This document shows positions 1 through 64,000 of a stretch of 64,000 nt of DNA, in pieces. Each line of letters begins with the position of its first letter. Within the stretch, counting starts at the first letter, position 1. The notes beneath the pieces were generated by a model. It did not search any database. It saw only the letters and a list, made by a program, of their open reading frames with translations, and was not told the origin of the DNA. The stretch is from positions 186,001 to 250,000 of IMG/VR virus record IMGVR_UViG_3300017917_001123. One strand, 5' to 3'. Made by a program: the position numbers and the translations under genes.

Positions 1-2445
1 GCAGACGCAAATCCAGGTTTAGTAACAATTACAGGTACTGCCGCAACATTAAGTGCTCTAGGTATTACAGCAGGAACATATCAGAACGCAGAATTAACTA
101 TTGCTCCTCACACACAATATCCAGACTACACAGGATTCCCAACAGGTTCTGTTTATGTTAAGACAACAAGTCCTAACAATGGCGCAAGCTGGGTAGTAAA
201 ACAATATAGTGGTACTGCTCAAGCATTTAATCAAGTTTCAAGCCCAATCTACACAGATTCAGCATCAGCAATTTACGCAATCGACAGAACAGGCGGTACA
301 GCAATTCCTGTAGGAACAATTTATGTTGAAGGTAACTTCAACGGCGGAACATCTGCTTCTACATCAAGCGGTCTTGTTTCATTAGCTGAATTCCGTGTTC
401 AGCGTCGTGCCGCAGTTGCTCCAACAACAATTACAAGCACAGCAGGTCAAAGCGCACCAGTTCTACCAAACGGTGCTCAACTAACTGTTAAAGAATCTTT
501 AGCTGGTTCAGCAACGTTATCAGCTGCCAAGACAATCGTTCTAAACGGAACAACTGTTGAAGCTCTTGTAACACAAATTAACTCAGCAGGATTTACAAAC
601 GTTTCTGCCGCAGTTAATGGCAATGGCACAATTAGCATTAGCCACAGACTAGGTGGTGAGATTCTATTCAAAGATCCAGGCAACATTATGGGTGCCGCAG
701 GATTTACTGCTTATGCCTATAACTCAAACACTGATGTTTGGGCAGGAACAGAAAATCTATATACAGCAGGTTCAAACATTGCTGACGGCTACACTCATAG
801 AGCAAGTAACTGGCAACCACTAGTTTACACAGCTTCAGCTAGAGCACCAGAAACTGATCCAGTTGACGGAACACTATGGTACAGCTCTGTAATTAACGAA
901 GTTGATATTATGTATCACAACGGTACTACTTGGGTAGGTTACGCAAATGCGTTCCCTCAAACAGATCCAAATGGTCCAATCGTTACAGCAAGCGAGCCAA
1001 CAGCACAAAGCGACGGCACACCTCTAGTAAACGGCGACATCTGGGTCAAGACAGGAAATACTGATCGCTATGGTCAAGATTTCTATGTATTCAACGGTAC
1101 AACATTACGTTGGGAACAACAAGATCCAACAGACCAAACATCACCGAACGGTTGGGTGTTTGACGATGCTCGCTGGGCAACAAGCGGTTCTTCTACAGAG
1201 CCATCAACAATCGTTGCTCTACGTAGTTCAAACTATGTAGATCCAGATTGTCCAGATCCAGCAAACTATCCACGTGGCACACGCCTATGGAACCTACGTC
1301 GTAGTGGTTTCAACGTTAAGAAGTTTGTTAAGAATCATATCGACATTTATAGCAACAACGGACAGAACATTCGTTTCAACAACGAACCAATGGACGGTTC
1401 TAACGCAACTGTTCCATACAGTCCAGATCGTTGGGTTTCTGTAAGTCCAAACAACGCAGACGGTTCAGGCACATTTGGTCGTCACGCACAACGTTCGTTT
1501 GTTGTATCAGCTCTAAAATCAGAATTTGATACAAACCAAGAAATTCGTGATACAGATACATTGATCTTTAACTTAATTGCTTGCCCAGGTTATCCTGAAG
1601 TAATTTCAAATATGGTAAACCTAAATAACGATCGCGCACAAACAGCGTTTGTTATCGGTGATACACCATTCCGCTTACAGCCTACAGGCTCTGAGTTAGC
1701 GGCGTGGGGTGGAAATACAGCAAGAGCAACAGACAACGGCGACAAGGGCGCAGTTACATATAACGAATATATGGCAATGTTCTATCCAAGTGGTTATACA
1801 AATGACAACTTAGGAAACTACATCGTTGTTCCTCCAAGCCACATGATGTTACGTACATTTGTAACAAGTGACCAGAAGAGCTACCAATGGTTTGCTCCAG
1901 CAGGCGCACGTCGTGGTATTGTTGACAACGCAACTGCAGTTGGCTACGTTAACGCAAGCGGCGAGTTTACTCCTGCGGCGCTACCACAAGGCTTGCGCGA
2001 TGTTTTAGCAACTACAGGTAAGATCAACCCGATTGCTACAATGAATGGCGCAGGTATTATGAACTTTGGTAACTATAGCCGTGCTAATGCCGCAAGCTCG
2101 TTAGATAGAATTAACGTTGCTCGCTTAGTAGCATATCTACGTCGTCAGCTAGACGTTCTAGTTCGCCCATTCTTGTTCGAACCAAACGATCAGTTAACAC
2201 GTAACGAAGCTAAGAACGCAGTTGAGAGCTTCTTATTAGAATTAGTCGGTCAACGTGCCCTATACGACTTTATTGTTGTATGTGACACAAGTAATAACAC
2301 TCCAGCAAGAATTGATCGTTCTGAGCTATGGATTGATATTGCTGTTGAACCAGTTAAGGCAGTCGAATTCATTTACATTCCAGTTCGCTTGCTTAACACC
2401 GGCGCTATCAAGTCAGGTAATTTTGGCCAGGTAACAAACGGTTAA
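1..2445 (+). CDS. Contractile tail sheath protein (T4 gp18-like), 5'-truncated by window
   Basis: Frame 1 is open from base 1 into the 688..2445 ORF. C-terminal sheath motifs: WFAPAG.RRG, LDRINVARL, FLFEPND, IDIAVEPVKAVEFIYI. Precedes the tube gene. Confidence 0.95.
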   Translation, partial: ADANPGLVTITGTAATLSALGITAGTYQNAELTIAPHTQYPDYTGFPTGSVYVKTTSPNNGASWVVKQYSGTAQAFNQVSSPIYTDSASAIYAIDRTGGTAIPVGTIYVEGNFNGGTSASTSSGLVSLAEFRVQRRAAVAPTTITSTAGQSAPVLPNGAQLTVKESLAGSATLSAAKTIVLNGTTVEALVTQINSAGFTNVSAAVNGNGTISISHRLGGEILFKDPGNIMGAAGFTAYAYNSNTDVWAGTENLYTAGSNIADGYTHRASNWQPLVYTASARAPETDPVDGTLWYSSVINEVDIMYHNGTTWVGYANAFPQTDPNGPIVTASEPTAQSDGTPLVNGDIWVKTGNTDRYGQDFYVFNGTTLRWEQQDPTDQTSPNGWVFDDARWATSGSSTEPSTIVALRSSNYVDPDCPDPANYPRGTRLWNLRRSGFNVKKFVKNHIDIYSNNGQNIRFNNEPMDGSNATVPYSPDRWVSVSPNNADGSGTFGRHAQRSFVVSALKSEFDTNQEIRDTDTLIFNLIACPGYPEVISNMVNLNNDRAQTAFVIGDTPFRLQPTGSELAAWGGNTARATDNGDKGAVTYNEYMAMFYPSGYTNDNLGNYIVVPPSHMMLRTFVTSDQKSYQWFAPAGARRGIVDNATAVGYVNASGEFTPAALPQGLRDVLATTGKINPIATMNGAGIMNFGNYSRANAASSLDRINVARLVAYLRRQLDVLVRPFLFEPNDQLTRNEAKNAVESFLLELVGQRALYDFIVVCDTSNNTPARIDRSELWIDIAVEPVKAVEFIYIPVRLLNTGAIKSGNFGQVTNG

Positions 2446-2484
2446 TGGGATGGTAAATATTAAGGAACAAGGAGCACATATATT

Positions 2485-3111
2485 ATGGCTATCGCAAGTT
2501 TAAGCAAATTATCAGTACCACTACCGCCAGGCCAGAGTTCTAGCAGTCAAGGTCTACTGATGCCAAAGTTAAAGTACAGATTCCGTGTACTATTTGAAAA
2601 CTTTGGCGTTAGCAAGCCAACTACAGAACTAACCAAGCAGGTAGTTAATGCTGGTCGTCCTAACTTAACATTTGATCAAGTTGAATTGCACGTTTACAAC
2701 TCAAAAGTTAAGTATGCTGGCAAGCACACATGGGAAGACATCAGTGTTGTTATTCGTGACGATGTAACAGGTGCTGTAAGCAAGTTAGTCGGCGAACAAC
2801 TACAGAAGCAATTTGACTTCTTTGAGCAAAGTTCTGCTAGCTCAGGTATTGATTATAAGTTTACAACTAAGATCGAAATCCTAGATGGCGGTAACGGTGC
2901 TTATGAACCAAACGTATTAGAAACATTCGAATTATTAGGTTGTTATCTAAAGCAAGCGCAGTATCAGCAGGGTGATTACAGTTCATCGGATCCAATGGAT
3001 ATTACATTATCTATTGCCTACGATAACGCAATCCAGACAGATGTCTCTGGCAACCCAATTGGAATTGGCGTAGCTGTTGGACGTACTTTAGGTACTCTAG
3101 CAACTGGTTAA
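2485..3111 (+). CDS. Tail tube protein (T4 gp19-like)
   Basis: 208 aa directly after the sheath gene. KYAGKHTWEDISVVIRDD and ETFELLGCY motifs. AGGAG RBS. Confidence 0.9.
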   Translation: MAIASLSKLSVPLPPGQSSSSQGLLMPKLKYRFRVLFENFGVSKPTTELTKQVVNAGRPNLTFDQVELHVYNSKVKYAGKHTWEDISVVIRDDVTGAVSKLVGEQLQKQFDFFEQSSASSGIDYKFTTKIEILDGGNGAYEPNVLETFELLGCYLKQAQYQQGDYSSSDPMDITLSIAYDNAIQTDVSGNPIGIGVAVGRTLGTLATG

Positions 3112-3152
3112 TCCAAAAAGTTGTTTTAGACAAAGTCTATATAAACTTACAC

Positions 3153-3181
3153 AAGACCCGGGTTTTACCGGGTCTTTTTTT
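3153..3181 (+). terminator. Rho-independent terminator
   Basis: AAGACCCGG-gtttta-CCGGGTCTT followed by a T run, after the tube gene. Confidence 0.9.
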
Positions 3182-3197
3182 GTGTATAAATATTATC

Positions 3198-4736
3198 ATG
3201 CCATCCATTGTTGATTATCTTGCCGGTTATACTAACCAAGGACAAATGCGTGATTTCCAACACGCTAGTCGCCTATACGTTGATAATATATTTGCTCTTG
3301 CTCCTAAGACGAGCTGGATCTATTATGTTGTCTTTTCTATTGAACCTAGTGCTATTACAGAAGTACAATGGAAGAATCAGCGCAGAGACTACGAAGCAGG
3401 TATGCTCGTTAAAAGTGCTGACCTTCCTAAGTTTCAAATTCAAACAGAAACTTTAAATCAGTACAATAGAAAAACAAACGTACAAACAAAAATTACGTAT
3501 CAGCCTATTTCATTTACATTCCACGACGACCAAAGTAACGTTACTAACAGTTTGTGGGTTAACTATTTTAGATACTACTACAGAGATACATGGCATGGAC
3601 AAAAGGTTGGCACAACTAGTGAACTAACAAACAAACCGTTTGCCTTTAAAAATACAAAATACGAACCTGCTGAAAATACAGCGGCGGCCCCAGACGGCAG
3701 ACCCGGAATTCCAGGCTCTTATGGTCTTAATAACAACCAAAGTAAGCCATTCTTTAATGCAATTACTATCTATCAATTAAATCAAAAAAGATTTACAAGC
3801 TATGTAATTGTAAACCCATTAATCACATCTTGGGAACATGATCGACTTGATCAGACTCAAGGAAGCAAGTTTGCTGAAAATAAAATGACCATTGCCTATG
3901 AAACTGTTTTCTATGGCGAAGGAAAAGTAAGACGAGATACACCGGGCGGCTTTGCTACATTCCATTACGATTTAACTCCTAGTCCGTTAAGTATTGGCGG
4001 AGGTGGCACAAATACAATCTTTGGTCCTGGCGGTATTATTGCCGGCGTTGATAATATATTTGGAGCAGATGACGGTTTATTATCAAGAGGTCTAAACGGA
4101 AATCCTTTGAACTTACTTGGCGTCGGTATTGCTGGCTCTAACTTATTAAGAAATGCTAGAAATATTACACGAGAGAGTTTAAAAGCAGAAGGACAGGCAA
4201 TTACTAAATCAGCTATACAAGGTTTTCTAACCGGAGGCAGTGGCGGATTTACTGGAATGATTAATGGCGGTATTGGCGCATTGAGTAATTCTCTGGGTTT
4301 TGGTCCAAAGACTGGAACACTATTAGTAGGGTCAAACTTTGTTCCAAACAGACCAACAGCAAATCCGGGGGACGTTGTGTCAGGATCTTCTGGAGGGTCT
4401 GCTAGTTCTAAGGCTCCCATAGACACATCAATATATTCTAAAGACGAAATTAATTCTGCGTCAGATGCTGATTTAGTTGACTTCGATTCATCCTTAAAGT
4501 CAAATCAACAAGGTCTAGAACAACGATTAGAAAAAGCAAAAGAACTAGATTCCGAATTCCAAGAAAAATATAACGATGCTCTAGCAACTAATGGCCAAGC
4601 TGCCGCAGATGCTGTAAGAAAAGAATTTTCTTCAAAGGGCTATGAAGATCCTGCTAAACTCCAAGCAAACTTAAACGCAAACCTTGCTAACCAAAAAGCA
4701 GTGAGCGGCAGACTAGAACAATTAATTACACCATAA
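3198..4736 (+). CDS. Tail-tube-like baseplate/tube-initiator protein (gp48/gp54-like N-terminus, Gly-rich C-terminus)
   Basis: LVKSADLPKF...YQPISFTFHDD...NPLITSWEHD tube-fold pattern. Start moved to ATG 3198, 5 nt after TAAATA. Confidence 0.65.
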   Translation: MPSIVDYLAGYTNQGQMRDFQHASRLYVDNIFALAPKTSWIYYVVFSIEPSAITEVQWKNQRRDYEAGMLVKSADLPKFQIQTETLNQYNRKTNVQTKITYQPISFTFHDDQSNVTNSLWVNYFRYYYRDTWHGQKVGTTSELTNKPFAFKNTKYEPAENTAAAPDGRPGIPGSYGLNNNQSKPFFNAITIYQLNQKRFTSYVIVNPLITSWEHDRLDQTQGSKFAENKMTIAYETVFYGEGKVRRDTPGGFATFHYDLTPSPLSIGGGGTNTIFGPGGIIAGVDNIFGADDGLLSRGLNGNPLNLLGVGIAGSNLLRNARNITRESLKAEGQAITKSAIQGFLTGGSGGFTGMINGGIGALSNSLGFGPKTGTLLVGSNFVPNRPTANPGDVVSGSSGGSASSKAPIDTSIYSKDEINSASDADLVDFDSSLKSNQQGLEQRLEKAKELDSEFQEKYNDALATNGQAAADAVRKEFSSKGYEDPAKLQANLNANLANQKAVSGRLEQLITP

Positions 4737-4737
4737 T

Positions 4738-5115
4738 ATGAAAAAATTTTATAACAATGTTCCTACGTCAACATCTATAGATAGCTCTTACAATTCAAAA
4801 GAAGGCCTATCAAATTTCTACGGAAGCGAACTTCCAATGAACGCATCTGCGTTGGATGCTATGAGAGGTTTTTTTGAAAGTAGAGGATTTAGTACCGAAG
4901 CCGCAGACAGTATTGCGTTCATTATGTTTTATCAAGCAGACATTGACGGCTACAATCCGTTTGATGTATTAGATAATGTAAAAGGGTTAAACAGCGCAGA
5001 GCTAACATTGCTGGTTACTGAAATTTTAAACTTTAATAGATTTAAAACTAGTTTCTTAGGAATGTCAGCTACCTTCACTACACAATCTGAAGTCGAAAGA
5101 GAGATTTTACCTTGA
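4738..5115 (+). CDS. Hypothetical virion morphogenesis protein
   Basis: 125 aa ORF coupled between the tail and head-completion genes. Confidence 0.6.
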   Translation: MKKFYNNVPTSTSIDSSYNSKEGLSNFYGSELPMNASALDAMRGFFESRGFSTEAADSIAFIMFYQADIDGYNPFDVLDNVKGLNSAELTLLVTEILNFNRFKTSFLGMSATFTTQSEVEREILP

Positions 5116-5549
5116 GTCTAAAGTTTGCTAAAGGTCCATACAAACTTAAAAACCCAGAAAAATATATCGGAACAGGAACACCGATGTATCGTAGCAGTTG
5201 GGAGCTCGCTGTAATGCGTATGTGTGACAATAATCCATCAATACAGCAATGGGCTAGCGAAAGCATAAAAATTCCTTATAGAGATCCACTAACGGGAAAA
5301 CAAACAGTATATGTGCCCGACTTCCTAGTTGTATATGTTGACCGCAATCAAAAGAAACATGCCGAAGTTTGGGAAATTAAACCAGCTAATCAGATGCTAA
5401 AAGAAAAAGTTGGTAAAAATGTTTATAACCAAGCGCAGTACGTTAAAAATCAAGCAAAGTGGCAGGTTGCTAATCAATGGTGCCGCACTAATGGACTCAA
5501 ATTTAGAGTAATAAACGAGCACGATATTTTCCACACAGGCAAGAAATAA
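5112..5549 (+). CDS. Head completion nuclease (T4 gp4-like, TnsA-like PD-(D/E)xK)
   Basis: NPEKYIG, YRSSWE, WASE, YVPDF, EIKP motifs. Confidence 0.88.
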   Translation: MSLKFAKGPYKLKNPEKYIGTGTPMYRSSWELAVMRMCDNNPSIQQWASESIKIPYRDPLTGKQTVYVPDFLVVYVDRNQKKHAEVWEIKPANQMLKEKVGKNVYNQAQYVKNQAKWQVANQWCRTNGLKFRVINEHDIFHTGKK

Positions 5550-5562
5550 GGTAAGTAATAAT

Positions 5563-6042
5563 ATGACTAAAAAGTTAGAAGAACTACTAAACATTTCGCC
5601 TGCGGAACAAAAGCCTATAGAGACGCCCGTAGAAGAAGCAGTTCCTACACATATTGATCTACAGGCAAACTTAGCAGAGTTTGATAAAATTTCTGCGGCA
5701 TTGCCACAAGTTCGCGGACTGGGCGATATTAGCGATTCAGAACTAGATGCCCTAGCAAATAAAGCAGAACAAGCCTATGACGATTTAATGGATTTAGGCA
5801 TGAACGTCGAAGCCCGCTACGGAGCACGTATGTTTGAAGTAGCAGGAACAATGCTACAAGCGGCAATTAACGCTAAATCTGCTAAAATAGACAAAAAATT
5901 AAAGATGGTTGAGCTACAGTTAAAGAAGCTTGCTATTGACAAGAAAGACAACCCCGGAAGTAACGATGGCGTTGTTCCAGGAGAGGGTTACGTAATTGCT
6001 GACCGTAATAGCCTACTCGAAAAATTGAAGAATATGAAATAA
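5563..6042 (+). CDS. Probable terminase small subunit
   Basis: 159 aa helical protein with ARMFEVAGTML and C-terminal ADRNSLL, located upstream of terL. Assignment is by similarity of pattern and position. Confidence 0.5.
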   Translation: MTKKLEELLNISPAEQKPIETPVEEAVPTHIDLQANLAEFDKISAALPQVRGLGDISDSELDALANKAEQAYDDLMDLGMNVEARYGARMFEVAGTMLQAAINAKSAKIDKKLKMVELQLKKLAIDKKDNPGSNDGVVPGEGYVIADRNSLLEKLKNMK

Positions 6043-6063
6043 ATAAAGGGTAGGAATTACATT

Positions 6064-6627
6064 ATGAAAACATTTAAAGACTATCTAACAGAGAGCAAGA
6101 AAACCTACAATTTTAAGATTAAAATTGCAGGAGAGCTTGATGCTGGTTACGAAGGATACTTAAAAACTGTCCTAGAAAAGTATTCAGTATCTGGCTTCAA
6201 AAAAGTTGGCAAAACTCCAACACAATCACTACCACTTGATTTCCCAAGAGTTCAAAACGCAGAAGTAAATGTTTACGAAGTAACCCTTGATTATCCTACA
6301 ACATCTTTTGAACTACGTGAATATATTTCTGCTCAATGTAAATTAGGCATGGATCACGTTGTTGTTCGTTCACCTAACGAACCAACTGAAGCATATCAAG
6401 AGCCTGTCAAAGAAGCTGACGGCGCTCTATTAACTAAAGATTATGAACAAGGCATTGATGGCTCAAAATTATATGGCGACAAATACAATGCTAGCTTTGT
6501 AAAAGCACTTAACGACGAATTAAAGGCCAATCGTAAAGAAAGGGGCGAAGTTATTCCTAACACAGCAGACGGAAAGACTACGAACGATGTGGCACCGAAT
6601 AACACAAGCCCTGTAGGGTCAAAATAA
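6064..6627 (+). CDS. Hypothetical head-associated protein
   Basis: N-terminus MKTFKDYLTE resembles the T4 capsid-targeting sequence. Confidence 0.55.
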   Translation: MKTFKDYLTESKKTYNFKIKIAGELDAGYEGYLKTVLEKYSVSGFKKVGKTPTQSLPLDFPRVQNAEVNVYEVTLDYPTTSFELREYISAQCKLGMDHVVVRSPNEPTEAYQEPVKEADGALLTKDYEQGIDGSKLYGDKYNASFVKALNDELKANRKERGEVIPNTADGKTTNDVAPNNTSPVGSK

Positions 6628-6638
6628 GGAAAACAATC

Positions 6639-7424
6639 ATGCAGATGATCGACGTATTAAAAAGATTGGCAGAATTAGATGACGCCAACGGTGGCATTAA
6701 AGAATCCACAAAAATGATTCAGGATCCAACTGTTGCTGTGATTAACGAATCAACAGTTCAGGAATGCGGTCCGATGGGAATGCCTGGAATGGGCGCACCT
6801 AGTGGACAGCCAGCAAGTTTTAGCATTAACGCAACAGCCGCAAGCGGTAACGAAGTTGCTAGTATGCTAACACAAATCATGACACTAGCTGGAGTTAAAG
6901 CAGGCGGTGACGCAATGGGCGGCGAACCAGAAAAAGGTCCGTTAACTGGCGAACCTCCAATGAAGTCCGCAGGCGACGACATGAAGGCTGCAATCCAAGC
7001 AATCGATCAAGCAGAACAAGAAACTGCCGCAATGGGTAGTGACATGGATGGTCCAGAAATGGAAACTGACATGGATCCAACTGACGGCGCAATGGGCGGA
7101 GAAGAACCTGCTCCAGTTTCTGACATGGCACAAGATGTTCAAAGCATGGCCGACGAATTAGCAGACAAAGATAAAGAAGATTTAGGCTTAGAAAGTTTTG
7201 ATAATACTCCAGAAGTACAAACACGTAAGACAGATCCGTTAAACGATTTTGCTCAAATTATCAATAAAGTTCGTGAGTTTGAGTACACACCTCCAAACAG
7301 TGGATCAAACCCAATGAAGGCAGAAAGCGTAGAATCACAAGAAACTTCAGTTAAAGAAAGCACAGGTATTGTCGATTTAACTACTCAACTTTTTAAAGAA
7401 TATCAATCTTTTAAGGCACAGTAA
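6639..7424 (+). CDS. Acidic low-complexity virion/scaffold-like protein
   Basis: 261 aa, D/E/M-rich, AGGA RBS, followed by a terminator. Confidence 0.55.
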   Translation: MQMIDVLKRLAELDDANGGIKESTKMIQDPTVAVINESTVQECGPMGMPGMGAPSGQPASFSINATAASGNEVASMLTQIMTLAGVKAGGDAMGGEPEKGPLTGEPPMKSAGDDMKAAIQAIDQAEQETAAMGSDMDGPEMETDMDPTDGAMGGEEPAPVSDMAQDVQSMADELADKDKEDLGLESFDNTPEVQTRKTDPLNDFAQIINKVREFEYTPPNSGSNPMKAESVESQETSVKESTGIVDLTTQLFKEYQSFKAQ

Positions 7425-7441
7425 TAGTTTCAAGTATTACC

Positions 7442-7469
7442 AAATAGGCTCTTCGGAGCCTATTTTTTT
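7442..7469 (+). terminator. Rho-independent terminator (UUCG loop)
   Basis: AAATAGGCTC-TTCG-GAGCCTATTT followed by a T run. Confidence 0.92.
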
Positions 7470-7483
7470 CATTAAATAAATGT

Positions 7484-9073
7484 ATGGCTTTAAACAGTTC
7501 TAGCACCCTAATCAAGACTGCTAATAAAACGCAGAAATGGACTGAACAAGATATTCAGGACATTATGCTGTGTTCTGACATGGAAAATGGACACAAGTAT
7601 TTCTTACGAAATTTCTTTGCTATCCAGCATCCAACACGCGGTCAAATCAAATACGAAGCATACGGATATCAGGATGCTCTAGTAGATAGTTTACACAAGT
7701 ATCGTTTTAATATTAATATGCTACCACGTCAGAGTGGTAAAACTACTACTGCGGTTGGATACCTACTATGGTATGCGATGTTTAAACCAGACCAAACAAT
7801 TCTAATTGCCGCGCACAAATACACAGGTGCTCAGGAAATTATGCAACGTATTCGTTATGCCTACGAATTATGTCCTGATCACATTAGATGCGGTGTTGTA
7901 AGTTATAACAAACAGTCAATCGAATTTGACAATGGCTCTCGTATTGTAGCGCAGACAACTACTGAAAACACAGGTCGTGGTATGTCTATTTCATTACTAT
8001 ACTGTGACGAGTTTGCGTTCGTTGCTCCTAACATTGCCAACGAGTTCTGGACTTCTATTTCGCCTACACTAGCAACTGGTGGTAAGGCGATTATTACATC
8101 GACACCTAACTCGGACGAAGACCAATTTGCGGAAATTTGGTTTGGCGCAATTAAAACTGAAGACGAATTTGGTAACCAACGTGAAGACAGCATTGGTGTA
8201 AACGGTTTCCATGCGTATAAGTCAAACTGGTGGGATCACCCCGATCGTAACGAAGAGTGGAAGCAAGTTGAAATGGGCCGTATCGGTGAAGAACGCTTCC
8301 GTCGTGAATACGGTTGCGAATTCTTAGTCTATGATGAAACACTGATTAGTTCTGTGTTCATGGCACAAATGGAAAGCAAAGAGCCTATTATGAAAATGGG
8401 ACAAGCACGTTGGTACAAGAAAATTGATCCTAAATGTACATACATTGTTGCCCTTGACCCTAGCTTAGGAACAGGCGGCAACTATTCAGCAATCGAAGTT
8501 ATTGAAATTCCGTCAATGATTCAAGCGGGCGAATGGCACCACAATTTAACACCAATTCAAAGTCAGGTAAAAATTATGCGTGACATGTGTCGTTTTATTA
8601 ATGACGCATGTGAAGAAAAGGGTGTTCAAGCAAGCATTTATTATTCTGTAGAAAACAATACCGTTGGTGAAGCCGCACTTGTTGCTATCGCCGAACTGGG
8701 TGAAGAAACATTCCCGGGCATGTTCCTAAGCGAGCCTATTAAAAAGGGACACGTTAGACGCTATCGCAAAGGCTACAATACTACAGAAAAAGCCAAGGTT
8801 GCTACGTGTGCTAAAATGAAGCACCTTATAGAAACTCGCAAATTATCAATTAACAGTAGATCATTTATTAGTCAGCTAAAAACCTACATTGCCCAAGGTG
8901 TAAGTTTTGGTGGTAAAAACGAAGAACCTGACGATTTAGTATCTGCTATGCTTGTTGCTATCCGTATGATTATGCAACTACAAGATTGGGATCCTTCAGT
9001 TTACGACACAATGCACGACTACGTAAACGACGAAATGGAGCTCCCGCTACCAATTTACATCAGCAGTTTTTAA
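7484..9073 (+). CDS. terL: Terminase large subunit (T4 gp17-like)
   Basis: Walker A PRQSGKTT, Walker B LLYCDEFAF, ITSTPN coupling motif, nuclease ALDPS, VENN and DDLV. Confidence 0.96.
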   Translation: MALNSSSTLIKTANKTQKWTEQDIQDIMLCSDMENGHKYFLRNFFAIQHPTRGQIKYEAYGYQDALVDSLHKYRFNINMLPRQSGKTTTAVGYLLWYAMFKPDQTILIAAHKYTGAQEIMQRIRYAYELCPDHIRCGVVSYNKQSIEFDNGSRIVAQTTTENTGRGMSISLLYCDEFAFVAPNIANEFWTSISPTLATGGKAIITSTPNSDEDQFAEIWFGAIKTEDEFGNQREDSIGVNGFHAYKSNWWDHPDRNEEWKQVEMGRIGEERFRREYGCEFLVYDETLISSVFMAQMESKEPIMKMGQARWYKKIDPKCTYIVALDPSLGTGGNYSAIEVIEIPSMIQAGEWHHNLTPIQSQVKIMRDMCRFINDACEEKGVQASIYYSVENNTVGEAALVAIAELGEETFPGMFLSEPIKKGHVRRYRKGYNTTEKAKVATCAKMKHLIETRKLSINSRSFISQLKTYIAQGVSFGGKNEEPDDLVSAMLVAIRMIMQLQDWDPSVYDTMHDYVNDEMELPLPIYISSF

Positions 9074-9084
9074 TAAATATACTC

Positions 9085-11292
9085 ATGAACGCCTTAGAAC
9101 TTATTGCCCAAGATTTATTTGACAAAGTACGCAGTCGCTTCTCTAACCTACAAATGGGCGGAGAAAGTGGGTCTGTAACTGTACAGCCTACAGAAGCACG
9201 TTTCTTTGATTTTGACTTTGTTGTAGAGGGCAACAACTTAGGCCGTGTTAGCATCAGCATTAACGATGTTGGCACATTAAAAGTATATTACAGCCAGGGC
9301 ATTGTTGAAGATCGTGATTCGATTACACAAGGCTTTTGGTTTGATTTTTTAAGAGAAATGCGTCAGTTTGCTAAACGCAGAATGTTACGATTTGATACTC
9401 GCGACATTACAAAAGGCAATCTAGACAAAAACGATTTTGCTTATCTAGCACAGCAAGGAGCACAGCAACAGCCTGCTCCAACACAAGTACAACAACCAGT
9501 CGCACAGGAATCTAACATGACCGAATCTTCAATGTACGGTAGCTCAAAGAGCTCTTACCGCCCACTAGACAAAACTCTTTTAATTGTTCGCCACAATCAC
9601 AAAGTCGGCGAAGACAGAGGAGCTCGTAGCCGTAGCAACAACATCCAGTCAATTTTCATTCAAAATGAAGCAGGCGAGCGTTTTAAATATCCGTTTGTAC
9701 ACATGGCTGGTGCTAAGGCAATGCAACGTCACGTTGCTAACGGTGGTACACCATTTGACACAGCAGGTTCCGCAATCATTGGAATGAGCGAGCAAATTAA
9801 TCAGCTAGGTAAGTTTAAGCGCCAAGTAGGTAATGTTGAACAACTAACAACAGAAGCACGTGGTATTGTTGATCGTGTTGGTCAGAAGTTATCCAGCCTA
9901 CGTTCAACAATGGAATCTATTGCTAAACAAACACACTATGAAGCATGGCGTGAAAGTTTAGAAGAAGCACACGCAGACCTCAGTGACATTGACGAAGCAA
10001 CAATCGAAGATTACAAGAGCAAGTTTACAGTAAGTTCTTTCAAAGAAGACTTAACACAATATTTCCCATTACTTTATAAAGTAATGCAAGAAACAAGCAC
10101 AGTTGACCTAGACGACTATGTTGGCGAGGCAAAAGATGATGCTTGTGACGACTGCGGCAAAGATCCTTGTGAGTGCGAAGAAGACACTAAAGAAAGCATG
10201 GACGCATTTGAAGCATGGGCAGAAGAAGTAACAGAAGGTCCTTTTGAAGACGCAATGGAAGAGGGTGCTAATAAAGTAGATATTCCTGCTTACAAGCGCA
10301 AAGCTAGCGGCGATAAAGATTGGAAAGTTACACAAAAAGATCTCGACGCTGCCGACGAGAAGAACATTTCTAGTCGTGCTGGTTTACAAAAACTTAAGAG
10401 AGATCTTAAAGTTGAAGGCTATTATATTGGCGCAGAAGATTTGCCAGATTGGACACGCGATGCCCTACACCGTGTTAGCCGCGGCGAAGTTCAAGATTGG
10501 ACTGAACTATATGGCGAGCTAATGAACTTTATTGACGACGAAAGCAAAGCAGAACGTATTGCTAAGTTAACATTTGCCAAAGGCGGCGGCGTTGATTCAA
10601 TGGCACAGCATCGTGTTAAAGCAGAGCCAGAGATGGATGTTCCAAAAGACGACAGTGAAGACGATGACGATTCTTTCTTAAACAAACTACGTGCTCAAGC
10701 ACGTTCTGGTTCTATCAAGCCAGGTCTAGATACAGGTGAAAAAGAATCAATGGAAGAGCCAAAAGGCAATCCATACAAAGAAATCGCCGAAGTAGTACTA
10801 AGTCATTTTGATCGTGAAACTGGAAAATTCCCACTAGGTGAAACTGGTGTTGTTGTTAAGATCAGCAAAGAGTTTGGAGACAGAGCAGGACAATTAGCAG
10901 AAAAGCTAATCCAGCATCTACAGTCAACTCACGAAGCACAAACTCAAATGGAAGCAATTCGTAGACTAAGTGGTTTACCTCCGCTAACAGAAGCAGAAAA
11001 GAAAACAATGAGTCGTGCCGCTAAAGGTAACGAGAAATATGGTAAAGACGGAATGAAGGCATTAGCCAAAGCCGGTCGCGACGGTGCTAGCGAAAAGAAG
11101 TTAGATTCTATTAGAAATAAATTTGACAAATATGATGAATCAACTGGTGACTACTCTGCAAAGAAAGCCGCCGCTGGTAAAGACTTAGGCAAGCCTGGTA
11201 AAAACTTTGCTAAGATTGCAAAGAAGTCCGGTGGCGGAGAGAAAGGCGAGCGTATTGCTGGCGCAGTTCTAGCTAAATTACGTAAAAAATAA
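9085..11292 (+). CDS. Large acidic virion (probably head-internal) protein
   Basis: Start moved to ATG 9085 (TAAATA-N5-ATG). Acidic linkers, IRRLSGL motif, basic C-terminal repeats. Confidence 0.6.
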   Translation: MNALELIAQDLFDKVRSRFSNLQMGGESGSVTVQPTEARFFDFDFVVEGNNLGRVSISINDVGTLKVYYSQGIVEDRDSITQGFWFDFLREMRQFAKRRMLRFDTRDITKGNLDKNDFAYLAQQGAQQQPAPTQVQQPVAQESNMTESSMYGSSKSSYRPLDKTLLIVRHNHKVGEDRGARSRSNNIQSIFIQNEAGERFKYPFVHMAGAKAMQRHVANGGTPFDTAGSAIIGMSEQINQLGKFKRQVGNVEQLTTEARGIVDRVGQKLSSLRSTMESIAKQTHYEAWRESLEEAHADLSDIDEATIEDYKSKFTVSSFKEDLTQYFPLLYKVMQETSTVDLDDYVGEAKDDACDDCGKDPCECEEDTKESMDAFEAWAEEVTEGPFEDAMEEGANKVDIPAYKRKASGDKDWKVTQKDLDAADEKNISSRAGLQKLKRDLKVEGYYIGAEDLPDWTRDALHRVSRGEVQDWTELYGELMNFIDDESKAERIAKLTFAKGGGVDSMAQHRVKAEPEMDVPKDDSEDDDDSFLNKLRAQARSGSIKPGLDTGEKESMEEPKGNPYKEIAEVVLSHFDRETGKFPLGETGVVVKISKEFGDRAGQLAEKLIQHLQSTHEAQTQMEAIRRLSGLPPLTEAEKKTMSRAAKGNEKYGKDGMKALAKAGRDGASEKKLDSIRNKFDKYDESTGDYSAKKAAAGKDLGKPGKNFAKIAKKSGGGEKGERIAGAVLAKLRKK

Positions 11293-11328
11293 TTGGCTCA
11301 TTTAACCACAAAATCAGTCGACTAAAAG

Positions 11329-11357
11329 TTGACAGGATAAATAAAAGCGCATACAAT
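11329..11357 (+). promoter_or_regulatory. Sigma70-type promoter with nested late TAAATA box, upstream of SSB
   Basis: TTGACA 11329-34, 17 bp spacer, TACAAT 11352-57. TAAATA at 11338-43. Confidence 0.75.
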
Positions 11358-11439
11358 AACATGTATGCGTTTTTTCTTTTTAGTCAGTTGGCTTTAAAGA
11401 AATGGCAAATACTAAAGGCATATTATAAGGAGAAACATT

Positions 11440-12450
11440 ATGGCATCTTTAGCAGAAATTCGTGCGAAACTTCAAGAAGCACAAAATCGTCAAGGCGGGC
11501 AATCCGCACAAGCAGGCGACAACGCAATTTACCCCCACTGGAACATCTCAGAGAACTCAGAAGCAGTAGTTCGCTTCCTTCCTGACGGCGATCCAGATAA
11601 CACATTCTTCTGGGTAGAACGTGCTATGATCAAGCTACCTTTCGCAGGTATCAAAGGCGAGACAAATAGCAAACCAGTAACTGTACAAGTTCCCTGTATG
11701 GAAATGTGGGGCGAAACTTGCCCAATTCTAACTGAAGTACGTCCTTGGTTTAAGGATAAGTCTTTGGAAGACATGGGTCGTAAGTACTGGAAGAAGCGTT
11801 CATACCTGTTCCAGGGCTTTGTTGTTGACAGCCCACTGAAGGAAGATAAAACTCCTGAGAATCCAATTCGTCGATTCATCATCGGTAGCCAAATCTTTAA
11901 CATTGTTAAAGCGGCTCTAATGGATCCAGAAATGGAAGATCTGCCAACCGATTACCTACGTGGTGTTGATTTCAAAATCACTAAAACTAGCAAGGGCGGT
12001 TACGCAGACTATTCTACTTCTAAGTATGCTCGCCGTGAGCGCAGTCTTACTGACGAAGAAAAAGCCGCAGTTGAGCAACATGGTTTGTTCAATCTAAAGG
12101 ACTTCCTACCTAAGAAGCCAGGTGAAGTTGAACTTAAGGTTATCAAGGAAATGTTTGAAGCATCTGTTGATGGTGAAGCATTTGACATGGAACGTTGGGG
12201 TCAATACTACAAGCCTAGCGGTATGGGTGGAAGTGGTTCCGCAACAGGATCTACAACAGCACCAAAGGCATCTGCTCCAGCAGATGAAGATGACGCCCCT
12301 TTTGAATCAGCGGCTTCAGCACCCGCGGTAAAAGTTGCTGAAACAGCGCCTGCTCCAAAGGCAGAAGCTCCAGCGGCATCTAGCGGAAACGAAGCAAGCC
12401 AACGTGCTCAAGACATTTTGGCAATGATCCGTAACCGTCAAAAATCTTAA
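11440..12450 (+). CDS. Single-stranded DNA-binding protein (T4 gp32-like)
   Basis: AVVRFLP, CPI, YWKKRSY, GVDFKITKT...YADYSTSK motifs. Acidic/Ala-Pro tail. Confidence 0.92.
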   Translation: MASLAEIRAKLQEAQNRQGGQSAQAGDNAIYPHWNISENSEAVVRFLPDGDPDNTFFWVERAMIKLPFAGIKGETNSKPVTVQVPCMEMWGETCPILTEVRPWFKDKSLEDMGRKYWKKRSYLFQGFVVDSPLKEDKTPENPIRRFIIGSQIFNIVKAALMDPEMEDLPTDYLRGVDFKITKTSKGGYADYSTSKYARRERSLTDEEKAAVEQHGLFNLKDFLPKKPGEVELKVIKEMFEASVDGEAFDMERWGQYYKPSGMGGSGSATGSTTAPKASAPADEDDAPFESAASAPAVKVAETAPAPKAEAPAASSGNEASQRAQDILAMIRNRQKS

Positions 12451-12465
12451 TTTGGGAGATAGACT

Positions 12466-13530
12466 ATGGGAAAAGCCTTCGATATTTCGAAGTTCCGTAA
12501 GTCTATCACCAAGTCTATTGACGGACTTGGTATAGGCTTCAATGATCCAACTGATTGGATCAGTACAGGGAACTATGCGTTAAATTACCTAATCAGCGGC
12601 GACTTCTTTAAAGGAGTACCACTGGGTAAGGTTACTGTGTTTGCTGGTGAATCCGGCGCAGGTAAGTCATACATCTGCTCTGGTAACATTATCAGACACG
12701 CACAAGAACAAGGCATTTATGTTGTTCTAGTTGATAGCGAAAACGCTCTTGACGAAGAATGGCTAAAGGCTTTGGGTGTAGATACAAGTGAAGATAAGTT
12801 GCTGAAACTTAACATGGCAATGATTGACGACGTTGCTAAGACTATCAGCGAATTCATGAAGGAATACAAGTCAATGCCGGACGAAGATCGTCCAAAGGTA
12901 TTGTTTGTTATCGATTCGCTAGGTATGTTGCTTACTCCGACTGACGTTAATCAGTTTGAAGCAGGCGAAATGAAGGGTGACTTAGGTCGCAAGCCTAAAG
13001 CACTGACAGCACTTGTTCGTAACTGTGTAAACACTTTTGGATCGTATAACGTTGGTCTAGTTTGTACTAACCACACATACGCATCACAAGATATGTTTGA
13101 TCCAGATGACAAGATCAGCGGTGGTCAAGGATTTATCTACGCAAGCTCGATCGTTGTTGCTATGAAAAAGCTCAAACTCAAAGAGGATGAGGACGGCAAC
13201 AAAGTATCCGATGTTTTGGGTATCCGTTCAGCATGTAAGGTTATGAAGACTCGCTATGCGAAGCCCTTCGAATCTGTTCAAGTTAAAATTCCATACTCAA
13301 CTGGTATGAGTCCTACATCCGGACTTGTTGACATGTTCGAGAAAATGGGTGTATTATCTAAAGTAGGTAACAAACTTGCCTACACTGATAAAGAATCAGG
13401 TGAGATTATGGCCGAGTTCCGCAAAAACTGGACCGAAGATAAGCTCATGCTAATTATGAAGCAATGGGACGAAAAAGCAGTAACAGCTAGCCCACAACTT
13501 GAAGAGGACGAAGAGGCATCAAATGGATGA
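12466..13530 (+). CDS. uvsX: RecA-like recombinase UvsX
   Basis: Walker A GESGAGKS, VDSENA, VIDSLG, TNHTY, SGG.G motifs. Confidence 0.95.
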   Translation: MGKAFDISKFRKSITKSIDGLGIGFNDPTDWISTGNYALNYLISGDFFKGVPLGKVTVFAGESGAGKSYICSGNIIRHAQEQGIYVVLVDSENALDEEWLKALGVDTSEDKLLKLNMAMIDDVAKTISEFMKEYKSMPDEDRPKVLFVIDSLGMLLTPTDVNQFEAGEMKGDLGRKPKALTALVRNCVNTFGSYNVGLVCTNHTYASQDMFDPDDKISGGQGFIYASSIVVAMKKLKLKEDEDGNKVSDVLGIRSACKVMKTRYAKPFESVQVKIPYSTGMSPTSGLVDMFEKMGVLSKVGNKLAYTDKESGEIMAEFRKNWTEDKLMLIMKQWDEKAVTASPQLEEDEEASNG

Positions 13531-13771
13531 AAATCTAATCATGACAATTTGGGATCTATTCCGTGAATACATCCCTGAAAAGAATCGCGAAATGGCCGCA
13601 AACCAGTACGTCGATTTCCTAGCGAACGAGTTTGACCCGGAAGTACTAGCAGGGTTCATGGGGTATGATGCCCAATTGGATGATGCTATCAAGTTAGTCA
13701 TTCAAGAAGAAGGTCTAGAAGAAGAGACCTACGACGAAGATGACTACGGATACGATGACGAGGACTATTAA
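13523..13771 (+). CDS. Small acidic hypothetical protein
   Basis: ATG overlaps the uvsX stop. D/E/Y-rich tail. Confidence 0.7.
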   Translation: MDENLIMTIWDLFREYIPEKNREMAANQYVDFLANEFDPEVLAGFMGYDAQLDDAIKLVIQEEGLEEETYDEDDYGYDDEDY

Positions 13772-14226
13772 TGAGCTGGTACAGTAAAGTTAGTCGAGAT
13801 ATCGCCAACTTACCAGACTGTATTGATTATTACTATACTCAACTGGAGGAGGCAAGGAAGGAAGTAAAGGTTTACGGTAACCTTGAAAAGGCTTCTGCGG
13901 CTCTTCCGGGCATTGTAGAACAGCGTTTCAACCAGCTTCAAGAAATTGAAGCTGTGTTGGAATACTTGAACATCGAGCTACGTCGAACACGTAGCAAAGT
14001 TTTTAGAAAATACTTAGAGAATTATCAGCGAGCACTGAGTAGTAGAGATTGCGAAAAGTTTGCTGAAGGTGAGGCCGACGTAGTCGATCTAGAAAAAATT
14101 GTTAACGAGTTTGCCTTGTTACGCAATCAATGGCTAGGGATTATTAAAGGTCTTGATATTAAACAATGGCAGATTTCTAACATTATCAAACTTAGAACTG
14201 CTGGAATGGAAGATGTGCAGGTCTAA
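13771..14226 (+). CDS. uvsY: Recombination mediator UvsY-like
   Basis: 151 aa coiled-coil protein ending KQWQISNIIKLRTAG, located between uvsX and uvsW. Confidence 0.8.
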   Translation: MSWYSKVSRDIANLPDCIDYYYTQLEEARKEVKVYGNLEKASAALPGIVEQRFNQLQEIEAVLEYLNIELRRTRSKVFRKYLENYQRALSSRDCEKFAEGEADVVDLEKIVNEFALLRNQWLGIIKGLDIKQWQISNIIKLRTAGMEDVQV

Positions 14227-14228
14227 TC

Positions 14229-15458
14229 ATGTACGTAGAAGACTTAGTCGAACGACTTGTTGGTTATGGCAAGTACCTATTCGAACCTAATATCATTCAA
14301 GGTAACGGGTGGGAATATAACTTTGCTACATCCGTTGCTAATCAGCTATCAAACGGAAACTCACTAACCGAAAAACAAGCCACAATGGCTGTTAAGATTC
14401 TCAAGAAGTACAAACGAGAACTTGAAGCATATTTTAACAAACCAATTGACTTAGACAATCCTGTCTTTAGGAATCCGTTTAGACAACTTACAGAAGAAAA
14501 GTCAATTAGGATTGAAGAAGTCAATGGCGAAAAGCAAATCCTTGTTAGATTTTCCTACAATCAAGATATTGTTAAGCAGTTTCAAGATTATGTTAACAGT
14601 TCAGAGTGGAAGAGCTTCCGGTGGGGAAGTGTCCTAAAACAAGAAGTAGGTGCGTGGAATCACGACCTTCGAGCATGGACGTTTAAGCTCAAAGAAGACA
14701 ACATTTTCTGGTTACACAATAACTTACTCGATAAGGGCTTTATTGAAGACGAGCAATTTAAGCAGTATGTTGAAGAGATAACAAGTGTTATCGAAAAAAT
14801 GTATGACTATGCTCCTTGTGTGGTAAAAGAAGACGGAGTCTACAAATATAAAAACGTTTCTCATAAAATTCCGGACATTAATTCTGACAATGTCTTAGAA
14901 GTTTTGTTTAAGGCTAAGAGCGCAGGAGTAACAGCGTGGAGTGAGGAGGTTGATAGAGATTTAAGAGCAAATTCTTGCTCTTCGGTTACTATGGCCGTAT
15001 TAAATTCATCTAAAGCACTATACGTTGATAATTCTGCTTATACTACAGCTGAATTTAAGGATATCATTAAGCACGGTGGTCCAGTCCTTATAATCATTCC
15101 CGGCGGAAGTGAGACTCAATATACAATGGCTTGGCATAAACTAGCACAAGACTGGGGCATTCCTAGTTCAGAAATGAGTGTGATGTTTAGAATGCCAAAC
15201 GAAAGTCACGGCACCTTTAACAAATACGTTCGTGATAACTTGCTGAACAATGAAATTACTGAAAATACCAAAATTGTATTTGTTAGCACAAAGTTACCGA
15301 AGCCTCTGATCAAATCCGGTATTAGATTCAATTCAGTAATAAATCTAGGTTACTATAGAGATCTACATTTTTCCATGTCTGTGGTCTTGAATTCAACCAC
15401 CAATGTGTGTTATTATAACAACAAGCAACCATATGGGGTAACTGTTGTCAACAGCTAA
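14229..15458 (+). CDS. Hypothetical protein in recombination module
   Basis: 409 aa ORF translationally coupled to uvsW. Confidence 0.7.
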   Translation: MYVEDLVERLVGYGKYLFEPNIIQGNGWEYNFATSVANQLSNGNSLTEKQATMAVKILKKYKRELEAYFNKPIDLDNPVFRNPFRQLTEEKSIRIEEVNGEKQILVRFSYNQDIVKQFQDYVNSSEWKSFRWGSVLKQEVGAWNHDLRAWTFKLKEDNIFWLHNNLLDKGFIEDEQFKQYVEEITSVIEKMYDYAPCVVKEDGVYKYKNVSHKIPDINSDNVLEVLFKAKSAGVTAWSEEVDRDLRANSCSSVTMAVLNSSKALYVDNSAYTTAEFKDIIKHGGPVLIIIPGGSETQYTMAWHKLAQDWGIPSSEMSVMFRMPNESHGTFNKYVRDNLLNNEITENTKIVFVSTKLPKPLIKSGIRFNSVINLGYYRDLHFSMSVVLNSTTNVCYYNNKQPYGVTVVNS

Positions 15459-16896
15459 ATTAATCATTAAAGACGAGATCAATGTTAAGTTCGAAGGACT
15501 TGATTTAGATACTCGTAAAGAACTTACAAAGAAATTTAAATTCTTTGATCCAGCCGCACGATATATGCCTGCGTTTAAACTAGGGCGTTGGGACGGCTGT
15601 ACTCCATTTTTTGGTCTAGGCGGTACAACCTACGTCAGTATGCTAGACAGAGTCCTTCCACTGTTAACTCAATGGGGTTATCATATTGAAGTAGAAGATT
15701 TACGTAAACATAATCAATTACAGTTTGAAAAAGTAACAGAAGAATACTGGGGAGAAAAGTGTTGGCCCGAAGGACATAGATTTGAAGGCGAACCAATCCG
15801 ATTACGTGACGACCAAGTTGAAGTTGTAAACAAGTTTTTAGAAAATCCACAATGCCTACAAGAAGTTGCTACAGGCGCAGGTAAGACAATTATGACTGCG
15901 ACTCTAGCAAAGATTTGTGAGAAGTATGGCCGAACAATGGTTATTGTTCCGAACAAAGATCTTGTTATTCAAACCGAAGAAGATTTTCGGAACGTGGGAT
16001 TAGACGTCGGCGTTTACTTTGGCGATCGCAAAGAACTAGGAAAAACACATACAATTTGTACGTGGCAAAGTCTAAACATCTTAGATAAAAAATCGCACGA
16101 CAATAGTGAGGTTCTAACACTAGCAGAATTCATTGACGGCGTTAACGCAATTATTGTTGACGAAGTACATATGGCTAAAGCCGAAGTTCTTAAAAAATTG
16201 TTAACTGTTAACTTTGCCAATGCTCCTATTCGTTGGGGTCTAACAGGAACAGTCCCTAAAGATGATCTTAGTTTTGAAAGCATTAAGTGTGCTTTAGGTG
16301 ATGTCGTACACCGTGTGAGTGCGTACGATCTACAGCAAAAGGGTGTGCTGAGTGAATGTCACGTGAACATAGTTCAAACGCAAGAATGGAAAGAGTTCGA
16401 AAGCTATCCAGCTGAACTTAAATTCCTTGTTAGTGACGAAGATAGAATGAGCTGGGTAGCAAAATTAGTCAACGGCATTAAGGATTCGGGAAATACGTTA
16501 GTTTTAGTAGACAGAATCGACACTGGAAACTTCTTAATTAATGAGCTTCCTGATGCTGTGTTTATTAGTGGTAAAATTAAATCAACAACCCGAAAGGAAC
16601 AGTATCGTGAAGTGGCAACCGCAGATGACAAGATTATTGTGGCGACTTACGGTGTGGCCGCTGTGGGTATTAATATTCCAAGGATTTTTAATTTGGTTCT
16701 TATTGAGCCCGGAAAGAGCTTTGTCCGCGTTATACAAAGCATTGGACGAGGCATTCGAAAAGCAGAAGATAAAGACTTCGTCCAAATCTGGGATATCACA
16801 GCCAACACCAAGTACGCCAAGAGGCACCTCACTGAACGGAAGAGGTACTATAAAGAAGCAAGGTATCCGTTCACTATTGAGAAGGTAAAATATTAA
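15445..16896 (+). CDS. uvsW: SF2 helicase UvsW
   Basis: ATGAGKT, DEVH, GLTGT, QSIGRGIR motifs. Confidence 0.93.
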   Translation: MSTAKLIIKDEINVKFEGLDLDTRKELTKKFKFFDPAARYMPAFKLGRWDGCTPFFGLGGTTYVSMLDRVLPLLTQWGYHIEVEDLRKHNQLQFEKVTEEYWGEKCWPEGHRFEGEPIRLRDDQVEVVNKFLENPQCLQEVATGAGKTIMTATLAKICEKYGRTMVIVPNKDLVIQTEEDFRNVGLDVGVYFGDRKELGKTHTICTWQSLNILDKKSHDNSEVLTLAEFIDGVNAIIVDEVHMAKAEVLKKLLTVNFANAPIRWGLTGTVPKDDLSFESIKCALGDVVHRVSAYDLQQKGVLSECHVNIVQTQEWKEFESYPAELKFLVSDEDRMSWVAKLVNGIKDSGNTLVLVDRIDTGNFLINELPDAVFISGKIKSTTRKEQYREVATADDKIIVATYGVAAVGINIPRIFNLVLIEPGKSFVRVIQSIGRGIRKAEDKDFVQIWDITANTKYAKRHLTERKRYYKEARYPFTIEKVKY

Positions 16897-17399
16897 TGCA
16901 AATACTAACATTAGAAAACAAAACTTTTTATCTAAATGATCTTCCTGAAGAGATAGATGAGGATTTTCGTTACAGCGTTTTAGATAACAGCGATAACCAA
17001 AATCCCGATTACTTTTTTCTTCCTTTGATTTTTCTAGAAAGTTTTACTGGTCCTGCGGCAGTTTTGCGTGTCGGTCCTCACGAAGTTACAATGCCACTTG
17101 ATTGGTGTACTATTGTTGGAGATCCTACAGGGCCTGATATGGAAGTATTACCTCTTACTAGTTTAAATGATAGAGGATTTAAAACTTTCTGCTTCAATCC
17201 GTTAAGTAGCTTCCGCCCGGAGTTTCATGAGATTGATATTATTAATGTCTACCCAGATGTTAAATGGTACTTCCCTAAAATGAAACCAGGTCAGCTTCTA
17301 ACTACTCCGCTTCATCCTGGCGAGAAACCACTATGTGCTTATTTTGTTAAAGAAGTTAGTCGCCAAAGTGAGATTGTGAACTACTCAGCTTGTTGGTAA
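16896..17399 (+). CDS. Hypothetical beta-rich protein
   Basis: 167 aa ORF coupled to uvsW (TAATG). Confidence 0.7.
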   Translation: MQILTLENKTFYLNDLPEEIDEDFRYSVLDNSDNQNPDYFFLPLIFLESFTGPAAVLRVGPHEVTMPLDWCTIVGDPTGPDMEVLPLTSLNDRGFKTFCFNPLSSFRPEFHEIDIINVYPDVKWYFPKMKPGQLLTTPLHPGEKPLCAYFVKEVSRQSEIVNYSACW

Positions 17400-17400
17400 A

Positions 17401-17643
17401 ATGGGAAACTTAAAGCCAGGTGCTACTTACATATATGAAAGAGCTAATGGTGTGACCTATGCCCGCGAAGTTGGCCAGACTGATAGGATAGTAATTGGTT
17501 ATGACGCAGACGCTATAGTAAATCCTTACAATTCTCTTTGGAAAGATGTACTTGAAGCGTCTAAACATAACCCTGATTTACACAGAGCACTAGAACGTGT
17601 TATAATATTGTATCATCTAACTAAGGACAAAAATGGCTCTTGA
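17401..17643 (+). CDS. Hypothetical protein
   Basis: 80 aa ORF in operon. Confidence 0.65.
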   Translation: MGNLKPGATYIYERANGVTYAREVGQTDRIVIGYDADAIVNPYNSLWKDVLEASKHNPDLHRALERVIILYHLTKDKNGS

Positions 17644-18088
17644 TATTAAACGTGAATTAAATGCTGTAGACAGAAAAGTCTACGACTTTTACGACAATCT
17701 TACGGATCAAGAAAAGAAAGAGTTTAGTCCTTATATATTGATGCGCTATGTCTCAAACGTACAAGGTGATAGAGATATTCAAGAGTGGTTTGTTGAAATG
17801 ACCAATGAACTTGTGAATAAACATCACTGGGTACTGAGTAAAAATCACAAAGCACTTCTATGGAAATTGTTTGCCGGAACTGGCGCAGGCGTTAATTGCT
17901 ATCATCCGTATCTTAAAGCAGGCACTAAAGAAAAAGCAAACAAGATCGAAAAGTTGTTGGTTGAAATTTACCCAGCAATGAAACTTAGCGAAATTAAAAT
18001 GCTAGCATCTATGATGACTAAAGCAGATAAAGAAGAGCTCTTTGATAAAATGGGCTTTGATAAGAAGCAAAGAAAAGACTATGAGTAA
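17633..18088 (+). CDS. Clamp loader small subunit (T4 gp62-like)
   Basis: FSPYILMRYVS...N pattern and size match gp62-like proteins. Replication context. Confidence 0.6.
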   Translation: MALDIKRELNAVDRKVYDFYDNLTDQEKKEFSPYILMRYVSNVQGDRDIQEWFVEMTNELVNKHHWVLSKNHKALLWKLFAGTGAGVNCYHPYLKAGTKEKANKIEKLLVEIYPAMKLSEIKMLASMMTKADKEELFDKMGFDKKQRKDYE

Positions 18089-18755
18089 CTATTGTCTAAC
18101 TCCGATGACTGTAACTGAGATTAACAGTCTTTTGGGTAAAAATTTTGCTAAGACATTTCAGAAAGAAATGGATCTTATTATCGATCCCTTACGCAAATAT
18201 ATTGCTAAAGGTTATCCGCTTGCTTTAGGAAAAGAGCAATGGGAATATGTTGTAGCAGAAAGTATTCCTAAGGGAAAATGGTGCGGTGCTGGTAAGAGTA
18301 TTATTGACGTTCGTGTTGATGACAAAGGCATGGACGTAAAAGGCGTCAGTAAACAAAACAAGTCTTCGGCATCAACTGAAGCAAGTATGTATCAAACTTT
18401 TCAAGATGAAGCAAAGGCATTTTTTAATGCTAAAGATCCAGAAAAGATTTGGAATCTGTTTGTAAATGGTTGGCTAGAAAAAGTTAAGTCAGTTAAAGAA
18501 TACTACTTGATTGGTATTGTTCGTCAAAAAGAAACATTAGATTGCTCGCTGTGTGCTTTTAAAGTAACAAACACTAGTCTGCCATTTGATACAGAAAATT
18601 GTAAGTTTTCCAGCAAATCTATGAAGGTTTTGGGACTAGCAGATCCTGCTCTTTTAGAAACAAGAGTGTATATTAGTAAGACTAGACTCGAACTAAAACT
18701 TAAAAAGAAAATTTGGAACGATCCGTTGTACTCACTACCGATATATAAATTTTAA
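18081..18755 (+). CDS. Putative PD-(D/E)xK restriction-endonuclease-like protein
   Basis: E...IIDV-x6-MDVKG motif. Basic, 224 aa. Confidence 0.4.
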   Translation: MSNYCLTPMTVTEINSLLGKNFAKTFQKEMDLIIDPLRKYIAKGYPLALGKEQWEYVVAESIPKGKWCGAGKSIIDVRVDDKGMDVKGVSKQNKSSASTEASMYQTFQDEAKAFFNAKDPEKIWNLFVNGWLEKVKSVKEYYLIGIVRQKETLDCSLCAFKVTNTSLPFDTENCKFSSKSMKVLGLADPALLETRVYISKTRLELKLKKKIWNDPLYSLPIYKF

Positions 18756-18757
18756 TA

Positions 18758-19450
18758 ATGGAATTAGCAGAACAACCTTTCAAATGTGTACATTGCGGTA
18801 AGCGTTTTATGCAGGAAAAGACGCTAATGGCTCATATGTGCGAGCCGAAACGTCGAGCGATGCAGAAAAACGAAAAGCGAGTCCAGGCTGGCTATATGGC
18901 ATGGAATCGTTGGTACGAACTTAGCCAGAACCAACGTAAACCAAAGAGCTATGAAGATTTTTGTAAGAGTTCTTATTATAACGCATTCGTTAAGTTTGGC
19001 AGTTTTGTTACAAACGTAAATCCGTTGTATCCGGAGAAGTTTATCGACTTTGTTATTCGCAGTGGAGTGAAACTTGACCACTGGTGTAGGGATGAACTTT
19101 ATGAGCAGTACCTATACGAGATGCTAAAGATTGAACCCGTAGAGAACGCAGTACAAAGAACACTTACAACAATGCTCGAATGGGCAGATGCTAACAATGC
19201 CGCATGGACACACTACTTCAGATATGTTAACGCAAACAGATTAGTTCAACATATTAAAGATGGCAAAGTAAGTGCGTGGGTAATTCTTAACTGTTCTACA
19301 GGCAAAGCCGCATTAGAGTCCATGAATGACGAACAGTTAGAAATGATTCAGCCTGCTCTTGATATCCCTCACTGGTTGAGAGAATTTAGAAAGAGACACA
19401 CTGATGTAGACTTTGTAAAAGAAGTCTGTAAGGAAAGTGGAATAGAATGA
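18758..19450 (+). CDS. Zinc-finger-containing hypothetical protein
   Basis: FKCVHCGKRF...LMAHMC, a C2H2/C2HC-like N-terminus. Confidence 0.7.
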   Translation: MELAEQPFKCVHCGKRFMQEKTLMAHMCEPKRRAMQKNEKRVQAGYMAWNRWYELSQNQRKPKSYEDFCKSSYYNAFVKFGSFVTNVNPLYPEKFIDFVIRSGVKLDHWCRDELYEQYLYEMLKIEPVENAVQRTLTTMLEWADANNAAWTHYFRYVNANRLVQHIKDGKVSAWVILNCSTGKAALESMNDEQLEMIQPALDIPHWLREFRKRHTDVDFVKEVCKESGIE

Positions 19451-19791
19451 ATAAGAAATACTACCTCGACGATATTGTAAAAACGTTTGACGGTCATATA
19501 GAACGCAGTCCTATGAAATTTAGGAGAGTACAATACGATACTCGAGAATGGTGGCAAGATCCAAAATCAACAGCAACAGATGTTTTAAATTCTTACAGGT
19601 TTGAAACTATTGGCGGCGTTGCTATTCATATTCCAGACGACAAGGTACAAGACTTTGTTAGCTTTATGAGTCCTAGACTAAAGGCCAAAGAGATGGAAAT
19701 TAGAGCTAATGTACCTGCCGTACAGAAAGCATACGAACATTATCAGTTACTTTTAAAAATGTGTGGAGGGGATTACGATGCCGGATATTGA
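19447..19791 (+). CDS. Hypothetical protein
   Basis: 114 aa ORF coupled on both sides. Confidence 0.65.
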   Translation: MNKKYYLDDIVKTFDGHIERSPMKFRRVQYDTREWWQDPKSTATDVLNSYRFETIGGVAIHIPDDKVQDFVSFMSPRLKAKEMEIRANVPAVQKAYEHYQLLLKMCGGDYDAGY

Positions 19792-20347
19792 TATTGACTT
19801 CGCAGACAGAACCCGAGCACTTGAGATAATTAAGCATGTACCTGCGGCGATGGCAGGCGGCAAAAAACATAACACAGGTGTTTATTGCCACGAGATTCCT
19901 GTAAATCCACTTACAGGATTGAGTAGTATTGAATATCAAGAAGCAGAAGAAAGAGGTTATTTTAAGATAGACTTTCTTAACGTAAGCATCTATAATGACG
20001 TTAAGGATGAAGCGCATCTCAAACAACTAATGGAGGCTGAACCGCTATGGGATCTTTTGGAACAAGACGACTTCACAAATTTACTATTCCACGTAAATGG
20101 GCATGGCTCCTTGATGAGGCAGATGAAGCCCCGGAGTATCGAAGAATTGGCAATGTGTCTAGCTTTAATCCGCCCTGCGAAGAAACACCTAATTGGGAAG
20201 AGCTTTACGGAGATTGGGCAGACGATATGGGAGAAGCCGGAGAACGGTGATTACTACTTTAAGAAGGCACATGCTATTGCGTATGCCCATGTTATTGTAG
20301 TTCAGATGAATTTAATCTGCGAAGGTATTAGCTACGGACACTCTTAG
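19778..20347 (+). CDS. Minimal DNA polymerase III alpha (DnaE)-like catalytic module, 189 aa
   Basis: PDIDIDF, KHNTGV, GYFKIDFL, LALIRP, FKKAHAIAY in canonical order. GGAGG RBS before ATG 19778. Confidence 0.85.
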   Translation: MPDIDIDFADRTRALEIIKHVPAAMAGGKKHNTGVYCHEIPVNPLTGLSSIEYQEAEERGYFKIDFLNVSIYNDVKDEAHLKQLMEAEPLWDLLEQDDFTNLLFHVNGHGSLMRQMKPRSIEELAMCLALIRPAKKHLIGKSFTEIGQTIWEKPENGDYYFKKAHAIAYAHVIVVQMNLICEGISYGHS

Positions 20348-20723
20348 GGCTACGGACAAGCTGGATTGACTTGCGCTTGATTCGTTTTTCAGCAATTTCG
20401 CTCAAGTTAACGGTGGGCCCAAAAACTATCGTAACATCTTTACTGTTAAAGGTTTTGATGTAAGGCCTAAAAATTGTCATTTCTTGTTTTAGAAAAATAT
20501 TGATAGGAATTTTACGATTTGACTCCCACCACCAGCTTTCGCCGAACTCTAAAAACATGCTTTTTTCTTGTTCCGTGCGAATTACCCCAAAATCGTAGAT
20601 ACTTGTAACGTTAGAATCGTAGTTTATAATAATACCTACGTATTCGTCCTCGTTACATTTAATACAAGTGATAAACGGAAACTTTTCCTGGAATTCCTGA
20701 TCTTTTCGTGACGTCATGTACAA
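20328..20723 (-). CDS. Hypothetical protein
   Basis: ~130 aa ORF with WWWESNRKIPINIF, divergent from the next gene. Confidence 0.7.
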   Translation of the reverse strand: MYMTSRKDQEFQEKFPFITCIKCNEDEYVGIIINYDSNVTSIYDFGVIRTEQEKSMFLEFGESWWWESNRKIPINIFLKQEMTIFRPYIKTFNSKDVTIVFGPTVNLSEIAEKRIKRKSIQLVRSPKSVRS

Positions 20724-20734
20724 TAAATATGCTT

Positions 20735-21643
20735 ATGCAAAAATTACCTGTCTATTTATATACCAATCGCTATAGTGTAATATTAGATCTGGACAACATT
20801 CGAGGTGTGAACAACGTCATGTATCAACGCAACCTAATATTTCAAAAAGGACTTAAAAATAAAGTCCGTATTGAGTTTAAAAACTCCGATCAAAAGCCAG
20901 TAGACATTAGTTCTGGCACATTTTATTTCAAAATGTTTGGTCAAGGCAATGTTATGCCGTTTGCTCCGAAGCAACTCACAGTATTAGATGACGGAGTGAC
21001 CACAAGCACCAGAGGATTGGCGGTTCTTACGCTATCAGAGAGCGATACAGTAGACATTCTTCCTCAAAGTTACAATTTTGCGATTACTAGTTTAGACAGC
21101 GAAGGCAATTATAACCCAACCTATGCCAACACATATTATAATGTTCAGGGTACTGCCGAAATTCGTGACGACGTTGAGCCATATCTAACTGAAAGTGTTG
21201 AGATGAGCTCGTTCCTTGCTTACCGAGACAGTCCAACCGACCGAAATGGCCAGGTACAGCACAACTGGTGGAGCTTCCATAGCGGTAACATGGATGCCGA
21301 TCCTTCATTTAATACCAATACTGGACTACAGACACTGGCATTTTATCTATCTAACTTCAAAGGTCATATCGACGTCTACGCTACTCTTCAAAATGACCCA
21401 TCCGGTTCGGGGAACGACAATGAAGATTACGCTCTAGTCAAAACAGTGACCTATTCAACCAATACAACAGGTACCAAGTACACTAACATCACCGGAAATT
21501 ATACCCATCTTAAGGTAAAATATGTTCCAGACGCCGATGTTACTGGTACAAACTGGTACGGAGCATCCTCGGGTGGTAATCCAACACCAGGTGAGCAATA
21601 TTGGCCTAACGGAAAAGTTGACAAGATCCTGTTTAGAAGCTAA
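20735..21643 (+). CDS. Virion structural protein (BppU-like/Ig-like N-terminus)
   Basis: Beta-rich, Thr/Asn-rich. TAAATA-N5-ATG late start. Confidence 0.5.
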   Translation: MQKLPVYLYTNRYSVILDLDNIRGVNNVMYQRNLIFQKGLKNKVRIEFKNSDQKPVDISSGTFYFKMFGQGNVMPFAPKQLTVLDDGVTTSTRGLAVLTLSESDTVDILPQSYNFAITSLDSEGNYNPTYANTYYNVQGTAEIRDDVEPYLTESVEMSSFLAYRDSPTDRNGQVQHNWWSFHSGNMDADPSFNTNTGLQTLAFYLSNFKGHIDVYATLQNDPSGSGNDNEDYALVKTVTYSTNTTGTKYTNITGNYTHLKVKYVPDADVTGTNWYGASSGGNPTPGEQYWPNGKVDKILFRS

Positions 21644-21646
21644 AAT
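21618..21646 (+). promoter_or_regulatory. Sigma70-type promoter for primase (probably leaderless)
   Basis: TTGACA-17-TAAAAT, with ATG 6 nt downstream. Confidence 0.7.
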
Positions 21647-21652
21647 AACTGT

Positions 21653-22651
21653 ATGAACCTCATACAGGCAACCTTCTTACAATATTTGCCTCCGAAAAGA
21701 AAACAAACACCCAGTGGTTGGGTCAGTTTTAACGCCCCTTGTTGCGTACATAACGGAGAAAGGCAAGACAAACGCCAACGTGGCGGTGTTTTGACCAGCG
21801 GAGAAGGTGGTTTCCAATACCATTGCTTCAACTGTAACTTCAAAGCCGGTTGGCAACCAGGAAAATTACTCAGTAAGAACACAAAAAACCTCATGAGATG
21901 GTTGGGAATGCCAGACGATGAGGTTAGTAAGCTCAGCCTCGAAGCTCTTAAGAACAAAGAAGAGCTAGACAAAACACCCATACCGCTAAATTTCAGCCTT
22001 GAGCCGAAAAATTTGCCAGAAAATTGCCTTTCTATTGAAGAATGGATTCAAGCAGGTTGTGAAGAACCAGAATTTTTAGAAGTTGTCGGTTACATTTTAG
22101 ACAGAGGTATGGAGCTCGACTGGTATAACTGGATGTGGACTCCTGAAGCAGGTTATAGTGACCGCGTCATTGTGCCGTTTTATCATGAAAAAGTGGTTGT
22201 AGGGTGGACAGGACGAAAAATTCGTGACGGAAAGCCAAAATATTTGACCACAGCACAACCGGGATATGTGTTTAACATTGACGCACAGACGCATGACAGA
22301 AAATTTGTCATAGTCACGGAAGGGCAATTTGATGCTATTGCTATTGATGGTGTAGCAATTGGTCATAATGACCCAAATCAGACACAAATTGCCAGAATTA
22401 ACCAGCTAGGGAAAGAAGTTATTGTTGTCCCTGATAACGACAAGCCCGGTGCTCAAATGATTGAAAAGGCACTAGAGGCGGGATGGACGGTAAGTTTGCC
22501 AGATTGGGGTCCGGGTGTTAAAGACGTAGCAGACGCAGTAAAGAAATTTGGAAGAATTTACACACTTTTCACGATTTTACAGTATCGAGAACAAGGTGAA
22601 GTAAGTATCAAGCTAATACAAAAGAAACTAGAACATAAGAATGAAGAATAA
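21653..22651 (+). CDS. DNA primase (T4 gp61/DnaG-like)
   Basis: Zn-binding PCC...HCFNC. TOPRIM motifs TEGQFD and PDNDKPG. Confidence 0.92.
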   Translation: MNLIQATFLQYLPPKRKQTPSGWVSFNAPCCVHNGERQDKRQRGGVLTSGEGGFQYHCFNCNFKAGWQPGKLLSKNTKNLMRWLGMPDDEVSKLSLEALKNKEELDKTPIPLNFSLEPKNLPENCLSIEEWIQAGCEEPEFLEVVGYILDRGMELDWYNWMWTPEAGYSDRVIVPFYHEKVVVGWTGRKIRDGKPKYLTTAQPGYVFNIDAQTHDRKFVIVTEGQFDAIAIDGVAIGHNDPNQTQIARINQLGKEVIVVPDNDKPGAQMIEKALEAGWTVSLPDWGPGVKDVADAVKKFGRIYTLFTILQYREQGEVSIKLIQKKLEHKNEE

Positions 22652-24083
22652 TCCAACGACAAATTACAGTTACGACGTTCAAAAATTATATATTGAAATG
22701 TTCATGAGCAATGCCGAGACATTTGTGCGTTGCCAGAACATATTTGACCCCGAAAATTTCGACAGAAAGCTCCAAGAAACAGCGAGTTTTATCAACACTT
22801 ATGTAAACGAATACAAGGTCATGCCAGAGGCGGCAATCGTCAATGCCGCATGTAACACAACACTTCAACCAGCAGAACTTCCTGAGGAAAATTATGAATG
22901 GCTGATGGACGAATTTGAGCGTTTTTCACGTCACAAGGCGCTCGAAAGGGCAATTTTAAAGTCAGCAGAAATGCTAGATAAAGGCGAGTATGGTCCTGTT
23001 GAAAAAATGATCAAAGACGCTGTACAAATTTCTTTAAACAAAGATATGGGTACAGATTATTTTGAAGATCCAAGAGCACGCCTTGAAGCATTGAAGAACA
23101 GTAACGGTCAAATTTCCACAGGTTGGCCATCAGTTGACAAAAAATTGTATGGTGGATTTAACAGGGGTGAATTGAACATTTGGTGTGCGGCGTCAGGTGG
23201 CGGTAAATCTTTGTTCCTTGCTAACTTAGGAATTAACTGGGCATTAGCAGGTTTGAATGTTTTGTATCTAACATTCGAACTTAGTGAAAATTTAGTGTCA
23301 ATGCGTATGGATAGTATGTTAACAGGCGTTGCCGCACGTGAAATTTTTAAGAATCTTGAGGACGTTGAACTTAAGGTTAAAATGACAGGCAAGAAGTCAG
23401 GTAACATTCAAATCAAGTATATGCCGTCTGGCAAGAACGCAAACGACATTAGAGCATACTTGAAAGAATATCAGGTTAAAAAAGGCTTCAAGCCAGACAT
23501 TATTTTAATTGACTACTTGGACTTGATGATGCCAATGAGCGTTAAGGTTAGCCCGAGTGACTTGTTCGTTAAGGACAAATATGTATCGGAAGAACTTCGT
23601 AACCTTGCGATGGAAACACAGGCGATTGTTTGTACAGCATCACAGTTAAACCGTTCAGCAGTTGAAGAAATTGAGTTTGATCACAGCCATATTTCAGGAG
23701 GCTTGTCAAAGATTCAAACAGCGGATAACGTGATTGGTATTTTTACAAGTCGTGCTATGAAGGAACGCGGACGTTATCAAATTCAATTTATGAAGACACG
23801 TTCGTCGTCTGGTGTGGGTCAAAAAGTCGACTTAGAATTTGACGTTGATACACTGAAAATTAATGACTTAATGGAAGATGATGATACTGGTAGTGGATTT
23901 AAGAAACCAGTTGGCTCAAGCATCTATGAGTCGCTAAAGAAGACTTCAACTGTTGTTGATCAAAGCACAGGGGAAATTAAATCCGATCCTACTGAAGGAA
24001 TTAGTGTAGGCAAAATTAAGGGAGTTCAAGGCACATCTAAAGTGCGAGAATTGCTTGCTGGATTAAATCCCGAAAAGGATTAA
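22641..24083 (+). CDS. Replicative helicase (T4 gp41/DnaB-like)
   Basis: ASGGGKS, IDYLDLM, ASQLNR, KTR motifs. Confidence 0.95.
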   Translation: MKNNPTTNYSYDVQKLYIEMFMSNAETFVRCQNIFDPENFDRKLQETASFINTYVNEYKVMPEAAIVNAACNTTLQPAELPEENYEWLMDEFERFSRHKALERAILKSAEMLDKGEYGPVEKMIKDAVQISLNKDMGTDYFEDPRARLEALKNSNGQISTGWPSVDKKLYGGFNRGELNIWCAASGGGKSLFLANLGINWALAGLNVLYLTFELSENLVSMRMDSMLTGVAAREIFKNLEDVELKVKMTGKKSGNIQIKYMPSGKNANDIRAYLKEYQVKKGFKPDIILIDYLDLMMPMSVKVSPSDLFVKDKYVSEELRNLAMETQAIVCTASQLNRSAVEEIEFDHSHISGGLSKIQTADNVIGIFTSRAMKERGRYQIQFMKTRSSSGVGQKVDLEFDVDTLKINDLMEDDDTGSGFKKPVGSSIYESLKKTSTVVDQSTGEIKSDPTEGISVGKIKGVQGTSKVRELLAGLNPEKD

Positions 24084-24640
24084 AATAGATCGGCGATCTT
24101 GTTATTAACACAATGACTGATCGCCCGTTGCCATTGTTCTTCCCCGGAACCCATTAAACAAATATCTAAAGCGGCAGGTGCTGTGAGCCATCTATGATCT
24201 GGTGTCCACGGTGCTATGCCGCTTTGTTCACCTTCTAATTGGCCTGCGCTCCATGCGGCTAAGCCAACTCCTGCTCTCCAAAATTTAGGACCTTCTCCTT
24301 GACTAATTGCGGCCAAAACTGAAAGGTCCCCTGTAATTCCAATATCGTGTGTTATTTGTAAAGTACTTGAACTAGACCAGTCCATACTATGGACAACATG
24401 TACTCTAGCAGGCTCAACTGGGCCACCTAAATACACTCTTTCATTACCCCTGTACTCAATTCCTGCAGCGTTCATAACCGTGGGCATATCGAGCGTATGT
24501 GACTCTTTGTTAACAATAACACCCCATGCTCCATTGACTCCATGCTGAACTACCAAAACAATGCTTTTGGCGAAATGTGGACTGGTATTTTTAGGTTGGC
24601 TTACGAGTATTTGTCCTGATAATGAATTAAAACCGGTCAT
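24080..24640 (-). CDS. YqgE/AlgH (DUF179) family protein
   Basis: FAKSIVLV.QH...GAWGVIVN, YLGGPV, G.AAWSAGQLEGE...W motifs. Confidence 0.85.
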   Translation of the reverse strand: MTGFNSLSGQILVSQPKNTSPHFAKSIVLVVQHGVNGAWGVIVNKESHTLDMPTVMNAAGIEYRGNERVYLGGPVEPARVHVVHSMDWSSSSTLQITHDIGITGDLSVLAAISQGEGPKFWRAGVGLAAWSAGQLEGEQSGIAPWTPDHRWLTAPAALDICLMGSGEEQWQRAISHCVNNKIADLF

Positions 24641-24669
24641 GCTGATATTTAAGCAATAAATATACCTAT

Positions 24670-25359
24670 ATGTATATCTTTGAGTTTAATTCCCCAATAG
24701 AGGTCCACGATAGCCTAAACCCTGTGTTATGGGACGGCGAAGAAATTCGGCGCGAAATCCAGGTCAAACTGTTAAAAATCGCCAAAGAATTCTATAGTTT
24801 TTTGGGGATTTCGACTCGAATTGACGACGTTTTAATCACTGGCTCGCAAGCCAACTACAACTACACTAAACAGAGCGATATTGATCTTCATTTAATTGTA
24901 GATTTTAGCCAAGTAGAATGCGAAGGAGAAGTTCGCGCTTTGTTTGATGCTAAACGCAGATTATGGAAACAGAACCACGATATTACAATTAAGGGTATTC
25001 CTGTCGAATGTTATGTTGAAGATTTAAATGATCCGGCAGTTACAGCAAGTTATAGCATCATTACCCAAAGCTGGATTAAGCAACCAAATCGAGACATTAA
25101 AGACTATGACAAACAGCGTGTTGAAGAACTTGCTACAATGTGGTCAAAAGTTATCGATCAAGCAATTGAGTCTAGGGATTTAGGTGTAATCGAGGCCGTA
25201 AAAAATTCCCTAGCAATCTTTCGCAGAAAGAGTCTTGCTAAGGACGGTGAATTTGGTTCTGGAAATTTAGCGTTTAAGGCGCTGAGAAATAGTGATTATG
25301 TAGGCCGCCTAATGACAGCCTACAATGATGCTAAAGATCAATCTTTAAGCCTGTCCTAA
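24670..25359 (+). CDS. Pol-beta superfamily nucleotidyltransferase
   Basis: TGS.ANYNY...SDIDLH and VECY third-acid strand. Confidence 0.8.
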   Translation: MYIFEFNSPIEVHDSLNPVLWDGEEIRREIQVKLLKIAKEFYSFLGISTRIDDVLITGSQANYNYTKQSDIDLHLIVDFSQVECEGEVRALFDAKRRLWKQNHDITIKGIPVECYVEDLNDPAVTASYSIITQSWIKQPNRDIKDYDKQRVEELATMWSKVIDQAIESRDLGVIEAVKNSLAIFRRKSLAKDGEFGSGNLAFKALRNSDYVGRLMTAYNDAKDQSLSLS

Positions 25360-25707
25360 CCAGGGTGGCGGTTCTGTCGTAACCTGGTTTTCTCGAAGTT
25401 GTTGTAACTGAATTTTTAAATTATCAGTTAGTTCAGCAATTTTATCTTCCCCTAATTGGTCTTCTAAAATTACCTCAACATCTTCTTTTGTTAAGTTCTT
25501 GTAGGCAACATAATTTTCTTGTGTTGCTCCTGCCTTTAGGGCATCAACAGCAATTTCAGTTTCGCCGTACAACGGAGCACGATTACCGTGCTCGTCTGAA
25601 CCCCACAGCGTCCAGTAGACTCTAGTAACTACGTTTTCATAGTTACCGACCTTAGCTGTGGATTCTAGCTTATCGATATCCCAATCGAAAAAATACTGTT
25701 CTTCCAT
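25345..25707 (-). CDS. Probable tail-fibre-associated/chaperone protein
   Basis: Acidic 120 aa ending PPPW, downstream of the tail fibre gene. Confidence 0.5.
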   Translation of the reverse strand: MEEQYFFDWDIDKLESTAKVGNYENVVTRVYWTLWGSDEHGNRAPLYGETEIAVDALKAGATQENYVAYKNLTKEDVEVILEDQLGEDKIAELTDNLKIQLQQLRENQVTTEPPPWLGQA

Positions 25708-25708
25708 T

Positions 25709-25993
25709 TTATCTAGGTGCCCAAGGCTTTACTTCTGGGTTATAAATTGAGCTTGGCTTGCCAAACTCTGCTTCAACTTCTTTTTGGTTACGTAATAAGC
25801 GACCGTCTGGTAGTTGAATAACTGGCAGGTTGCTCCAGTTAGGGCTTGCTGATTTAAATTGATCCCAAGTCCATAAAGCATTATCGATTGGACGCTCTTC
25901 TACGTCAACATCTAGTTCCTTAAGAATTTTAACAACTTTCATTGAAAGCGAATCTAGAGGTCTAGTCCAAATAATACATTTTTTCTTTTCCAT
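25709..25993 (-). CDS. Glutaredoxin-fold protein lacking CxxC
   Basis: IIWTRPLDSLS in place of the CPYC loop. NLPVI cis-Pro motif. Confidence 0.5.
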   Translation of the reverse strand: MEKKKCIIWTRPLDSLSMKVVKILKELDVDVEERPIDNALWTWDQFKSASPNWSNLPVIQLPDGRLLRNQKEVEAEFGKPSSIYNPEVKPWAPR

Positions 25994-26005
25994 GTTTCTT
26001 TACCC

Positions 26006-27910
26006 TTAAATGTTACTTCTAATTAACCAAGAATATTTAATATTCGTAATAGAGCAGGTTGTGTTAGTTAGATTGGTTGCTTGATTAAAGTCTGTGTTGA
26101 ACACAGGAATCTTAATCAACGCAGGATTTGTATAAGGTGCGTTGGCGCCTGATGTAAATCCAATACCAATTCTATCTGTCTTGTTACCTGCTGTGTTAGG
26201 TTGGATGATGTAAGTATTGTCAGGATATAAGTGAACTTCTAAAGTACCCTTGTAATACTCAGTGTTGGTTGAGTCAGTGAAGCTAACAGCAAGCTCACCG
26301 AACGTAACTCCAGTACAGTCTAGAACAAACATAGTAGCAGTTGTACCGTATGGTTGGCCTGCTGGTAATGTAATAGGATCTCCGCCGACTGTTGCGGCAT
26401 TTAGACCGCCAATGCTTGCTGACTGTGTTCCGTAGTCGTCCATCTGAGCAACACGCGACCATGTATCTGCTTGTTGTAGATAGAAAGTTTCACTTATTCC
26501 GTATGTGATTGCTGTATCAATAGTTACATAAGCAACCCCTGCGGCTGTGGCAATGTTTGTAATAGCATAGCTAGTGTTTTTAGCATTGTTATATAATCTC
26601 CAAGTTCCTGAAGAATAACCTGCTTTAGAATTATCAATAGTTGCTAACCACTGGCTGGCCGCACTTGTAACAATATTAGTTGAAGTTGTTGCTGCCGCAT
26701 TAGTTGTGTAAGGACTTGGATTGAAGTCTGACTTAGCAAAGTATAGATAATTTACATCGCCACGAATTTGTCCTGCTTCTTGATTTAATTGACCCTTTAA
26801 TGTTGTAGGAGGAATCAACTCAACTTTAACAGTTGATGTATTGATACTAATACGTCCAGTCTGATCAAACGTTAGACCAGCACCAATAATAACACCACCG
26901 AGTGAAGAACCGGTTGCTGGTGAAATTTGGAATGTTTGTGGCTTGTCTACTAGATCGTTATAGCTACCAGATACTGCGACTGTGGCAAGACCTAAGTTTG
27001 TTACCGCGTTGGCTTTTTGTTCGGTTGTTAAGTTTTGTGTGTTAACGTCAACACGAAGTCTGTTTGCTAGAGCATCAGTTACTGATGTTGATGTGCTAGC
27101 TGCAGATAACTCTTGTAATACCTGATAGAATGTACCAGATGTAGCAATTGCCGCATCAATTTGTTGACCAACAATTTGATCAACTTGACTTGTTGTTACA
27201 TAAGATGCTAGTGTAACTGTGCTTACATAGCCAACGTCGTTTTGGAATTGAGAAACAAGTGTTGGAACATCTAATAGGTCTTTGTAATTGCCTGTTAGAG
27301 CAACAGCAAACTGACCAACACGCTTAACAGTACCATTACCGCCGGCAACAGCGCCGTTGTTAAGAGCAGTAAAGACTGTTCCTGTATTGCTATTTGCCGC
27401 ACCTGCTAAGGTCCAGTTACTGCTTCCTGGGTTAACAATTTCATACTGATATGTTTCAACTAAGGATCCAGGGCTAATTGGAGCAGGGCTAAATTCACGT
27501 AGGTTACCTGTGGCAAATGTTGGACGTTGATTTAGGTCTCCGTAGTTGCCTGTAGTAGCAACTAGAGCAAGACCGCCTGCGCCACTAACAGTGGTCCATT
27601 GGAATTGTCCACTGCCATTAATACCTAAAACCTGGCCTGTTTCAGCATTATTTGCCGCACGAATGTGGCTTGGAATAATAACCGCATTCTGTCCAGTTGG
27701 AATTTGTGTTTCGCCAATTGTACCAGAAAGGCCGCTAAATGCCGATGCACCGCCTTCAAAGTAGGGAAGTTCGTTCCAGTAGGCAACGCCATTACCGATT
27801 TTAAACTTACCTGTGTTAATTTCATACCCAAGCTCACCTTGGCTTAGGATTGGGTTAACGGAAGCCCAGTTAGCTACCGTATCTCTTCTAAATTGAATCT
27901 TTTGTGCCAT
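26006..27910 (-). CDS. Tail fibre protein with Mtd_N-type N-terminus
   Basis: MAQKIQFRRDT..NW...NPILSQGELGYE..TGKFKIGNG. Three A.VA.(T/S)G(N/S)Y.DL repeats. ATGSSLGGV motif. Confidence 0.85.
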   Translation of the reverse strand: MAQKIQFRRDTVANWASVNPILSQGELGYEINTGKFKIGNGVAYWNELPYFEGGASAFSGLSGTIGETQIPTGQNAVIIPSHIRAANNAETGQVLGINGSGQFQWTTVSGAGGLALVATTGNYGDLNQRPTFATGNLREFSPAPISPGSLVETYQYEIVNPGSSNWTLAGAANSNTGTVFTALNNGAVAGGNGTVKRVGQFAVALTGNYKDLLDVPTLVSQFQNDVGYVSTVTLASYVTTSQVDQIVGQQIDAAIATSGTFYQVLQELSAASTSTSVTDALANRLRVDVNTQNLTTEQKANAVTNLGLATVAVSGSYNDLVDKPQTFQISPATGSSLGGVIIGAGLTFDQTGRISINTSTVKVELIPPTTLKGQLNQEAGQIRGDVNYLYFAKSDFNPSPYTTNAAATTSTNIVTSAASQWLATIDNSKAGYSSGTWRLYNNAKNTSYAITNIATAAGVAYVTIDTAITYGISETFYLQQADTWSRVAQMDDYGTQSASIGGLNAATVGGDPITLPAGQPYGTTATMFVLDCTGVTFGELAVSFTDSTNTEYYKGTLEVHLYPDNTYIIQPNTAGNKTDRIGIGFTSGANAPYTNPALIKIPVFNTDFNQATNLTNTTCSITNIKYSWLIRSNI

Positions 27911-27911
27911 T

Positions 27912-28142
27912 TTATGCTCCGCCTCCGTCGAGGGTCTCGTCTGGTGTAAAAACTGTAGCAGCCGAACCACCATCTACGGCTGTTGGACTTATCCCGGTAA
28001 CACTAATAGGAACTCCGCCTGGTGTTGCGCCGTCGCCTACATAAGCGTCAAGGGTGTTTAGATCAACAAAAATCTGCCCACGAGGCAGAACTAGGGCATC
28101 GTCTGTTAAGACTTCTTTTCCCTGATAAATTCTATATGGCAT
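27912..28142 (-). CDS. Small Mtd_N-like fibre accessory protein
   Basis: GQIFVD...YVGDGATPGG and DGG repeats. Confidence 0.6.
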   Translation of the reverse strand: MPYRIYQGKEVLTDDALVLPRGQIFVDLNTLDAYVGDGATPGGVPISVTGISPTAVDGGSAATVFTPDETLDGGGA

Positions 28143-28184
28143 GCGAATAGTTCCTTACAAGTGTATTAGGTTAAATACGTTACT

Positions 28185-28619
28185 ATGCTATTTACCGTCA
28201 ACGTCGAAACAATTGACTTTCCGACCCCAATGTTATTGAAAAATTTAGTACCCGGATACGGTACTAAAAGCCGCCCTTTTACCCTTTCTAAGGGCAAATT
28301 GGGCTATGATTATAACCTACCACAGGAAAGCGAAACAGGCCGTGAAGTTATTCCGGGAAAAATTGAACTGGAAAAGTTAATTGAGCTTTTTAACCGTTGT
28401 GTAAACTTTGTCAACGTTAAAGAAGCACGTATGCTGGGCTATAAAAACTTCCACTGGCCCGGGCACGTTTTTGCCAATCAGCCAATCTATGTACAATATA
28501 CTGTACAGCGATTAAAGCCTAGACTGATGTGTACAGATGTTGACTGGCTATGCGAGCTTAAAGATGCCAGTGATAAAACCGCTTGCTCGCTGACAATCAA
28601 ACAACGTGTCTATCCCTAA
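28185..28619 (+). CDS. Hotdog-fold (MaoC/FabZ-like) protein, divergent
   Basis: VIPG...FHWPGHVFANQPIYVQYTV pattern. Confidence 0.4.
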   Translation: MLFTVNVETIDFPTPMLLKNLVPGYGTKSRPFTLSKGKLGYDYNLPQESETGREVIPGKIELEKLIELFNRCVNFVNVKEARMLGYKNFHWPGHVFANQPIYVQYTVQRLKPRLMCTDVDWLCELKDASDKTACSLTIKQRVYP

Positions 28620-28666
28620 TATCTGATCTTAAATAGTTCTATTAACTTAGCACTTAAAGGATCACG

Positions 28667-29494
28667 ATGTTTTATAAATTCAAACCAGGCCCATACGAGC
28701 CAGCAACTCCAAAAGCAAATCAACCCTTGACTTTTAGCCAGACATGGACGTTTGGGGACATCATTTACTCTATGATTCCTATTAGACTTCTAGGGGGCGG
28801 TGAATTTTACCTACGCCTAGAAAACCTGGACAATCTATGTAAAAACGTCATTGGTTGGCCCAACGGTGGCACACACTCGGGTCGTATGCGCCAAAAAGAC
28901 TTTGAACTACTAGCACCCCTAATCGAAGCACAGCCCTATATTAAAAAGTGGGCAGTATGGAACGGGGAAGAAATCACTCATCCTTTGGATAATATCTGTT
29001 GCTGGTTCTATGGCAACGTCATTGACAAGGGACACTATGGGCGCCTGTACAGCCTAGCCGTTGGTCTCGACCCTGACCAGTGGGAACCAGAAATTACTCG
29101 TCCTTGGCTGACCAACGTTAAAAAGACTCACGTAGCGGGTAAACACATTGTGATCAGCAAGACTGATCGCTATGGCAACGGACAGGTACATCCAGTATGG
29201 CAGCGGATTGTTTCTGATGAGTGGTACAAACAGGCTGTATTTGTGGGCACCAAAGAAGAACATCAGGCCTACGAAGAAGACTTTAAAATTTCAATTCAAC
29301 ATTATCCTACAGAAGACCTACTAGAGCTAGCAGAAGTTATCAACGGCGCAGAGCTCTACATCGGAAACCAATCCGTGGGCATGGCCATTGCTCAGGGCTT
29401 GGGTGTTAATTTCTGGTGTGATCACCGCAAGGACAACTGTACTCTAGAAGGTTGCGAAACTTACTTCCGGAGACCAAATGGATCATACTTCTAA
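28667..29494 (+). CDS. GT-B glycosyltransferase, family 9 (heptosyltransferase)-like
   Basis: FGDIIYS, LIEAQPYI, DLLELAEVINGAELYIGNQS...IAQGLG motifs. Confidence 0.75.
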   Translation: MFYKFKPGPYEPATPKANQPLTFSQTWTFGDIIYSMIPIRLLGGGEFYLRLENLDNLCKNVIGWPNGGTHSGRMRQKDFELLAPLIEAQPYIKKWAVWNGEEITHPLDNICCWFYGNVIDKGHYGRLYSLAVGLDPDQWEPEITRPWLTNVKKTHVAGKHIVISKTDRYGNGQVHPVWQRIVSDEWYKQAVFVGTKEEHQAYEEDFKISIQHYPTEDLLELAEVINGAELYIGNQSVGMAIAQGLGVNFWCDHRKDNCTLEGCETYFRRPNGSYF

Positions 29495-30077
29495 TCGTAC
29501 ACCAATCAATTTAGACTCAAACGGTGACGAAATCACCTTTGAGGGCTGGGAATTACTGTATCGTAGCTTTTACGATCTGTGGCTCAGCCCCTGTAAGACC
29601 TATCTAGTTGAGCACTACCCGCACGGTAATCGTGAAACAGACCGACTGATGAAAACTGCTCACAATCAGGCCTGTTTTATACACGACTCGAAACTGCGTA
29701 ACATTAACCGCATGGGCCAGATCATAGGTGTCAAGAACTGGGAATATATGCTGGTCCATGAATTTACCGGCTGTCATTGGTATGGCAACGAAGATTGGCC
29801 CGAGGACTTTCCCCAACTACTTAAAGATCTAGAACGAGCAGAAGTAGCGTGGCCCACAATCAAGCCAGCTAATCTATACCGCAATCCCGAAGGTGAACTG
29901 CGCTGTATAGCACCCGCCCTGGCACAGGAATACCAATCACAGCCCACTAACCTACGCTTCTGGGGTCAATACCTAGACCGCGACGAGGAGCGTGAGATCA
30001 ATCAACTGCCCATTCAGGACAACTATCTAGATTTTAGAATTTGGATGGATCAGAAGTTCGGGCCGGCACTCCTGTAA
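29478..30077 (+). CDS. Kinase-like fold protein, probably catalytically degenerate
   Basis: WPTIKPANLYRNPEGELRCIAP resembles HRDIKPxN...LIDF but lacks the aspartates. Confidence 0.4.
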   Translation: MDHTSNRTPINLDSNGDEITFEGWELLYRSFYDLWLSPCKTYLVEHYPHGNRETDRLMKTAHNQACFIHDSKLRNINRMGQIIGVKNWEYMLVHEFTGCHWYGNEDWPEDFPQLLKDLERAEVAWPTIKPANLYRNPEGELRCIAPALAQEYQSQPTNLRFWGQYLDRDEEREINQLPIQDNYLDFRIWMDQKFGPALL

Positions 30078-30108
30078 ACAGCGGCGAAGCCGCGGTAGCG
30101 CACTACGC

Positions 30109-30138
30109 AAAAAATTAGGGCCTTTAAAGCCCTATTTT
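30109..30138. terminator. Bidirectional terminator between convergent genes
   Basis: A run, TAGGGC-ctttaaa-GCCCTA, T run. An adjacent GCGGC-GAA-GCCGC hairpin starts at 30081. Confidence 0.65.
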
Positions 30139-30349
30139 ATTCACTCTTAAGTCCCCAGCGTATCCGCAACCATATCCGCTCGTGTATATAGTAGTCTATG
30201 CTTAATAATACATGTAGAGCAGTAGCAAATCCCGTAGCACTAGCCAAGTTCCCGGTAAACATCCAAGTCCATAGAATAGTAAACAACCATGCTGTTAAGC
30301 GATAGGTCAGCATACGAACTAGGGTGCGTTGATGTGTTTCCTGTATCAT
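30137..30349 (-). CDS. DUF2061-like small membrane protein
   Basis: ETHQRTLVRMLTYR...YYIHERIW..I.WG. Confidence 0.75.
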   Translation of the reverse strand: MIQETHQRTLVRMLTYRLTAWLFTILWTWMFTGNLASATGFATALHVLLSIDYYIHERIWLRIRWGLKSE

Positions 30350-30576
30350 TTCTGTAGTGAATTAATGTGATCCAGTTTGGTCTGATACTGGGTGATCTGA
30401 TTGTTAATACGCTGTATGCTGAGCTCGATATCCTGTATGCGCTTGCGAGTATCAAAACTAACGTGCAGTGGATTCTCCGGCAGACCCGAGCGTATGCTTT
30501 CTAAGTAAGCAGTAATCTTTGTTTTACGTTGCTCTAACAATTTAATGTGAGCTGATATTTTGGCGGCTAGGAACAT
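30346..30576 (-). CDS. Small coiled-coil protein
   Basis: Heptad-like sequence, coupled to the downstream gene. Confidence 0.55.
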   Translation of the reverse strand: MFLAAKISAHIKLLEQRKTKITAYLESIRSGLPENPLHVSFDTRKRIQDIELSIQRINNQITQYQTKLDHINSLQK

Positions 30577-30580
30577 AAAC

Positions 30581-30781
30581 TTAGTTAGTCCAGCGTAGAA
30601 CGTACATGGTAAGATCTGACTCGCGAGCAAACTCAATACAGTAGTTAGATCCTACTTGTACATAGTTCCACCCGGGTGTATAACGATCTAGCCATGATTC
30701 TAACTCTACCCACTGGTTAAACCAATTGTTGTCTACTATACCGTTATTGTGTAGGAAGTCACATTTGATGCGTGTTGCCAT
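30581..30781 (-). CDS. Small protein, paralog of 30792..31055
   Basis: Shared ELESWL and F...D.TM(F/Y)VL(K/R)W motifs. TAAATA upstream. Confidence 0.65.
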   Translation of the reverse strand: MATRIKCDFLHNNGIVDNNWFNQWVELESWLDRYTPGWNYVQVGSNYCIEFARESDLTMYVLRWTN

Positions 30782-30791
30782 AGTCAAGTAT

Positions 30792-31055
30792 TTAAGATGA
30801 CCATTTAAGCACAAACATAGTTCGATCACGGGCTAGAGCAAAGGCTACGCAGGCTTGCCAATATTCCTGCTCTTGTGTAGTAGCGTAGGCCCAGCGTGAG
30901 TAATGAGGACCAACAAAACGTTCTAGCCACGACTCTAGCTCTAAGACAGAGTCTACCCAATCTATCTGTAATGAGGGCCCCGAGAGTTTAGGCCACGGTG
31001 CTACAGCTATGTGGGGAAAATACGGTTGTATAGGATGATCTATAATACAGCGCAT
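30792..31055 (-). CDS. Small protein, paralog of 30581..30781
   Basis: Same motifs. TAAATA 7 nt upstream of the ATG. Confidence 0.65.
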   Translation of the reverse strand: MRCIIDHPIQPYFPHIAVAPWPKLSGPSLQIDWVDSVLELESWLERFVGPHYSRWAYATTQEQEYWQACVAFALARDRTMFVLKWSS

Positions 31056-31445
31056 GATGAAATATTTACATCGAGACTGTATTCTACTGTACAAAGGCCG
31101 CTATAGCAGCCTAATTTTCGCTAGCGCAAAAATTTTTAAAACCCGATTTCACACATATACATCAATATTTGTGCCCTTGGGTCTACGGTTTTTTCGATCG
31201 AATTGATATTGAAGTGTTAGATAACGATACATAGACTTAGTTATCAGGCCGGTCTATGCACAGAGTAAAAATTTTGCTGTAAAAAATTCACCATTGGTCA
31301 AGATCTCGGCCCCTGGTGATCTAGTCTAACTCATGGTTGAATTTTTGGCATGCCCGCAAAAGTTGCGCTTGCTTGCTTGTTAAAAAGGGACCCCAGGTAC
31401 CCCCAGAGCCCCCCACCGGTCGCCCTCTCGGGCTCTCTCACCACC

Positions 31446-31736
31446 TCAGACCAGTTCTTCGTCTACGGCCTTAAGGTCGAAGTCAAAGCCTTCTGCTTCC
31501 AGCTCAGCGATCGCTTCGTTGAACAGACTCTCTAACTGACGCAGGCTAGCCGCACGGGCCCGGTCCTTTGTACGCTTACGTAGTGCACTGCCCTTAGCGT
31601 AGACTATAGCATAGTGCTCACTACAGTAGCTCTTGCCTGCGAGTGTAGCACAGCCGCAGTAGGGTGTAGGCTTAAGCCTGTTAGACATGTCCTGTGGATC
31701 GTAGTCTGGGCCTAGGTATTGGCATGTGTTAGTCAT
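31446..31736 (-). CDS. GcrA C-terminal-domain-like Zn protein
   Basis: TCQYLG...YCG......SYCSEH..IVY parallels GcrA C.WP.G...FCG...YC..H...AY. Confidence 0.6.
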   Translation of the reverse strand: MTNTCQYLGPDYDPQDMSNRLKPTPYCGCATLAGKSYCSEHYAIVYAKGSALRKRTKDRARAASLRQLESLFNEAIAELEAEGFDFDLKAVDEELV

Positions 31737-31747
31737 AGTGTTAGTCC

Positions 31748-32617
31748 TTAAGCACGACGCATACAAGTAGTCTTAGCCATAGCCTTCCACGTCTTGGGGA
31801 AGCTCTTGCGCAGGTCAGCTACCTTGAGTACCATACGCAGGCTCAGCTCACGAAGTTGGGTTTGGTTAGCTTCAATGAACTCTACGACTTCAGCTTTGAC
31901 TGAGTCTTCGAACTCGTATGAGTCCAGCATGCCTTTGTCGTTTACCACTTGCTTGATGCGGAGGATCTTCTCACGGTTAGTGTCCATCTGCAGATCGATG
32001 TAGTGACAGCGTGACTCAAGCGCATCCAAGTGATCGCGAAGCTTCTTAGACTTTACGTGCTCGAACTTAATATTAGTAATAAAGATAGCCGCACCCTTGA
32101 ACTCGAACTTGTCCGGGATACCTTCTGAACGGAGCAGGCGGCTGTCAGTGTTCCAAGCGATCGTACGCTTCTTGCTGGAGTCCAAGGCACCCTTAAGGAT
32201 GTTCAAGCTGAGGTCGTCGAGCAGTACAGAGTCGCAGTCGTCAAAGACTAGAACGTGCTTGGCATCCGAGAACTCGTAGAGTTTGGCGTACAAGCCCAGA
32301 GCTGACATGGCACCCTTGACGATCTCATACTTGGGCTTGCGCTCGCCAAGTACATCGAACAGGCCGTCTTTGGACAGTACTTCTTCAACACCAAAGCTCT
32401 TGCCCACACCAGGAGGGCCACTGACAATCATAGCACGGACATCACCCGACTTAACGGCCTTGGTCATCTCAGTGAGGATTTCAAAACGCTCGCCCAGGCG
32501 CTCCAGGATCTCTTGATCAGTCTCTTTGTTAACTTCTGCTTCACGGGCTTTGATAGCGTCCGTGTCGAATTCTAGAATAGTTGCGCCCTTGCTAGCTTTT
32601 GCGGTTGCTTTTGCCAT
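31748..32617 (-). CDS. AAA+/P-loop ATPase
   Basis: GPPGVGKS, LVFDDCD, IFITN, ALESR motifs. Confidence 0.85.
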   Translation of the reverse strand: MAKATAKASKGATILEFDTDAIKAREAEVNKETDQEILERLGERFEILTEMTKAVKSGDVRAMIVSGPPGVGKSFGVEEVLSKDGLFDVLGERKPKYEIVKGAMSALGLYAKLYEFSDAKHVLVFDDCDSVLLDDLSLNILKGALDSSKKRTIAWNTDSRLLRSEGIPDKFEFKGAAIFITNIKFEHVKSKKLRDHLDALESRCHYIDLQMDTNREKILRIKQVVNDKGMLDSYEFEDSVKAEVVEFIEANQTQLRELSLRMVLKVADLRKSFPKTWKAMAKTTCMRRA

Positions 32618-32662
32618 TTGTGGTGTCCTTATGTAGTTGTCTAAGTGTGTATTATACTGCCG

Positions 32663-32884
32663 TTATCGGTAGCTGTCAATCAATTCTTTTACCGAATTGT
32701 CGACTTCGTTGACCTCGTCCAGGAATGCCCAAAGCATCATAGTGATCACAATGCGAGCATCAACGGCGTCTGCTTCGGGGAGTGTGCGGACAAAACGATC
32801 CACATCCTCCCGGGAGCCCATGCCCCAAATCAGATCAGCCAGAATGCGCTGTTTGGCGTTCAGGCCCTCGATCTGGATCATCAT
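32663..32884 (-). CDS. Early hypothetical protein
   Basis: 73 aa, coupled to the upstream gene. Confidence 0.7.
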   Translation of the reverse strand: MMIQIEGLNAKQRILADLIWGMGSREDVDRFVRTLPEADAVDARIVITMMLWAFLDEVNEVDNSVKELIDSYR

Positions 32885-33153
32885 ACTGCCTCCAGCATGT
32901 TAGCTGGCACTCGCCACAGACCCTGTGCGGTACGGACTGTGATGTACTTGATGGCGATCTTTTCCACAGAACCCGTCATGTCCACACCGCGCTTGGTAGA
33001 GTGGAAACGAACGGCCTGCCCAATCTTCAGTGAGCGTTTTACACTCTTCTGGAGGCTAGCACGGGCAAATTTGATGGCATCGATCATGCTTCCCAGTTCA
33101 GTGTCAGTCCAGTTGCCAAACATGATCGCAGAGTTGACTTGCTTGATATCCAT
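32881..33153 (-). CDS. Early hypothetical protein with SH3/KOW-like C-terminus
   Basis: LKIGQAVRF...GSVEKI...WRVPANML. Own promoter and RBS. Confidence 0.75.
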   Translation of the reverse strand: MDIKQVNSAIMFGNWTDTELGSMIDAIKFARASLQKSVKRSLKIGQAVRFHSTKRGVDMTGSVEKIAIKYITVRTAQGLWRVPANMLEAV

Positions 33154-33225
33154 TTGTGAGCTCCTTTGTTTCAGTGTATGTGTGTATTATACGGTCTAGA
33201 ATTGGTTTTGTCAACCAAAGACCCT

Positions 33226-33435
33226 TCAACAATCAGGGTCAAAATCCATCCACTCAGTGAGCTCATCGGGCTGGCCGTCGTCCTCGTATTCGTCTTCGTC
33301 GAGGATGTCGTTGGCACGCATCATATCAGCCACATCGTCTTCACTCATGTAAGCCAGGGCCATCTCTGCGACTGCTTGGGCAGAGATCAAACCTTCGTCC
33401 ATCATCTCAATCAGCTTGTTGGTCTGTGTACGCAT
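33226..33435 (-). CDS. Small very acidic early protein
   Basis: Own promoter and RBS. Ends EWMDFDPDC. Confidence 0.75.
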   Translation of the reverse strand: MRTQTNKLIEMMDEGLISAQAVAEMALAYMSEDDVADMMRANDILDEDEYEDDGQPDELTEWMDFDPDC

Positions 33436-33523
33436 CTTGGGCTCCTTTTGTTTAGTGTATGTGTGTATTATACGGCCAATTTACCAGTTTGTCAACCCCT
33501 TTGACTGTTGTATTTTTGCCACA

Positions 33524-33709
33524 CTAGTCAATCTGTACGTCAATCAGCTTGCCGTCCCTAAAGATGTAGTACTCGTTGATGCGACCGTAATAGGCCCAGA
33601 TACAGCCATTGCCTTCTGTGAGGGTATAGCTGGTGATGCCCTTTTGCTTGAGTTCCTCTGTGACAACCATGACTTCCAGAGGATTGAGCCTAGGATGAAT
33701 GCTGATCAT
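33524..33709 (-). CDS. Early hypothetical protein
   Basis: ATG 33709 follows the upstream stop. Confidence 0.6.
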   Translation of the reverse strand: MISIHPRLNPLEVMVVTEELKQKGITSYTLTEGNGCIWAYYGRINEYYIFRDGKLIDVQID

Positions 33710-33710
33710 A

Positions 33711-33959
33711 TCAACCCCAGTCCTTCTTGTCGCCGTTGCGTTCGTTGTCGTCGTATCCGGCCATGTACTCAGTGACTTCATCCTCAGTCAAGTCAGTGAC
33801 TTCTGGGAAGTTGTAGGTACCGTTGGGGAACCAGTGAGGCTTAGGGCCACGGCCGTAATAGCTGTCGGCACTTCCACGATCGTAGAGGCTACCATGACGA
33901 CCACGATCAAACTGGACGCCCTTAAGGGCACGAACAACCTTTTCCTTTTCGGTAAACAT
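33711..33959 (-). CDS. Early hypothetical protein
   Basis: HGSLYDRGSADSYYGR...EYMAGY. Confidence 0.75.
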   Translation of the reverse strand: MFTEKEKVVRALKGVQFDRGRHGSLYDRGSADSYYGRGPKPHWFPNGTYNFPEVTDLTEDEVTEYMAGYDDNERNGDKKDWG

Positions 33960-34135
33960 TAGATTTCCTCCTTGATCATCAGTGTGCCCATGTACATCAA
34001 CATCAGGCTAGTCACTGCCACGCCAATGCTGGCAATCAGGTGCGATGTTTCGATGCTGTTCTCAACACCACCGACTCCGAAGCCTGCGCCAACCAAGCCA
34101 ACGATAAATGCCACTGCGCCAATCTTTTGTTTCAT
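33959..34135 (-). CDS. Small two-TM membrane protein
   Basis: Two hydrophobic segments. Own promoter and RBS. Confidence 0.7.
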   Translation of the reverse strand: MKQKIGAVAFIVGLVGAGFGVGGVENSIETSHLIASIGVAVTSLMLMYMGTLMIKEEI

Positions 34136-34316
34136 ATTCAGCTCCTGTTTGTTTAGTGTATGTGTGTAGTATAGCTTCAATTTACCACTTTGTCAACCGT
34201 TTTTAGGACCTGTTGTGTAAAAACAACACCCCCTTCGATTCGCTGATAAAGCTCTGCGACTGCCTGTACATAGAAACGCATAATGCGGCCCTTGCTGGTA
34301 ATCAGTGTGTATTCCA

Positions 34317-34493
34317 TCAACGATCCTTCATACGCTTGAACACAGCCATCATCTCTTTGTCATTCTCCAGCTTCTTGCGGAGCTTCTCCCAAGCACGATC
34401 CTCATCCAAGTGTTCGTTGTTCACAGAACGGCCGTTGCTCAGGTCCATGTTCCGCTTGTCCCACTTGGCCTGTTGCTTCTTGGAAATCTTCAT
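34317..34493 (-). CDS. Small early protein
   Basis: Promoter plus AGGAG. Ends VFKRMKDR. Confidence 0.65.
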   Translation of the reverse strand: MKISKKQQAKWDKRNMDLSNGRSVNNEHLDEDRAWEKLRKKLENDKEMMAVFKRMKDR

Positions 34494-34656
34494 TGCTTTG
34501 CTCCTTGCTATGTGTGTATTATACAACCGGTTTTACCAAATGTCAACCAAAAGATCTGTTGTATTTTTGCCACAAAAGGTGAACCCCGCGTACTTCACAG
34601 TAGGCAGGGTTCGGGGGTTGCCCGGGACACTACCCCCGGGACTTTGGAGCGATCGT

Positions 34657-34932
34657 TTAGAGTGTGATGCCCATTGCTTCGGCTTTGTAGCCTAGAGCAA
34701 CGATACGGCGTGATGGGCGACCCAACTCGTATTCAGTAACGGTAACGCCATTGCCTGCTGTGCGTGAGTTCGCATAAACAGCATAACCAGCTTGGCGGAT
34801 ACGGCTTGCTTCTGCGCTGATGTTGCCAATGCCGAAACGCTTCTTGGCTTCGCTTTGCGTCAACTTCTGACCAGCTTGAAGTGCTGTAAACAATTTACCT
34901 GTTTTTGTTTCTGGATTAATTCTCTTTAACAT
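34657..34932 (-). CDS. Winged helix-turn-helix protein
   Basis: KLFTALQAGQKLTQSEAKKRFGIGNISAEASRIRQAGYAV followed by a beta-wing. Confidence 0.7.
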   Translation of the reverse strand: MLKRINPETKTGKLFTALQAGQKLTQSEAKKRFGIGNISAEASRIRQAGYAVYANSRTAGNGVTVTEYELGRPSRRIVALGYKAEAMGITL

Positions 34933-34987
34933 ATTTTTTTCCTCTATATAAAGGCTGACTACTGCCAGCGTTCTACTATTATAGCAC

Positions 34988-35434
34988 CTAGGCCAGGCCT
35001 TGTCTAGCTTTTTGGAGTTTTTCCTCCTGCGCCATTGCCCAAGCCCGATCAAAATTAGGGCTAGAAACTCTATCTGTAAGCCAATTGGTAAATCCATCAA
35101 TCAAAGGCAGGCGCATAGCTATTTCGTCTGACTTCTCCCACCAACTGTAATCAATATCAGGGCCTTCACGGGTAACACCTACTTGGCGCAGACCTGATTG
35201 CTTGAGCAGGACGGTGTGCTTCCATTTGCGTAGGACAACATCCTCAACCTCACGCCAATGACGTAGTGCCCAGGACTCTACTTCATCGCCCCGCTGTTCT
35301 AGCTCAACAATGAGTCCACGAACAGCATCCAGTCTACGACCAAGGGCTTCAATCTCAGCATCTGCTTGAGCCCAGTCCTTATAGAACTGTGGAGTTACAT
35401 ATTCAACTGTTCTTTTTGATCGAAACATTGGCAC
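34988..35434 (-). CDS. Early hypothetical protein (start uncertain)
   Basis: ORF in minus-strand operon. Confidence 0.55.
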   Translation of the reverse strand: MPMFRSKRTVEYVTPQFYKDWAQADAEIEALGRRLDAVRGLIVELEQRGDEVESWALRHWREVEDVVLRKWKHTVLLKQSGLRQVGVTREGPDIDYSWWEKSDEIAMRLPLIDGFTNWLTDRVSSPNFDRAWAMAQEEKLQKARQGLA

Positions 35435-35606
35435 GGAAGAAGGCTCCTAGGATAACCACGGCAAACCAGTTGTAGAGTGTGTAAGGGTCTTGACCAAGCA
35501 CGCCGGGGAAGAGTTGATTGAATGCCCAGATCGTTAGCAAAGGCCCGATAGCAACCACAAGGATGACTAGAGCAACGACACTGGCGATGGTAAACAGACT
35601 TTTCAT
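35403..35606 (-). CDS. Small membrane protein
   Basis: Two hydrophobic helices. GGAG RBS. Confidence 0.7.
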   Translation of the reverse strand: MKSLFTIASVVALVILVVAIGPLLTIWAFNQLFPGVLGQDPYTLYNWFAVVILGAFFRANVSIKKNS

Positions 35607-35642
35607 GTATTCTCCAAGAAAGGGGCACTCTGGCCCCTACTA

Positions 35643-36080
35643 TCACATCAATGCTGGTTCAGCGTTGGCCAAAATGTCCTCGACCTTAGACATTGCTTCT
35701 GCCTCAGACTGAACAGCAGTCTTGACAGAGGCCTGACCAGTCTTGGTCTTAGCCTTAGCTTCCTTCTTAGCAGGAGCCTTAGCCTTAGCCTTAGTTGCCT
35801 TAGCCTTAGGAGCAGCCTTAGCCGGCTTAGCAGTAACGCCACGCTTGTCAGCCGCCGCTTCGAGAGCCGCTTGGACTTCTTTGTTACCGTTGGCAAAGTC
35901 GATGCTCAACAGGAACGCTACAGCGTCTTCCTTAGACATCGGGTGACGCAACTCGACGATGTCAATGTCCTTGTGGCCATTCTTGGCAAGTACTTTGACA
36001 CGCAGGGCATCGTTACAGAAACGAACCTTGAACTCACCATTCAAGCGCGAAACACCAGCATGAGAAAAAACGTTAGACAT
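35643..36080 (-). CDS. Protein with histone-H1-like Lys/Ala tail
   Basis: AKPAKAAPKAKATKAKAKAPAKK encoded by AAGGCT repeats. Confidence 0.75.
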   Translation of the reverse strand: MSNVFSHAGVSRLNGEFKVRFCNDALRVKVLAKNGHKDIDIVELRHPMSKEDAVAFLLSIDFANGNKEVQAALEAAADKRGVTAKPAKAAPKAKATKAKAKAPAKKEAKAKTKTGQASVKTAVQSEAEAMSKVEDILANAEPALM

Positions 36081-36169
36081 AAAATACCTTTCTGTGTGTG
36101 TTTAAAAAGTTAACAGCAATCTCTTACTGTTTTAATAGTATAGCACCAAAATGCCCAAAAGTCAACCCC

Positions 36170-36340
36170 TTAGGCGCCATAGTAAGGGCTGAATTCCTCA
36201 TCGGATTGTGGCTTAAATGCCACATCTTTGAGTTGTTTAACGGTCCAATCCATTGCCGCCGGATTGGGCTCAAATTCCGGCACTCCGTCCTCAGAAACAT
36301 CGTAGTCCGTGTCCTCGGTGATCATTGCGAAACGACTCAT
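36170..36340 (-). CDS. Small acidic protein (56 aa, not in ORF track)
   Basis: Manual translation MSRFAMITEDTDYDVSEDG...PYYGA. ATGA overlap with the upstream gene. Confidence 0.6.
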   Translation of the reverse strand: MSRFAMITEDTDYDVSEDGVPEFEPNPAAMDWTVKQLKDVAFKPQSDEEFSPYYGA

Positions 36341-36525
36341 AGCTCTACCTCCTCATCAATTACTTCAATGTCAGTGATCCGAAACTCACCTGCGTCTGTG
36401 CTGACCCCACAAAACGCATCTCGGAAACTTTGGTTCTCAGCTAGGAAGTTATAGACATCCTGCTTGTCAGTGCCCTCAGGCACTTCAATCTCTTGCCTAA
36501 GGGTTGTGGTTACCATTACCTTCAT
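36337..36525 (-). CDS. Small acidic protein
   Basis: ATGA-coupled 62 aa ORF. Confidence 0.65.
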   Translation of the reverse strand: MKVMVTTTLRQEIEVPEGTDKQDVYNFLAENQSFRDAFCGVSTDAGEFRITDIEVIDEEVEL

Positions 36526-36908
36526 TCGTCTGCCTCCAGTGCTTCGTGTTCAAACGCATCAGTCAGCAAGCCGTTAAACTCGCCGTAGAACTCAACATAC
36601 CACTTGCCGTCTTTGCGGAGGATGTAGTTGTATTCCTCTCCTTGTGCTTCGCGACGGTACTCTGCGAAGTCCTTGTACATACGCTGAGGGCAGTCCTCGC
36701 CACGTTCCTTGTAGAAAGTACAACCGCTAACAGTTTCGTCCAGCGAGCTCATGTCGCCGTTGTCCAACAGCTCGCGGACCAGGAACGGGTCTGTGTAGTG
36801 GTTCTGCAGAATCTTGCCGTTGTGATCCAAGTAGCCGTCCCAGTGGCAGTAAATTTGACCAACAGTACCGTCTGCGTACTCCAGGGCGATAGTAGAACGA
36901 GTTGCCAT
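36522..36908 (-). CDS. Phage early hypothetical protein
   Basis: MATRSTI...IYCHWDGY..HNG motif. Own promoter. Confidence 0.8.
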   Translation of the reverse strand: MATRSTIALEYADGTVGQIYCHWDGYLDHNGKILQNHYTDPFLVRELLDNGDMSSLDETVSGCTFYKERGEDCPQRMYKDFAEYRREAQGEEYNYILRKDGKWYVEFYGEFNGLLTDAFEHEALEADE

Positions 36909-36989
36909 TTATGAGCTCCTTTTGTTTCAGTGTGTATGTATTATATGACCAATTTACCAGTTTGTCAACCAACCCTACAGCCTGTAGGG

Positions 36990-37352
36990 TTATTGTTGCT
37001 CAAAAGCCACAGTAACGTCGACCTCAATGTCCGTAACATCGCCAGCAAGGTCAAACTTCAAGCCGGTAACAGCCGCGCCGTATTGTGCGGCCTTAAGGCG
37101 GCGCTCAACTTCGTGGCGCAGGTCGCCCAGCATATCGTTGAGAAAGTCCTGTGCGCTGTCTTTAACGCCTTTCAGCGTCTCTTGGATGCCGTTGCGGCTC
37201 ATGTCCTCTTGCCCGTCTACGATCATGTCGATAAACGCTTCGGTCTGACCAACGAGGGCTTGCTCAACAATAGCGTCGATCAGCTCGCGCTTTGCCCACA
37301 GGATCTCGCTGGCCTTAAAGGTCTGCTCACGTGCCTTGTAAACAACAGTCAT
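36990..37352 (-). CDS. Early hypothetical protein
   Basis: Own promoter and RBS. Confidence 0.75.
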   Translation of the reverse strand: MTVVYKAREQTFKASEILWAKRELIDAIVEQALVGQTEAFIDMIVDGQEDMSRNGIQETLKGVKDSAQDFLNDMLGDLRHEVERRLKAAQYGAAVTGLKFDLAGDVTDIEVDVTVAFEQQ

Positions 37353-37409
37353 TTCTTGCTCCTTTTCCTAACTGTCTAGCCTATAGTATAACACCGGTTT
37401 TACCACTTG

Positions 37410-37655
37410 TCAACCGATATCTGCAGTAACCCTGTTCTCTGTAGGGTTATAGGTCAGGAACACTTTGCCAAAGGTAGCACCGCGCCCGTCTTCGTCGTGG
37501 TACTCTACTTTGTAGCAAAACTGTCCGCCGTTGGTTATGCCCAGGAACTTGGCACCCTTGAACGCCATCATCTTGTAACCGCAGGAGTCCAAGGTCATAG
37601 CTAAGGTGTGGGTGCTGTAGCTGGTTAGGAGTTTGAGTGTTTCAGCAGTAATCAT
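37410..37655 (-). CDS. Early hypothetical protein
   Basis: ATGA-coupled. Stop lies in the next promoter's TTGACA. Confidence 0.7.
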   Translation of the reverse strand: MITAETLKLLTSYSTHTLAMTLDSCGYKMMAFKGAKFLGITNGGQFCYKVEYHDEDGRGATFGKVFLTYNPTENRVTADIG

Positions 37656-37897
37656 CCCAGCACCACCACTTCTGTGCCCTCAACAACAGGCTCGCCTTCG
37701 TCATCGTAGTCAAAGTCGTCTTGGTCTACGACCTTGTGCATACGGTGGTAGTCGCTGTACTTGACATAGCCTACCTCTACGCTGTCTACAGTAGGAGCCA
37801 CTTGAGTGCGCCAGTGGTCGCCGTAGTTGTATTGGAAGTGGACTTCGGCGTCCGGGTTCTCCATTTGTAGCAGTTCAATGAGCTCGGAAACTTTCAT
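37652..37897 (-). CDS. Small acidic early protein
   Basis: MKVSELIELL...PDAEV N-terminus. Confidence 0.75.
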   Translation of the reverse strand: MKVSELIELLQMENPDAEVHFQYNYGDHWRTQVAPTVDSVEVGYVKYSDYHRMHKVVDQDDFDYDDEGEPVVEGTEVVVLG

Positions 37898-38142
37898 GCT
37901 TGCTCCTTAAAGTAAACGACTTTGATGCGTCCGTTAGTTTGTACGAAAGCACAGTTGTCTTCAAACTGTACATCCGGATGGGCTAGGACCTGCTTAGTAA
38001 ACATTTTAACAGTTCGCACGTTAACGGCACCCTGCCAATCCTCGCGGGCCACGCCCTCATTGTAACTGTACTTGCCGCGGCAACCGCACATGCAACCTAC
38101 TTTGCCCGAATAAACTTTTGCAACTTTGCTGACGTTTAACAT
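37894..38142 (-). CDS. Early protein with CMCGC motif
   Basis: YSGKVGCMCGCRGKY. Own promoter and RBS. Confidence 0.75.
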   Translation of the reverse strand: MLNVSKVAKVYSGKVGCMCGCRGKYSYNEGVAREDWQGAVNVRTVKMFTKQVLAHPDVQFEDNCAFVQTNGRIKVVYFKEQA

Positions 38143-38238
38143 TTCTGCTCCTGCTTGTTTAGTGTATGTGTGTAGTATAACACAAATGGTTTTACCTGTC
38201 AACCCCTTTTATAAAAGCCCTTTCGGGCTGTAGGGTTA

Positions 38239-38388
38239 TTAGGCAGGTACTACTTTAATAAGCATAAAACTGTTTAGGCTGTTAAGTTCCTGATGGAACG
38301 CGGCTACAGCTTGTTTACGTGTGCAAGGGCGTGTTAGGGCTGTATGCACTTGGTTTTTGTAGTAGTAATGTATAACGTATTGTTTCAT
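38239..38388 (-). CDS. 49 aa basic early protein (not in ORF track)
   Basis: Manual translation MKQYVIHYYYKNQVHTALTRPCTRKQAVAAFHQELNSLNSFMLIKVVPA. Own promoter and AGGAG. Confidence 0.7.
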   Translation of the reverse strand: MKQYVIHYYYKNQVHTALTRPCTRKQAVAAFHQELNSLNSFMLIKVVPA

Positions 38389-38438
38389 GGTCGCTCCTTT
38401 AGTGTATGTGTGTAGTATAACACACTTTTACCAAAGTG

Positions 38439-38660
38439 TCAACCCCAAGCGTTATATAACCCTATAGCGCATACGGATATAGCTACAACGTTAACAATGA
38501 ACTGTGGCTTATTTGCCACACGTATAGTCCATGTCAAGTACAGTAGCCCGCCTAGCAAACCAAACAGGGGGTCCAACTTTAGCTCCCTGTAAAAGTTCAT
38601 CAACACGTACATTGCCAAGATGCAGGCAGTGCCTGCCCACTGTAGTACTGTATTAAGCAT
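38439..38660 (-). CDS. Small three-TM membrane protein
   Basis: Hydrophobic. ATG overlaps the upstream stop. Confidence 0.7.
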   Translation of the reverse strand: MLNTVLQWAGTACILAMYVLMNFYRELKLDPLFGLLGGLLYLTWTIRVANKPQFIVNVVAISVCAIGLYNAWG

Positions 38661-38832
38661 TGTCAAATTCCATTACGTCACAACGCAAGTCGTCTACAAT
38701 GTCCTCAATCCTATTGTGCGTCTCATAGCACACGTCACTGTCACCCAGCACCTCTTGTATTAATGCGTCCGCATCCTCTAGCAAATCTATTGCCTCACGC
38801 AGTTTAGCTGCCTTTTGTTTTGCTGTTAACAT
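38653..38832 (-). CDS. 59 aa acidic helical early protein (not in ORF track)
   Basis: Manual translation MLTAKQKAAKLREAIDLLEDADALIQEVLGDSDVCYETHNRIEDIVDDLRCDVMEFDNA. Own promoter and AGGAG. Confidence 0.75.
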   Translation of the reverse strand: MLTAKQKAAKLREAIDLLEDADALIQEVLGDSDVCYETHNRIEDIVDDLRCDVMEFDNA

Positions 38833-38917
38833 GTTCGCTCCTTGTTGTTTAGTGTATGTGTGTAGTATAGCACAGTTTTACCACTTTGTCAACTGTGCTA
38901 TACAATAACCCTATGCT

Positions 38918-39283
38918 TTAGTCAACTACGTGCACGTCAGCAAAACTAGCATAGCCAAACTTAGCTTCCCAGCTAGCAATAAAGTCTCTGCCTACGTCTA
39001 AGCTAACAAAGTCATCACCCTGCATGCCCTGCTCGCTATAGCACAAGTCTACAACAAGCCCATGCTCTGTAATAAACTGCATTAAGTCTATTTTAAATTG
39101 TTTGTCTGTGTAAATTAGCCCGTCTTTATAAACGTCCCAAGTGTCTGTGTTAAAAAACACACGCAGTTCCCCATACTCCTTGTCCTCGCTAACAAAGCCC
39201 AAGCGCATGTCTGTAATCTCTACAGCTTTTTGCACGTTGCTCCAGTAGCCATCGCCGCTAGTGTTAAAAATAACTTTTTGCAT
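38918..39283 (-). CDS. Acidic early protein, 121 aa, proline-free
   Basis: TSGDGYWS...GLIYTD...YSEQGMQGDDFVSLDV. Own promoter and RBS. Confidence 0.8.
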   Translation of the reverse strand: MQKVIFNTSGDGYWSNVQKAVEITDMRLGFVSEDKEYGELRVFFNTDTWDVYKDGLIYTDKQFKIDLMQFITEHGLVVDLCYSEQGMQGDDFVSLDVGRDFIASWEAKFGYASFADVHVVD

Positions 39284-39382
39284 TTGTTTGCTCCTTGCAG
39301 TGTTTAAGTGTGTAGTATAGCACCAATTTACCACTTTGTCAACTACTACGTAAAAAAACCCTACGCAGGGTAGGGCTATTGT

Positions 39383-39655
39383 TTAAATGTTAGCTATAAC
39401 ACGAACGTATTGGAATCCGGCGCAACGGGTAGCAAAATTGCGTACAGAACCCGAACGCTTTACAGGGTTTTTAATTGTACTACGCAAAAAGTTATACAAT
39501 ACATCGGCGGAACTGGCATTGTTTAAAACAAAAGTAACACTACGACGCGGATTACTAGTGTTTGCTTTTGTTTTAAGCGTACGGTCGGTATATGTACGTA
39601 CATAGTTTACATTTGCTGCACGTGCTACAGCGCGGACTTGTTTAGTGCTTAACAT
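39383..39655 (-). CDS. Basic early protein, 90 aa, glutamate-free
   Basis: Own promoter and AGGAG. Confidence 0.7.
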   Translation of the reverse strand: MLSTKQVRAVARAANVNYVRTYTDRTLKTKANTSNPRRSVTFVLNNASSADVLYNFLRSTIKNPVKRSGSVRNFATRCAGFQYVRVIANI

Positions 39656-39703
39656 ACTTGCTCCTTTAGTGTCTGTGTAGTATAGCACCAATTTACCAGT
39701 TTG

Positions 39704-40228
39704 TCAAGTCTTTTTGTAAAAAATATGCTGTCCAATCTGTTGTATTTTCACAACACTCCTTGACCAAATAGGTTCTTTAATGTAGTCCGCATGATAGAAG
39801 GTACTATGTTCCAACCCTGCTACCCTATAGCCCTCCTGGAGCACCTTGTGAGCAACCTCCTTGCTTTCTGCCCACAAAGGCCCTTTAGGTTGAGCATAGC
39901 GTTTCTTCTTGTCCAATGTCCAGCTGAACTGAGCCCGAGCATAGACAACCTTACATATATCAGTACCCCAGCGTTTCTCCTTTAGTCGATTGAGTGTTAC
40001 CTGTGCGACAGCAAACTTACCTAACCGGTCCTCCACACCGGCTTCATAGAAAATGTTCTTGGCCAAACAGTCTGCTTCAGCAGAAGTATGCTGAACACGC
40101 TGTTGAGTCTTGATCAAATAGATCTTGATCTCTTGTATGTCATCGTGAAGGGTAGAGATCTCCAGTTGCTGGAACGCCAGGATGGCGAACATGGCCACCC
40201 CAGCTAGGATCTTCCATATGCCGTTCAC
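39704..40228 (-). CDS. Cell wall hydrolase (SleB/Hydrolase_2 family)
   Basis: CLAKNIFYEAG, AVAQVTLNR, ICKVVY..AQFSW, IGQHIFY. N-terminal TM segment. Confidence 0.9.
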   Translation of the reverse strand: MNGIWKILAGVAMFAILAFQQLEISTLHDDIQEIKIYLIKTQQRVQHTSAEADCLAKNIFYEAGVEDRLGKFAVAQVTLNRLKEKRWGTDICKVVYARAQFSWTLDKKKRYAQPKGPLWAESKEVAHKVLQEGYRVAGLEHSTFYHADYIKEPIWSRSVVKIQQIGQHIFYKKT

Positions 40229-40851
40229 TTGTGTGGCTCCAAGTTGTTCTTCTCTACACCGTCCTTATACCAGTCGGTGAGTTCCTCGTCCTCTTCGTCC
40301 TCATACTCGGCCATAGACTCGGAGATGCCATACTCATCATCCAGTTCGTCGCCAACGACATCACGCACGGTTTTAGAAGTCTCACCGCCGAACTCAATAC
40401 ACTCGTCACTGCCGTTATACCAACGACCTACATAGGCCATGCCTGGTTCGTAGTAGGTAGCCTCTACTTCAAAGCCGTCATCTACTAGGGCCTCGTAGAT
40501 GCCTACGGGCGGGGCCCACGCAGAGTCAAAGCCGAACTCAATGGTGTTGTTCTCAATCTTTATATCAGGGTCGTAGGCATCAACATCCCACTTGGTGCCC
40601 CAATGATTCACGCAGAAGTCATACCAGTTGGCCACACCATATTTGGCAATGTTCTCGGCACTCCGGCGCTCGAGCTCAATCTGGTCCGGATTCGTTTCGT
40701 CACCAACTCGACCTGCTACAATGTTCAGGTCCTCTGGAATCGGAACCACATGCTTACAGAAGTTGCCTTCCTTAATGGCCTCAACGAGGGCTTCAAGTTT
40801 CTGGGTATCTTCGTGGCTGATTACCACACGGTTGTTGCACCAATTAGGCAT
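40225..40851 (-). CDS. DUF1281/YubB-like ferredoxin-fold protein
   Basis: MPNWCNN, WYDFCVNHWGTKWD, FDSAWAPP, YYEPG motifs. Confidence 0.8.
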   Translation of the reverse strand: MPNWCNNRVVISHEDTQKLEALVEAIKEGNFCKHVVPIPEDLNIVAGRVGDETNPDQIELERRSAENIAKYGVANWYDFCVNHWGTKWDVDAYDPDIKIENNTIEFGFDSAWAPPVGIYEALVDDGFEVEATYYEPGMAYVGRWYNGSDECIEFGGETSKTVRDVVGDELDDEYGISESMAEYEDEEDEELTDWYKDGVEKNNLEPHK

Positions 40852-40861
40852 AGTAGGCTCC

Positions 40862-41125
40862 TTAGTTGAATTCGTAGAAAGTGACGCTAGGATCGATGCT
40901 TTGGAGTTCTTGAGCACAACGGCGCAGGAACTGGGCACGGGCACGGACTTGGCTTGCGGGCAGTTCGCCATCGCAGGTAAGGTTCTCTGGGCTAAGATCC
41001 GCATCCAGCGAATCCGCAATCTTTTGACGGTCCTGGGCGTTGAGCAGGCTGAGCTCCTTGCCGTTGAAAATTTTGGACCAGCTGTTTTTCATTTCAACAT
41101 AGGTTTCCAAGTTCTGAATATTCAT
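40862..41125 (-). CDS. Early hypothetical protein
   Basis: LSPENLTCDGE motif. Own promoter and RBS. Confidence 0.75.
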   Translation of the reverse strand: MNIQNLETYVEMKNSWSKIFNGKELSLLNAQDRQKIADSLDADLSPENLTCDGELPASQVRARAQFLRRCAQELQSIDPSVTFYEFN

Positions 41126-41182
41126 TTTCGCTCCTGTTTCGTTAGTGTCTAGTGTATAGTATAACATCGGTTTTACCGGATG

Positions 41183-41377
41183 TCAACCCCTTTTGGTAAC
41201 TTTTTTAACTAATACGAAAGTACGACCACGCAAATCGAACTTCAAAGGCTTATTGAACACCTTGTGCTCGTTGGTGTCTTTTTTGACATAGGCTAGGCAC
41301 TTGTCCCCGTCTAGGAGGTACAGGTGGTTACAGTCCGACCCGTCCTCCCAAACTGTAGTCTCACGCATCCACTTCAT
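41183..41377 (-). CDS. Early hypothetical protein
   Basis: ETTVW...NHLYLL...FDLRGRTF. Confidence 0.7.
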   Translation of the reverse strand: MKWMRETTVWEDGSDCNHLYLLDGDKCLAYVKKDTNEHKVFNKPLKFDLRGRTFVLVKKVTKRG

Positions 41378-41631
41378 TACATGCTCCAGTAGGCTTCTGA
41401 GCTGGGCGAGCAATAGCGCGGAGTGTCATAGCGTTCCTTATACTCAGCACCGCCCATCAAGTTCTTGCGAGTTACATAAGTTTCGTGGATTTCGCGAATG
41501 TATCCTGGGCGAACTGGGTTGGCTCGCTCCACAGCCGCCAGCGTCATGTCCGCAAAGTCCGTCTTGGACACCAGCTTCATGCCCTCTTTGCATCGCTTGT
41601 CCAACTTATAAATTTCTACGGTATATTCCAT
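41377..41631 (-). CDS. Early hypothetical protein
   Basis: Ends DTPRYCSPSSEAYWSM. Own promoter. Confidence 0.75.
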   Translation of the reverse strand: MEYTVEIYKLDKRCKEGMKLVSKTDFADMTLAAVERANPVRPGYIREIHETYVTRKNLMGGAEYKERYDTPRYCSPSSEAYWSM

Positions 41632-41755
41632 GTCGCTCTCCTTAGTGTCTAGTGTATAGTATAACACAGGTTTTACCACTTGTCAACCAAAAAAAGAGGG
41701 TGTTGCTTTTATACAACACCCCCATAAAGGGCCTGCGTTGCACAGGCCGGAGCAA

Positions 41756-42103
41756 TTAATCCAATCGGCTACCTGCGTAGGCTTCCACGCCCAACATCTG
41801 CTTCAGGAACTCTGCGGCCGCCTCGGCACCCGCTTCCAAAGTGTCCACGTTCTGGACGCCCAAACCACTGGGGTTCCACAGCTGAAGTCCACCACCGTAA
41901 GCAGGACGGAAACCTGCCTCCTTCAGTGCCATACCCAGTTTGGTGTTGCCACGAACCTTGTAGACCGTAACCCAAGCAAAGCCACAGGCGTATTGGTCAC
42001 GTCCGCCCAGCTTCTCCTGGAAGAACTTGGTTGCCGCTTGACGGGCTTCCTGCTTGGCACCCTCAACAAAACTCAGAACCTGCTCTTTAGTGAATCCACT
42101 CAT
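41756..42103 (-). CDS. Early hypothetical protein
   Basis: ACGFAWV...AYAGSRLD. Own promoter. Confidence 0.75.
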   Translation of the reverse strand: MSGFTKEQVLSFVEGAKQEARQAATKFFQEKLGGRDQYACGFAWVTVYKVRGNTKLGMALKEAGFRPAYGGGLQLWNPSGLGVQNVDTLEAGAEAAAEFLKQMLGVEAYAGSRLD

Positions 42104-42160
42104 CTTTCGCTCCTTTAGTTAACTATCTAGCCTATAGTATAGCACCGGTTTTACCTTTTG

Positions 42161-42859
42161 TCAACCGACAATTGGAATAACCCTACGAACGAATCCGGTA
42201 TTGTCCTTCTTAGCACGGCCCTTGGCTTTCAACCCAGCGATAACACCCTTAGGGTCCAAAAAGCGCAGGTCAGTGTCATCAGCATTGAAAACAGGGCGGC
42301 CCATGTAAGCTTCGGGCAGTTTATCAAAGACCATAGCCACGTTCATGCCCTGCGCCACAGCCTTAGCCACGTCCGCATCGTTACCGTCTGCGGCACTGAA
42401 GGTCAAGTGGTAGTTCTTAAGGTGCGACACTTTGCGGCCCAGGACCTTAGTGTAGTCATAGAACTGTACTTCCGGAAACTTCTCAATGATACCGTACTTC
42501 TCCCAGCTCAAGTCCGATGTACCATTCAAGCGGAACACGGGCGTCAAACCCAACTTCGCGGCCTGCTTGATGCCCAGTTTAATGTCTGCTTCCAAGTCCT
42601 TCATGAAAGCATCGCGGTTCTCAAAGAAGTACTTGGTCTTGCGGATGCGAGCCTGCTGGATCACGTTGGTGTTCTCACCTTTGCGGAACATGCCGCCACG
42701 ACCGGCAGTATTAAGGCAAGCGGCTGTACAACCTGCGGTGCGCTTAGGGCATACTTCTTTGCCCGACAAGTCAGCAGGAGCAAGGTGTAGGATGTAGCTC
42801 AGGTAACCCAGCTTCGTACCCTTCTGGATCTTAGGATTTGCAGTGCTCAATAGTTTCAT
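42161..42859 (-). CDS. GP88-family radical-SAM-like protein
   Basis: CPKRTAGCTAAC (Cx6Cx3C), FRLNGTSD, QFYDYTK, YHLTFS motifs. Confidence 0.75.
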   Translation of the reverse strand: MKLLSTANPKIQKGTKLGYLSYILHLAPADLSGKEVCPKRTAGCTAACLNTAGRGGMFRKGENTNVIQQARIRKTKYFFENRDAFMKDLEADIKLGIKQAAKLGLTPVFRLNGTSDLSWEKYGIIEKFPEVQFYDYTKVLGRKVSHLKNYHLTFSAADGNDADVAKAVAQGMNVAMVFDKLPEAYMGRPVFNADDTDLRFLDPKGVIAGLKAKGRAKKDNTGFVRRVIPIVG

Positions 42860-42930
42860 CTCTTGCTCCTTATTAATGTTTCTAGTCTCTAGTATAACAC
42901 CGGTTTTACCACTTGTCAACCAATACCCGT

Positions 42931-43269
42931 TCAATCTCCACGGGTATCTGTATTCAGCATGGGCTTCAACTTGCGGCGGAGTTCCACTTCCAAGTCGTGT
43001 CCTGCCTGCTTGCCACGTGCCGTGCCCAGAACGCGAACACCTATTTCAGTCTTGTCGTTGAGCTCACGCAGGGCCACGCAAAGGAGCCAATTCTTGCTTT
43101 CAGTCTTTGCGCGATAGAAATGCTTGGCTGCACGTGTCCGTGCGCTCTTAAGAGCTGTGGACTCTGTTTTGGCTGTGACACCAACATAAGTCATGCCGTT
43201 GACCGTAAGCTCATAGACTACATGAGTACGATCTGCACGCTTTTTACGGGGACGCTTTTCTAAGTTCAT
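42931..43269 (-). CDS. GIY-YIG-like protein (leaderless start)
   Basis: VVYEL..NGMTYVGVT...R...E...LN. ATG 6 nt after the -10. Confidence 0.6.
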   Translation of the reverse strand: MNLEKRPRKKRADRTHVVYELTVNGMTYVGVTAKTESTALKSARTRAAKHFYRAKTESKNWLLCVALRELNDKTEIGVRVLGTARGKQAGHDLEVELRRKLKPMLNTDTRGD

Positions 43270-43350
43270 GAGTGTAGTATAACACGGTTTTACCACTCTG
43301 TCAACCCCTAAAGAATACCCGAGTGGGCCGTAGGGTTTCAGAAATTCCGG

Positions 43351-43379
43351 TTGACATTCGGTAAAACCTGTGCTATACT
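43351..43379 (+). promoter_or_regulatory. Divergent plus-strand copy of the early promoter
   Basis: TTGACA-ttcGGTAAAacctgtgc-TATACT. Confidence 0.85.
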
Positions 43380-43513
43380 GTAGGCACAATGAGAGATAAG
43401 AAGAAAGCCATAAGGGCACGAGGGTTCGAACAGACTTGCTGGGGATGGACGGCGAGGGCCACCCCCCTATTTGGCTCGGTGATGAAAATATAGTAGGCTG
43501 CTCAAAATAGCCG

Positions 43514-43546
43514 CAAAAAAACCCTAGGCCAAATACCTCCTAGGGT
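43514..43546 (-). terminator. Minus-strand terminator
   Basis: ACCCTAGG-10nt-CCTAGGGT followed by a U run on the minus strand. Confidence 0.8.
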
Positions 43547-43781
43547 CTCCCTGCCCGGGTCTACCGCAACGTGACTCCGAACCGTTTGCGCTCAGTCTAC
43601 TCTAGGCCCAGGGCCTTCGACTCTAGCACAGTGACTTCTGTGGCAATTCACAGCACCTAAGGTCTGTACTGTTACCAGTATTCTTTCACGCTAGGCGTTT
43701 AACCGCATTATCAGTCTAGAGCAATTCCGTCACCTTAGTCATCGGCCGAATTGTTAACTGTTTCGTGTGCTGTTACGGCAC
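43514..43781 (-). ncRNA. Candidate structured non-coding RNA (~265 nt) downstream of tRNA
   Basis: No minus-strand ORF of note. Bounded by a TAAGTA box and a terminator. Multiple 6-7 bp complementary segments. Confidence 0.5.
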
Positions 43782-43802
43782 AAAATACTTAGCTCTGCCC
43801 GG

Positions 43803-43879
43803 TGGTGGGCCCAACAGGACTCGAACCTGTGACCAAGCGATTATGAGTCGCCTGCTCTAACCAACTGAGCTATAGGCCC
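43803..43879 (-). tRNA. tRNA-Ile2 (CAT, lysidine type)
   Basis: GGGCCTATAGCTCAGTTGGTTAGAGCAGGCGACTCATAATCGCTTGGTCACAGGTTCGAGTCCTGTTGGGCCCACCA. Cloverleaf with encoded CCA. Anticodon arm matches E. coli ileX as recalled. Confidence 0.9.
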
Positions 43880-43902
43880 CCGGGATTAATATTATACAGG
43901 AT

Positions 43903-44853
43903 TTACTTCCTTAATCCTAGTGCGGCCTGTAGCTTTTGGGCGGCATTCATAGTATTAGCAGTCTGCCCGTAGGGTGTATATGTTTGTCCCGCACCTGTGC
44001 CGTTGGGTTTTTCTGCTGATCCTAGGGCCTGTGCAGCGGGGTCACCAGTGGCCTGTGCAGCGGGGTTGGGTATGCCCGTGTCTACAAGCGATCTAACCTG
44101 TACACCTTCTGGATCCGCAATGTCTACGAAGGTCCAGTTGCCCAACAGCACAGGATTACCATCTACACGACGATTCCACTTACGCATATAGTACTTGTCT
44201 GCAGCGGGGTTCAGCCCGAGCTGGTCTACAAGGTTAGCAAACACAGAGTCGATCAGGATCATTGTCTCCGCACCTTCTAGAACTCGTAACCAATCGAATA
44301 CGGAATAACCTTCTAGCTCCCGCAACTCAATACATTGTACACCCGGTTCAACAATGGACAGATCAATGTCATAGCTCATATCACTAGCATGACCCTGATA
44401 TACCATATAGCGTTCTTGTGTGACTACACTATTATACAGTGATTTTTCTGCAGCGGGGTCCCGGTCTATACACTCGGCCAACTCCCACTTGTGACTAAAT
44501 GGTACTTCCGCTTGAGCATACTTGTATTGATCGAACTTAAACTGGGCAAAGTGACTCTTATTAGTACGCTCTGGATGACTACTCAAATACTGATACAACC
44601 ACAATTCCTCAGTTACTCCAATAGCGGTCAACTGCTTGTGCGGATTCTCATAAAAGAAAGCGCCATATTCATCTACGGGCACTGACATCCAACGAACCCA
44701 GGGAGCCGCTCGAACCATTTGTTGATAAAAGGGTTCACATACGGGCCAATATACTTCGTAGCCTCTACGTGTATATTCCTTAGCGATAGGTAGAGCAATG
44801 ATGATATCACCAAGTCCTCTACTCTGAATAAAACCAATTCTTTGTTGTGACAT
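43903..44853 (-). CDS. GT9-like glycosyltransferase
   Basis: SRGLGDIIIALP, DWLRVLEGAETMILIDSVFANL motifs. Confidence 0.7.
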   Translation of the reverse strand: MSQQRIGFIQSRGLGDIIIALPIAKEYTRRGYEVYWPVCEPFYQQMVRAAPWVRWMSVPVDEYGAFFYENPHKQLTAIGVTEELWLYQYLSSHPERTNKSHFAQFKFDQYKYAQAEVPFSHKWELAECIDRDPAAEKSLYNSVVTQERYMVYQGHASDMSYDIDLSIVEPGVQCIELRELEGYSVFDWLRVLEGAETMILIDSVFANLVDQLGLNPAADKYYMRKWNRRVDGNPVLLGNWTFVDIADPEGVQVRSLVDTGIPNPAAQATGDPAAQALGSAEKPNGTGAGQTYTPYGQTANTMNAAQKLQAALGLRK

Positions 44854-45083
44854 TTAAAGATCCTTATACGTGTGCAGCGGGGTCCCTACTATTAACATTC
44901 TGTAGGGTTCTGTAGACAATACTTACCACCCCATCCATCTGGCGCACGTATATACTGACGCGGACCATCACGCTCTAAGCAGTAGTCACGACCATAACAA
45001 CCTCGAGTAGTGATACAACCACTCAGTGATACCATAGCAAATATCACGATCAAAGATCTGCATGCATGCAAGAACAGCGGGGT
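44032..45083 (+). repeat. Same-strand dispersed motif TGCAGCGGGGT (5 exact copies, 1 partial)
   Basis: Copies at ~44032, 44056, 44200, 44449, 44873. CAGCGGGGT at 45075. Confidence 0.85.
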
Positions 45084-45098
45084 ATTAGCTTTCAACAT
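44892..45098 (-). CDS. Small putative lipoprotein
   Basis: Hydrophobic stretch plus LSGC lipobox. Confidence 0.55.
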   Translation of the reverse strand: MLKANTPLFLHACRSLIVIFAMVSLSGCITTRGCYGRDYCLERDGPRQYIRAPDGWGGKYCLQNPTEC

Positions 45099-45222
45099 AT
45101 ACTAAGAGATCTCCGTACTGTGACCGAGCTATAACAAGCGCATCATTATATGATTCAGCCAGTACGCCCACTCTAGTAGTGCCCCCGAACTGACTCTTTA
45201 CTGTAGCTGTGTATGTTTTCAT
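45085..45222 (-). CDS. Small early protein
   Basis: 45 aa behind the promoter at 45232-45260. Confidence 0.6.
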   Translation of the reverse strand: MKTYTATVKSQFGGTTRVGVLAESYNDALVIARSQYGDLLVYVES

Positions 45223-45267
45223 AGTGTATATAGTATAGCACCACCGCATGGTTTTGTCAATGATCAA

Positions 45268-45380
45268 TGGTAAAAACGGTGGAAAAAGGTGGTGAAAATG
45301 GTGGGGAAAGGTGGTAAAATTCAGGGATTTTGGGGCAGTTTTTGTGGCTTTTCAGCGATTTTTAGGCTAAAAAATTTTGG
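45268..45380 (+). repeat. Five ~10-12 bp GGTGG(T)AAAA-like units followed by phased T tracts
   Basis: tggtaaaaac ggtggaaaaa ggtggtgaaaat ggtggggaaa ggtggtaaaat. Confidence 0.75.
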
Positions 45381-45480
45381 ATCAGGGTGGGGGTGACAGG
45401 CATTACTGCAATACTTTCTACTGTTTTTCACAGTTTCCTGACTGTATTACCAGGCCCCCTAGAGCCTAATACCATTGTGC

Positions 45481-45741
45481 TTACACGTAGTAAGTGCCCA
45501 TGATGTTCTCTACACAGTTGCTGAACTGTAGTAGGAATAGTGTTTGAAGTTTGCTGTTAGTAGGTAATTCCACTACCCACGCTATGTTTGAGTATGTTAT
45601 TCGTGTCTTATAGCAGTCCACTCCGATCTGCTGACAGTATAGAAAAATGTCATCTAGTCTACTGTTGATTCTGTATAGAGTGGTTTTTCTGACGGAAGTG
45701 CTTGAGTTTGTTTTTGACATGGACACGTACAGCAGAGTCAT
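45481..45741 (-). CDS. Hypothetical protein (start uncertain)
   Basis: ORF ending TLFLLQFS... Confidence 0.5.
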   Translation of the reverse strand: MTLLYVSMSKTNSSTSVRKTTLYRINSRLDDIFLYCQQIGVDCYKTRITYSNIAWVVELPTNSKLQTLFLLQFSNCVENIMGTYYV

Positions 45742-46090
45742 TACGCATAAGATCTACTATAACACCTATTAAGAACCCGACCATCCACGCATAGGCCAGA
45801 GCACGTACACGGTACTTCTTATTGGTAATTGTGCACATTTCCTGCCATAACCATTCGTGTTCCGGGTCTTTATATACGGGCTGGTTCATCTGTTTAATTG
45901 TGCTTTACATATAGCACGTATTTGCCCCAACGCTCTTTGGCCATCATTTGTGCTTCTAGATAGCTACTGGCTTCCACTGTCTGCGTCCAGTTTTGTGTGG
46001 GCTGTGCTGGATTGTTTAGGACTACTGTATAAGTCATTGGTCTGCTCCAAAATGCTTGTATATGCTATTTAGTGGTGGTTAAATATCCGC

Positions 46091-46549
46091 ATGAGTCAAG
46101 ATAACAGTCAACCATTTTGGAAATCTATACGTGGTGTAGGCCGTCCCGGAACACATCGTCCTTTGTGGGAAGTAGAGTCTAAATCGGTTCCCTATAAAGA
46201 ATACGATGATCTTGAAGTCCGTCCCGCAGAGCATATTCCCGTGCCCGCTCCCATACATCAACGCTGTGGGCTCCCAGCAGATCGTGATTGGCCCAATCGT
46301 TGGTGGTGTCACTTCTGCTGGGAAGAAGTAAAAGCACCCATTAATCCCAATGCTATGATACCCAAGGCTGCAGTACCTGAGGGTGGACTATTGGAACCCA
46401 CATTGTCGGATCCCCGAGGGGAAACTATCTGTCCTAAGTGTGCTCAGAGTCGCAGACCTCGAGCGGATAATCGGGGTTGGGAATGTGGTTGTGGGGAAAC
46501 ATGGAATCCCGAGGGTGTGCGTCGTGTATCGCCGACTAATGGTTTTTAA
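46091..46549 (+). CDS. Cys/His-rich Zn-ribbon protein
   Basis: HQRCG, CHFC, CPKC, CGCG. TAAATA-N5-ATG start. Confidence 0.65.
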   Translation: MSQDNSQPFWKSIRGVGRPGTHRPLWEVESKSVPYKEYDDLEVRPAEHIPVPAPIHQRCGLPADRDWPNRWWCHFCWEEVKAPINPNAMIPKAAVPEGGLLEPTLSDPRGETICPKCAQSRRPRADNRGWECGCGETWNPEGVRRVSPTNGF

Positions 46550-46563
46550 AAGAGAGAATTATA

Positions 46564-47193
46564 ATGAGTTTTAATGGTAATCCAAATATTGAACAGCATC
46601 GTCTAAAGCCCCAGGGCGAACGCTACTACTATTCTAGTACTGAGTGGTTTTTTAACCTACAGGATCTAGATCGTTTGCGGGGTCTAGTGGGGCAGTTAGA
46701 AGCTGGTACTGTTCGCGCCTCGCATGAGCCGCAGAGTGTACAGCCTGAACTTAGATCTAGTATGGTTTCGTTTATCGAACCTACTGCGGATTCTGGTTGG
46801 CTATACGAAAAGATTGGGGAAGCTATACGTTTCCATAATCAGACCTACTATGGCTACGATATCACGGGTATTGAGCATCTACAGTTTACCGAATACCCTG
46901 CGGGCGAAGGCTTCTATAAGCCGCATATGGACTGGGGTTCTGGTATGGTTATGGGCCGCGGCGATCTTTGCCGTAAGCTATCCTTTAGCATACAGTTATC
47001 TAATCCTGATAGCTACGAAGGTGGCGACTTCCGTATTCTTAATGGGCAGGACTTTACGCAACAAAGTGAAAAATTACGGCAGTTTGGTACTATCGTTGTA
47101 TTCCCTAGCTGGATCCTACACGAAGTTACTCCTGTAACACGGGGTACTCGTCGAAGCCTAGTTGGCTGGTGTGTGGGTCCGGATTTCCGTTAA
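46564..47193 (+). CDS. 2OG-Fe(II) oxygenase (prolyl-hydroxylase/PiuC-like)
   Basis: HMD, RKLSFSIQL, YEGG, HEVTPVTRGTRRSLVGW motifs. Confidence 0.92.
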   Translation: MSFNGNPNIEQHRLKPQGERYYYSSTEWFFNLQDLDRLRGLVGQLEAGTVRASHEPQSVQPELRSSMVSFIEPTADSGWLYEKIGEAIRFHNQTYYGYDITGIEHLQFTEYPAGEGFYKPHMDWGSGMVMGRGDLCRKLSFSIQLSNPDSYEGGDFRILNGQDFTQQSEKLRQFGTIVVFPSWILHEVTPVTRGTRRSLVGWCVGPDFR

Positions 47194-47265
47194 AATTTTG
47201 TCTACCCCGATTTTTCTTTTGCAAGCCGCTTCGCGGAAGAGGGTTGGGTATAACGGAGTGGTAAA

Positions 47266-47823
47266 TTGACCCTGAAAATTGCTCAAAGCCTATTTGATCT
47301 TGTAGAAGGTTCTGTGCTAGAGCTGGGCTCGCATGACGGGTCGTGGTTTACCCAGTATCTAGTTGATCGTGCTGGTAGTGTCTGCTGTATAGAGCTAGAT
47401 GGTATTGCCCTAGCCCGTGTACGTGAACAATGGCCTAGAGTGCGCTGTCTACAAGCAGACTTTCATCAGGCTGTTTCGGGAGTGGGTTGTTACGATAACG
47501 TAGTTCTCTTTGGTGTGTTAGGTCATACCCCCAACCCACTGGGCTTGTTAGAAGATATTGTACACTATGTCAAACCCCGGCGTATATTCCTAGAAGCAGA
47601 GCCCGGAGGTGTTGTGCGTTGCGTTAGGGAGGGTGTTAATCAACCCGGACAGCGTCAAAGTCGTAGGGCTACCTGTGGACTCAGCATACAGTTAGGCACA
47701 CGCATATATACGGATGCTCTGGCTAATTTGGGCTACAAGCCCATTAGGACTTATAGGGAGTCAGAGGGCATCAAACAAGGATTAGAATACACAGTCTATG
47801 ATCTACACACAACAAGCACGTAG
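47266..47823 (+). CDS. Class I SAM-dependent methyltransferase
   Basis: VLELGSHDG, IE, YDNVVLFGVLGH motifs. Confidence 0.75.
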   Translation: MTLKIAQSLFDLVEGSVLELGSHDGSWFTQYLVDRAGSVCCIELDGIALARVREQWPRVRCLQADFHQAVSGVGCYDNVVLFGVLGHTPNPLGLLEDIVHYVKPRRIFLEAEPGGVVRCVREGVNQPGQRQSRRATCGLSIQLGTRIYTDALANLGYKPIRTYRESEGIKQGLEYTVYDLHTTST

Positions 47824-48934
47824 CATTCCGCCCTATACAAATACCCAGGCCTACGATAAGTTTACTAGGTTGGACAATCAGCCCGTGTTTCTCTACGATG
47901 AGTTGGACAGTACCGTACACGGAGTAGAGCCCGTAGATGCTTTCAATGAGCAGGTATGGGCAGAACTAAGGGTAAATCCTGAAGCCCGACTCTTGATCAA
48001 CTTCCCCGGGGACTTTCTAAATCTACACGATATATCTAAACTAAAGCTGGCCCAAGAGCAACACTCTATACCCGCAGATCGTATCTGGGTCATAGTCATG
48101 GACGCTAACGTTGTGGACTTTGTGGAACAGCGTTGGCAGGGTGTTAGGGTCTGTGCCTATAACTTATTGTTGGCTAGAATACAGATACCACACGTTGGTA
48201 ATCCAGGCGATCAGCGTTTCAGTGTCCTGAGCCGTAACTATAGACCCTGGCGTTTAGAGTTTTACCTACATCTGCTCAAGGCAGGGGTGCTGGATCGCAC
48301 GGTCTACAGCTTTCACAACATAGACCCTTACCTTACTGGCAAAAGCATCTACACCGCAGAAGATCTCTACAACGATGCTCGCAATGCGGGCTTTGACATC
48401 AAGGACAGCCAACTTAGAAACTGGTTTGCGGGCATACCCTACGATCTACCCAACAGCAATAAGTTCAACAAACATCACAATGCTACCTACGATGCTATCC
48501 GTCGTGCGGGGGTACACCTGTTAATTGAAAGCCATTTTGATCCCTACATTTACTGGCCCAGCTACAGGCATATGGACCCTCGTGAGTTTAGCCCAGGATT
48601 CCCTACAGAAAAGACCTACAAGGCCATGGCCTGTGCTCGTCCATTTATTGCTGTGACCACACCTTACTTCTTAGAAAGTGTTAGGGCTCTGGGCTTTAAA
48701 ACATTCAGCCCTTGGATAGACGAAAGCTATGATACTATTGTAGATAACCGGGCTCGTATGCGGGCCATTGCTGATGAAGTAGCCAGACTAAACAGCCTAG
48801 ACCCAGAAGAGTTTCAGACCCTGTTCTATAATCTAAGCTCTGTAATTCTACACAATTATAATTGGGTACAAGAACTACAACGCAGAAACACCCTGCCCGA
48901 TAACTGGGCCTGGCTCAAGGAACACATAGAATGA
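47798..48934 (+). CDS. Glycosyltransferase-like protein (GT10-like C-terminus)
   Basis: IES...FPTEKTYKAM...PFI...GFKTFSPWIDESYD...HNY. Confidence 0.6.
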   Translation: MIYTQQARSIPPYTNTQAYDKFTRLDNQPVFLYDELDSTVHGVEPVDAFNEQVWAELRVNPEARLLINFPGDFLNLHDISKLKLAQEQHSIPADRIWVIVMDANVVDFVEQRWQGVRVCAYNLLLARIQIPHVGNPGDQRFSVLSRNYRPWRLEFYLHLLKAGVLDRTVYSFHNIDPYLTGKSIYTAEDLYNDARNAGFDIKDSQLRNWFAGIPYDLPNSNKFNKHHNATYDAIRRAGVHLLIESHFDPYIYWPSYRHMDPREFSPGFPTEKTYKAMACARPFIAVTTPYFLESVRALGFKTFSPWIDESYDTIVDNRARMRAIADEVARLNSLDPEEFQTLFYNLSSVILHNYNWVQELQRRNTLPDNWAWLKEHIE

Positions 48935-49683
48935 AACTAGCACAAGAGCTCTACGAATACTTTAATACCCTACACGTCAAATACCCACCCAAGGAGTATA
49001 GGGTAGATTGGCAAGAAGGTAAACCCGTACCCTACCTAGTTATAGATAACTTCTTACCTGATCATATCTACAGGGCCGCACAGGCAGAGATAAAAGATAT
49101 ACCCCCACATCAATGGACACAGTTCACACGTAGGGGTAGCCTAATGAATGAGTGTAAAAATCTAGCAGGTGCGCCCATACTACAGACCTTAACCCACTGC
49201 TTTAATAGCGGTGTGTTCTTAGATTGGCTAGAGGGCTTTACAGGCTTAGAACGTGTTATATCGGATCCACGACTTGTGGGTGCGGGCTTGAGCACATGCC
49301 AACCCGGGCATAGCCTAAAGCTACACACAGACTTTAACTGGAACGAACAGCTACATCTTAATAGGGCTATGAGCCTTATTCTATACCTAGCCCCTGAATG
49401 GGACCCTGCTTGGGGTGGGGGACTAGAGTTCTGGGACTTTGAGCGTACCCAATGTGTTAGCAAAGTGGACTGTTTGCCTAATCGCTTGTTGTTGTGGCTA
49501 TATGACGAGCGCCTAATACACGGCTACCCAGAGCCTATTCAATGCCCCCAAGGGCATCAACGTGAAAACCTGCGCTTGTTCTACTACAAGAGTAACAGCA
49601 CCCCCGAGAGCCAGCCACATCGCTCACTGTACTGGTGGGACGAGGCCCTAAAGGCCCCGTACGATGTTAGAACTGAAAAGTAA
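48931..49683 (+). CDS. 2OG-Fe(II) oxygenase (Oxy_3-like)
   Basis: LHTDFN, WGGGLEFW, NRL, HGYP...R motifs. Confidence 0.9.
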   Translation: MKLAQELYEYFNTLHVKYPPKEYRVDWQEGKPVPYLVIDNFLPDHIYRAAQAEIKDIPPHQWTQFTRRGSLMNECKNLAGAPILQTLTHCFNSGVFLDWLEGFTGLERVISDPRLVGAGLSTCQPGHSLKLHTDFNWNEQLHLNRAMSLILYLAPEWDPAWGGGLEFWDFERTQCVSKVDCLPNRLLLWLYDERLIHGYPEPIQCPQGHQRENLRLFYYKSNSTPESQPHRSLYWWDEALKAPYDVRTEK

Positions 49684-50511
49684 TTAGAATGTGCCGTTGT
49701 TAGCACGTTCCGCTAGAACAAAAGGATTATTCCATTGCTGTAGTTCTGGAATGCTCTGTACTAGATAGGGCTTGTTAAGGGCTTGAGCAATAGCACAGAC
49801 CCAACCGTTTGGTGTACAGATAGTTTGGTTCATACCACTGATCCACTGTGCTAGTTCTCCAGGGTGATCTACTTCTACGTGGCTAGTTTGAATTTTAGTT
49901 ACATTCTTGAACTCTTGATATTCGGACTTTGTGCCTACAAATACGCTGACAGCACCTACGTTCTGTTGGGCCCATTGACTGTAGACATCTCTATCTTCCC
50001 ACCCAGAACCGGCAAACACAACACCCTTGCCCTGCGGGCGTCCTGGAATAGCAGGAATGTCTAGCCAGCTGTTCATACGGATCTGTTGCCACTTGGTCCA
50101 GTGAACATGCGTTACTTTACCAAAGCGATCCATGGGATGCATGTTAAAGCGATTGTCCATGTCTATAGTATAATCAATCTTATCTAAGTCATGATCTACA
50201 ATTTCGCCTGCCCATACATTCACACTCTTAACCCACTTTTGGTTTTGTACCAATGAGCAGATAACATCAAAGTCATCTTGATTTAGACGACCCTGCCATT
50301 CCGGTGTAGCGTACTGCCCTTTGTAGTATAGGGTCTTTGGCGGAATCAACCCTAGGGCAATATAAACATGCCCACCCCCAAGTGCTTTGACATAGGCCAT
50401 TGCTTGGATTACTTCAATGGGTGTTCCAGAAATCTTAAATGTAGTTTCCCCGTAAGCGTGTTCAGGGTTGAACAAGGGGTTTGCGCTGTGATCGGTATGT
50501 TCTAGTTTCAT
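49684..50511 (-). CDS. Degenerate GT9-like protein, paralog of 28667..29494
   Basis: Shared LGGG, GRL.Q.DF, VW.GE, VFVGTK.E, ELA..I.G, AIAQ.L. Confidence 0.65.
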   Translation of the reverse strand: MKLEHTDHSANPLFNPEHAYGETTFKISGTPIEVIQAMAYVKALGGGHVYIALGLIPPKTLYYKGQYATPEWQGRLNQDDFDVICSLVQNQKWVKSVNVWAGEIVDHDLDKIDYTIDMDNRFNMHPMDRFGKVTHVHWTKWQQIRMNSWLDIPAIPGRPQGKGVVFAGSGWEDRDVYSQWAQQNVGAVSVFVGTKSEYQEFKNVTKIQTSHVEVDHPGELAQWISGMNQTICTPNGWVCAIAQALNKPYLVQSIPELQQWNNPFVLAERANNGTF

Positions 50512-50536
50512 ATGGATATTTAACTTGGTATATAAC

Positions 50537-50565
50537 TTGACAGAAAATTTTCTGCCTCGTATAAT
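50537..50565 (+). promoter_or_regulatory. Consensus sigma70 promoter
   Basis: TTGACA-17-TATAAT. Confidence 0.85.
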
Positions 50566-50600
50566 TCTAACATAACTATTATAAAGGAGTCAAACTTAAT

Positions 50601-50795
50601 ATGTTAAAACCAGGTCCAAACTACAGGATGAGCGCACAGGCAAAACGTTTTCTTGCTACCATCATCGATCCGCACAAACGTGGCGAGTTTAAACGTGCTA
50701 CTATTCAAGCAGAATTAGCCGCTCAACTTCAACCTAAGCGTGAGAAAAAACCACGTAATGGTAACTTCGTCCAAGACAGTAGCGCAGACGAATAA
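50601..50795 (+). CDS. Small basic protein
   Basis: AGGAG RBS after a consensus promoter. Confidence 0.7.
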   Translation: MLKPGPNYRMSAQAKRFLATIIDPHKRGEFKRATIQAELAAQLQPKREKKPRNGNFVQDSSADE

Positions 50796-50951
50796 AACCC
50801 GTTATAATAGAGTGAATGGCCAAAAATGACCGTTTTTGGCCTATTATTTTGCCCGATATTAAAATAGGGCACTAACTAAAACTACGCTCTTTAAATTTTT
50901 GGAGTTTACACACACTGACAGCGTAAAAATAACTTAAAGGAGGACAGCGAC

Positions 50952-51623
50952 ATGTCTAAAATACACAGAGTTTTTACTGTGCTATTAGCATTAGCGGCCC
51001 TGACCGTAACGGTACCCGGTCAAGCCGAGACCCCGACTCAAGAGGGTCAATATTTTGTAGTCTCAGAAGTTAGCGATAGACTACAATCTTTTGTATCATC
51101 GATAACACAACCTGTTATCAACGTAAAAGACCTAACATGTCTTGCTCGTAACATTTTCTTCGAAGCGGCGAATGAGCCTGAAGAAGGTAAAGTAGCAGTT
51201 GGTCTAGTCACATTGAATAGAGTACAAGACGGACGTTTTGGTAATTCTATTTGCGGTGTAGTAGATCAGCGTTCTACAAGAGTAGTCGAACGTGAGAATA
51301 CCCGTGTTGTTAAAACAGTATGGGGTACTAAGACAGAGAAGTTTACAGTCTTAGAAAAGATCACGACATGCCAATTTAGTTGGCGTTGTATGTCTACTAG
51401 AAATCCCAAACCTCATGATGAAAGATGGCTTGAAAGTCAAGAAATAGCACGAAACTTGCTTGCCAGCAAATACACCTACGAGGATTGGAGATACAAATAT
51501 GCTGAAGCTTTATATTTCCACGCAACCGGTATTCGCCCTTCTTGGGCAAAACAAAAGGAACACGTAGGTCGTATAGGCGGGCATAAATTTTACGCAGAAA
51601 AGGAGAAGCTTGTCAGTTTCTAA
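50952..51623 (+). CDS. Cell wall hydrolase (SleB/Hydrolase_2 family), second copy
   Basis: Signal peptide. CLARNIFFEA, AVGLVTLNR, CQFSW, IGGHKFY motifs. Confidence 0.9.
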   Translation: MSKIHRVFTVLLALAALTVTVPGQAETPTQEGQYFVVSEVSDRLQSFVSSITQPVINVKDLTCLARNIFFEAANEPEEGKVAVGLVTLNRVQDGRFGNSICGVVDQRSTRVVERENTRVVKTVWGTKTEKFTVLEKITTCQFSWRCMSTRNPKPHDERWLESQEIARNLLASKYTYEDWRYKYAEALYFHATGIRPSWAKQKEHVGRIGGHKFYAEKEKLVSF

Positions 51624-51634
51624 TAAATACTGAC

Positions 51635-51847
51635 ATGAGAGCACATGAATTCATTACTGAAAAAACAGACCCAAAACTTTGTCGTTCTACCAAACGTCTT
51701 GGAAGAAGCGACCAGAGTAGTTGCGTGTCTCAGGGATTACGTCCACACCATAGTGGTAAAACTTTTAGAGGTCAGCCTATCAAGCACAAAAAGATAAAAG
51801 GCTCTAAGTATGGTGGACCACTTCCCGATTATGACGGTAAAGAGTAA
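51635..51847 (+). CDS. Small basic late protein with MRAHEFITE leader
   Basis: TAAATA-N5-ATG start. Capsid-targeting-like N-terminus. Confidence 0.65.
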   Translation: MRAHEFITEKTDPKLCRSTKRLGRSDQSSCVSQGLRPHHSGKTFRGQPIKHKKIKGSKYGGPLPDYDGKE

Positions 51848-51892
51848 ACCATAAAACGTTTTTAACCACTTGGCCCCCGGCTAATTAAGATT

Positions 51893-52651
51893 ATGAAAAT
51901 AGTTTTAGTTACCGGGGGTTTCGACCCTATACACTCTGGACACATTGAATATCTTGAAGCCGCAAAGGAATTGGGCGATGAGTTAGTTGTCGGACTTAAC
52001 TCCGATGAATGGTTAGAACGTAAAAAGGGCAGAGCATTTATGCCCTTTGAAGAACGTCAAGCCATTATGCTTAGTATCAGACCAGTCAACTGGGTAATCA
52101 ACTTTGATGACGAAGACGGCTCTGCTAGATTTGCTATCCATGCGGTCCGTGAAAAGTTTCCGGATGCTACAATTATTTTTGCCAACGGCGGAGACCGCAC
52201 AGAAGATAATATTCCTGAAATGGATGTCGAAGATGACAATATTGAATTTGTATTTGGTGTTGGTGGCAAAAACAAAAAGAACTCTAGCAGTTGGATATTA
52301 GAAGAATGGAAGGCACCTAAAACAGAACGTCCTTGGGGATACTATCGTGTATTACATGAAGTACCTGGTACTAAGGTTAAAGAGTTAACAATTGAGCCTG
52401 GGCAGAGTTTGAGTATGCAACGCCATGCCGATCGAGCAGAGTTTTGGTTAGTAACAGAAGGGCAATGTGAAGTACGTCAACAGATGTCTAGTGGATACAC
52501 CATTCCGCCTGTTGTATTACAAACACACGACGGTATAGAAATATCAAAAGGCGAATGGCATCAACTAGTGAACCCTTTTAAGAAACCATGTCGCATTGTT
52601 GAAATACAATTTGGCGATCGATGTGTGGAAGAAGATATCGAGAGGAAGTAA
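51893..52651 (+). CDS. Cytidylyl/adenylyltransferase (HxGH) fused to type II phosphomannose-isomerase cupin
   Basis: GGFDPIHSGH, GLNSD, NGGDR, then ERPWG, SMQRH..RAEFW, IVEIQFG..EEDIER. Confidence 0.9.
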   Translation: MKIVLVTGGFDPIHSGHIEYLEAAKELGDELVVGLNSDEWLERKKGRAFMPFEERQAIMLSIRPVNWVINFDDEDGSARFAIHAVREKFPDATIIFANGGDRTEDNIPEMDVEDDNIEFVFGVGGKNKKNSSSWILEEWKAPKTERPWGYYRVLHEVPGTKVKELTIEPGQSLSMQRHADRAEFWLVTEGQCEVRQQMSSGYTIPPVVLQTHDGIEISKGEWHQLVNPFKKPCRIVEIQFGDRCVEEDIERK

Positions 52652-53544
52652 TGTATAAGTTTATCGATCCAAAGATTAACTCAGGCGACAAACTTATTAT
52701 TGGAATTGGCGACAGTTACACACAGGGTATTGGTGCTTACACAGATGCTACTTGGAAGAAACACAATGGCCGTATTCCTGTATATACTAGCGATAAAGAT
52801 CTAATTAAAGAGCAGTACGAAGGAAGTTGGGTCAATCAAATACAATCTTTGATGCCGGGTTGGAAAGGCCTTAACTTAGGTGTAGCAGGAACAGGCAATC
52901 GTTCGGCATTGAAAGAATTATACTTCCATGAACCAACGATAGCAAAAGCTAGCGAAGCCGTTGTTGTTTATCTGTTAAGTGGGTTTGAACGTTTTGATTT
53001 TATCTCAAAAGAGTTTGTCAGCGAACACGCACACTTTGAAGCTATGTGGCCAAACTATTGGGATACAGGCTGTAAAGTTCCTGAGCTGTGGAAAGCCTAT
53101 GCTGACCATGTACACTCAGATAGATTTATGGCCGGCGAGGCAATGTTAAACATTTTAGAAGCACAGATGTACTGCCAAGCTAAGGGATTTAAACTCTTGG
53201 TCATTAGCGCATTTGATACTCGCTTTCAACGTAGATGGTTTGATAGAAATTTAGTACAAGGTCTGTTTAATCTAAAGCCAACAGGAACAAACATAGACTT
53301 TATAGATCAGTTTGATTGGTCACAGGCAGTATATCCACAAGGGTGTTCTACAATTATTCATTTGTTAACTAGACTAGAAGGACACGATGATTCTATGGCC
53401 GAAGGCAGATTCTACGGTCATTATAGTAAATTGGATTTTCCATCAGAATATATCACCACTTGTGTTCACCCAACCCGCAAAGGTCATGCTATAATAGCAG
53501 AAGAAGTTGTAAAAGCAATTAAAGAACGCGGCTATGAAAATTGA
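52651..53544 (+). CDS. SGNH/GDSL hydrolase-like protein
   Basis: IGDSYT, NLGVAGTGN, HPTRKGH motifs. Confidence 0.75.
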   Translation: MYKFIDPKINSGDKLIIGIGDSYTQGIGAYTDATWKKHNGRIPVYTSDKDLIKEQYEGSWVNQIQSLMPGWKGLNLGVAGTGNRSALKELYFHEPTIAKASEAVVVYLLSGFERFDFISKEFVSEHAHFEAMWPNYWDTGCKVPELWKAYADHVHSDRFMAGEAMLNILEAQMYCQAKGFKLLVISAFDTRFQRRWFDRNLVQGLFNLKPTGTNIDFIDQFDWSQAVYPQGCSTIIHLLTRLEGHDDSMAEGRFYGHYSKLDFPSEYITTCVHPTRKGHAIIAEEVVKAIKERGYEN

Positions 53545-54127
53545 TACTGAACACTTACATTATTGGATGATGGCTATTAGACAAAGTCCAGATCCTATTC
53601 GTACAATGGATGCCTTTTGGCAAGGACAAATGAAAAGCAAGGAATGGCTTGTTGATGAACTCCGTGCTTCTGTCAACAGTCCTGTGAGCATTGACATACA
53701 CGGCGGCTGGGTAGGGGTCTTAGCAAGTATGATATTCCAAAGCGATATCATTACCAAACACATTCGTAGTGTTGATATTGATCCTACATGCGAGCCTATT
53801 GCTACAATGATGAATAAAGGCGAAGAGATAGTAGGTAAGTTCCGTGCTGTTACCGCCGACATGTGTGCTATCCGTAGCGATGCTGATGTTGTTATTAATA
53901 CAAGTTGTGAACACATTACACAAGAACAATTTGACTTTTGGAAGACTGGCATTCCTCACAATAGTCTTGTTGTACTACAGAGCAACAATTACAATATACC
54001 AGAACATGTTCGTATTGCTAATAGCCTAGATGAGTTTAACAAACAATGCGACCTACGTATTGTTTATTACAAAGGCGAACTTAAACTGCCCAACTATACT
54101 AGATACATGATTATTGGTTACGCATGA
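53534..54127 (+). CDS. SAM-dependent methyltransferase-like protein
   Basis: IHGGWVG, VDID, VINTSCEH, RYMIIG motifs. Confidence 0.7.
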   Translation: MKIDTEHLHYWMMAIRQSPDPIRTMDAFWQGQMKSKEWLVDELRASVNSPVSIDIHGGWVGVLASMIFQSDIITKHIRSVDIDPTCEPIATMMNKGEEIVGKFRAVTADMCAIRSDADVVINTSCEHITQEQFDFWKTGIPHNSLVVLQSNNYNIPEHVRIANSLDEFNKQCDLRIVYYKGELKLPNYTRYMIIGYA

Positions 54128-55179
54128 CATACCCTTCAGACATTAAAGCACTAGCAATGGAACTAACTGACAAGTGTCAGGCTAGTTGCCCTATGTGTCT
54201 GCGTAATCATTTTGGTGGAGCAGAAAGAGATATTGTCAACAATGTAGAAATAACATTGGCTGACTTCAAGCAATGGTTTCCTCCAGAGTTTATTTCTAAC
54301 TTAGAAAACTTTTATTGCTGTGGTAACTTAGGCGATCCTGCTATTGCTAAAGACTGTTTAGAGATATATCAATACGTCCGTAGTTGTAATCCTACTACAC
54401 GAATGGCTCTACACACAAATGGCAGTATGCGTAATCCTGAATGGTGGGCTAAGTTTGCTGAGATCAACACACAGATTATCTTTGGCATTGACGGGTTTAA
54501 AGGAGAGCATGAACTGTATCGCAAAGGAACTAATTGGGATAAGATAATTGCCAATGCTCGTGCGTTTATAGATGCCGGTGGCGATGCTAGATCTGATACC
54601 ATTGTATTCAAACACAACGAAGCACGTATTGATGAACTAAAGGCTTATCTAGAAAGCATCGGCTTTAAGGGTGTTAATGTATTTGCTACTAATCGGTTTT
54701 ATTCTCTGCCTGTGTTTCCTGTACAAGATAGAAACGGTAATCACATCTACGACTTAGAGCCCCCTACAGATCCAAAGTGGCATCCTGTAGTGTTTAAGCC
54801 TAACACAGTAAAGCTAGTTCAAAAAGAAGAATATCAAAAGCTAATTGATCACAGCGTTATTGAACCTAGCTGTGCTATTAAGAAAGAGATATACATCACA
54901 GCCAAGGGCGATGTGTATCCTTGTTGCTGGGCAGTTAACCATAACGACTACGATCACAAAGAACTAGATCCCAATCTTTCTATCCTGCGTGACAGATTAG
55001 TAAAGTCTACATTTGACCTAATGAGTGATATTGGGTTGCCTAACCTACACGGCAGTAATATCTTTACTGTAATGAGCAAGCACAATTGGCAAAGCAAGTT
55101 GCCTAAGCATTGGGATACAGACAAGAAGTTAATCTGTATTAAGAACTGTGCTAAGAACTTAAAACAACTCGCAGAGTAA
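54124..55179 (+). CDS. Radical SAM protein with C-terminal SPASM/twitch
   Basis: CQASCPMC, GNLGDP, HTNG, IDG, GDVYPCC, C..NC. Confidence 0.92.
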   Translation: MTYPSDIKALAMELTDKCQASCPMCLRNHFGGAERDIVNNVEITLADFKQWFPPEFISNLENFYCCGNLGDPAIAKDCLEIYQYVRSCNPTTRMALHTNGSMRNPEWWAKFAEINTQIIFGIDGFKGEHELYRKGTNWDKIIANARAFIDAGGDARSDTIVFKHNEARIDELKAYLESIGFKGVNVFATNRFYSLPVFPVQDRNGNHIYDLEPPTDPKWHPVVFKPNTVKLVQKEEYQKLIDHSVIEPSCAIKKEIYITAKGDVYPCCWAVNHNDYDHKELDPNLSILRDRLVKSTFDLMSDIGLPNLHGSNIFTVMSKHNWQSKLPKHWDTDKKLICIKNCAKNLKQLAE

Positions 55180-55833
55180 TTCTACTCCGCGCTGTCTAAT
55201 TCTTTCAATAACAGGGTTAATGACTTCATGGTCGCAGTTTAGGAATAGTTCCTTTTCGTTTGGTGATTCAAAGCCAGTGACCTGTTTGCTCTTAACAAGT
55301 TTGTTGATAGTGCCCATTAGTTCAATATAACTAGCCTGCTTCCAATCAATAGGACCATCTACTACTTTAAGATGTACTCCTTGTTTATTTGATTCGAAGT
55401 GTGGCAATAGAACTCTAATGTTAAGATGTATTCTAGGCACACCACCCCAGTTAGCCGCAACGTGTGTTTGACTAGTGTCCATATACCATGTGCGTCCGTC
55501 TGCGGGGATATGATGTAGGCGATTGTTTGTAATATCTACAAGGTAACTGTGTTCGTTAGTTATAATTGGTAAATGTATTCTATCATCTGGATCGGTGTGT
55601 GCTGTATAACTTTCTCCACTACCTAGTGTTAATAGTCTTGCTTGTCCTATATTAGGTAACACAGCTAATACATTGCCTAAAGGTGTGCCAACAAACTCTT
55701 CCTTTGTTTGCCAAGGGTCGTTAAAGAATTTACCAGTGGGCCTATTAAGATCGTATCGCTTATCTAATGTAAGGCTAAGCACTTGATCTACAATAGGTTG
55801 AATTGGAAATTTGTGTTGGAGTTCTGTTAGCAT
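55159..55833 (-). CDS. Asp/Asn beta-hydroxylase-like 2OG-Fe(II) oxygenase
   Basis: HTD, RIHLPIITN, H.A.N.G..PRIHL motifs. Confidence 0.75.
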   Translation of the reverse strand: MLTELQHKFPIQPIVDQVLSLTLDKRYDLNRPTGKFFNDPWQTKEEFVGTPLGNVLAVLPNIGQARLLTLGSGESYTAHTDPDDRIHLPIITNEHSYLVDITNNRLHHIPADGRTWYMDTSQTHVAANWGGVPRIHLNIRVLLPHFESNKQGVHLKVVDGPIDWKQASYIELMGTINKLVKSKQVTGFESPNEKELFLNCDHEVINPVIERIRQRGVELLCELF

Positions 55834-55845
55834 TTAAATATATTT

Positions 55846-56553
55846 ATGGACCTAAAAATACCCTTTGATACAAGCTGGCGTAGTGTTGCTATTGCCATGA
55901 GTGGCGGAGCAGACAGCACAATGTTAGCATACCTGATTTGTAATAACATTCCTAGCAATCGGTTGTTTACTGTTCATGTAATCAATAATATCCGTTGCTG
56001 GAAAACTAAACCTTGGCAACAATACGACTTTAATAGTGTATTGCGTTGGCTGGAGGATCGCTTTCAAAACATTACCTTTGTTGTACATAGAAACTTTGTT
56101 CCACCTGAAATGGAGTATGCTTATGGTACAATGATTACAGACGAATATGGTAAAACAGTTAGTGGCGATACTATCGAACTGCGGGCCTTTGCTGAGTATG
56201 TTTGCCTTGCTCAGGATGTTGATGCGTACTTCAATGGTGTTACCAAAAATCCAAAAGATATAGAAGGAATGCCTGCTCGTGATGTAGAGCCTACAGAAGA
56301 CAACAAACATTTAGAGCAAATGGTACATATGGGCAAATTAGTTTACCACCCATTTAGATTTGTAGATAAGAGCGAAATTGTGTTACAATATAAAGCATTG
56401 GGTTTAGATGATCTCTTTAGTTTAACTAGAAGTTGCGAAGGAGAATTTGAAAATATCACATACAAGACATATACTCCTGGACAATATGTTCCTGTATGCG
56501 GCAAATGCTTTTGGTGTAAAGAACGTGAGTGGGCAATTGAACGAACGGTTTAA
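55846..56553 (+). CDS. QueC-like PP-loop ATP pyrophosphatase
   Basis: SGGADS PP-loop, PF..DK.EI, TRSC...CGKCFWC Zn motif. Confidence 0.75.
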   Translation: MDLKIPFDTSWRSVAIAMSGGADSTMLAYLICNNIPSNRLFTVHVINNIRCWKTKPWQQYDFNSVLRWLEDRFQNITFVVHRNFVPPEMEYAYGTMITDEYGKTVSGDTIELRAFAEYVCLAQDVDAYFNGVTKNPKDIEGMPARDVEPTEDNKHLEQMVHMGKLVYHPFRFVDKSEIVLQYKALGLDDLFSLTRSCEGEFENITYKTYTPGQYVPVCGKCFWCKEREWAIERTV

Positions 56554-57802
56554 AACATTTTGTATGCATCCCTTTACGGGATTAGCAACACGCGAAGACG
56601 GCGCAGTTAAGATCTGTTGCCGTAGTCTTCCTATTGGCTGGATACAAGAACAAAGCCTAGAAGAAATATGGAACGGTGAAAAGATGCGTGAAGTTCGCCG
56701 CCAAGTACAAAACGGAGAACGACCTGATGTATGTAAGCCTTGTTTTGATTTAGAAGATCAAGGAGTTGAAAGTCTACGTCAGCGTCACATCAAAGGCGAC
56801 ATCCCAGAAGCACGTATTAATCTATATCCTAGTGCTCTTACCAAGTTGACTAACAATTACACAATGCCTTTTGAATTTCCTACAATGGAAATCAAACTAA
56901 ACAATCTATGTAATTTAAAATGTCGAATGTGTAACCCTTTAGACAGCACTAATTGGAAAGACTGGGATGCTGTTGTTCCGTTCTATAAAAAAGAAAACAA
57001 TTATCTTGTTCCTACAATTGACAGGCTTGTAGATACACCAGGCAAATACATTGGTCCTTTTGATGACAGCGATAATTGGTGGAAGAGTTTTGAGAAACTA
57101 ATTCCACATTTTAAACGAGTAGAGTTTGCCGGCGGCGAACCCTTGATGGATCCTAACCACTACAAGATACTAGACATGCTAAAGCCCTACGGCAAGAACA
57201 TGGAAATCAAATATGCTACAAACGGAACTACTCTAGGAATTAGCAAAGGAAGAACTATTCATGACTATTGGCCACATTTTAAGTCAGTTGCCGTTAACGT
57301 CTCTTTGGACGGCATTGGCTCTGTTTATGACTACATTCGGACTAACAGTAGCTTTAGCCAAGTTGAAGAAAACATTAAAGAAATCAAATCAATCCCAAAT
57401 GTAAGTAGGGTAGTTGGGGCATTTACAGCACAAGCTGGTAACATACTACAAGCCGCAGACTGTATAGATTATTTCTTAAACAAAATGGGCATTGTATTTT
57501 ATTCACACAGAGTGAGTTATCCAAACGTGTTGTCCGCACAGGTATTGCCTAATGAACTAAAACAAGTAGCAATTGATAGATTGCGAGAAGTTAGTATGCG
57601 TGTGCCTACATTTGATATTGTAAAACAACATCCTATCCTAGAAAAGATTACACAGCAACAGATACAAGACAACATTAACTATCTACAGGCTAAGGACGAA
57701 AGCGATCGTTGGCAAGAGTTCTTAGACTTTAACTTTGCTTTAGATGCCACACGTGGACAAAGTTTGTTAGACGCTGTTCCAGAATTTAAGGCGTATGTAT
57801 GA
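56537..57802 (+). CDS. Radical SAM protein with N-terminal twitch/SPASM-like domain
   Basis: CMHPF..CC...C..C, CNLKCRMC, AGGEP. TTG start inferred. Confidence 0.9.
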   Translation: MNERFKTFCMHPFTGLATREDGAVKICCRSLPIGWIQEQSLEEIWNGEKMREVRRQVQNGERPDVCKPCFDLEDQGVESLRQRHIKGDIPEARINLYPSALTKLTNNYTMPFEFPTMEIKLNNLCNLKCRMCNPLDSTNWKDWDAVVPFYKKENNYLVPTIDRLVDTPGKYIGPFDDSDNWWKSFEKLIPHFKRVEFAGGEPLMDPNHYKILDMLKPYGKNMEIKYATNGTTLGISKGRTIHDYWPHFKSVAVNVSLDGIGSVYDYIRTNSSFSQVEENIKEIKSIPNVSRVVGAFTAQAGNILQAADCIDYFLNKMGIVFYSHRVSYPNVLSAQVLPNELKQVAIDRLREVSMRVPTFDIVKQHPILEKITQQQIQDNINYLQAKDESDRWQEFLDFNFALDATRGQSLLDAVPEFKAYV

Positions 57803-58605
57803 GATTGTCTTTGTGGGCAGGCAATACTGAACTAACTTTCAAAGTTCGTGATACAGATATAGCACAACGTTGGGCACAGGAAGTTGCTAAGAACTATCCA
57901 CTATATGAAACAGATAGATTTCAAGGATGGCCCACAGATAAAGATATTAAATGGTACAAAGAACAGCTACAGCATCAAGTAGATGTTATCTTCGAGCATA
58001 GAGGATATCCGAGACTAGAAGTAACTACAATAGATCAAAACACACTAAACTATCTACATAAGATATTTGAAACTGTTCGTGGAGAGATTAACACAGGCAC
58101 AGACATCTACATGACAGGAGATGCTAATTTTCAATATGCTGTAGATAGACTTAATATTCTAGTACACGAATGCGAACACTTTATGCGTAACACAGCCTAC
58201 CCTAGCATTGTTGTTACATTTAAGGATAGACCTAGAATACCTTTACTAGAAGAAGACTACAATCACTTTACCTTTGCTTGGGAATACGGTGCTGTCTACA
58301 TTAACTATTGTGAAGTAGGCAAGCCTATTCTAGATGTTATCAAAGACGGTGATGACCTAGTAGGCGAAGATAACATTCGTCCGTTAGAATATTATAGTTC
58401 TGACTTTATGGTAAAGCTGGGTCCTAGCACAAACAGCGACGACTGGCATAAGAAAGCAGAAGTTGTATCTAAATGGCTACAGAACCATCCACGTAAGTTT
58501 AAACACACATCGCTAGGACTTATTCCTGTAGCAGACTTAGATCCCGTACAGTTCTTTGACTTATCAAAGATAGAACCAAAGGTTACTCGTGTATGTATAG
58601 TGTAA
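57799..58605 (+). CDS. Hypothetical protein in radical SAM cluster
   Basis: LNYLHKIFE, LNILVHECE, YINYCEVGK. Possibly metal binding. Confidence 0.7.
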   Translation: MRLSLWAGNTELTFKVRDTDIAQRWAQEVAKNYPLYETDRFQGWPTDKDIKWYKEQLQHQVDVIFEHRGYPRLEVTTIDQNTLNYLHKIFETVRGEINTGTDIYMTGDANFQYAVDRLNILVHECEHFMRNTAYPSIVVTFKDRPRIPLLEEDYNHFTFAWEYGAVYINYCEVGKPILDVIKDGDDLVGEDNIRPLEYYSSDFMVKLGPSTNSDDWHKKAEVVSKWLQNHPRKFKHTSLGLIPVADLDPVQFFDLSKIEPKVTRVCIV

Positions 58606-59489
58606 CTAGTCGATGGCCGCATCAGAATAGTATTAAGGTAGAATGGAACCTTGGCAAGCGTTGTAACTACGACTGCTCCTACTGCCCCAGTTCTATACAC
58701 GATAATACAAGTCCGCACACTGACATAGAGATATTAAAGTCTGTAGTAGACAAACTAATGACTTTGGGTAAACCTATTCGTTTAAGTTTTACAGGTGGCG
58801 AGCCATGCGTACATCCTAAATTTGCTGACCTTGTACGATATGCCAAACAACAAGGAGTAAGTTGGATCAGTGTAACAACTAACGGCACATTGCCTTACGA
58901 GTTCTATGCTAGCCTACCTGTTGATCAGTATGTATTCAGCATACACTTAGAATACGATTGGCGCCGGGTGTTTAATACTGTAGAAAGTGTAGTAGACTTA
59001 ACCAAGAGTAAAGTCATTGCCCAAATTATGGCACATCATGATTACATGGATGCGGCCAGACAGTTACGATCTAGATGTTTGTTAGCAGAGATTCCAAATA
59101 CAGTTAGACGCATACGTTGGACAGAAGGCGACCACGATCTATTTGATGACATGCGTTATCATCCAGACGATTTAAAGTGGATCAAAGAACAAGAAGCAAC
59201 AGTACAAGGTAATTGTGTTGTTGACGATAAGATAATACACGCTAACGATGTAATTAAACTACATCTAAACAAATTTAAAGGTTGGACTTGTCACGCAGGT
59301 ATAGAAAGCCTAATGATAAATTGGGACGGTGACGTACATCGTGCTACTTGTAGAGTAGGTGGTAGTCTAGGCAACATATACGAAGGTACCTTTGTTGTCC
59401 CTAGCGATCCAGTCACTTGTGACCGTAACTTCTGTACCTGCGCGGCAGACATTCCATTAACCAAATATGATCCAAACCACAGCAATTAA
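58593..59489 (+). CDS. Radical SAM protein with C-terminal Cys cluster
   Basis: CNYDCSYC, TGGEP, TTNG, C...C...C.C. Confidence 0.92.
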   Translation: MYSVTSRWPHQNSIKVEWNLGKRCNYDCSYCPSSIHDNTSPHTDIEILKSVVDKLMTLGKPIRLSFTGGEPCVHPKFADLVRYAKQQGVSWISVTTNGTLPYEFYASLPVDQYVFSIHLEYDWRRVFNTVESVVDLTKSKVIAQIMAHHDYMDAARQLRSRCLLAEIPNTVRRIRWTEGDHDLFDDMRYHPDDLKWIKEQEATVQGNCVVDDKIIHANDVIKLHLNKFKGWTCHAGIESLMINWDGDVHRATCRVGGSLGNIYEGTFVVPSDPVTCDRNFCTCAADIPLTKYDPNHSN

Positions 59490-60579
59490 TCTAAGCACGG
59501 ACGAAGGCATGATGGTTACCTGGGATATAGGTAAGCGTTGTAACTACGACTGTACCTATTGTGATGCTACACGACACACAAACACAAGTCCACACGCTAG
59601 TCTAGAAGAACTTGTTGAAACGTTTGAGTTTATTCGTGCTTGGACGGATCTATACAACAGCAAACGTAAAACTCCTACCTACATTAACATTAACTTCACA
59701 GGCGGAGAGCCTACAGTTAATCCAAACTTCTGGAAACTTGTAGATTACATTAAACAGTTTCCTAACTTCCATATGGGCCTAACAACTAATGGCACATGGG
59801 ACATAAGACGCTTGCCTAACATTATAGATAACTTTGTAGGTGTTACTGTTAGTTGGCATGCCGAAGCTGATCAAAAGTTACGAACACGGGCATTGAACAA
59901 TATACTTGCTATCAGTAAGAGTCATTTGTGGCTACAGGTAAATGTAATGCTACACACAGACTTATGGGACGAAACAATGGAAGCCTGTAAGTTTTTAGAT
60001 GACAACAATATCAATTACAATCCTGTGCCTATTGGTGATGGCCCGGATACTGCTACATGGGTTGCGGATAAGAACGGAGTAATGCGTAGAACTACGCATA
60101 CCTATACAGCAGAACAACAGCAATGGTTCTTTAACAAAATGAACATCACTGCCAAGATAGCAGAAGCAAAGAAAGGCAACAAGGTAGGACGCACTTGTTG
60201 TGGAGGACGTTGCCTAACTGCTAAAGTAGACAACGAATGGCAACCAGTTAAGTTAGTTAATACAGAGTTTAAAGAATGGAACTGTATGGTTGATTGGTAC
60301 TTCCTACACATTGATCAAGAGGTAGGAGAAGTATACCATCATCAGACTTGTCAAGCCCTGCGTGGAGGTAAGCGCGGTGCTATTGGTAAGTTAAGCGATA
60401 AGACTGTTCTACTAGATAATCTGCGTCAACTACTAGAACAGCCTAGCATTACGCCTGTTGTATGTCCAAATCAGCGATGTGGATGTGGGATGTGTGTTCC
60501 GAAAGCAAAGAGCTTTGATGACTTTGAACTGATGTGGAACAATCTAATAAGTGTGCCAGTTCAGGGAACACAGTCTTAA
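59467..60579 (+). CDS. Radical SAM protein, paralog of 58593..59489
   Basis: CNYDCTYC, TGGEP, CPNQRCGCGMC. Confidence 0.92.
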   Translation: MIQTTAINLSTDEGMMVTWDIGKRCNYDCTYCDATRHTNTSPHASLEELVETFEFIRAWTDLYNSKRKTPTYININFTGGEPTVNPNFWKLVDYIKQFPNFHMGLTTNGTWDIRRLPNIIDNFVGVTVSWHAEADQKLRTRALNNILAISKSHLWLQVNVMLHTDLWDETMEACKFLDDNNINYNPVPIGDGPDTATWVADKNGVMRRTTHTYTAEQQQWFFNKMNITAKIAEAKKGNKVGRTCCGGRCLTAKVDNEWQPVKLVNTEFKEWNCMVDWYFLHIDQEVGEVYHHQTCQALRGGKRGAIGKLSDKTVLLDNLRQLLEQPSITPVVCPNQRCGCGMCVPKAKSFDDFELMWNNLISVPVQGTQS

Positions 60580-61921
60580 AGTCTGTTCCTCTAATACTAT
60601 CTAAGTTCTTAATGTATTCAGCAAACGCAGGCAATTGACTGCTATGGTCTTCGCTGTCCATAAAGTCTAACACCGCTTGCCAACGCTTCCACCCGTATGG
60701 ATTGATCTTCCAGAAGTCTTCGTCCTGTCTGTAGTTCTCGTGTAGCCAGTTGGCTAGTTCACCAAACAGTTTGCGTACTTCTGCTTTGTCTGCTTGTGGC
60801 AAGCATTTGATGCTTAAGAACGTAGGCAAGTACAGCAAGTGCATGTTAACTAAGCCACCGCCCATCTGTACATCTCCCGGAACAAGTCCTAGATTAATCT
60901 TCTTAAAGTTCTCTTTCACCTTCCAACGGATAAAGTCTGGTAGATGTTTAACATTAAGGATTTGAATAGCAGTAGCAATACTAACCTGTATGTTGTCTGG
61001 AGTGTTGTCTAGTTTGTGTAGGTTCTTAACAATAGTATCCCAATCGCTAGGATAACGAATATAATAGTTGCGAGCATCTGTAGCATCTAAACTTACAGCA
61101 AACTTTACTTTAGAAAAGTTCTTCCATAAGTCAATAGTTTCGTCGTCTAGCAATAATGCGTTACTATTGTAACGAATAAGGATCTTGTCTGCGTAGCCTT
61201 GTCTAATAATCTCTTGTAGGAACTTCTTGTGTTCCTTAATCATTAACGGCTCGCCTCCGGCAAAGTAAACTTGTTTTAAGTTTGGAATCTGTGCGTTAAT
61301 CTGTTCCCAGAAGTCCGGGTTCTCGTACCATACATTATTAAATGTATCTGCGTCCCAACGCATCTGTTCTGCTACAATTGGAAAGGTTGTGCGCTTTAAT
61401 AGTTTATCATGGTCCTGTACCCAACGACTGCTATCGTGCGGTGAGCACATCACACACTTGAGGTTACAGGTATGCCCTAGTCGTAGATCTAAGTAGGTTA
61501 GTTTATCTGGAACAACTCCATCGACTGTGTTAGCAACAAGTTCTTCTAGATCAATGCCGTCATTCATCCATGTGTATGTTTCCCATAGGCGTTTACTGAT
61601 AACATCTTTGTCTTCTTCGGCAATACACTTTGAACAGCTAGCAGGGATTTGTCCAGCAAGCATTGTCTTACGAACATCGCGCATGTATTCGTTGTTCCAT
61701 GCTTCTAAGGGCTTGCTGTTACCAAAGTTAGCAGGTTGTCCTGATTCGTTCTTAACTAGGCCTACTGTATGATCTGTGCCTGCTCCGCTAGCGTTAGCCG
61801 AACAACATAGTCGCATATCGCCGTTAGGTCTTGTAGCAAAGTGAATCCAAGGTAGTACGCAGAAGGTACGACTACCTGTCTTCTCTTCAAGTATTTGGTA
61901 GAATTTTTCTTTTCGTGTCAT
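60449..61921 (-). CDS. Radical SAM protein with N-terminal twitch-like domain, paralog of 56537..57802
   Basis: CVLPW..CC...CSKC, CNLKCVMC, AGGEP. Confidence 0.92.
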   Translation of the reverse strand: MTRKEKFYQILEEKTGSRTFCVLPWIHFATRPNGDMRLCCSANASGAGTDHTVGLVKNESGQPANFGNSKPLEAWNNEYMRDVRKTMLAGQIPASCSKCIAEEDKDVISKRLWETYTWMNDGIDLEELVANTVDGVVPDKLTYLDLRLGHTCNLKCVMCSPHDSSRWVQDHDKLLKRTTFPIVAEQMRWDADTFNNVWYENPDFWEQINAQIPNLKQVYFAGGEPLMIKEHKKFLQEIIRQGYADKILIRYNSNALLLDDETIDLWKNFSKVKFAVSLDATDARNYYIRYPSDWDTIVKNLHKLDNTPDNIQVSIATAIQILNVKHLPDFIRWKVKENFKKINLGLVPGDVQMGGGLVNMHLLYLPTFLSIKCLPQADKAEVRKLFGELANWLHENYRQDEDFWKINPYGWKRWQAVLDFMDSEDHSSQLPAFAEYIKNLDSIRGTDFKTVFPELAHLLDCSTSVQSHQSSLLSEHTSHIHIADLDIQQA

Positions 61922-62486
61922 TGCACATATTCGAAGTTAGTCGCTTGATGCTTTCATCTGTAGCACCAAACTTAGTTTTAATCTGCTCTATGGTAAAAGG
62001 AGTTAACTTAAATTCAAAGTCTACGTTATTATAACACGAATTGTTAATCCAGTCATTAATTACTTTATAAACATCGGTAAAAGGAATACCTGTATCTGTG
62101 CTAACCGCATCTTCTAACATTGAAATGGTTAAATGTAATAGAGTTACTTTTGGATCTAGGCTCAGTGAACGGCAACGTTCTGCTAGCAGTTTCTTTTTAC
62201 GGCTGTAGTCGCTCTGTATAAGTTGGTCATACTGCCCTGCGATACTGCCCATAACTACAAGATTAGTTTTACCAGCAAGCGCATCTAGCAAAGGCAGTTG
62301 TCCTGCGTTAGTGTTCAAGATTACTATGTCGCAAGTTTCTGCTACTGGTATAACCTTGCTAACGTCTTGCTCTAAGTCTAATCCTGAAAGTCTGCTAGCA
62401 CCAATAACTTCGTGCCCGTCCTTAATAAATTGACCAAAGAGGTACTTACCTAGCCCACTAGTGTGGCCTGTAATGAATATTCTCAT
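61887..62486 (-). CDS. Short-chain dehydrogenase/reductase-like protein
   Basis: ITGHTSGLG, GS, YSRKK (YxxxK). Confidence 0.8.
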   Translation of the reverse strand: MRIFITGHTSGLGKYLFGQFIKDGHEVIGASRLSGLDLEQDVSKVIPVAETCDIVILNTNAGQLPLLDALAGKTNLVVMGSIAGQYDQLIQSDYSRKKKLLAERCRSLSLDPKVTLLHLTISMLEDAVSTDTGIPFTDVYKVINDWINNSCYNNVDFEFKLTPFTIEQIKTKFGATDESIKRLTSNMCNDTKRKILPNT

Positions 62487-63100
62487 ATCTGTCCTGTTAT
62501 TTTTAATAGAGCAGGCATGTCTTCTCTCTTAACTGAAAAGAACATGTGTACTCTAGGAGTTGTATCTTGGTTCTTAACGCTGTGCATTAATGTTGTATCT
62601 AATGCCCAAGAGGATCCATCTGCCGGATAGTGTTCCCAACTTATAGGTTGTCTGTTCTCGTCGTCCCACGTGAAGAAACTCTTAGGAGGACTGTAAATTG
62701 GAAAGTGTATGTGCCAAGCATCGTCGGTATGCGACTCGATATAGTTTCCCCCGGGTGTTTCTGATATGCCTAGTCTATAGGCCATTGGGATCTTTTCTAA
62801 CAATCGTTCGGCAATACCGAAAACCATATCAGTTCTTTTCTTGCCGTCTGTAAAGTCGCTGGTTAAAACATTCCACGGAGCACATATCTGATCGTCATTC
62901 TTTAGATATGTTGTCAAAGCCCAACCGCTGGCCATCTTTGTTAAATCGATGTTTGGATCGTTGTAGGCTTCGCGCTTGATGTATTGCTTCTGTTCTGTCG
63001 CAACCCATTTACGATCAGCAAACTTAGTCTTAATGATATCATAGAACTCTCTTAGTTCGTTAATATCTGCTGTGATGTTTAACTTTATTTGCCTATCCAT
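62483..63100 (-). CDS. Asp/Asn beta-hydroxylase-like oxygenase, paralog of 55159..55833
   Basis: HTD, IHFPI, PADG, HSVKN...PRVH motifs. Confidence 0.75.
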   Translation of the reverse strand: MDRQIKLNITADINELREFYDIIKTKFADRKWVATEQKQYIKREAYNDPNIDLTKMASGWALTTYLKNDDQICAPWNVLTSDFTDGKKRTDMVFGIAERLLEKIPMAYRLGISETPGGNYIESHTDDAWHIHFPIYSPPKSFFTWDDENRQPISWEHYPADGSSWALDTTLMHSVKNQDTTPRVHMFFSVKREDMPALLKITGQI

Positions 63101-63141
63101 GAAAATATTTATAGGTGCTCTAGCCTAGCTTAAATATTTGT

Positions 63142-64000
63142 ATGGCCTTCTACAACACAATCAAAGAGTTAGACATAGAACACAGCGCAGTTTGTAATGC
63201 GGCCTGTCCTCAGTGTACAAGAGAGCTTCGCCCCGGAGACTACAGTTGGTTTAACCAAACATGGCTTCCTACAGAGTTTTACCAAGAGCGTATTCCACAA
63301 TATGTATTAGACAACTTAGAAACTATCTTCTTTAGTGGCATGGTAGGCGATCCTTGTGCGGCTCCTAACTTCTTAGAAGTGTGTAAGGTTATTAAAGAAC
63401 GTGCTCCGCATATCCATATTAAGATTAGTACTAATGGAGGTATGCGTAGTCCTGCTTGGTGGGCAGAGCTTGCTAGTATATTAGGGCAAGGTAGTTGGGT
63501 TCGTTTTGCTATTGACGGACTAGCAGACACTAATCATATCTATCGTGTTAATGTAAGTTGGAATAAAGTTGTTGCTAACGTAGATGCGTTTATTAAATCT
63601 GGCGGAGAAGCAGAATGGCAGTATATTGTGTTCAAACACAACGAGCATCAAGTAGAAGAAGCAAAGAAATTATCTGAAGATATGGGCTTTGCTAGATTTG
63701 TTATTAGACGCAGTCATCGCTTCTTGCTAGATGCTCTATTTGAAACACAGTACGTGGGTATCTCTGTTCCTACTAATGACAAATATGTACATCCGTTGAT
63801 TCTACAAAAGAAGAAAGTGTTTAACATTGTAGATGCGTTAAAAGTATCCAACGATAGTAGTGTAACTTGTGAAGTACAAGGACGCAAGAGTGTTTACATA
63901 TCAGCAGATGGTTGGGTGTTTCCTTGTGTATATACAGGAACATGTGTTCACTTAATGAAGACACGCAGTCTACATGACGGTTGGACTAAGTTATGGGAAG
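63142..64000 (+). CDS. Radical SAM protein, paralog of 54124..55179, 3'-truncated by window (not in ORF track)
   Basis: Manual translation MAFYNTIKELDIEHSAVCNAACPQC...GMVGDP...STNG...IDG...GWVFPC. TAAATA-N5-ATG start. Confidence 0.9.
   Translation, partial: MAFYNTIKELDIEHSAVCNAACPQCTRELRPGDYSWFNQTWLPTEFYQERIPQYVLDNLETIFFSGMVGDPCAAPNFLEVCKVIKERAPHIHIKISTNGGMRSPAWWAELASILGQGSWVRFAIDGLADTNHIYRVNVSWNKVVANVDAFIKSGGEAEWQYIVFKHNEHQVEEAKKLSEDMGFARFVIRRSHRFLLDALFETQYVGISVPTNDKYVHPLILQKKKVFNIVDALKVSNDSSVTCEVQGRKSVYISADGWVFPCVYTGTCVHLMKTRSLHDGWTKLWE

What the first reader, a model, noticed from the sequence alone, without database searches (positions are those of the whole stretch)
19778..20347. 189-aa mini-DnaE retaining the three catalytic aspartates
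Seen: PDIDIDF, KH..G, K.DFL, LALIRP and F.K.HA..Y in order, with the thumb and much of the fingers deleted and no PHP, clamp-binding or OB domains. RBS and coupling are intact. It lies within a T4-like replisome module. Established: DnaE is normally >1000 aa and T4-type phages replicate with a family B polymerase. Inference: not a decayed fragment but a minimal polymerase or nucleotidyltransferase (primer extension, repair), possibly completed by the neighbouring Zn-finger and 114-aa proteins. Similar modules may already be catalogued in jumbo phages.
Basis: partly seen in the sequence, partly recalled or inferred. Interest (0 to 1): 0.6.

Follow-up and report, generated by a model that had tools for sequence, protein, structure and literature searches.

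The report
Half of a split mini-DnaE
The 189-residue gene is real, intact and conserved, but it is only the C-terminal half of a two-gene, stripped-down DNA polymerase III alpha that was already described in 2021 for this group of jumbo phages; its N-terminal half lies 163 kb away in the same genome.

Summary
The ORF at window 19778-20347 (+) and all the quoted motifs are there. It belongs to phrog_11778 (E 2.5e-67). Its predicted fold matches only C-family polymerases: E. coli alpha 403-781, Z 8.3, against 3.6 for the best unrelated chain. It is under strong purifying selection (dN/dS about 0.13), and at least 8000 homologues of about 189-193 aa exist.

It is not a self-sufficient mini-polymerase. 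The N-terminal palm piece with the GRGS nucleotide-binding motif is a separate 177-aa gene at genome 42472-43005, 163 kb upstream. That gene ends where this one begins on the DnaE sequence.

- The two halves co-occur in 95 and 96 cultured jumbo phages, always far apart.
- They are predicted to bind each other: ipSAE 0.90, best control 0.00.
- The genome also has an 889-aa family B polymerase.
- It has no PHP, HhH or further finger pieces.

Iyer et al. 2021 (PMC7824862) described exactly this arrangement as the split minimal Pol III of group 2.2 jumbo phages. The 114-aa neighbour is not a conserved partner. The Zn-finger neighbour is conserved in position, but a link to the polymerase is untested. 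Polymerase activity is still only inferred.

The parts
19778..20347 (+). C-terminal half of the split minimal Pol III alpha (189 aa). It carries the metal-binding Asp D3, D5 and D65 (plus D7), K63, and the residual finger motifs IRPAK and FKKAHA.
19765..19769 (+). GGAGG ribosome-binding site, 8 nt upstream of the ATG
   Evidence: read directly from the sequence
19447..19791 (+). 114-aa ORF that overlaps the start by 14 nt. It fills a variable slot and is not a conserved partner.
   Evidence: No PHROG or Pfam hit. Homologues in 10 of 83 loci, and the slot length varies from 0 to 3.7 kb.
18758..19450 (+). 230-aa protein with a C2H2-like zinc-finger N-terminus (phrog_11058). It is a conserved upstream neighbour of unknown function.
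20328..20723 (-). 131-aa convergent gene (phrog_11637) that overlaps the 3' end by 20 nt. It is conserved downstream on the opposite strand in 83 of 83 loci.
15445..16896 (+). UvsW-like superfamily 2 helicase, which opens the conserved block
   Evidence: Pfam ResIII, DEAD and Helicase_C. 49-51% identical to the helicases of Atu_ph07, Paride and RaK2.
21653..22651 (+). DNA primase (gp61/DnaG-like)
   Evidence: 31-36% identical to the annotated primases of RaK2 and Paride. No Pfam hit at E 0.001.
22641..24083 (+). DnaB-like replicative helicase
   Evidence: PF03796 at E 1.1e-18,
20708..21643 (+). 311-aa protein similar to a virion structural protein, conserved between the convergent gene and the primase
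   Evidence: phrog_14467 at E 8e-10,

Best explanation
The gene encodes the C-terminal half of the split, minimal DNA polymerase III alpha that is typical of group 2.2 (RaK2, PA5oct and Atu_ph07-like) jumbo phages.

Shown here:
- A separate 177-aa gene lies at genome 42472-43005, 162.8 kb upstream on the same strand. It supplies the N-terminal palm segment with the invariant G141-R142-G143-S144 motif.
- That gene ends at ...NEFLK, which corresponds to E. coli alpha about residue 392. The window gene starts at MPDIDIDF, which corresponds to about residue 399.
- Together the two halves cover E. coli alpha 281-781, with the thumb and most of the fingers removed.
- There is no intein, so any association between them must be non-covalent.

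Inferred:
- The two chains form a heterodimer that rebuilds a Pol-beta-like nucleotidyltransferase palm.
- The N half holds the triphosphate of the incoming nucleotide. The C half supplies the metal-binding Asp D3, D5 and D65, K63, and the finger residues R132, K162/K163 and H165.
- Without a thumb, clamp-binding motif, OB or PHP domain, the enzyme would be distributive and would not proofread.
- It would be an auxiliary polymerase working beside the phage's family B replicase. Candidate roles are primer extension, gap filling or repair. This fits the C half's fixed place in the block that runs from the UvsW-like helicase to the primase and DnaB-like helicase.
For: Family and fold:
- C half: phrog_11778 at E 2.5e-67. 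N half: phrog_11127 at E 3.5e-46 and PF07733 at E 3.3e-8, above the cut-off, model positions 16-96.
- Profile against PDB: the N half aligns to E. coli alpha 320-392. The C half aligns to Mtb DnaE1 413-425, 567-663 and 773-788.
- VIA-align: N half residues 82-176 match E. coli 281-398 (Z 6.0, rmsd 3.2, 93 aligned). C half residues 4-186 match 403-781 (Z 8.3, rmsd 5.4, 181 aligned; best unrelated chain 3.6).

Co-occurrence of the halves:
- tblastn finds the C half in 96 cultured phage records and the N half in 95, in the same genera.
- Both are present, 34-182 kb apart, in Atu_ph07, Paride and RaK2.
- Both are present in all 4 IMG/VR records that are at least 71% complete.

Binding:
- Complex prediction gave ipSAE 0.90 (runs 0.90, 0.90, 0.91) against a best control of 0.00.
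- In calibration this mark was reached by 58 of 80 solved complexes and 2 of 110 mismatched pairs. These counts hold only roughly, because my own alignments were used.
- The runs agree in at least 96% of contacts, and the partner's pLDDT is at least 89.
- N-half W138/G139 touch C-half residues 6-8.

Selection: dN/dS median 0.13.

Genome: an 889-aa PolB with an exonuclease domain is present. PHP, HHH_6 and further finger matches are absent.

Literature: Iyer et al. 2021 describe the same split minimal Pol III beside a PolB in group 2.2 phages.
Against: - No biochemical or genetic evidence for activity exists, here or in any paper found.
- The complex score may partly reflect the model's memory of contacts within single-chain DnaE structures.
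- The N half folded alone only reaches pLDDT 68.5, and Foldseek gave no clear match for it.
- Foldseek E-values for the C half are weak (0.055), although the top 12 hits are all Pol III alpha.
- The genome record is 93% complete, so the absence of other DnaE domains is not absolute.
- The residue that aligns with E. coli R390 is Glu in the N half.
Confidence: 0.75

Rival explanations
1. The heterodimer is real but is not a templated DNA polymerase. It could be a non-templated nucleotidyltransferase, for instance one that adds tails or makes a nucleotide signal. It could also be a non-catalytic replisome or regulatory subunit that kept the fold.
For: The Pol-beta-like nucleotidyltransferase fold serves many non-polymerase enzymes (established knowledge). 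The thumb and most of the DNA-binding fingers are gone. No activity has been published.
Against: All three metal-binding Asp, K63, the GRGS motif and the finger motifs that DnaE keeps near the incoming nucleotide are invariant. The C half always lies in the helicase-primase block.
Confidence: 0.17
2. The 189-aa protein is a self-contained minimal polymerase, possibly completed by the adjacent Zn-finger and 114-aa proteins.
For: The Zn-finger gene lies upstream in 83 of 83 loci, directly adjacent in 14 of them and within 20 nt in 20. It occurs in the same phage genera.
Against: The protein lacks the GRGS-bearing palm half, which is encoded elsewhere and co-occurs with it. The 114-aa gene is present in only 10 of 83 loci. 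Any core gene of this clade would show the same distribution as the Zn-finger gene.
Confidence: 0.04
3. It is a conventional split DnaE, with PHP, thumb, full fingers, clamp-binding and OB parts all encoded as further pieces elsewhere in the genome.
For: One further piece, the N-terminal palm, is indeed encoded elsewhere.
Against: HMM scans of the whole 331.6-kb record at E up to 10 find no PHP, no HHH_6 and no second finger piece, while the control genomes ring. Iyer et al. report the same absence.
Confidence: 0.02
4. It is a neutrally decaying remnant of a captured bacterial dnaE.
For: Its size is one sixth of DnaE, and Pfam scores fall below the gathering cut-offs.
Against: dN/dS is about 0.13 with synonymous sites near saturation. 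Length is conserved among the relatives checked: 189-206 aa in the 120 listed database hits and 188-193 aa in 81 of 83 recovered genes. 34 columns are invariant, and synteny is conserved from Agrobacterium to Klebsiella phages.
Confidence: 0.01

Closest known systems
Split minimal DNA polymerase III alpha of group 2.2 jumbo phages (Iyer, Anantharaman, Krishnan, Burroughs and Aravind, Viruses 2021, PMC7824862). PHROG families phrog_11127 (N half) and phrog_11778 (C half).
   Same: Two standalone proteins are encoded by distant genes: an N-terminal NTP-binding part and a C-terminal part that binds Mg2+ and template. A family B polymerase is present beside them, no other DnaE domains are present, and the replisome gene block is the same.
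   Different: Nothing essential. This copy comes from an uncultivated pond phage. It is 56% (C half) and 35% (N half) identical to Atu_ph07, and 50% and 49% identical to PA5oct-like phages.
Bacterial replicative C-family polymerase DnaE (E. coli Pol III alpha, 2HNH; T. aquaticus 2HPI; M. tuberculosis DnaE1 5LEW)
   Same: The Pol-beta-like palm has the GRGS motif, the PD.D.DF strand, the K.DFL strand, and the finger motifs .RP.. and F.K.HA..Y in the same order. The folds superpose on residues 281-781.
   Different: It consists of two polypeptides totalling 366 aa instead of one of more than 1100. It has no PHP, thumb, distal fingers, clamp-binding motif, HhH, OB or tau-binding domain. The N half carries a family-specific extension of about 80 residues at its N-terminus.
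Intein-split DnaE of cyanobacteria (for example Npu and Ssp DnaE)
   Same: A C-family polymerase catalytic subunit is encoded by two distant genes.
   Different: The cyanobacterial halves carry split-intein sequences and are ligated into a full-length enzyme. Here the N half ends 5 residues after FLK and the C half starts at MPD, so there is no room for intein parts, and the break lies at a different place (inside the palm).
Full-length DnaE/PolC-like polymerases of group 3.2 jumbo phages (phage G, c-st)
   Same: They are phage-encoded C-family polymerases.
   Different: Those are host-like, full-length enzymes with a PHP domain and act as the main replicase. This one is minimal, split and accompanied by a PolB.

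Membership tests
Split minimal Pol III alpha of group 2.2 jumbo phages (Iyer et al. 2021) | Standalone C-terminal protein of about 190 aa with the Mg2+-binding Asp residues and the template-binding subdomain | tested here: met
   phrog_11778 at E 2.5e-67. D3, D5, D7 and D65 are invariant. The fold matches alpha 403-781 at Z 8.3.
Split minimal Pol III alpha of group 2.2 jumbo phages (Iyer et al. 2021) | Separate N-terminal NTP-binding protein encoded by a distantly located gene | tested here: met
   A 177-aa ORF at genome 42472-43005, 162.8 kb from the C half. phrog_11127 at E 3.5e-46, PF07733 at E 3.3e-8, GRGS invariant.
Split minimal Pol III alpha of group 2.2 jumbo phages (Iyer et al. 2021) | [quoted passage not shown] | tested here: met
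   An 889-aa ORF at genome 63480-66149 with DNA_pol_B (E 4.1e-38) and DNA_pol_B_exo1 (E 4.7e-19).
Split minimal Pol III alpha of group 2.2 jumbo phages (Iyer et al. 2021) | No other DnaE domains in the genome | tested here: met
   PF02811 (PHP) and PF14579 (HHH_6) give no match at E up to 10. PF17657 matches only the finding itself. The record is 93% complete.
Split minimal Pol III alpha of group 2.2 jumbo phages (Iyer et al. 2021) | The two halves reconstitute one enzyme | tested here: inconclusive
   The prediction supports binding: ipSAE 0.90 against a best control of 0.00. In calibration the mark was reached by 58 of 80 solved complexes and 2 of 110 mismatched pairs. At least 96% of contacts agree and the partner's pLDDT is at least 89. 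This is a model, not a measurement.
Bacterial DnaE (C-family replicative polymerase) | Pol-beta-like palm with three catalytic Asp residues and a GS motif | tested here: met
   Present, but divided over two polypeptides.
Bacterial DnaE (C-family replicative polymerase) | N-terminal PHP domain | tested here: not met
   No PF02811 match anywhere in the genome, while the controls ring in 14 of 14.
Bacterial DnaE (C-family replicative polymerase) | Thumb and complete fingers domains | tested here: not met
   About 380 DnaE residues are spanned by 183 here. About 100 residues are missing between the PD.D.DF and K.DFL blocks, and about 87 between the .RP.. and F.K.HA blocks.
Bacterial DnaE (C-family replicative polymerase) | Clamp-binding motif, HhH and OB domains C-terminal to the fingers | tested here: not met
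   The protein ends at about alpha residue 781, and the genome has no HHH_6 match. The OB family was not scanned separately.
Bacterial DnaE (C-family replicative polymerase) | Templated DNA polymerase activity | not testable with these tools
   This needs a primer-extension assay with both halves.
Intein-split DnaE | Split-intein sequences at the break | tested here: not met
   The N half stops 5 residues after FLK and the C half starts at MPDIDIDF.

The most novel reading that the evidence does not exclude
The two-piece, 366-aa enzyme is an active C-family DNA polymerase, the smallest known. It acts as a dedicated primer-extension or gap-filling polymerase coupled to the neighbouring primase and helicases. 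The always-adjacent Zn-finger protein (phrog_11058) or the convergent 131-aa protein would replace the missing thumb or DNA-binding parts. It could then stand as a model of an ancestral Pol III, as Iyer et al. proposed.
Probability: 0.2. Interest if true: 0.7.

Novelty: new member of a known kind. Interest (0 to 1): 0.3.

Why it matters
The arrangement itself is published, so this copy adds only a new member from an uncultivated pond phage. The family is still worth attention for three reasons.

- It is very large: at least 8000 database clusters.
- It is strictly conserved.
- It is biochemically untouched.

If the heterodimer is active, it would define the minimal catalytic core of C-family polymerases. 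It would also show that a phage with a T4-type family B replisome uses a second polymerase of bacterial type.

This analysis adds several things to the published description:
- the exact break point, between E. coli alpha about 392 and 399;
- a controlled complex prediction;
- selection data;
- the invariant gene order Zn-finger gene, variable slot, C half, convergent gene.

Tried and rejected
- Megablast of window 15000-25000 against cultured phages found no match, so the phage has no close cultured relative.
- The Pfam scan of the C half gave only sub-threshold hits. PHROGs settled the family.
- Foldseek on the N half alone gave no clear match. The VIA second look recovered DnaE at Z 6.0-6.2.
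- hhalign of the N-half profile against the C-half profile gave probability 0.15, so the halves are not paralogues.
- The ESM Atlas feature searches returned only the proteins' own viral clusters.
- For RNA evidence, the only full holder is a pond metagenome DNA run and there are no RNA runs.
- No later biochemical work was found in the literature. The PA5oct omics paper does not mention the gene, and the PaBG paper concerns other Pol III subunits.
- Intein-mediated joining is rejected from the termini of the two proteins.
- The 114-aa ORF as a partner is rejected because its slot is variable.

Full report
**1. Observation**

The window is bases 186001-250000 of a 331,570-bp IMG/VR virus record, estimated 93% complete. 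The only run that holds it in full is a pond metagenome.

The ORF at 19778-20347 (+) encodes 189 aa.
- PDIDIDF at residues 2-8
- KHNTG at 30-34
- KIDFL at 63-67
- LALIRP at 128-133
- FKKAHAIAY at 161-169

A GGAGG sits 8 nt before the ATG. The upstream 114-aa ORF overlaps the start by 14 nt. The family alignment supports the ATG at 19778 rather than the GTG at 19763, because M1 is invariant in 65 of 65 relatives.

**2. Identity of the protein**

Pfam gives only sub-threshold hits: PF17657 at E 0.0018 and PF07733 at E 0.22. PHROGs places the protein in phrog_11778, labelled 'DNA polymerase', at E 2.5e-67 over 180 of 189 residues.

A profile of 68 family members hits M. tuberculosis DnaE1 in four collinear blocks:

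| Profile positions | DnaE1 residues |
|---|---|
| 1-13 | 413-425 (the same MPDIDIDF octamer) |
| 54-137 | 567-663 |
| 160-175 | 773-788 |

A fourth block is weak.

The AlphaFold2 model has mean pLDDT 80.5. Foldseek's first 12 hits are all Pol III alpha, though the E-values are weak at 0.055 or worse. VIA-align also gives 12 C-family polymerases at the top. The best is 2hnh at Z 8.3, rmsd 5.4, 181 residues aligned, model 4-186 against chain 403-781. The score then drops to Z 3.6 for the first unrelated chain.

By motif, and by the 2hqa alignment (model residue 3 to chain residue 401), the residues map as follows:
- D3 and D5 correspond to E. coli D401 and D403.
- K63 and D65 correspond to K553 and D555. 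The E. coli numbers for this pair are from memory of the DnaE literature.

About 380 DnaE residues are covered by 183 residues here. The thumb is missing (about 100 residues between the first two blocks). About 87 residues of the fingers are also missing, as is everything beyond about residue 781.

**3. It is only half an enzyme**

A PF07733 scan of the whole genome finds a second, stronger match at 42754-43203 (E 7.6e-10). It lies in a 177-aa ORF at genome 42472-43005 on the + strand (L001:1219-1752).

The evidence that this is the N-terminal half:
- It belongs to phrog_11127 (E 3.5e-46).
- It passes the Pfam cut-off for PF07733 (E 3.3e-8, model positions 16-96).
- Its family profile aligns to E. 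coli alpha 320-392 and ends at the FERFL motif.
- Its model matches E. coli alpha 281-398 over residues 82-176 (Z 6.0, rmsd 3.2, 93 aligned) and Mtb DnaE1 309-418 (Z 6.2). The next unrelated chain scores 2.6.
- W138, G139, G141, R142, G143 and S144 are invariant or nearly so. These form the GS motif of the Pol-beta-like nucleotidyltransferase fold.

The N half stops 5 residues after ...NEFLK, and the window gene starts at MPDIDIDF. The break therefore falls inside the palm, between alpha residues about 392 and 399. Neither terminus leaves room for intein parts.

The first 80 or so residues of the N half have no counterpart in DnaE models. The two families are not paralogues of each other (hhalign probability 0.15).

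**4. The halves travel together but apart**

- tblastn against 50,697 phage records finds the C half in 96 records and the N half in 95. One weak N-half hit (H100) is a gene annotated DNA polymerase III alpha subunit in a 77-kb Clostridium phage.
- The genus tallies are the same: Escherichia 34 and 34, Pseudomonas 11 and 11, Erwinia 8 and 8, Salmonella 8 and 8, Klebsiella 11 and 10.
- All the C-half records listed are jumbo phages of the RaK2, 121Q, GAP32, CBB, PA5oct and Atu_ph07 kind.
- In Atu_ph07, Paride and RaK2 the halves lie 182, 43 and 34 kb apart.
- In IMG/VR, all four records that are at least 71% complete hold both halves, 59-186 kb apart. The five records that are 23-70% complete hold only one.
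- None of the 17 N-half loci has a C half within 2 kb, and the reverse holds within 4 kb.

**5. Predicted association**

Complex prediction was run with the N half as chain 1 and the C half as the partner. It scored ipSAE 0.90, 0.90 and 0.91, against 0.00 for the best of three controls.

- In the tool's calibration this mark was reached by 58 of 80 solved complexes and 2 of 110 mismatched pairs. The counts hold only roughly, because my own alignments were used.
- The runs agree in at least 96% of their contacts, and the partner's pLDDT is at least 89.
- N-half W138 and G139 touch C-half residues 6-8, so the GS loop lies on the strand that carries the catalytic Asp residues. The N-terminal extension, including the invariant W77, packs on C-half residues 37-40 and 59-61.

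The model supports binding but does not show it. It may also draw on memory of single-chain DnaE structures.

**6. Selection**

The word search returned 8000 significant relatives, which is its cap. The 120 listed are 189-206 aa, nearly all 189-196.

For 82 IMG/VR and cultured homologues, dN/dS against the window gene is 0.05-0.14, with synonymous sites near saturation. Over 405 pairs with dS between 0.05 and 1.5, the median is 0.13 and the maximum 0.27. The N half is more divergent, at 35-59% identity, but its median ratio is 0.10 over 13 usable pairs. Decay is excluded.

**7. Rest of the genome**

- An 889-aa family B polymerase with its exonuclease domain lies at 63480-66149.
- PHP (PF02811) and HHH_6 (PF14579) give no match at E up to 10, although the control genomes ring. 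The finger model PF17657 matches only the finding itself.
- One DnaQ-like exonuclease gene lies at 14639-15127.

So this is not a conventional split DnaE whose other domains are simply elsewhere.

**8. Neighbourhood**

The gene order is:
1. UvsW-like helicase
2. 167-aa protein
3. 151-aa protein
4. Zn-finger 230-aa protein
5. variable slot
6. C half
7. convergent 131-aa gene
8. virion-protein-like gene
9. primase
10. DnaB-like helicase

The helicases, the 167-, 151- and 230-aa genes, the C half, the convergent gene and the primase keep this order in Atu_ph07, Paride and RaK2; the virion-protein-like gene matched by sequence only in Atu_ph07. In 83 loci the Zn-finger gene is always upstream and the convergent gene is always downstream on the other strand.

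The slot between the Zn-finger gene and the C half varies in length: under 20 nt in 20 loci, about 160-215 nt in 26, about 310-390 nt in 19, and up to 3.7 kb in the rest. The window's 114-aa ORF has homologues in only 10 of the 83 loci. It has no PHROG or Pfam hit. It is therefore not a conserved partner.

The Zn-finger protein belongs to phrog_11058 and has a weak C2H2 match at residues 8-28. It occurs in the same phage genera, in 93 records. Any core gene of this clade would show that pattern, so its link to the polymerase stays open.

**9. Mechanism**

Shown: homology, the break point, co-occurrence, selection and the gene context.

Inferred:
- The halves form a non-covalent heterodimer that rebuilds the palm.
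- The N half binds the triphosphate of the incoming nucleotide.
- The C half binds the two metal ions and contributes the residual fingers.
- Lacking a thumb, clamp contact and proofreading domain, the enzyme would be distributive.
- It would serve beside the family B replicase in primer extension, gap filling or repair.

Iyer et al. suggested synthesis of one strand, or repair.

**10. What is known**

[quoted passage not shown] It accompanies a family B polymerase, and no other Pol III domains are present.

Every feature of that description was tested here and met. Several GenBank records, and JGI, already label these genes DNA polymerase III alpha. No later biochemical study was found in the held library.

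**11. Verdict**

It is wrong on self-sufficiency and on which protein completes it.

This is a new member of a known kind. Interest is modest, and it rests on the fact that the family's activity has never been measured.

Noticed in passing
window 19447-19791, and the same slot in L014-L093: The space between the Zn-finger gene and the C half is a hot spot for small, unrelated inserted genes. The gap is under 20 nt in 20 loci, about 160-215 nt in 26, about 310-390 nt in 19, and up to 3.7 kb in the rest.
   Followed up: partly
window 20328-20723 (-): A 131-aa gene (phrog_11637, function unknown) converges on the C half and overlaps its last 20 nt. It is in this position on the opposite strand in 83 of 83 loci and in 89 cultured phage records.
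   Followed up: partly
own genome C1:14639-15127 (L112): A standalone DnaQ/RNase T-like 3'-5' exonuclease gene (PF00929, E 5.5e-14). It might proofread for the mini Pol III, or it might be unrelated to it.
   Followed up: no
PHROG profiles hit: The N half matches the C-terminal end of profiles about 460 positions long (phrog_13169 at 335-410 of 463; phrog_7513 at 342-444 of 461). The C half's FKKAHA block matches positions 365-398 of 823 (phrog_12219) and 459-494 of 782 (phrog_11165). This suggests that other phage DnaE genes are split at about the same point but keep the PHP domain and the full C-terminal part.
   Followed up: no
window 24080-24640 (-): An AlgH-like (DUF179, PF02622, E 2.9e-30) protein is encoded on the opposite strand, right after the DnaB-like helicase gene. 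This is an unusual passenger in a phage replication block.
   Followed up: no
L001:1953-2333 and L001:2563-3057 (own genome about 43.2-44.3 kb): The N half does not lie among replication genes. Its downstream neighbours are a Cpn10/GroES-like protein (E 2.5e-8) and a cytidylyltransferase-like protein (E 1.6e-11).
   Followed up: no
window 43803-43879 (-): A single tRNA-Met (CAT) gene.
   Followed up: no
N half residues 1-80 (L001:1219-1458): The family-specific N-terminal extension has no DnaE counterpart. In the complex model it packs against C-half residues 37-45 and 59-62, with the invariant W77 at the interface.
   Followed up: partly

What the first reader, a model, noticed from the sequence alone, without database searches (positions are those of the whole stretch)
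32651..45260. Array of ~21 near-identical early promoter cassettes, about one per 1-3 small genes
Seen: consensus (G)TTGACA-nnn(G/T)GGTAAA...-TATA(A/C)T-ACACACATACACTAAAC-AGGAGC-ATG with a constant 17 bp spacer and a conserved GGTAAA inside it. Established: T4-type phages have repeated early-promoter/stem-loop (PeSL-like) cassettes that shuffle accessory genes. Inference: a recombinational gene-cassette platform that also sequesters host RNA polymerase. GGTAAA is probably a shared shut-off operator.
Basis: partly seen in the sequence, partly recalled or inferred. Interest (0 to 1): 0.65.

Follow-up and report, generated by a model that had tools for sequence, protein, structure and literature searches.

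The report
Early promoter cassettes, jumbo phage
A 12.6-kb stretch of an uncultivated 331-kb freshwater phage carries 21 consensus bacterial promoters, each heading one to three small genes; this resembles the early-gene promoter cassettes known from T4-type phages, and in related phages the gene order has broken and rejoined at these cassettes.

Summary
TTGACA-N17-TATA(A/C)T occurs 20 times in the window against 0.01 expected. Eighteen exact copies and two one-mismatch copies lie on the minus strand in 32651-45260, and one lies on the plus strand at 43351. Each heads 1-3 small minus-strand genes behind a short A/C-rich leader and an AGGAGC ribosome site.

"Near-identical" overstates it. Outside the hexamers, pairs share 22-32-nt exact runs and about 43% ungapped identity.

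The genome is a 331.6-kb phage distantly related to PA5oct and Rak2-type phages. No sigma-70-family or T7-type polymerase gene was detected.

Most of about 100 related environmental contigs carry such arrays. Gene order there is shuffled. In the one close pair, L043 and L075, five of six block edges lie inside promoter cassettes. One difference is a 486-bp single-cassette indel with a chimeric cassette.

So the PeSL-like "shuffling platform" reading is supported at family level. PeSL membership is not: only 7-8 of 20 cassettes have a stem-loop.

The spacer box is really T-GGTAAA-ACC in fixed register. It follows the genome, not the gene, and core-gene promoters lack it. A shut-off operator role and polymerase sequestration remain untested. 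No RNA data exist.

The parts
45232..45260 (-). First promoter of the array. No box, TGn present. The ATG at 45222 leaves almost no leader.
45262..45480 (-). Non-coding head region upstream of the first promoter. It holds phased CCACC/T-tract repeats (45268-45319, period 10-11) and a sequence box shared with relatives.
43803..43879 (-). tRNA-Met inside the array. Relatives also carry tRNA genes as array units.
43351..43379 (+). Divergent promoter with the box, back to back with the promoter at 43304. It heads a 34-aa ORF (43389-43493) with almost no leader (ATG about 9 nt after the -10).
43276..43304 (-). Promoter with the box. It drives the leaderless GIY-YIG gene 43269-42931.
42891..42919 (-). 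Promoter with the box, heading the GP88-family gene 42859-42161.
42136..42164 (-). Promoter with the box, heading gene 42103-41756, which is followed by a terminator hairpin at 41696-41723.
41658..41686 (-). Promoter with the box, heading genes 41631-41377 and 41377-41183.
41158..41186 (-). Promoter with the box and a spacer hairpin. It heads genes 41125-40862, 40851-40225 and 40228-39704 (Hydrolase_2).
39679..39707 (-). Promoter with the TGGTAAATTGG form of the box, heading gene 39655-39383, which is followed by a terminator at 39357-39377.
39314..39342 (-). Promoter with the box, heading gene 39283-38918.
38864..38892 (-). Promoter with the box and the ACACACATACACTAAAC leader, heading genes 38832-38653 and 38660-38439.
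38414..38442 (-). Promoter with the box as the loop of a 7-bp spacer hairpin, heading gene 38388-38239.
38174..38202 (-). Promoter with the box directly after the -35 hexamer, heading genes 38142-37894, 37897-37652 and 37655-37410.
37385..37413 (-). Promoter with the box, sharing a 32-nt exact run with the cassette at 42919. It heads gene 37352-36990, which sits in its own promoter-bounded unit in all relatives that have it.
36940..36968 (-). Promoter with the box, heading genes 36908-36522, 36525-36337 and 36340-36170.
36137..36165 (-). One-mismatch promoter (TTGACT) with a TTTGGGC-type spacer that is conserved with its operon in relatives. It heads 36080-35643 (Lys/Ala-rich tail), 35606-35403 and 35434-34988.
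34978..35006 (-). One-mismatch promoter (TAGACA) without the box, heading the HTH_39 winged-helix gene 34932-34657.
34518..34546 (-). Promoter with the box, heading genes 34493-34317 and 34317-34177.
34168..34196 (-). Promoter with the box and the exact 17-mer leader, heading genes 34135-33959, 33959-33711 and 33709-33524.
33467..33495 (-). Promoter with the box and the exact 17-mer leader, heading gene 33435-33226.
33186..33214 (-). Promoter without the box, heading genes 33153-32881 and 32884-32663.
32651..32679 (-). Last promoter, without the box. Its spacer has diverged freely among orthologous promoters. It heads the AAA ATPase gene 32617-31748 (homologue in PA5oct and of T4-type nrdC.10).

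Best explanation
The region is the early, host-takeover gene block of an uncultivated freshwater jumbo myovirus. Each unit is a strong promoter for the host's primary-sigma RNA polymerase. It has GG-TTGACA, a 17-bp spacer, often a TGn extended -10, and TATAAT or TATACT. A 20-27-nt A/C-rich leader, a strong AGGAGC ribosome site and one to three small genes follow. Host polymerase would fire all units as soon as the DNA enters the cell.

Because the same 55-65-nt unit recurs every 0.2-2.4 kb (12.6 kb / 20 promoters is about 630 bp on average), it also provides short homology. Recombination within a genome or between co-infecting relatives then inserts, deletes or swaps whole promoter-plus-gene units. 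A crossover between the -10 and the ribosome site leaves the resident promoter in front of the incoming gene. This is how PeSL cassettes of T4-type phages are thought to work.

Shown here: the sequence anatomy, the family-wide presence of arrays, shuffled gene order, and junctions inside cassettes in one close pair of relatives.

Inferred: promoter activity, early timing, and that homology rather than mere tolerance of breaks between genes drives the exchange.
For: Anatomy:
- Twenty exact matches against 0.01 expected, all with a 17-bp spacer.
- TGn precedes 13 of the 14 TATACT copies on the minus strand, and the plus-strand one.
- AGGAGC lies 4-6 nt before the ATG in most units.
- All genes are on the promoter strand.

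Transcription strategy:
- No Sigma70_r2, Sigma70_r4 or T7-type RNA polymerase match in the genome.
- The nearest cultured relative by terminase, PA5oct (50% identity), depends on host polymerase and has TTGAC/TATAATA promoters (PMC7318152).
- Phage CBB clusters 11 of its 18 RpoD-like promoters in a block of short early ORFs (PMC5259590).
- Elsewhere in this genome, promoters with the GGTAAA box or its reverse complement (TTTACC at the rIIA promoter) head rIIA (phrog_612, E 9e-133) and a DNA ligase. Their T4 counterparts are prereplicative genes (rIIA: PMC2988021; ligase: my own knowledge).

Family:
- Most related loci hold 10-20 such promoters per 20 kb.

Exchange:
- Gene order differs between relatives, with promoter-led units as the moving blocks.
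- The window is a mosaic by best-hit identity.
- Neighbours stay adjacent in 36% of cases across promoter junctions against 64% across promoter-less junctions.
- For L043 against L075 (93-98% identical), five of six block edges lie in cassettes. One difference is a 486-bp single-unit indel whose chimeric cassette switches between the -10 and the ribosome site.
- Gene 37352-36990 is always a promoter-gene-promoter unit with different neighbours, and its homology starts at 37364-37366 in 13 contigs.
- Contigs of co-occurring relatives in the source pond join the same genes to other leaders (table 5c).
- Alignment ends fall in cassettes 2.6 times more often than length predicts.
Against: - There is no transcript evidence at all.
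- The host is unknown.
- The per-junction test is only a trend: medians 0.19 against 0.74, one-sided p = 0.06, and the loci are related to each other.
- Alignment ends are also enriched twofold at promoter-less gene starts. Part of the signal is therefore simply that breaks between genes survive.
- Some promoter-less junctions are also broken: 1 of 13 and 0 of 15 kept.
- No relative close enough to map recent junctions in this window was found.
- Exact shared runs are only 22-32 nt, which is short for homologous recombination.
- The syntenic region of PA5oct has no dense array.
Confidence: 0.7

Rival explanations
1. The spacer box T-GGTAAA-ACC is the binding site of a lineage-specific phage protein that switches this class of early promoters off (or on) together. 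A protein bound between the -35 and -10 would exclude or hold the polymerase.
For: - The box sits in fixed register: offset 3 in 48 distinct promoters of the clade and offset 4 in 37.
- The flanking T and AACC are also nearly invariant, while other spacer positions vary.
- Ninety-nine box-less promoters in the same genomes have almost no information in the spacer.
- Orthologous spacers of the AAA-gene promoter have diverged freely.
- The box follows the genome, not the gene. GP88 and two other orthologues (homologues of 42103-41756 and 41125-40862) carry it only in box-clade genomes.
- It is enriched about 17-fold in promoter spans and sits at background elsewhere.
- The reverse orientation occurs in relatives.
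- Candidate binders are encoded in the array: the HTH_39 gene 34932-34657, which has a box-less promoter, and a Lys/Ala-rich protein at 36080-35643.
- Operators in the spacer are classical, for example lambda OL1 in PL (my own knowledge).
Against: - No binding protein is identified.
- No array protein co-varies cleanly with the box apart from the general clade structure.
- The same pattern can arise if one promoter module keeps being copied.
- T4 early promoters also show extra consensus positions with no known factor (PMC2988021).
- Nothing shows the direction of any effect, whether shut-off or activation.
Confidence: 0.3
2. The box has no function of its own. It marks one promoter module that spreads and is homogenised by recombination among cassettes. 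Crossovers downstream of the -10 keep the resident promoter in front of incoming genes.
For: - Crossovers between the -10 and the ribosome site are seen directly in L043 against L075. They are documented for PeSLs (PMC2839356).
- Whole-cassette identities exist, such as the 32-nt exact run between 42919 and 37413.
- Different lineages have different dominant spacers: TTTGGGC/GCCCAAA, CCAAAAGGCC and GGGTTATCCAAAAGGTCG.
- Some genomes mix two types, as expected if modules come and go.
Against: - An invariant 10-nt core with variable flanks looks more like selection on the core than like conversion tracts.
- The window has no foreign spacer in front of the six genes whose best matches lie in other clades.
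- The box occurs in reverse orientation in relatives, which copying does not explain.
Confidence: 0.3
3. The promoters are bystanders in the shuffling. Rearrangements happen anywhere by illegitimate recombination. Only those falling between independently expressed units survive, so junctions look as if they prefer promoters.
For: - Alignment ends are also enriched twofold at promoter-less gene starts.
- Several promoter-less junctions are broken.
- Two close pairs in promoter-poor regions have indels with no promoter nearby: L028 against L029 and L051 against L058.
Against: - In L043 against L075 the switch points lie inside the shared cassette sequence. Identity runs up to the switch on one side and from it on the other, producing a chimeric but intact cassette.
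- Five of six edges falling in elements that cover about 10% of the sequence is unlikely by chance.
Confidence: 0.25
4. The main purpose of the array is to soak up host RNA polymerase, so that host genes fall silent.
For: The promoters match every known strength element. T4 early promoters are said to out-compete host promoters for this reason (PMC2988021).
Against: - This was not testable here.
- By my own estimate, 21 promoters on 13 kb of a single incoming genome can hold only tens to a few hundred polymerases. A growing cell has several thousand.
- Each promoter has a gene with a strong ribosome site behind it, so expression is the simpler purpose.
Confidence: 0.1

Closest known systems
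PeSL (promoter-early stem-loop) cassettes of T4-type phages RB49/phi1, T4/PST and KVP40/nt-1 (Arbiol et al. 2010, PMC2839356; Comeau et al. 2014, PMC4122927)
   Same: - Strong sigma-70-type promoters are repeated in front of small unknown genes in a variable region.
- A ribosome site and ATG form the 3' end of the unit.
- Differences between close relatives are indels and replacements of whole units.
- Crossovers lie between the -10 and the ribosome site.
   Different: - A stem-loop is present at only 7-8 of 20 units.
- There is no clear AT-rich block upstream of the -35; GG directly precedes it.
- A 10-nt spacer box in fixed register follows the genome.
- The array is one dense block that is also a GC-rich island.
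- The phage is not a T4-type phage in the strict sense.
- Mini-circles were not tested.
T4 early promoters, the 'uber' UP/-35/TGn/-10 promoters (Hinton 2010, PMC2988021)
   Same: - They combine consensus -35, TGn and -10 elements.
- They show extra conserved positions of unknown meaning.
- They head prereplicative genes such as rIIA.
   Different: - T4's are spread over the genome, with about 39 by my recollection.
- They have A/T-rich UP elements.
- No T-GGTAAA-ACC box is known there.
Early regions of PA5oct and Rak2-like jumbo phages such as CBB (PMC7318152, PMC5259590)
   Same: - They are the closest cultured kin: terminase 50% and 43% identical, AAA ATPase 52% identical.
- PA5oct depends on the host polymerase.
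- RpoD-like promoters cluster before short hypothetical ORFs in CBB, and short early genes near a genome end are highly transcribed in PA5oct.
   Different: - Promoter density is far lower: 32 promoters in 287 kb for PA5oct and 18 in 356 kb for CBB.
- PA5oct's syntenic region has only scattered weak matches.
- CBB encodes a sigma factor; none was found here.
Operators inside promoter spacers, for example lambda OL1/OR1 (my own knowledge)
   Same: A conserved short sequence lies between the -35 and -10 of a strong phage promoter.
   Different: No repressor is known here. The box is asymmetric apart from GGT..ACC. There are more than 16 copies per genome.

Membership tests
PeSL cassettes (T4-type phages) | Strong sigma-70-like early promoter | tested here: met
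   Met by sequence only. There are 20 exact TTGACA-N17-TATAMT matches against 0.01 expected, and TGn precedes 13 of 14 TATACT copies. Activity was not tested.
PeSL cassettes (T4-type phages) | Stable stem-loop within or next to the promoter, acting as terminator or attenuator | tested here: not met
   Clear hairpins lie upstream of 6 of 20 promoters (41686, 39342, 38202, 36968, 42919, 43304). Terminator-like sites are not above shuffles (18 against 15.3). Spacer hairpins of -5 kcal/mol or stronger occur in 2 of 20. In the family, inverted repeats of 5 or more occur in 11% against 3% in shuffles.
PeSL cassettes (T4-type phages) | [quoted passage not shown] | tested here: inconclusive
   Short A or T runs are followed by GG or GGGG in about half of the units. 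There is no conserved AT-rich block in the column profile. Only the first promoter has a long phased T-tract region.
PeSL cassettes (T4-type phages) | Ribosome site and start codon of a small unknown gene at the 3' end, within a hyperplastic region | tested here: met
   AGGAGC lies 4-6 nt before the ATG in most units. Most products have no Pfam family. Gene content varies widely among relatives.
PeSL cassettes (T4-type phages) | Indels and replacements between close relatives have their junctions in the cassettes | tested here: met
   Met in the family: L043 against L075, five of six edges, with a 486-bp single-unit indel and a chimeric cassette. For the window, only at roughly 15-nt resolution with 70-80% identical relatives.
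PeSL cassettes (T4-type phages) | Circular excision products (mini-circles) | not testable with these tools
   Only contigs of DNA runs were available. Two 'goes back' joints (42167 to 41689 and 39707 to 38837) have 34-35-nt sides and may come from relatives.
Repressor operator in a promoter spacer | Conserved sequence in fixed register between the -35 and -10, beyond what the polymerase needs | tested here: met
   T-GGTAAA-ACC sits at offset 3 or 4. Box-less promoters in the same genomes have uninformative spacers.
Repressor operator in a promoter spacer | A cognate DNA-binding protein and an effect on transcription | not testable with these tools
   Candidates only: the HTH_39 protein at 34932-34657. 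No binding or expression data exist.
GIY-YIG nucleases (for gene 43269-42931) | GIY...YIG motif with conserved Arg, Glu and Asn | tested here: met
   In alignment A1, Y19, Y28, G30, R46, E94 and N106 are invariant. PF01541 matches 20 of 27 homologues, best E 2.2e-07, though the window's own copy is below threshold.

The most novel reading that the evidence does not exclude
The 10-nt spacer box is the address label of a lineage-specific phage factor. The factor could be a regulator. Or it could be the stand-alone GIY-YIG nuclease that always sits, leaderless, at the head of the array, and that is 62-82% identical within the box clade but only 30-37% identical outside it.

The array would then be a self-addressed system. 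One factor would either co-regulate, or nick and so stimulate exchange at, exactly the promoters that carry its own lineage's box. Different boxes (TGGTAAAACC, TTTGGGC, CCAAAAGGCC) would be promoter dialects that separate co-infecting relatives. The GC3-rich island (0.55 against 0.36) could be a footprint of frequent GC-biased repair there.
Probability: 0.12. Interest if true: 0.75.

Novelty: new variant of a known kind. Interest (0 to 1): 0.42.

Why it matters
Arrays of consensus promoters that double as recombination sites are so far described for T4-type phages only. If this case holds, the same way of building and reshuffling a host-takeover gene set operates in a large, uncultivated family of freshwater jumbo phages.

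The genome-specific spacer box gives a concrete handle on an old open point: what, beyond the polymerase contacts, is written into phage early promoters, and how early transcription is switched off. That question is unsettled even for T4 (PMC2988021).

Practically, the cassettes are a ready set of very strong, compact promoter-leader-ribosome-site units.

Tried and rejected
- **Near-identical phage records.** None found; only the tRNA-Met matched.
- **Rfam.** At gathering and at loose thresholds it gave only the tRNA. The 290-nt non-coding stretch after the tRNA folds no better than shuffles (z = -1.2).
- **Terminator scan.** Not above shuffles.
- **T4 late motif TATAAATA.** Not enriched in the window: 3 against 3.5 expected. 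It could not be used to contrast temporal classes.
- **RNA runs.** None hold the stretch, so start sites could not be tested.
- **Reads laid on 37301-43300.** These were contigs only. The 'goes back' and 'skips' joints have 20-38-nt sides at 88% likeness and are best read as contigs of co-occurring relatives, not as circles or deletions of this phage.
- **Metagenome scan with a rare array gene.** It found relatives of only 57-86% protein identity. None aligns to the array at more than about 80% DNA identity over 100 nt or longer.
- **PA5oct's syntenic region.** It has no dense array.
- **Floating box.** I first thought the box floats 0-5 nt within the spacer and took that as a sign of function. 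Counting showed 91 of 94 at offsets 3-5, so I withdrew that argument.
- **Stem-loop in the spacer as a general rule.** There is only modest enrichment.
- **Paralogues within the array.** None among the promoter-led genes. The only pair is 31055-30792 with 30781-30581, downstream of the last promoter. Recent tandem gene duplication is therefore not the source of the repeats.
- **Not used.** Structure prediction, complex prediction and the large protein searches, because none could decide the open points.

Full report
**1. The observation**

The pattern TTGACA-N17-TATA(A/C)T occurs 20 times in the window. One hundred dinucleotide-preserving shuffles give a mean of 0.01 and never more than one.
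- Eighteen copies lie on the minus strand between 32651 and 45260.
- One lies on the plus strand at 43351, back to back with the minus-strand copy at 43304.
- One unrelated copy lies at 50537.
- Allowing one mismatch adds two minus-strand copies, at 36165 (TTGACT) and 35006 (TAGACA).

Every copy has a 17-bp spacer. In the whole 331,570-bp genome there are 29 exact copies, and 19 of them lie in these 12.6 kb.

The sequence shows GG before the -35, and TGn before 13 of the 14 minus-strand TATACT copies. An A/C-rich leader follows, then AGGAGC 4-6 nt before an ATG. The 20 minus-strand promoters serve 36 called genes.

Two points of the description are too generous. The 17-mer leader is exact in only 4 units and within two mismatches in 6. 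The units as a whole are not near-identical: ungapped identity outside the hexamers averages 0.43, and the longest shared exact runs are 22-32 nt.

**2. What genome this is**

The window is bases 186001-250000 of a virus record estimated to be 93% complete.
- It encodes a tail sheath, a T4-type large terminase, helicases and a radical SAM protein.
- The terminase is 50% identical to that of Pseudomonas phage PA5oct and 43% to Rak2-like phages such as CBB.
- The AAA ATPase at the end of the array is 52% identical to a PA5oct protein and about 40% identical to the T4-type nrdC.10 product.
- No Sigma70_r2, Sigma70_r4 or T7-type polymerase match was found. The T7-type control rang in no genome, so that one blank is weak.
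- The DNA comes from a pond metagenome. Near-identical short fragments occur in freshwater metagenomes of other studies.
- No RNA run holds it.

**3. The genes**

Most products are 45-230 aa and have no family. The exceptions are:
- a GP88-family protein (42859-42161);
- a Hydrolase_2 cell-wall hydrolase (40228-39704);
- an HTH_39 winged-helix protein (34932-34657);
- the AAA ATPase (32617-31748);
- a stand-alone GIY-YIG nuclease (43269-42931).

The nuclease gene begins 6-7 nt after its -10 hexamer, so its messenger has no leader. This arrangement is kept in all clades. Alignment A1 shows the invariant GIY-YIG residues, and PF01541 matches 20 of 27 homologues.

**4. Why "early, host polymerase"**

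This is an inference from four lines.
- The promoters contain every element that the primary sigma factor reads.
- No phage polymerase or sigma factor was found.
- PA5oct is blocked by rifampicin and has TTGAC/TATAATA promoters, with small early genes near a genome end (PMC7318152). CBB has 11 of its 18 RpoD-like promoters in a block of short early ORFs (PMC5259590).
- Outside the array, the same promoter and leader type heads rIIA (phrog_612, E 9e-133; the box is there in reverse orientation, TTTACC), an ATP-dependent DNA ligase and a DUF2201 protein. In T4, rIIA is a prereplicative gene (PMC2988021). I know the ligase gene as an early one.

**5. The array is a family trait**

A scan with the GP88 protein brought 80 related viral contigs. 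A second scan with a rare array gene brought 19 metagenome contigs.
- Most hold 10-20 consensus promoters per 20 kb on the gene strand.
- tRNA genes sit in the arrays as units too.
- The arrays are GC-rich islands. In this genome the four 5-kb windows at 215-235 kb are the only ones at 0.46 GC or above. GC at third codon positions is 0.55 in array genes against 0.36 in other long genes.
- Relatives show the same step between array and flanks.

**6. Shuffling**

Homologues of the window's genes occur in different orders in relatives, and the moving blocks are promoter-led units. For example, GP88 is second in the window but next to the AAA gene in L038 and L083.

By best-hit identity the window is a mosaic. 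The genes at 42859, 42103, 39283, 38832, 38142 and 37897 are closest to one group of contigs. The genes at 40228, 36080-34657, 33781 and 32617-31446 are closest to another.

Over non-redundant loci, neighbours remain adjacent in 53 of 148 cases (36%) where a promoter lies between them, and in 103 of 162 (64%) where none does. Per junction the medians are 0.19 and 0.74. With 8 and 11 junctions the one-sided Mann-Whitney p is 0.06, and the loci are not independent.

The clearest case is a pair of relatives, L043 and L075, that are 93-98% identical in three blocks. I read the junctions directly.
- Homology begins inside a promoter at the left edge.
- L043 has one extra unit of 486 bp, exactly promoter to promoter.
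- L075 carries a chimeric cassette that matches the upstream L043 promoter as far as the start of the leader and the downstream unit from the ribosome site on.
- The second block ends three bases after a shared -10.
- The third block begins at GG-TTGACA.
- The sixth edge fades inside a gene.

The cassettes cover about a tenth of the sequence, so five edges of six in them is not chance. This is the crossover position reported for PeSL mini-circles (PMC2839356).

For the window itself only 70-80% identical DNA was found. Gene 37352-36990 is a promoter-gene-promoter unit in every contig that has it, with four different sets of neighbours. Its homology starts at 37364-37366, just before the ribosome site, in 13 contigs.

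Alignment ends fall in cassettes in 29% of cases against 11% expected. They also fall near promoter-less gene starts in 10% against 5%. In the source pond, contigs of co-occurring relatives join the window's genes at 40852, 42869 and 41125 to other leaders (table 5c).

**7. The spacer box**

GGTAAA is part of a longer element, T-GGTAAA-ACC, or TGGTAAATTGG in a second form. In the window and 13 related contigs it starts 3 or 4 nt after the -35 in 80 of 94 cases and 5 nt after it in 11. The reverse orientation occurs 10 times.

Aligned on the hexamers, the flanking T and AACC are almost as invariant as the hexamers, while the other spacer positions vary. Ninety-nine box-less promoters from the same genomes show almost no information in the spacer.

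The box follows the genome, not the gene. The promoters of GP88 and of two other orthologues carry it in box-clade genomes. Elsewhere they carry unrelated, often palindromic, spacers. Other lineages have other dominant spacers: TTTGGGC/GCCCAAA, CCAAAAGGCC next to the -10, and GGGTTATCCAAAAGGTCG. Some genomes mix two types.

In the window the five box-less promoters are the first one (45260), 33214, and three that head conserved genes: the 36080 operon, the HTH gene and the AAA gene. The orthologous spacers of the AAA promoter have diverged freely, whereas that of the 36080 operon is conserved with its genes.

So the box is not needed for a promoter to exist, and it is maintained. Whether a protein reads it, or one promoter module keeps being copied, cannot be told from sequence. 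Nothing bears on shut-off as such.

**8. Comparison with PeSLs**

By their authors' definition, PeSLs combine four things. These are a strong sigma-70-like promoter, an AT-rich stretch upstream, a stable stem-loop in one of five positions, and the ribosome site and ATG of a small unknown gene. They mediate indels between close relatives and form mini-circles (PMC2839356; PMC4122927).

Here the promoter, the 3' end, the setting and the junction behaviour fit. The stem-loop does not. Six of 20 units have a clear hairpin upstream and two have a stable one in the spacer. Terminator-like sites are not above shuffles. I therefore say it works like a PeSL array but do not file it as one.

**9. Polymerase sequestration**

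This was not tested. By my own estimate, one incoming genome with 21 promoters on 13 kb could engage tens to a few hundred polymerase molecules, a small share of a cell's several thousand. Every promoter has a translatable gene behind it. Expression is the simpler purpose.

**10. Verdict**

The best reading is an early-gene block built of strong promoter-leader-ribosome-site units, which also serve as exchange points. This is a known principle, found here in a new and large family of uncultivated jumbo phages, with three features of its own:
- few stem-loops;
- a genome-specific 10-nt spacer box;
- a GC3-rich island.

The operator and sequestration ideas remain open.

Noticed in passing
window about 30000-46000 (genome 215-235 kb): The array is the only GC-rich island in the 331-kb genome. 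GC is 0.48 against 0.41, and GC at third codon positions is 0.55 against 0.36 in other long genes. Related contigs show the same step between array and flanks. It could reflect host-like codon use for early genes, a shared gene pool, or GC-biased repair at a recombination hot spot.
   Followed up: partly
window 42931-43269 (-): A 112-aa stand-alone GIY-YIG nuclease whose ATG lies 6-7 nt after its -10, so the messenger is leaderless. It is conserved across the family as the first gene after a divergent promoter pair. Identity is 62-82% within the box clade but only 30-37% outside it.
   Followed up: partly
window 43351-43493 (+) and 43418-43460: The plus-strand promoter heads a 34-aa ORF with almost no leader (ATG about 9 nt after the -10), with weak homologues in three relatives (E 1e-6 in a small database). 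A 40-nt element in the same place is 86-92% conserved across several clades. A divergent promoter facing the tRNA is kept in L081, L083 and L038.
   Followed up: partly
window 43515-43802 (-): About 290 nt without an ORF lie between tRNA-Met and a strong terminator hairpin. There is no Rfam match, and the fold is no better than shuffles (z = -1.2). PA5oct has an annotated long non-coding RNA upstream of its homologous AAA gene, but no similarity was tested.
   Followed up: partly
window 45262-45480: The non-coding head of the array has four to five phased CCACC/T-tract repeats (period 10-11) directly upstream of the first promoter. Further upstream is a sequence box (GCCTGTCACCCCCACC..ATCCAAAATTTTTTAGCCTA) shared with L081, L083 and L048, and more loosely with L034. 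It may be curved DNA, an origin, or a genome-end or terminal-repeat boundary.
   Followed up: partly
window 44032-44882 (-): CCCCGCTGCA occurs five times exactly, four of them inside the 316-aa ORF 43903-44853 and one just upstream. Only 2 of 100 shuffles reach five matches at up to one mismatch. The ORF has no family match.
   Followed up: no
genome 329801-329875 (outside the window): ARAGORN calls a tRNA with anticodon CUA, which would read TAG. Nothing in the window requires another genetic code, and none was used.
   Followed up: no
window about 34565-34583, 33513-33531 and 39735-39750 (-): A further repeat, TGTGGCAAAAATACAACAG, lies about 20-40 nt upstream of two promoters. A third, looser copy lies inside the end of the hydrolase gene.
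   Followed up: no
window 41689-42167 and 38837-39707: Contigs of the source sample show 'goes back' joints that would fit a head-to-tail copy or a circle of one promoter-gene-terminator unit (479 bp; depth 84 against about 200). The matching side is only 34-35 nt, and co-occurring relatives could explain the joints.
   Followed up: partly
L040:7211-7963 against L032:10001-10702: The GP88 gene of one relative carries a 51-52-bp in-frame tandem duplication compared with a 99.9% identical contig.
   Followed up: no
L100 and L103 (metagenome contigs): Other lineages have their own repeated spacers: CCAAAAGGCC next to the -10 in L100, and GGGTTATCCAAAAGGTCG in L103, where it is mixed with TGGTAAAACC promoters in one genome.
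   Followed up: partly

What the first reader, a model, noticed from the sequence alone, without database searches (positions are those of the whole stretch)
33506..41718. Operator family A: TGT(T/G)G-N8-C(A/C)ACA palindrome upstream of seven early promoters
Seen: copies start at 33506, 34211, 34557, 36207, 38503, 39738 and 41701, all with an AT-rich 8-bp core. Those at 33506 and 34557 share 19 identical bp. Gaps to the -35 are 10, 14, 10, 41, 60, 30 and 14 bp, five of them near multiples of a helical turn. Three copies lie inside coding sequence. Inference: binding site for a dimeric HTH regulator. The geometry resembles, but does not match, CRP (TGTGA-N6-TCACA).
Basis: partly seen in the sequence, partly recalled or inferred. 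Interest (0 to 1): 0.65.

Follow-up and report, generated by a model that had tools for sequence, protein, structure and literature searches.

The report
Dyad operator upstream of phage early promoters
An 18-bp two-fold-symmetric DNA word lies just upstream of 8 of about 19 near-identical early promoters in a 332-kb freshwater jumbo phage and in its relatives. It is most likely the binding site of a small phage-encoded winged-helix dimer, which makes it a new example of an ordinary kind of phage control element.

Summary
TGTKG-N8-CMACA occurs 8 times, not 7: the site at 36994 was missed. All 8 lie within 8.2 kb, against 0.32 expected by chance, and the rest of the 331.6-kb phage genome has only one loose match. 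The real unit is 6-N6-6: TGTKGY-N6-RCMACA.

Each copy lies 10-60 bp upstream of the -35 of a minus-strand sigma70-type promoter. These promoters belong to a family of about 19 near-identical promoter/leader/SD cassettes. Related jumbo-phage contigs carry the motif 172 times, against 5 for a reversed control, and 87% of non-redundant copies lie 7-110 bp upstream of such a promoter.

Several results point to a DNA site read by a protein rather than an RNA hairpin or terminator:
- The two half-sites vary largely independently.
- Only 36 of 79 distinct sites can form the full stem.
- About half the sites lie inside translated CDS.
- Synonymous codon positions are frozen to keep the motif.

The best candidate reader is the only recognisable DNA-binding protein of the region, a conserved 91-aa winged-helix protein that is predicted to dimerise. 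The best-conserved site sits upstream of its own operon. Binding is inferred, not shown.

The parts
33506..33523 (-). Motif copy 1. It starts right after the stop codon of the upstream gene and lies 10 bp upstream of the -35 at 33495.
34211..34228 (-). Motif copy 2, 14 bp upstream of the -35 at 34196.
34557..34574 (-). Motif copy 3, 10 bp upstream of the -35 at 34546. It directly follows a conserved two-hairpin element downstream of the wHTH gene.
36207..36224 (-). Motif copy 4. It lies inside the 3' end of a 56-aa ORF (codons V-A-F-K-P-Q), 41 bp upstream of the -35 of the operon that ends with the wHTH gene. This is the best-conserved copy, present in 15/15 orthologs.
36994..37011 (-). It covers the last six codons of a 120-aa ORF. 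A CCCTAC/GTAGGG hairpin follows it, and the -35 at 36968 lies 25 bp downstream.
38503..38520 (-). Motif copy 6. It lies inside a small hydrophobic ORF whose TGA stop overlaps the -35 at 38442. The gap of 60 is identical in 27 related loci.
39738..39755 (-). Motif copy 7. It lies inside the C-terminal coding part of a Hydrolase_2 (SleB-like) cell-wall hydrolase, 30 bp upstream of the -35 at 39707.
41701..41718 (-). Motif copy 8. This is the only copy extended by G/C flanks and followed by a T-run, so it looks like a terminator (-18.5 kcal/mol with flanks). It lies 14 bp upstream of the -35 at 41686.
33467..33495 (-). Early-type sigma70 promoter (TTGACA-17-TATAAT) downstream of copy 1.
34168..34196 (-). 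Promoter downstream of copy 2.
34518..34546 (-). Promoter downstream of copy 3.
36137..36165 (-). Promoter (TTGACT-17-TATACT, with a distinct long leader) downstream of copy 4. It drives the operon 36080..34657, which ends with the wHTH gene.
36940..36968 (-). Promoter downstream of copy 5.
38414..38442 (-). Promoter downstream of copy 6.
39679..39707 (-). Promoter downstream of copy 7.
41658..41686 (-). Promoter downstream of copy 8.
34657..34932 (-). Candidate reader of the motif: a 91-aa winged-helix protein (Pfam HTH_39) with a C-terminal helix predicted to mediate a symmetric homodimer.

Best explanation
The 18-bp word TGTKGY-N6-RCMACA is a double-stranded-DNA operator read by a two-fold-symmetric protein dimer. 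It is not an RNA hairpin.

It is placed 7-110 bp upstream of the -35 of a subset (8 of about 19) of the host-RNA-polymerase early promoters in a hyperplastic early-gene cluster. The preferred position is about 10 bp upstream, which puts the site centre near -55.

The most likely reader is the phage's own 91-aa winged-helix protein (34657-34932, minus strand). It is made from an early operon whose promoter carries the best-conserved copy of the site, so it would autoregulate and then modulate the other marked early promoters.

The sign of regulation is not resolved. I lean towards damping or shut-off from an upstream position (as phi29 p4 does at A2c), or blocking of read-through from the unit upstream. 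My reason is that the target promoters already have consensus -35/-10 elements and the site never overlaps them.

Shown: the motif, its specificity for this region, its conservation, its promoter association, nucleotide-level selection, the weak hairpin constraint, and the fold and predicted dimer of the candidate protein. Inferred: that a protein binds the site, which protein it is, and what binding does.
For: (1) Specificity. There are 8 sites in 8.2 kb against 0.32 expected per 64 kb. No other strict match exists in 331.6 kb, and the top 8 PWM scores are these sites.

(2) Conservation. Loci of related phages, whose early proteins are only 40-80% identical, hold 133 copies in 591 kb. Whole contigs of relatives hold 172 copies against 5 for the reversed control, clustered in one few-kb region per contig.

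(3) Promoter link. All 8 window sites lie 10-60 bp upstream of a promoter, and 98 of 112 non-redundant sites lie 7-110 bp upstream of TTGACW-N16-18-TAYAHT. None overlaps the core promoter.

(4) Not a hairpin. Perfect palindromes number 34 of 79 against 25 expected if the halves were independent. Mixed sites give G-A and C-A mismatches. Only 36 of 79 fold into the full stem, and 18 of 79 are weaker than -2 kcal/mol. Only 1 of 8 has a T-run, and terminator-like sites are not enriched (14 against 12.3). Where a true terminator hairpin is present it is a separate element between the motif and the -35.

(5) DNA-level selection in translated sequence. In 15 of 15 orthologs found by protein similarity, the motif is kept. 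The third base of the preceding codon is T across five different amino acids (background 38% T). Pro is always CCA (14/14; background 21%). Val is always GTG or GTT.

(6) Candidate reader. It is the only significant DNA-binding-domain hit among the 30 early-region ORFs scanned against Pfam, and the only HTH_39 match in the genome. It has a winged-helix fold with pLDDT 82. The homodimer score is 0.75 against a best control of 0.00; this mark was reached by 20 of 30 known homodimers and 1 of 23 known monomers; runs agree 100% and pLDDT is 93. It is present at 59-83% identity in 27 of 49 fragments of relatives. In 12 of 12 loci it lies in the operon whose promoter carries the always-conserved site.

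(7) Hint of co-variation. Two lineages have a diverged recognition helix (59% and 32% identity). They have 0 TGTGGC among 22 half-sites, against 47% elsewhere.
Against: - There is no binding or expression data. No RNA run holds the region.
- The site-to-promoter distance is variable without robust helical phasing. This is unlike classical class I activators.
- The site never overlaps -35/-10, which is unlike classical repressors.
- Only 8 of about 19 promoters carry it, and no obvious feature distinguishes them.
- The motif is not fully symmetric. The promoter-distal half is preferentially TGTGGC and the proximal half TGTTGT (16-23 against 4), and the spacer is A-rich on the sense strand. Within a half-site, positions 4 and 6 are coupled (TGTGGT is almost absent).
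- The wHTH link is circumstantial. Every relative seems to have both the protein and the motif, so co-occurrence cannot discriminate. The co-variation rests on two lineages.
- At the orthologous spot downstream of the wHTH gene, the motif is present in only 5 of 13 loci.
- The host is unknown, so a host factor cannot be excluded.
Confidence: 0.55

Rival explanations
1. The motif is a host transcription-factor site. The phage places the operator of a host dimeric regulator (CRP/FNR-like, TyrR-like, PpsR/CrtJ-like or other) upstream of some early promoters, coupling early expression to host physiology.
For: The TGT-N12-ACA geometry is shared with PpsR/CrtJ operators, which also show an ACG variant (PMC4452267; the same variant is seen here). 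From my own knowledge it is also shared with TyrR boxes. Early promoters are read by the host polymerase, as in the nearest named relatives. The evidence for DNA-level protein binding applies equally to this reading.
Against: The inner bases (TGTKGY) do not match the published or remembered consensus of CRP, TyrR or PpsR. PpsR sites come as tandem pairs overlapping the promoter (PMC4452267), whereas these are single and upstream. Lineage-specific half-site usage tracks divergence of a phage protein. The host is unknown, and the promoter/leader cassette is absent from 596 Gb of bacterial genomes, so no host regulon could be examined.
Confidence: 0.15
2. The motif is a PeSL-type stem-loop. It would be the hairpin half of a composite terminator/promoter cassette, acting as an RNA 3'-end, terminator or stability element for the upstream unit.
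For: The overall architecture matches PeSLs: a palindrome just upstream of near-consensus sigma70 early promoters, plus a conserved SD, repeated between small ORFs in a hyperplastic region (PMC4122927). The motif sits at the 3' end of each unit. Copy 8 is a good terminator. The spacer is A-rich on the sense strand. There is a slight excess of perfect palindromes (34 against 25).
Against: Only 36 of 79 sites form the stem. The common mixed sites break it on either strand. Only 1 of 8 has a T-run. About half the sites are inside translated CDS. The stem sequence is fixed rather than co-varying, unlike PeSL stems, which are only G-run/C-run. Separate true terminators (CCCTAC/GTAGGG or ACCCGC/GCGGGT plus T-run) lie between the motif and the -35 in many loci.
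Confidence: 0.15
3. The motif is a module-junction or recombination signal. It would mark the 5' edge of mobile promoter-gene cassettes and be where cassettes are exchanged, by short homology or by a site-specific nuclease or recombinase.
For: At site 36207, homology between the window and seven relatives begins at the motif. The upstream gene body is unrelated: an acidic 56-aa protein here, a small HTH protein in the relatives. Site pairs that are similar downstream but not upstream outnumber the reverse 39 to 3. The motif is gained and lost at orthologous positions. A conserved GIY-YIG-fold protein is the first gene of the cluster.
Against: There is one clear junction only. The much longer promoter/leader repeat (about 60 bp, near-identical) is a far better substrate for homologous exchange. 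The 39:3 asymmetry can simply reflect stronger constraint on the motif-to-promoter interval. The 112-aa GIY-YIG protein has no DNA-binding domain, and nothing links it to the motif. It resembles early host-DNA nucleases such as T4 EndoII (my own knowledge).
Confidence: 0.08

Closest known systems
PeSL cassettes (promoter-early stem-loop) of T4-type phages (PMC2839356, PMC4122927)
   Same: Repeated composite units sit between small ORFs of a hyperplastic early region. Each unit has a palindrome just upstream of a near-consensus sigma70 promoter, followed by a conserved Shine-Dalgarno and start. They are associated with module exchange.
   Different: PeSL stems are generic G-run/C-run terminator hairpins. 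This motif has fixed half-site sequences, often cannot pair, lacks a T-run in 7 of 8 copies and is often inside CDS. In this clade the true terminator hairpins (CCCTAC/GTAGGG) are a second, separate element.
P2/P4 Ogr/Delta late-promoter element TGT-N12-ACA centred near -55 (PMC3931495)
   Same: The outer pattern TGT-N12-ACA is identical. In the preferred gap-10 class the site centre falls near -55, upstream of a host-polymerase promoter.
   Different: The genome has no Ogr_Delta zinc-finger protein. The target promoters have consensus -35 boxes and look early, not activator-dependent late. The position is not fixed (gaps 7-110).
PpsR/CrtJ operators TGT-N12-ACA of purple bacteria (PMC4452267)
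   Same: The outer pattern is the same, including a TGT-N12-ACG variant.
   Different: PpsR sites occur as two palindromes 8-9 bp apart within photosynthesis promoters. These sites are single and upstream, the inner bases differ, and the host is unknown.
CRP site TGTGA-N6-TCACA
   Same: Both have TGTG...CACA outer bases and an AT-rich centre.
   Different: The spacing is two bp longer here (TGTG-N10-CACA against TGTG-N8-CACA), and half the half-sites are TGTTG.
Small dimeric winged-helix repressors (PadR-s2, ArsR/SmtB, MarR) and their 16-20-bp dyad operators; phi29 p4 acting from upstream of early promoter A2c (own knowledge)
   Same: The candidate reader is a roughly 90-aa winged helix plus one C-terminal dimerising helix, like PadR-s2. 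The operator is an 18-bp dyad. Regulation of strong early phage promoters from an upstream site has a precedent in phi29 p4.
   Different: The structural matches are generic (Z below 8, Foldseek E above 0.01) and there is no sequence relation to solved structures. Binding has not been demonstrated.

Membership tests
CRP/FNR-type operator | TGTGA-N6-TCACA: 5-bp arms separated by 6 bp, 22-bp site | tested here: not met
   The arms are 6 bp with 6 bp between them, giving TGTG-N10-CACA. 112 of 226 half-sites are TGTTG, not TGTGG.
P2 Ogr/Delta-dependent promoter element | TGT-N12-ACA dyad | tested here: met
   All copies fit, but this pattern alone is very degenerate.
P2 Ogr/Delta-dependent promoter element | Fixed position centred about -55 | tested here: not met
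   Only the gap 9-11 class (13 of 69 family gaps) puts the centre near -55. The others range up to a gap of 110.
P2 Ogr/Delta-dependent promoter element | Ogr/Delta zinc-finger activator encoded by the phage | tested here: not met
   PF04606 search of the whole 331.6-kb record gave no match at E<=1.
PpsR/CrtJ operator | Two TGT-N12-ACA palindromes 8-9 bp apart within the regulated promoter; PpsR in the host | tested here: not met
   The sites are single and upstream of -35. The host is unknown, so the protein part is not testable.
PeSL (promoter-early stem-loop) cassette | Repeated near-consensus sigma70 promoter + SD + start between small ORFs of a plastic region | tested here: met
   There are about 19 minus-strand promoters in 32.6-43.4 kb, with a near-identical spacer, leader and AAGGAG.
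PeSL (promoter-early stem-loop) cassette | Upstream element is a stem-loop acting as terminator of the preceding unit | tested here: not met
   For this motif: 36 of 79 sites form the stem, 1 of 8 has a T-run, and about half are in CDS. The feature is met by the separate CCCTAC/GTAGGG hairpins.
PeSL (promoter-early stem-loop) cassette | Coincides with indel/replacement junctions between relatives | tested here: inconclusive
   There is one clear junction at 36207 and a 39:3 asymmetry of flank similarity. No systematic breakpoint test was done.
Intrinsic terminator | GC-rich stem followed by T-run | tested here: not met
   Only 41701 qualifies. The region shows no enrichment (14 found against 12.3 in shuffles).
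Operator of a dimeric winged-helix regulator | Dyad-symmetric site with conserved arms and free spacer | tested here: met
   The information content is in positions 1-6 and 13-18. The spacer is variable but AT-rich.
Operator of a dimeric winged-helix regulator | Cognate winged-helix protein that dimerises | tested here: inconclusive
   HTH_39 protein with a winged-helix model and a predicted homodimer of 0.75 against a control of 0.00. This is a prediction only.
Operator of a dimeric winged-helix regulator | Specific binding of the protein to the site | not testable with these tools
   No protein-DNA modelling or assay was available.

The most novel reading that the evidence does not exclude
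The dyad is not a transcription operator but the boundary signal of mobile early-gene cassettes, a phage counterpart of integron attC sites. Promoter-gene units would be cut or exchanged at the motif by a dedicated phage enzyme, for instance the conserved leaderless GIY-YIG protein working with the winged-helix dimer as its targeting subunit. This would explain why the motif sits at unit ends, travels with the downstream promoter, and coincides with a homology breakpoint at 36207.
Probability: 0.06. Interest if true: 0.8.

Novelty: new member of a known kind. Interest (0 to 1): 0.42.

Why it matters
Jumbo phages related to PA5oct and Rak2 depend on the host polymerase, yet how they order early transcription is largely unknown. 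This work defines three things that can be tested in vitro or in E. coli without culturing the phage: a cis element, its target promoters, and a candidate 91-aa regulator. They come from a widespread clade of uncultured freshwater jumbo phages.

It also shows that the early cassettes of this clade have three separable parts: a sequence-specific dyad, a terminator hairpin, and a promoter with its leader. This refines the PeSL picture of how phage early regions are built and shuffled. The near-identical strong promoters plus a compact operator/repressor pair could also serve as synthetic-biology parts.

Tried and rejected
- Helical phasing of site-to-promoter distance: apparent at period 10 (p about 0.005), but lost when the gap <=11 class is removed. 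Rejected as evidence.
- RNA hairpin or terminator: rejected for the family as a whole and kept only for copy 41701.
- Ogr/Delta activator: absent.
- 'GcrA-like' protein (31446-31736): only 11.9 bits over 30 C-terminal positions, below the cut-off. Not used.
- Rfam: nothing in 31-44.5 kb except tRNA-Met.
- Expression data: no RNA run holds the region, only pond and freshwater DNA runs.
- Host identification: a scan of 596 Gb of bacterial genomes for the promoter/leader pattern gave two chance hits in gut MAGs, so the host remains unknown.
- Near-identical DNA in the named-phage collection: none.
- Co-occurrence of the wHTH gene and the motif across contigs: uninformative, because both are present throughout the clade and the contigs are fragments. 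The 326-kb record G001 proved unrelated.
- DnaA box, Fis, IHF, sigma54, parS and LexA consensus sequences were compared from memory and do not fit. No tool test was done.
- Sequence search of the wHTH profile against solved structures: no relative.
It was rerun from file references.

Full report
WHAT THE WINDOW IS. The window is bases 186,001-250,000 of a 331,570-bp virus record rated 93% complete. It encodes a tail sheath, tail tube, large terminase, UvsX-like recombinase and DnaB-like helicase. Its terminase is 50% identical to that of the Pseudomonas jumbo phage PA5oct group. PA5oct relies on the host RNA polymerase and has TTGAC/TATAATA promoters (PMC7318152). The DNA comes from pond and freshwater metagenomes, and no RNA run holds it. 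The stretch 32-44 kb has 50% G+C against about 40% elsewhere. It is packed with small minus-strand ORFs.

THE OBSERVATION. TGTKG-N8-CMACA matches 8 times in the window, all between 33506 and 41718. Chance predicts 0.32, with at most 2 in any of 100 shuffles. The whole genome has one further loose match, with G at position 6 and a non-AT-rich spacer. The reversed control gives one. The true unit is 6-N6-6, TGTKGY-N6-RCMACA, which has TGT-N12-ACA geometry. A PWM built from relatives ranks the eight sites first in the genome. The next candidates are a one-mismatch word inside a gene, and a one-mismatch copy 30 bp upstream of a TTGACT-N17-TATAAT promoter at genome position 82004.

PROMOTER CONTEXT. 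Read on the minus strand, every copy lies upstream of a member of a striking promoter family: GG-TTGACA, a conserved GGTAAA-containing 17-bp spacer, TATAAT or TATACT, a conserved ACACACATACACTAAA-type leader, AAGGAG and ATG. A consensus scan finds about 19 such minus-strand promoters between 32.6 and 43.4 kb. Only three or four family members occur elsewhere in the genome. The gaps from motif to -35 are 10, 14, 10, 41, 25, 60, 30 and 14. So 8 of about 19 promoters carry the motif. At least four copies are inside coding sequence (36207, 36994, 38503, 39738). Copy 33506 starts right after a stop codon.

RELATIVES. A scan of IMG/VR for the promoter-plus-leader pattern returned 65 loci. Their early proteins are 40-80% identical to those of the window, so DNA-level conservation there is meaningful. 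These loci hold 133 motif copies in 591 kb. Thirty-three whole contigs hold 172, against 5 for the reversed control, clustered in one few-kb region per contig. Of 112 non-redundant copies, 98 lie 7-110 bp upstream of a TTGACW-N16-18-TAYAHT promoter in the same orientation. Visual inspection shows that most of the rest also precede a weaker promoter.

DNA SITE OR HAIRPIN? Half-sites are TGTGGC (105), TGTTGT (79) and TGTTGC (33); TGTGGT is almost absent. The two halves combine nearly freely. Among 79 distinct sites, 34 are perfect palindromes against 25 expected from independent halves. The frequent mixed sites give G-A and C-A mismatches on the sense strand and are no better on the antisense strand.

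ViennaRNA folds only 36 of 79 sites into the full 6-bp stem, and 18 of 79 are weaker than -2 kcal/mol. In the window, two copies have -0.6 kcal/mol. Only copy 41701 has flanking G/C extension and a T-run. Terminator-like sites are not enriched in the region (14 against 12.3). Where real terminators occur (CCCTAC-loop-GTAGGG or ACCCGC-loop-GCGGGT with T-runs), they are separate elements lying between the motif and the -35. About half of all copies are inside translated CDS, where a small hairpin would be unwound by ribosomes.

NUCLEOTIDE-LEVEL SELECTION. The copy at 36207 lies in the last 20 codons of a small gene. All 15 distinct orthologs found by protein similarity, without reference to the motif, carry it at the same place. 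The base before the Val codon is T in 15 of 15, although the codon it ends encodes Gly, Asn, Ser, Asp or Thr; background T usage at such codons is 38%. Pro is CCA in 14 of 14 (background 21%). Val is GTG or GTT in 15 of 15. The one P-to-Q change is exactly the C/A alternative the motif allows. In-CDS copies nearly always use the frame T|GTG|GCx. That is the frame that avoids Cys and Trp codons, so the frame preference needs no special explanation.

DISTANCE AND ORIENTATION. Clustering sites into 61 ortholog families gives a preferred gap of about 10 (13 family gaps). This puts the site centre near -55. The remaining gaps spread broadly from 14 to 110. A Rayleigh test gives p about 0.005 at period 10, but p 0.27 once gaps of 11 or less are dropped. 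I therefore do not accept helical phasing.

The motif is not perfectly symmetric with respect to the promoter. A distal TGTGGC with a proximal TGTTGT occurs 16-23 times, against 4 for the reverse. The spacer is A-rich on the sense strand, and G is favoured just 5' of the site. Common variants replace the last A by G, or the proximal arm by TACACA. I have no firm explanation for this polarity. It fits an element that works directionally with the promoter.

WHO READS IT? Pfam scans of 30 early-region ORFs gave a single significant DNA-binding domain, HTH_39, in the 91-aa product of 34657-34932. It is also the only HTH_39 match in the genome. Its AlphaFold model (pLDDT 82) is a canonical winged helix plus one C-terminal helix. 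Structural neighbours are generic ArsR/MarR/PadR-type regulators with Z below 8, and no solved relative is detectable by sequence. A homodimer prediction scored 0.75 against a best control of 0.00. That mark was reached by 20 of 30 proteins solved as homodimers and 1 of 23 solved as monomers. The runs agree 100%, partner pLDDT is 93, and the interface is the C-terminal helix. This supports a symmetric dimer but does not show it.

The protein is present at 59-83% identity in 27 of 49 contig fragments of relatives. In 12 of 12 loci it is the last gene of the operon whose promoter lies 40-50 bp downstream of the always-conserved motif copy. That is the layout expected for autoregulation.

Two lineages have a diverged positional ortholog: 59% identity with four changes in the recognition helix, and 32% identity as an 81-aa wHTH. 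They have no TGTGGC among 22 half-sites, against 47% elsewhere. This is suggestive co-variation, but it rests on two lineages. No Ogr/Delta homologue exists. The 'GcrA-like' ORF is a sub-threshold match.

MODULE BOUNDARY. In the window, the gene carrying copy 36207 encodes an acidic 56-aa protein unrelated to the small HTH protein found at that position in relatives. Even so, the sequence from the motif through the stop codon and into the promoter is homologous. Site pairs alike downstream but not upstream outnumber the reverse 39 to 3. So the motif travels with the downstream promoter module, and in at least one case it marks a recombination junction, as proposed for PeSLs (PMC4122927). I treat a dedicated recombination role as a low-probability rival.

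COMPARISON WITH KNOWN SYSTEMS.
- The architecture is closest to the PeSL cassettes of T4-type phages. However, this motif fails the stem-loop/terminator criterion, which a second hairpin family in the clade does meet.
- It shares TGT-N12-ACA and, in one class, the -55 position with P2 Ogr sites (PMC3931495). The activator is absent, the promoters have consensus -35 boxes, and the position is not fixed.
- It shares the outer pattern with PpsR/CrtJ operators (PMC4452267), but not their tandem layout or inner bases.
- It is not a CRP site, because the spacing is 2 bp longer.
- Functionally, I think it works like the operator of a small dimeric winged-helix regulator acting from upstream of strong early promoters. 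From my own knowledge, phi29 p4 at A2c is the nearest mechanistic precedent.

VERDICT. The feature is real, highly non-random and conserved. Rivals are a host factor (0.15), a PeSL-type hairpin (0.15) and a recombination signal (0.08). It is a new member of a known kind, and interest is moderate.

Noticed in passing
window 32650-43380, minus strand (plus one on + at 43351-43379): About 19 near-identical sigma70-type promoters: GG-TTGACA, a GGTAAA-containing 17-bp spacer, TATAAT/TATACT, often with an extended -10 TG. They have a conserved ACACACATACACTAAA-type leader and AAGGAG, and each drives one to four small ORFs. This is a PeSL-like hyperplastic early region with 50% G+C against 40% for the rest of the genome. 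The promoter+leader pattern occurs in 65 IMG/VR loci but gives only two chance hits in 596 Gb of bacterial genomes.
   Followed up: yes
window 36971-36991, 39357-39377; half copies near 37420-37445, 38450-38460, 38900-38915, 42170-42180, 43310-43340: A second palindrome family, (A)ACCCTAC-loop-GTAGGGT(T/C), often followed by a T-run. In relatives it sits directly before GGTTGACA. These look like the true intrinsic terminators of the cassettes and are separate from the dyad studied here.
   Followed up: partly
window 34575-34655, minus strand: A conserved two-hairpin, RNA-like element lies immediately downstream of the winged-helix gene. Hairpin 1 has the invariant loop GGTAGTGT; hairpin 2 is a long stem around CTGTGAAG. 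In 9 loci, 8 of 18 predicted pairs show compensatory changes. There is no Rfam match. It may be a 3'-UTR structure or a small RNA.
   Followed up: partly
window 42931-43269, minus strand: A 112-aa protein, the most widely conserved early gene (hits in 46 loci). Its ATG lies 6-7 nt after the -10 hexamer in 19 of 19 orthologs, implying a leaderless mRNA. The AlphaFold model (pLDDT 88) best matches GIY-YIG nuclease domains (I-TevI catalytic domain TM 0.57/0.66, UvrC N-domain; Foldseek E 0.03-0.1). It has no Pfam or PHROG hit. It may be an early host-DNA nuclease like T4 EndoII.
   Followed up: partly
window 43351-43800, plus strand: A divergent copy of the early promoter points into about 420 bp without any ORF of 40 aa or more. 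This stretch contains a CCCTAGG/CCTAGGG hairpin and ends next to an oppositely oriented tRNA-Met (43803-43879). It may be a non-coding RNA. Rfam gives no meaningful match there.
   Followed up: no
window 36170-36340 vs L057, L017, L015, L020, L012, L014: The gene upstream of the wHTH operon promoter has been replaced. Relatives encode a 59-70-aa HTH-like protein (IAxxLxCPIExV...), while the window encodes an unrelated acidic protein. The last 20 or so codons, from the dyad on, are homologous. The recombination junction therefore lies at or next to the dyad.
   Followed up: partly
window 38439-38576 (to 38666), minus strand: A small hydrophobic ORF (...VANKPQFIVNVVAISVCAIGLYNAWG) is conserved with conservative substitutions in 27 loci. 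Its TGA stop is part of the next promoter's TTGACA, and it carries the dyad in frame.
   Followed up: partly
window 39704-40228, minus strand: A SleB-like cell-wall hydrolase (Pfam Hydrolase_2, 1e-21) is encoded among the early cassettes. Its stop codon also overlaps the next -35.
   Followed up: no
window 36990-37352, minus strand: A 120-aa early protein has a sub-threshold match to the B12-binding_2 cap domain (E 0.002, 18.5 bits against a cut-off of 23). This is noted only because B12-binding AerR partners with PpsR/CrtJ, whose operator shares TGT-N12-ACA. It is probably a coincidence.
   Followed up: no
window 46564-61921: A cluster of two 2OG-Fe(II) oxygenases and three radical-SAM proteins, two of them with SPASM domains. 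This suggests a peptide- or nucleotide-modification pathway carried by the phage.
   Followed up: no
genome position 82004-82021 (outside the window), plus strand: A one-mismatch copy of the dyad (C instead of the first T) lies 30 bp upstream of a TTGACT-N17-TATAAT promoter. It is the only motif-promoter pair found outside the early cluster.
   Followed up: partly
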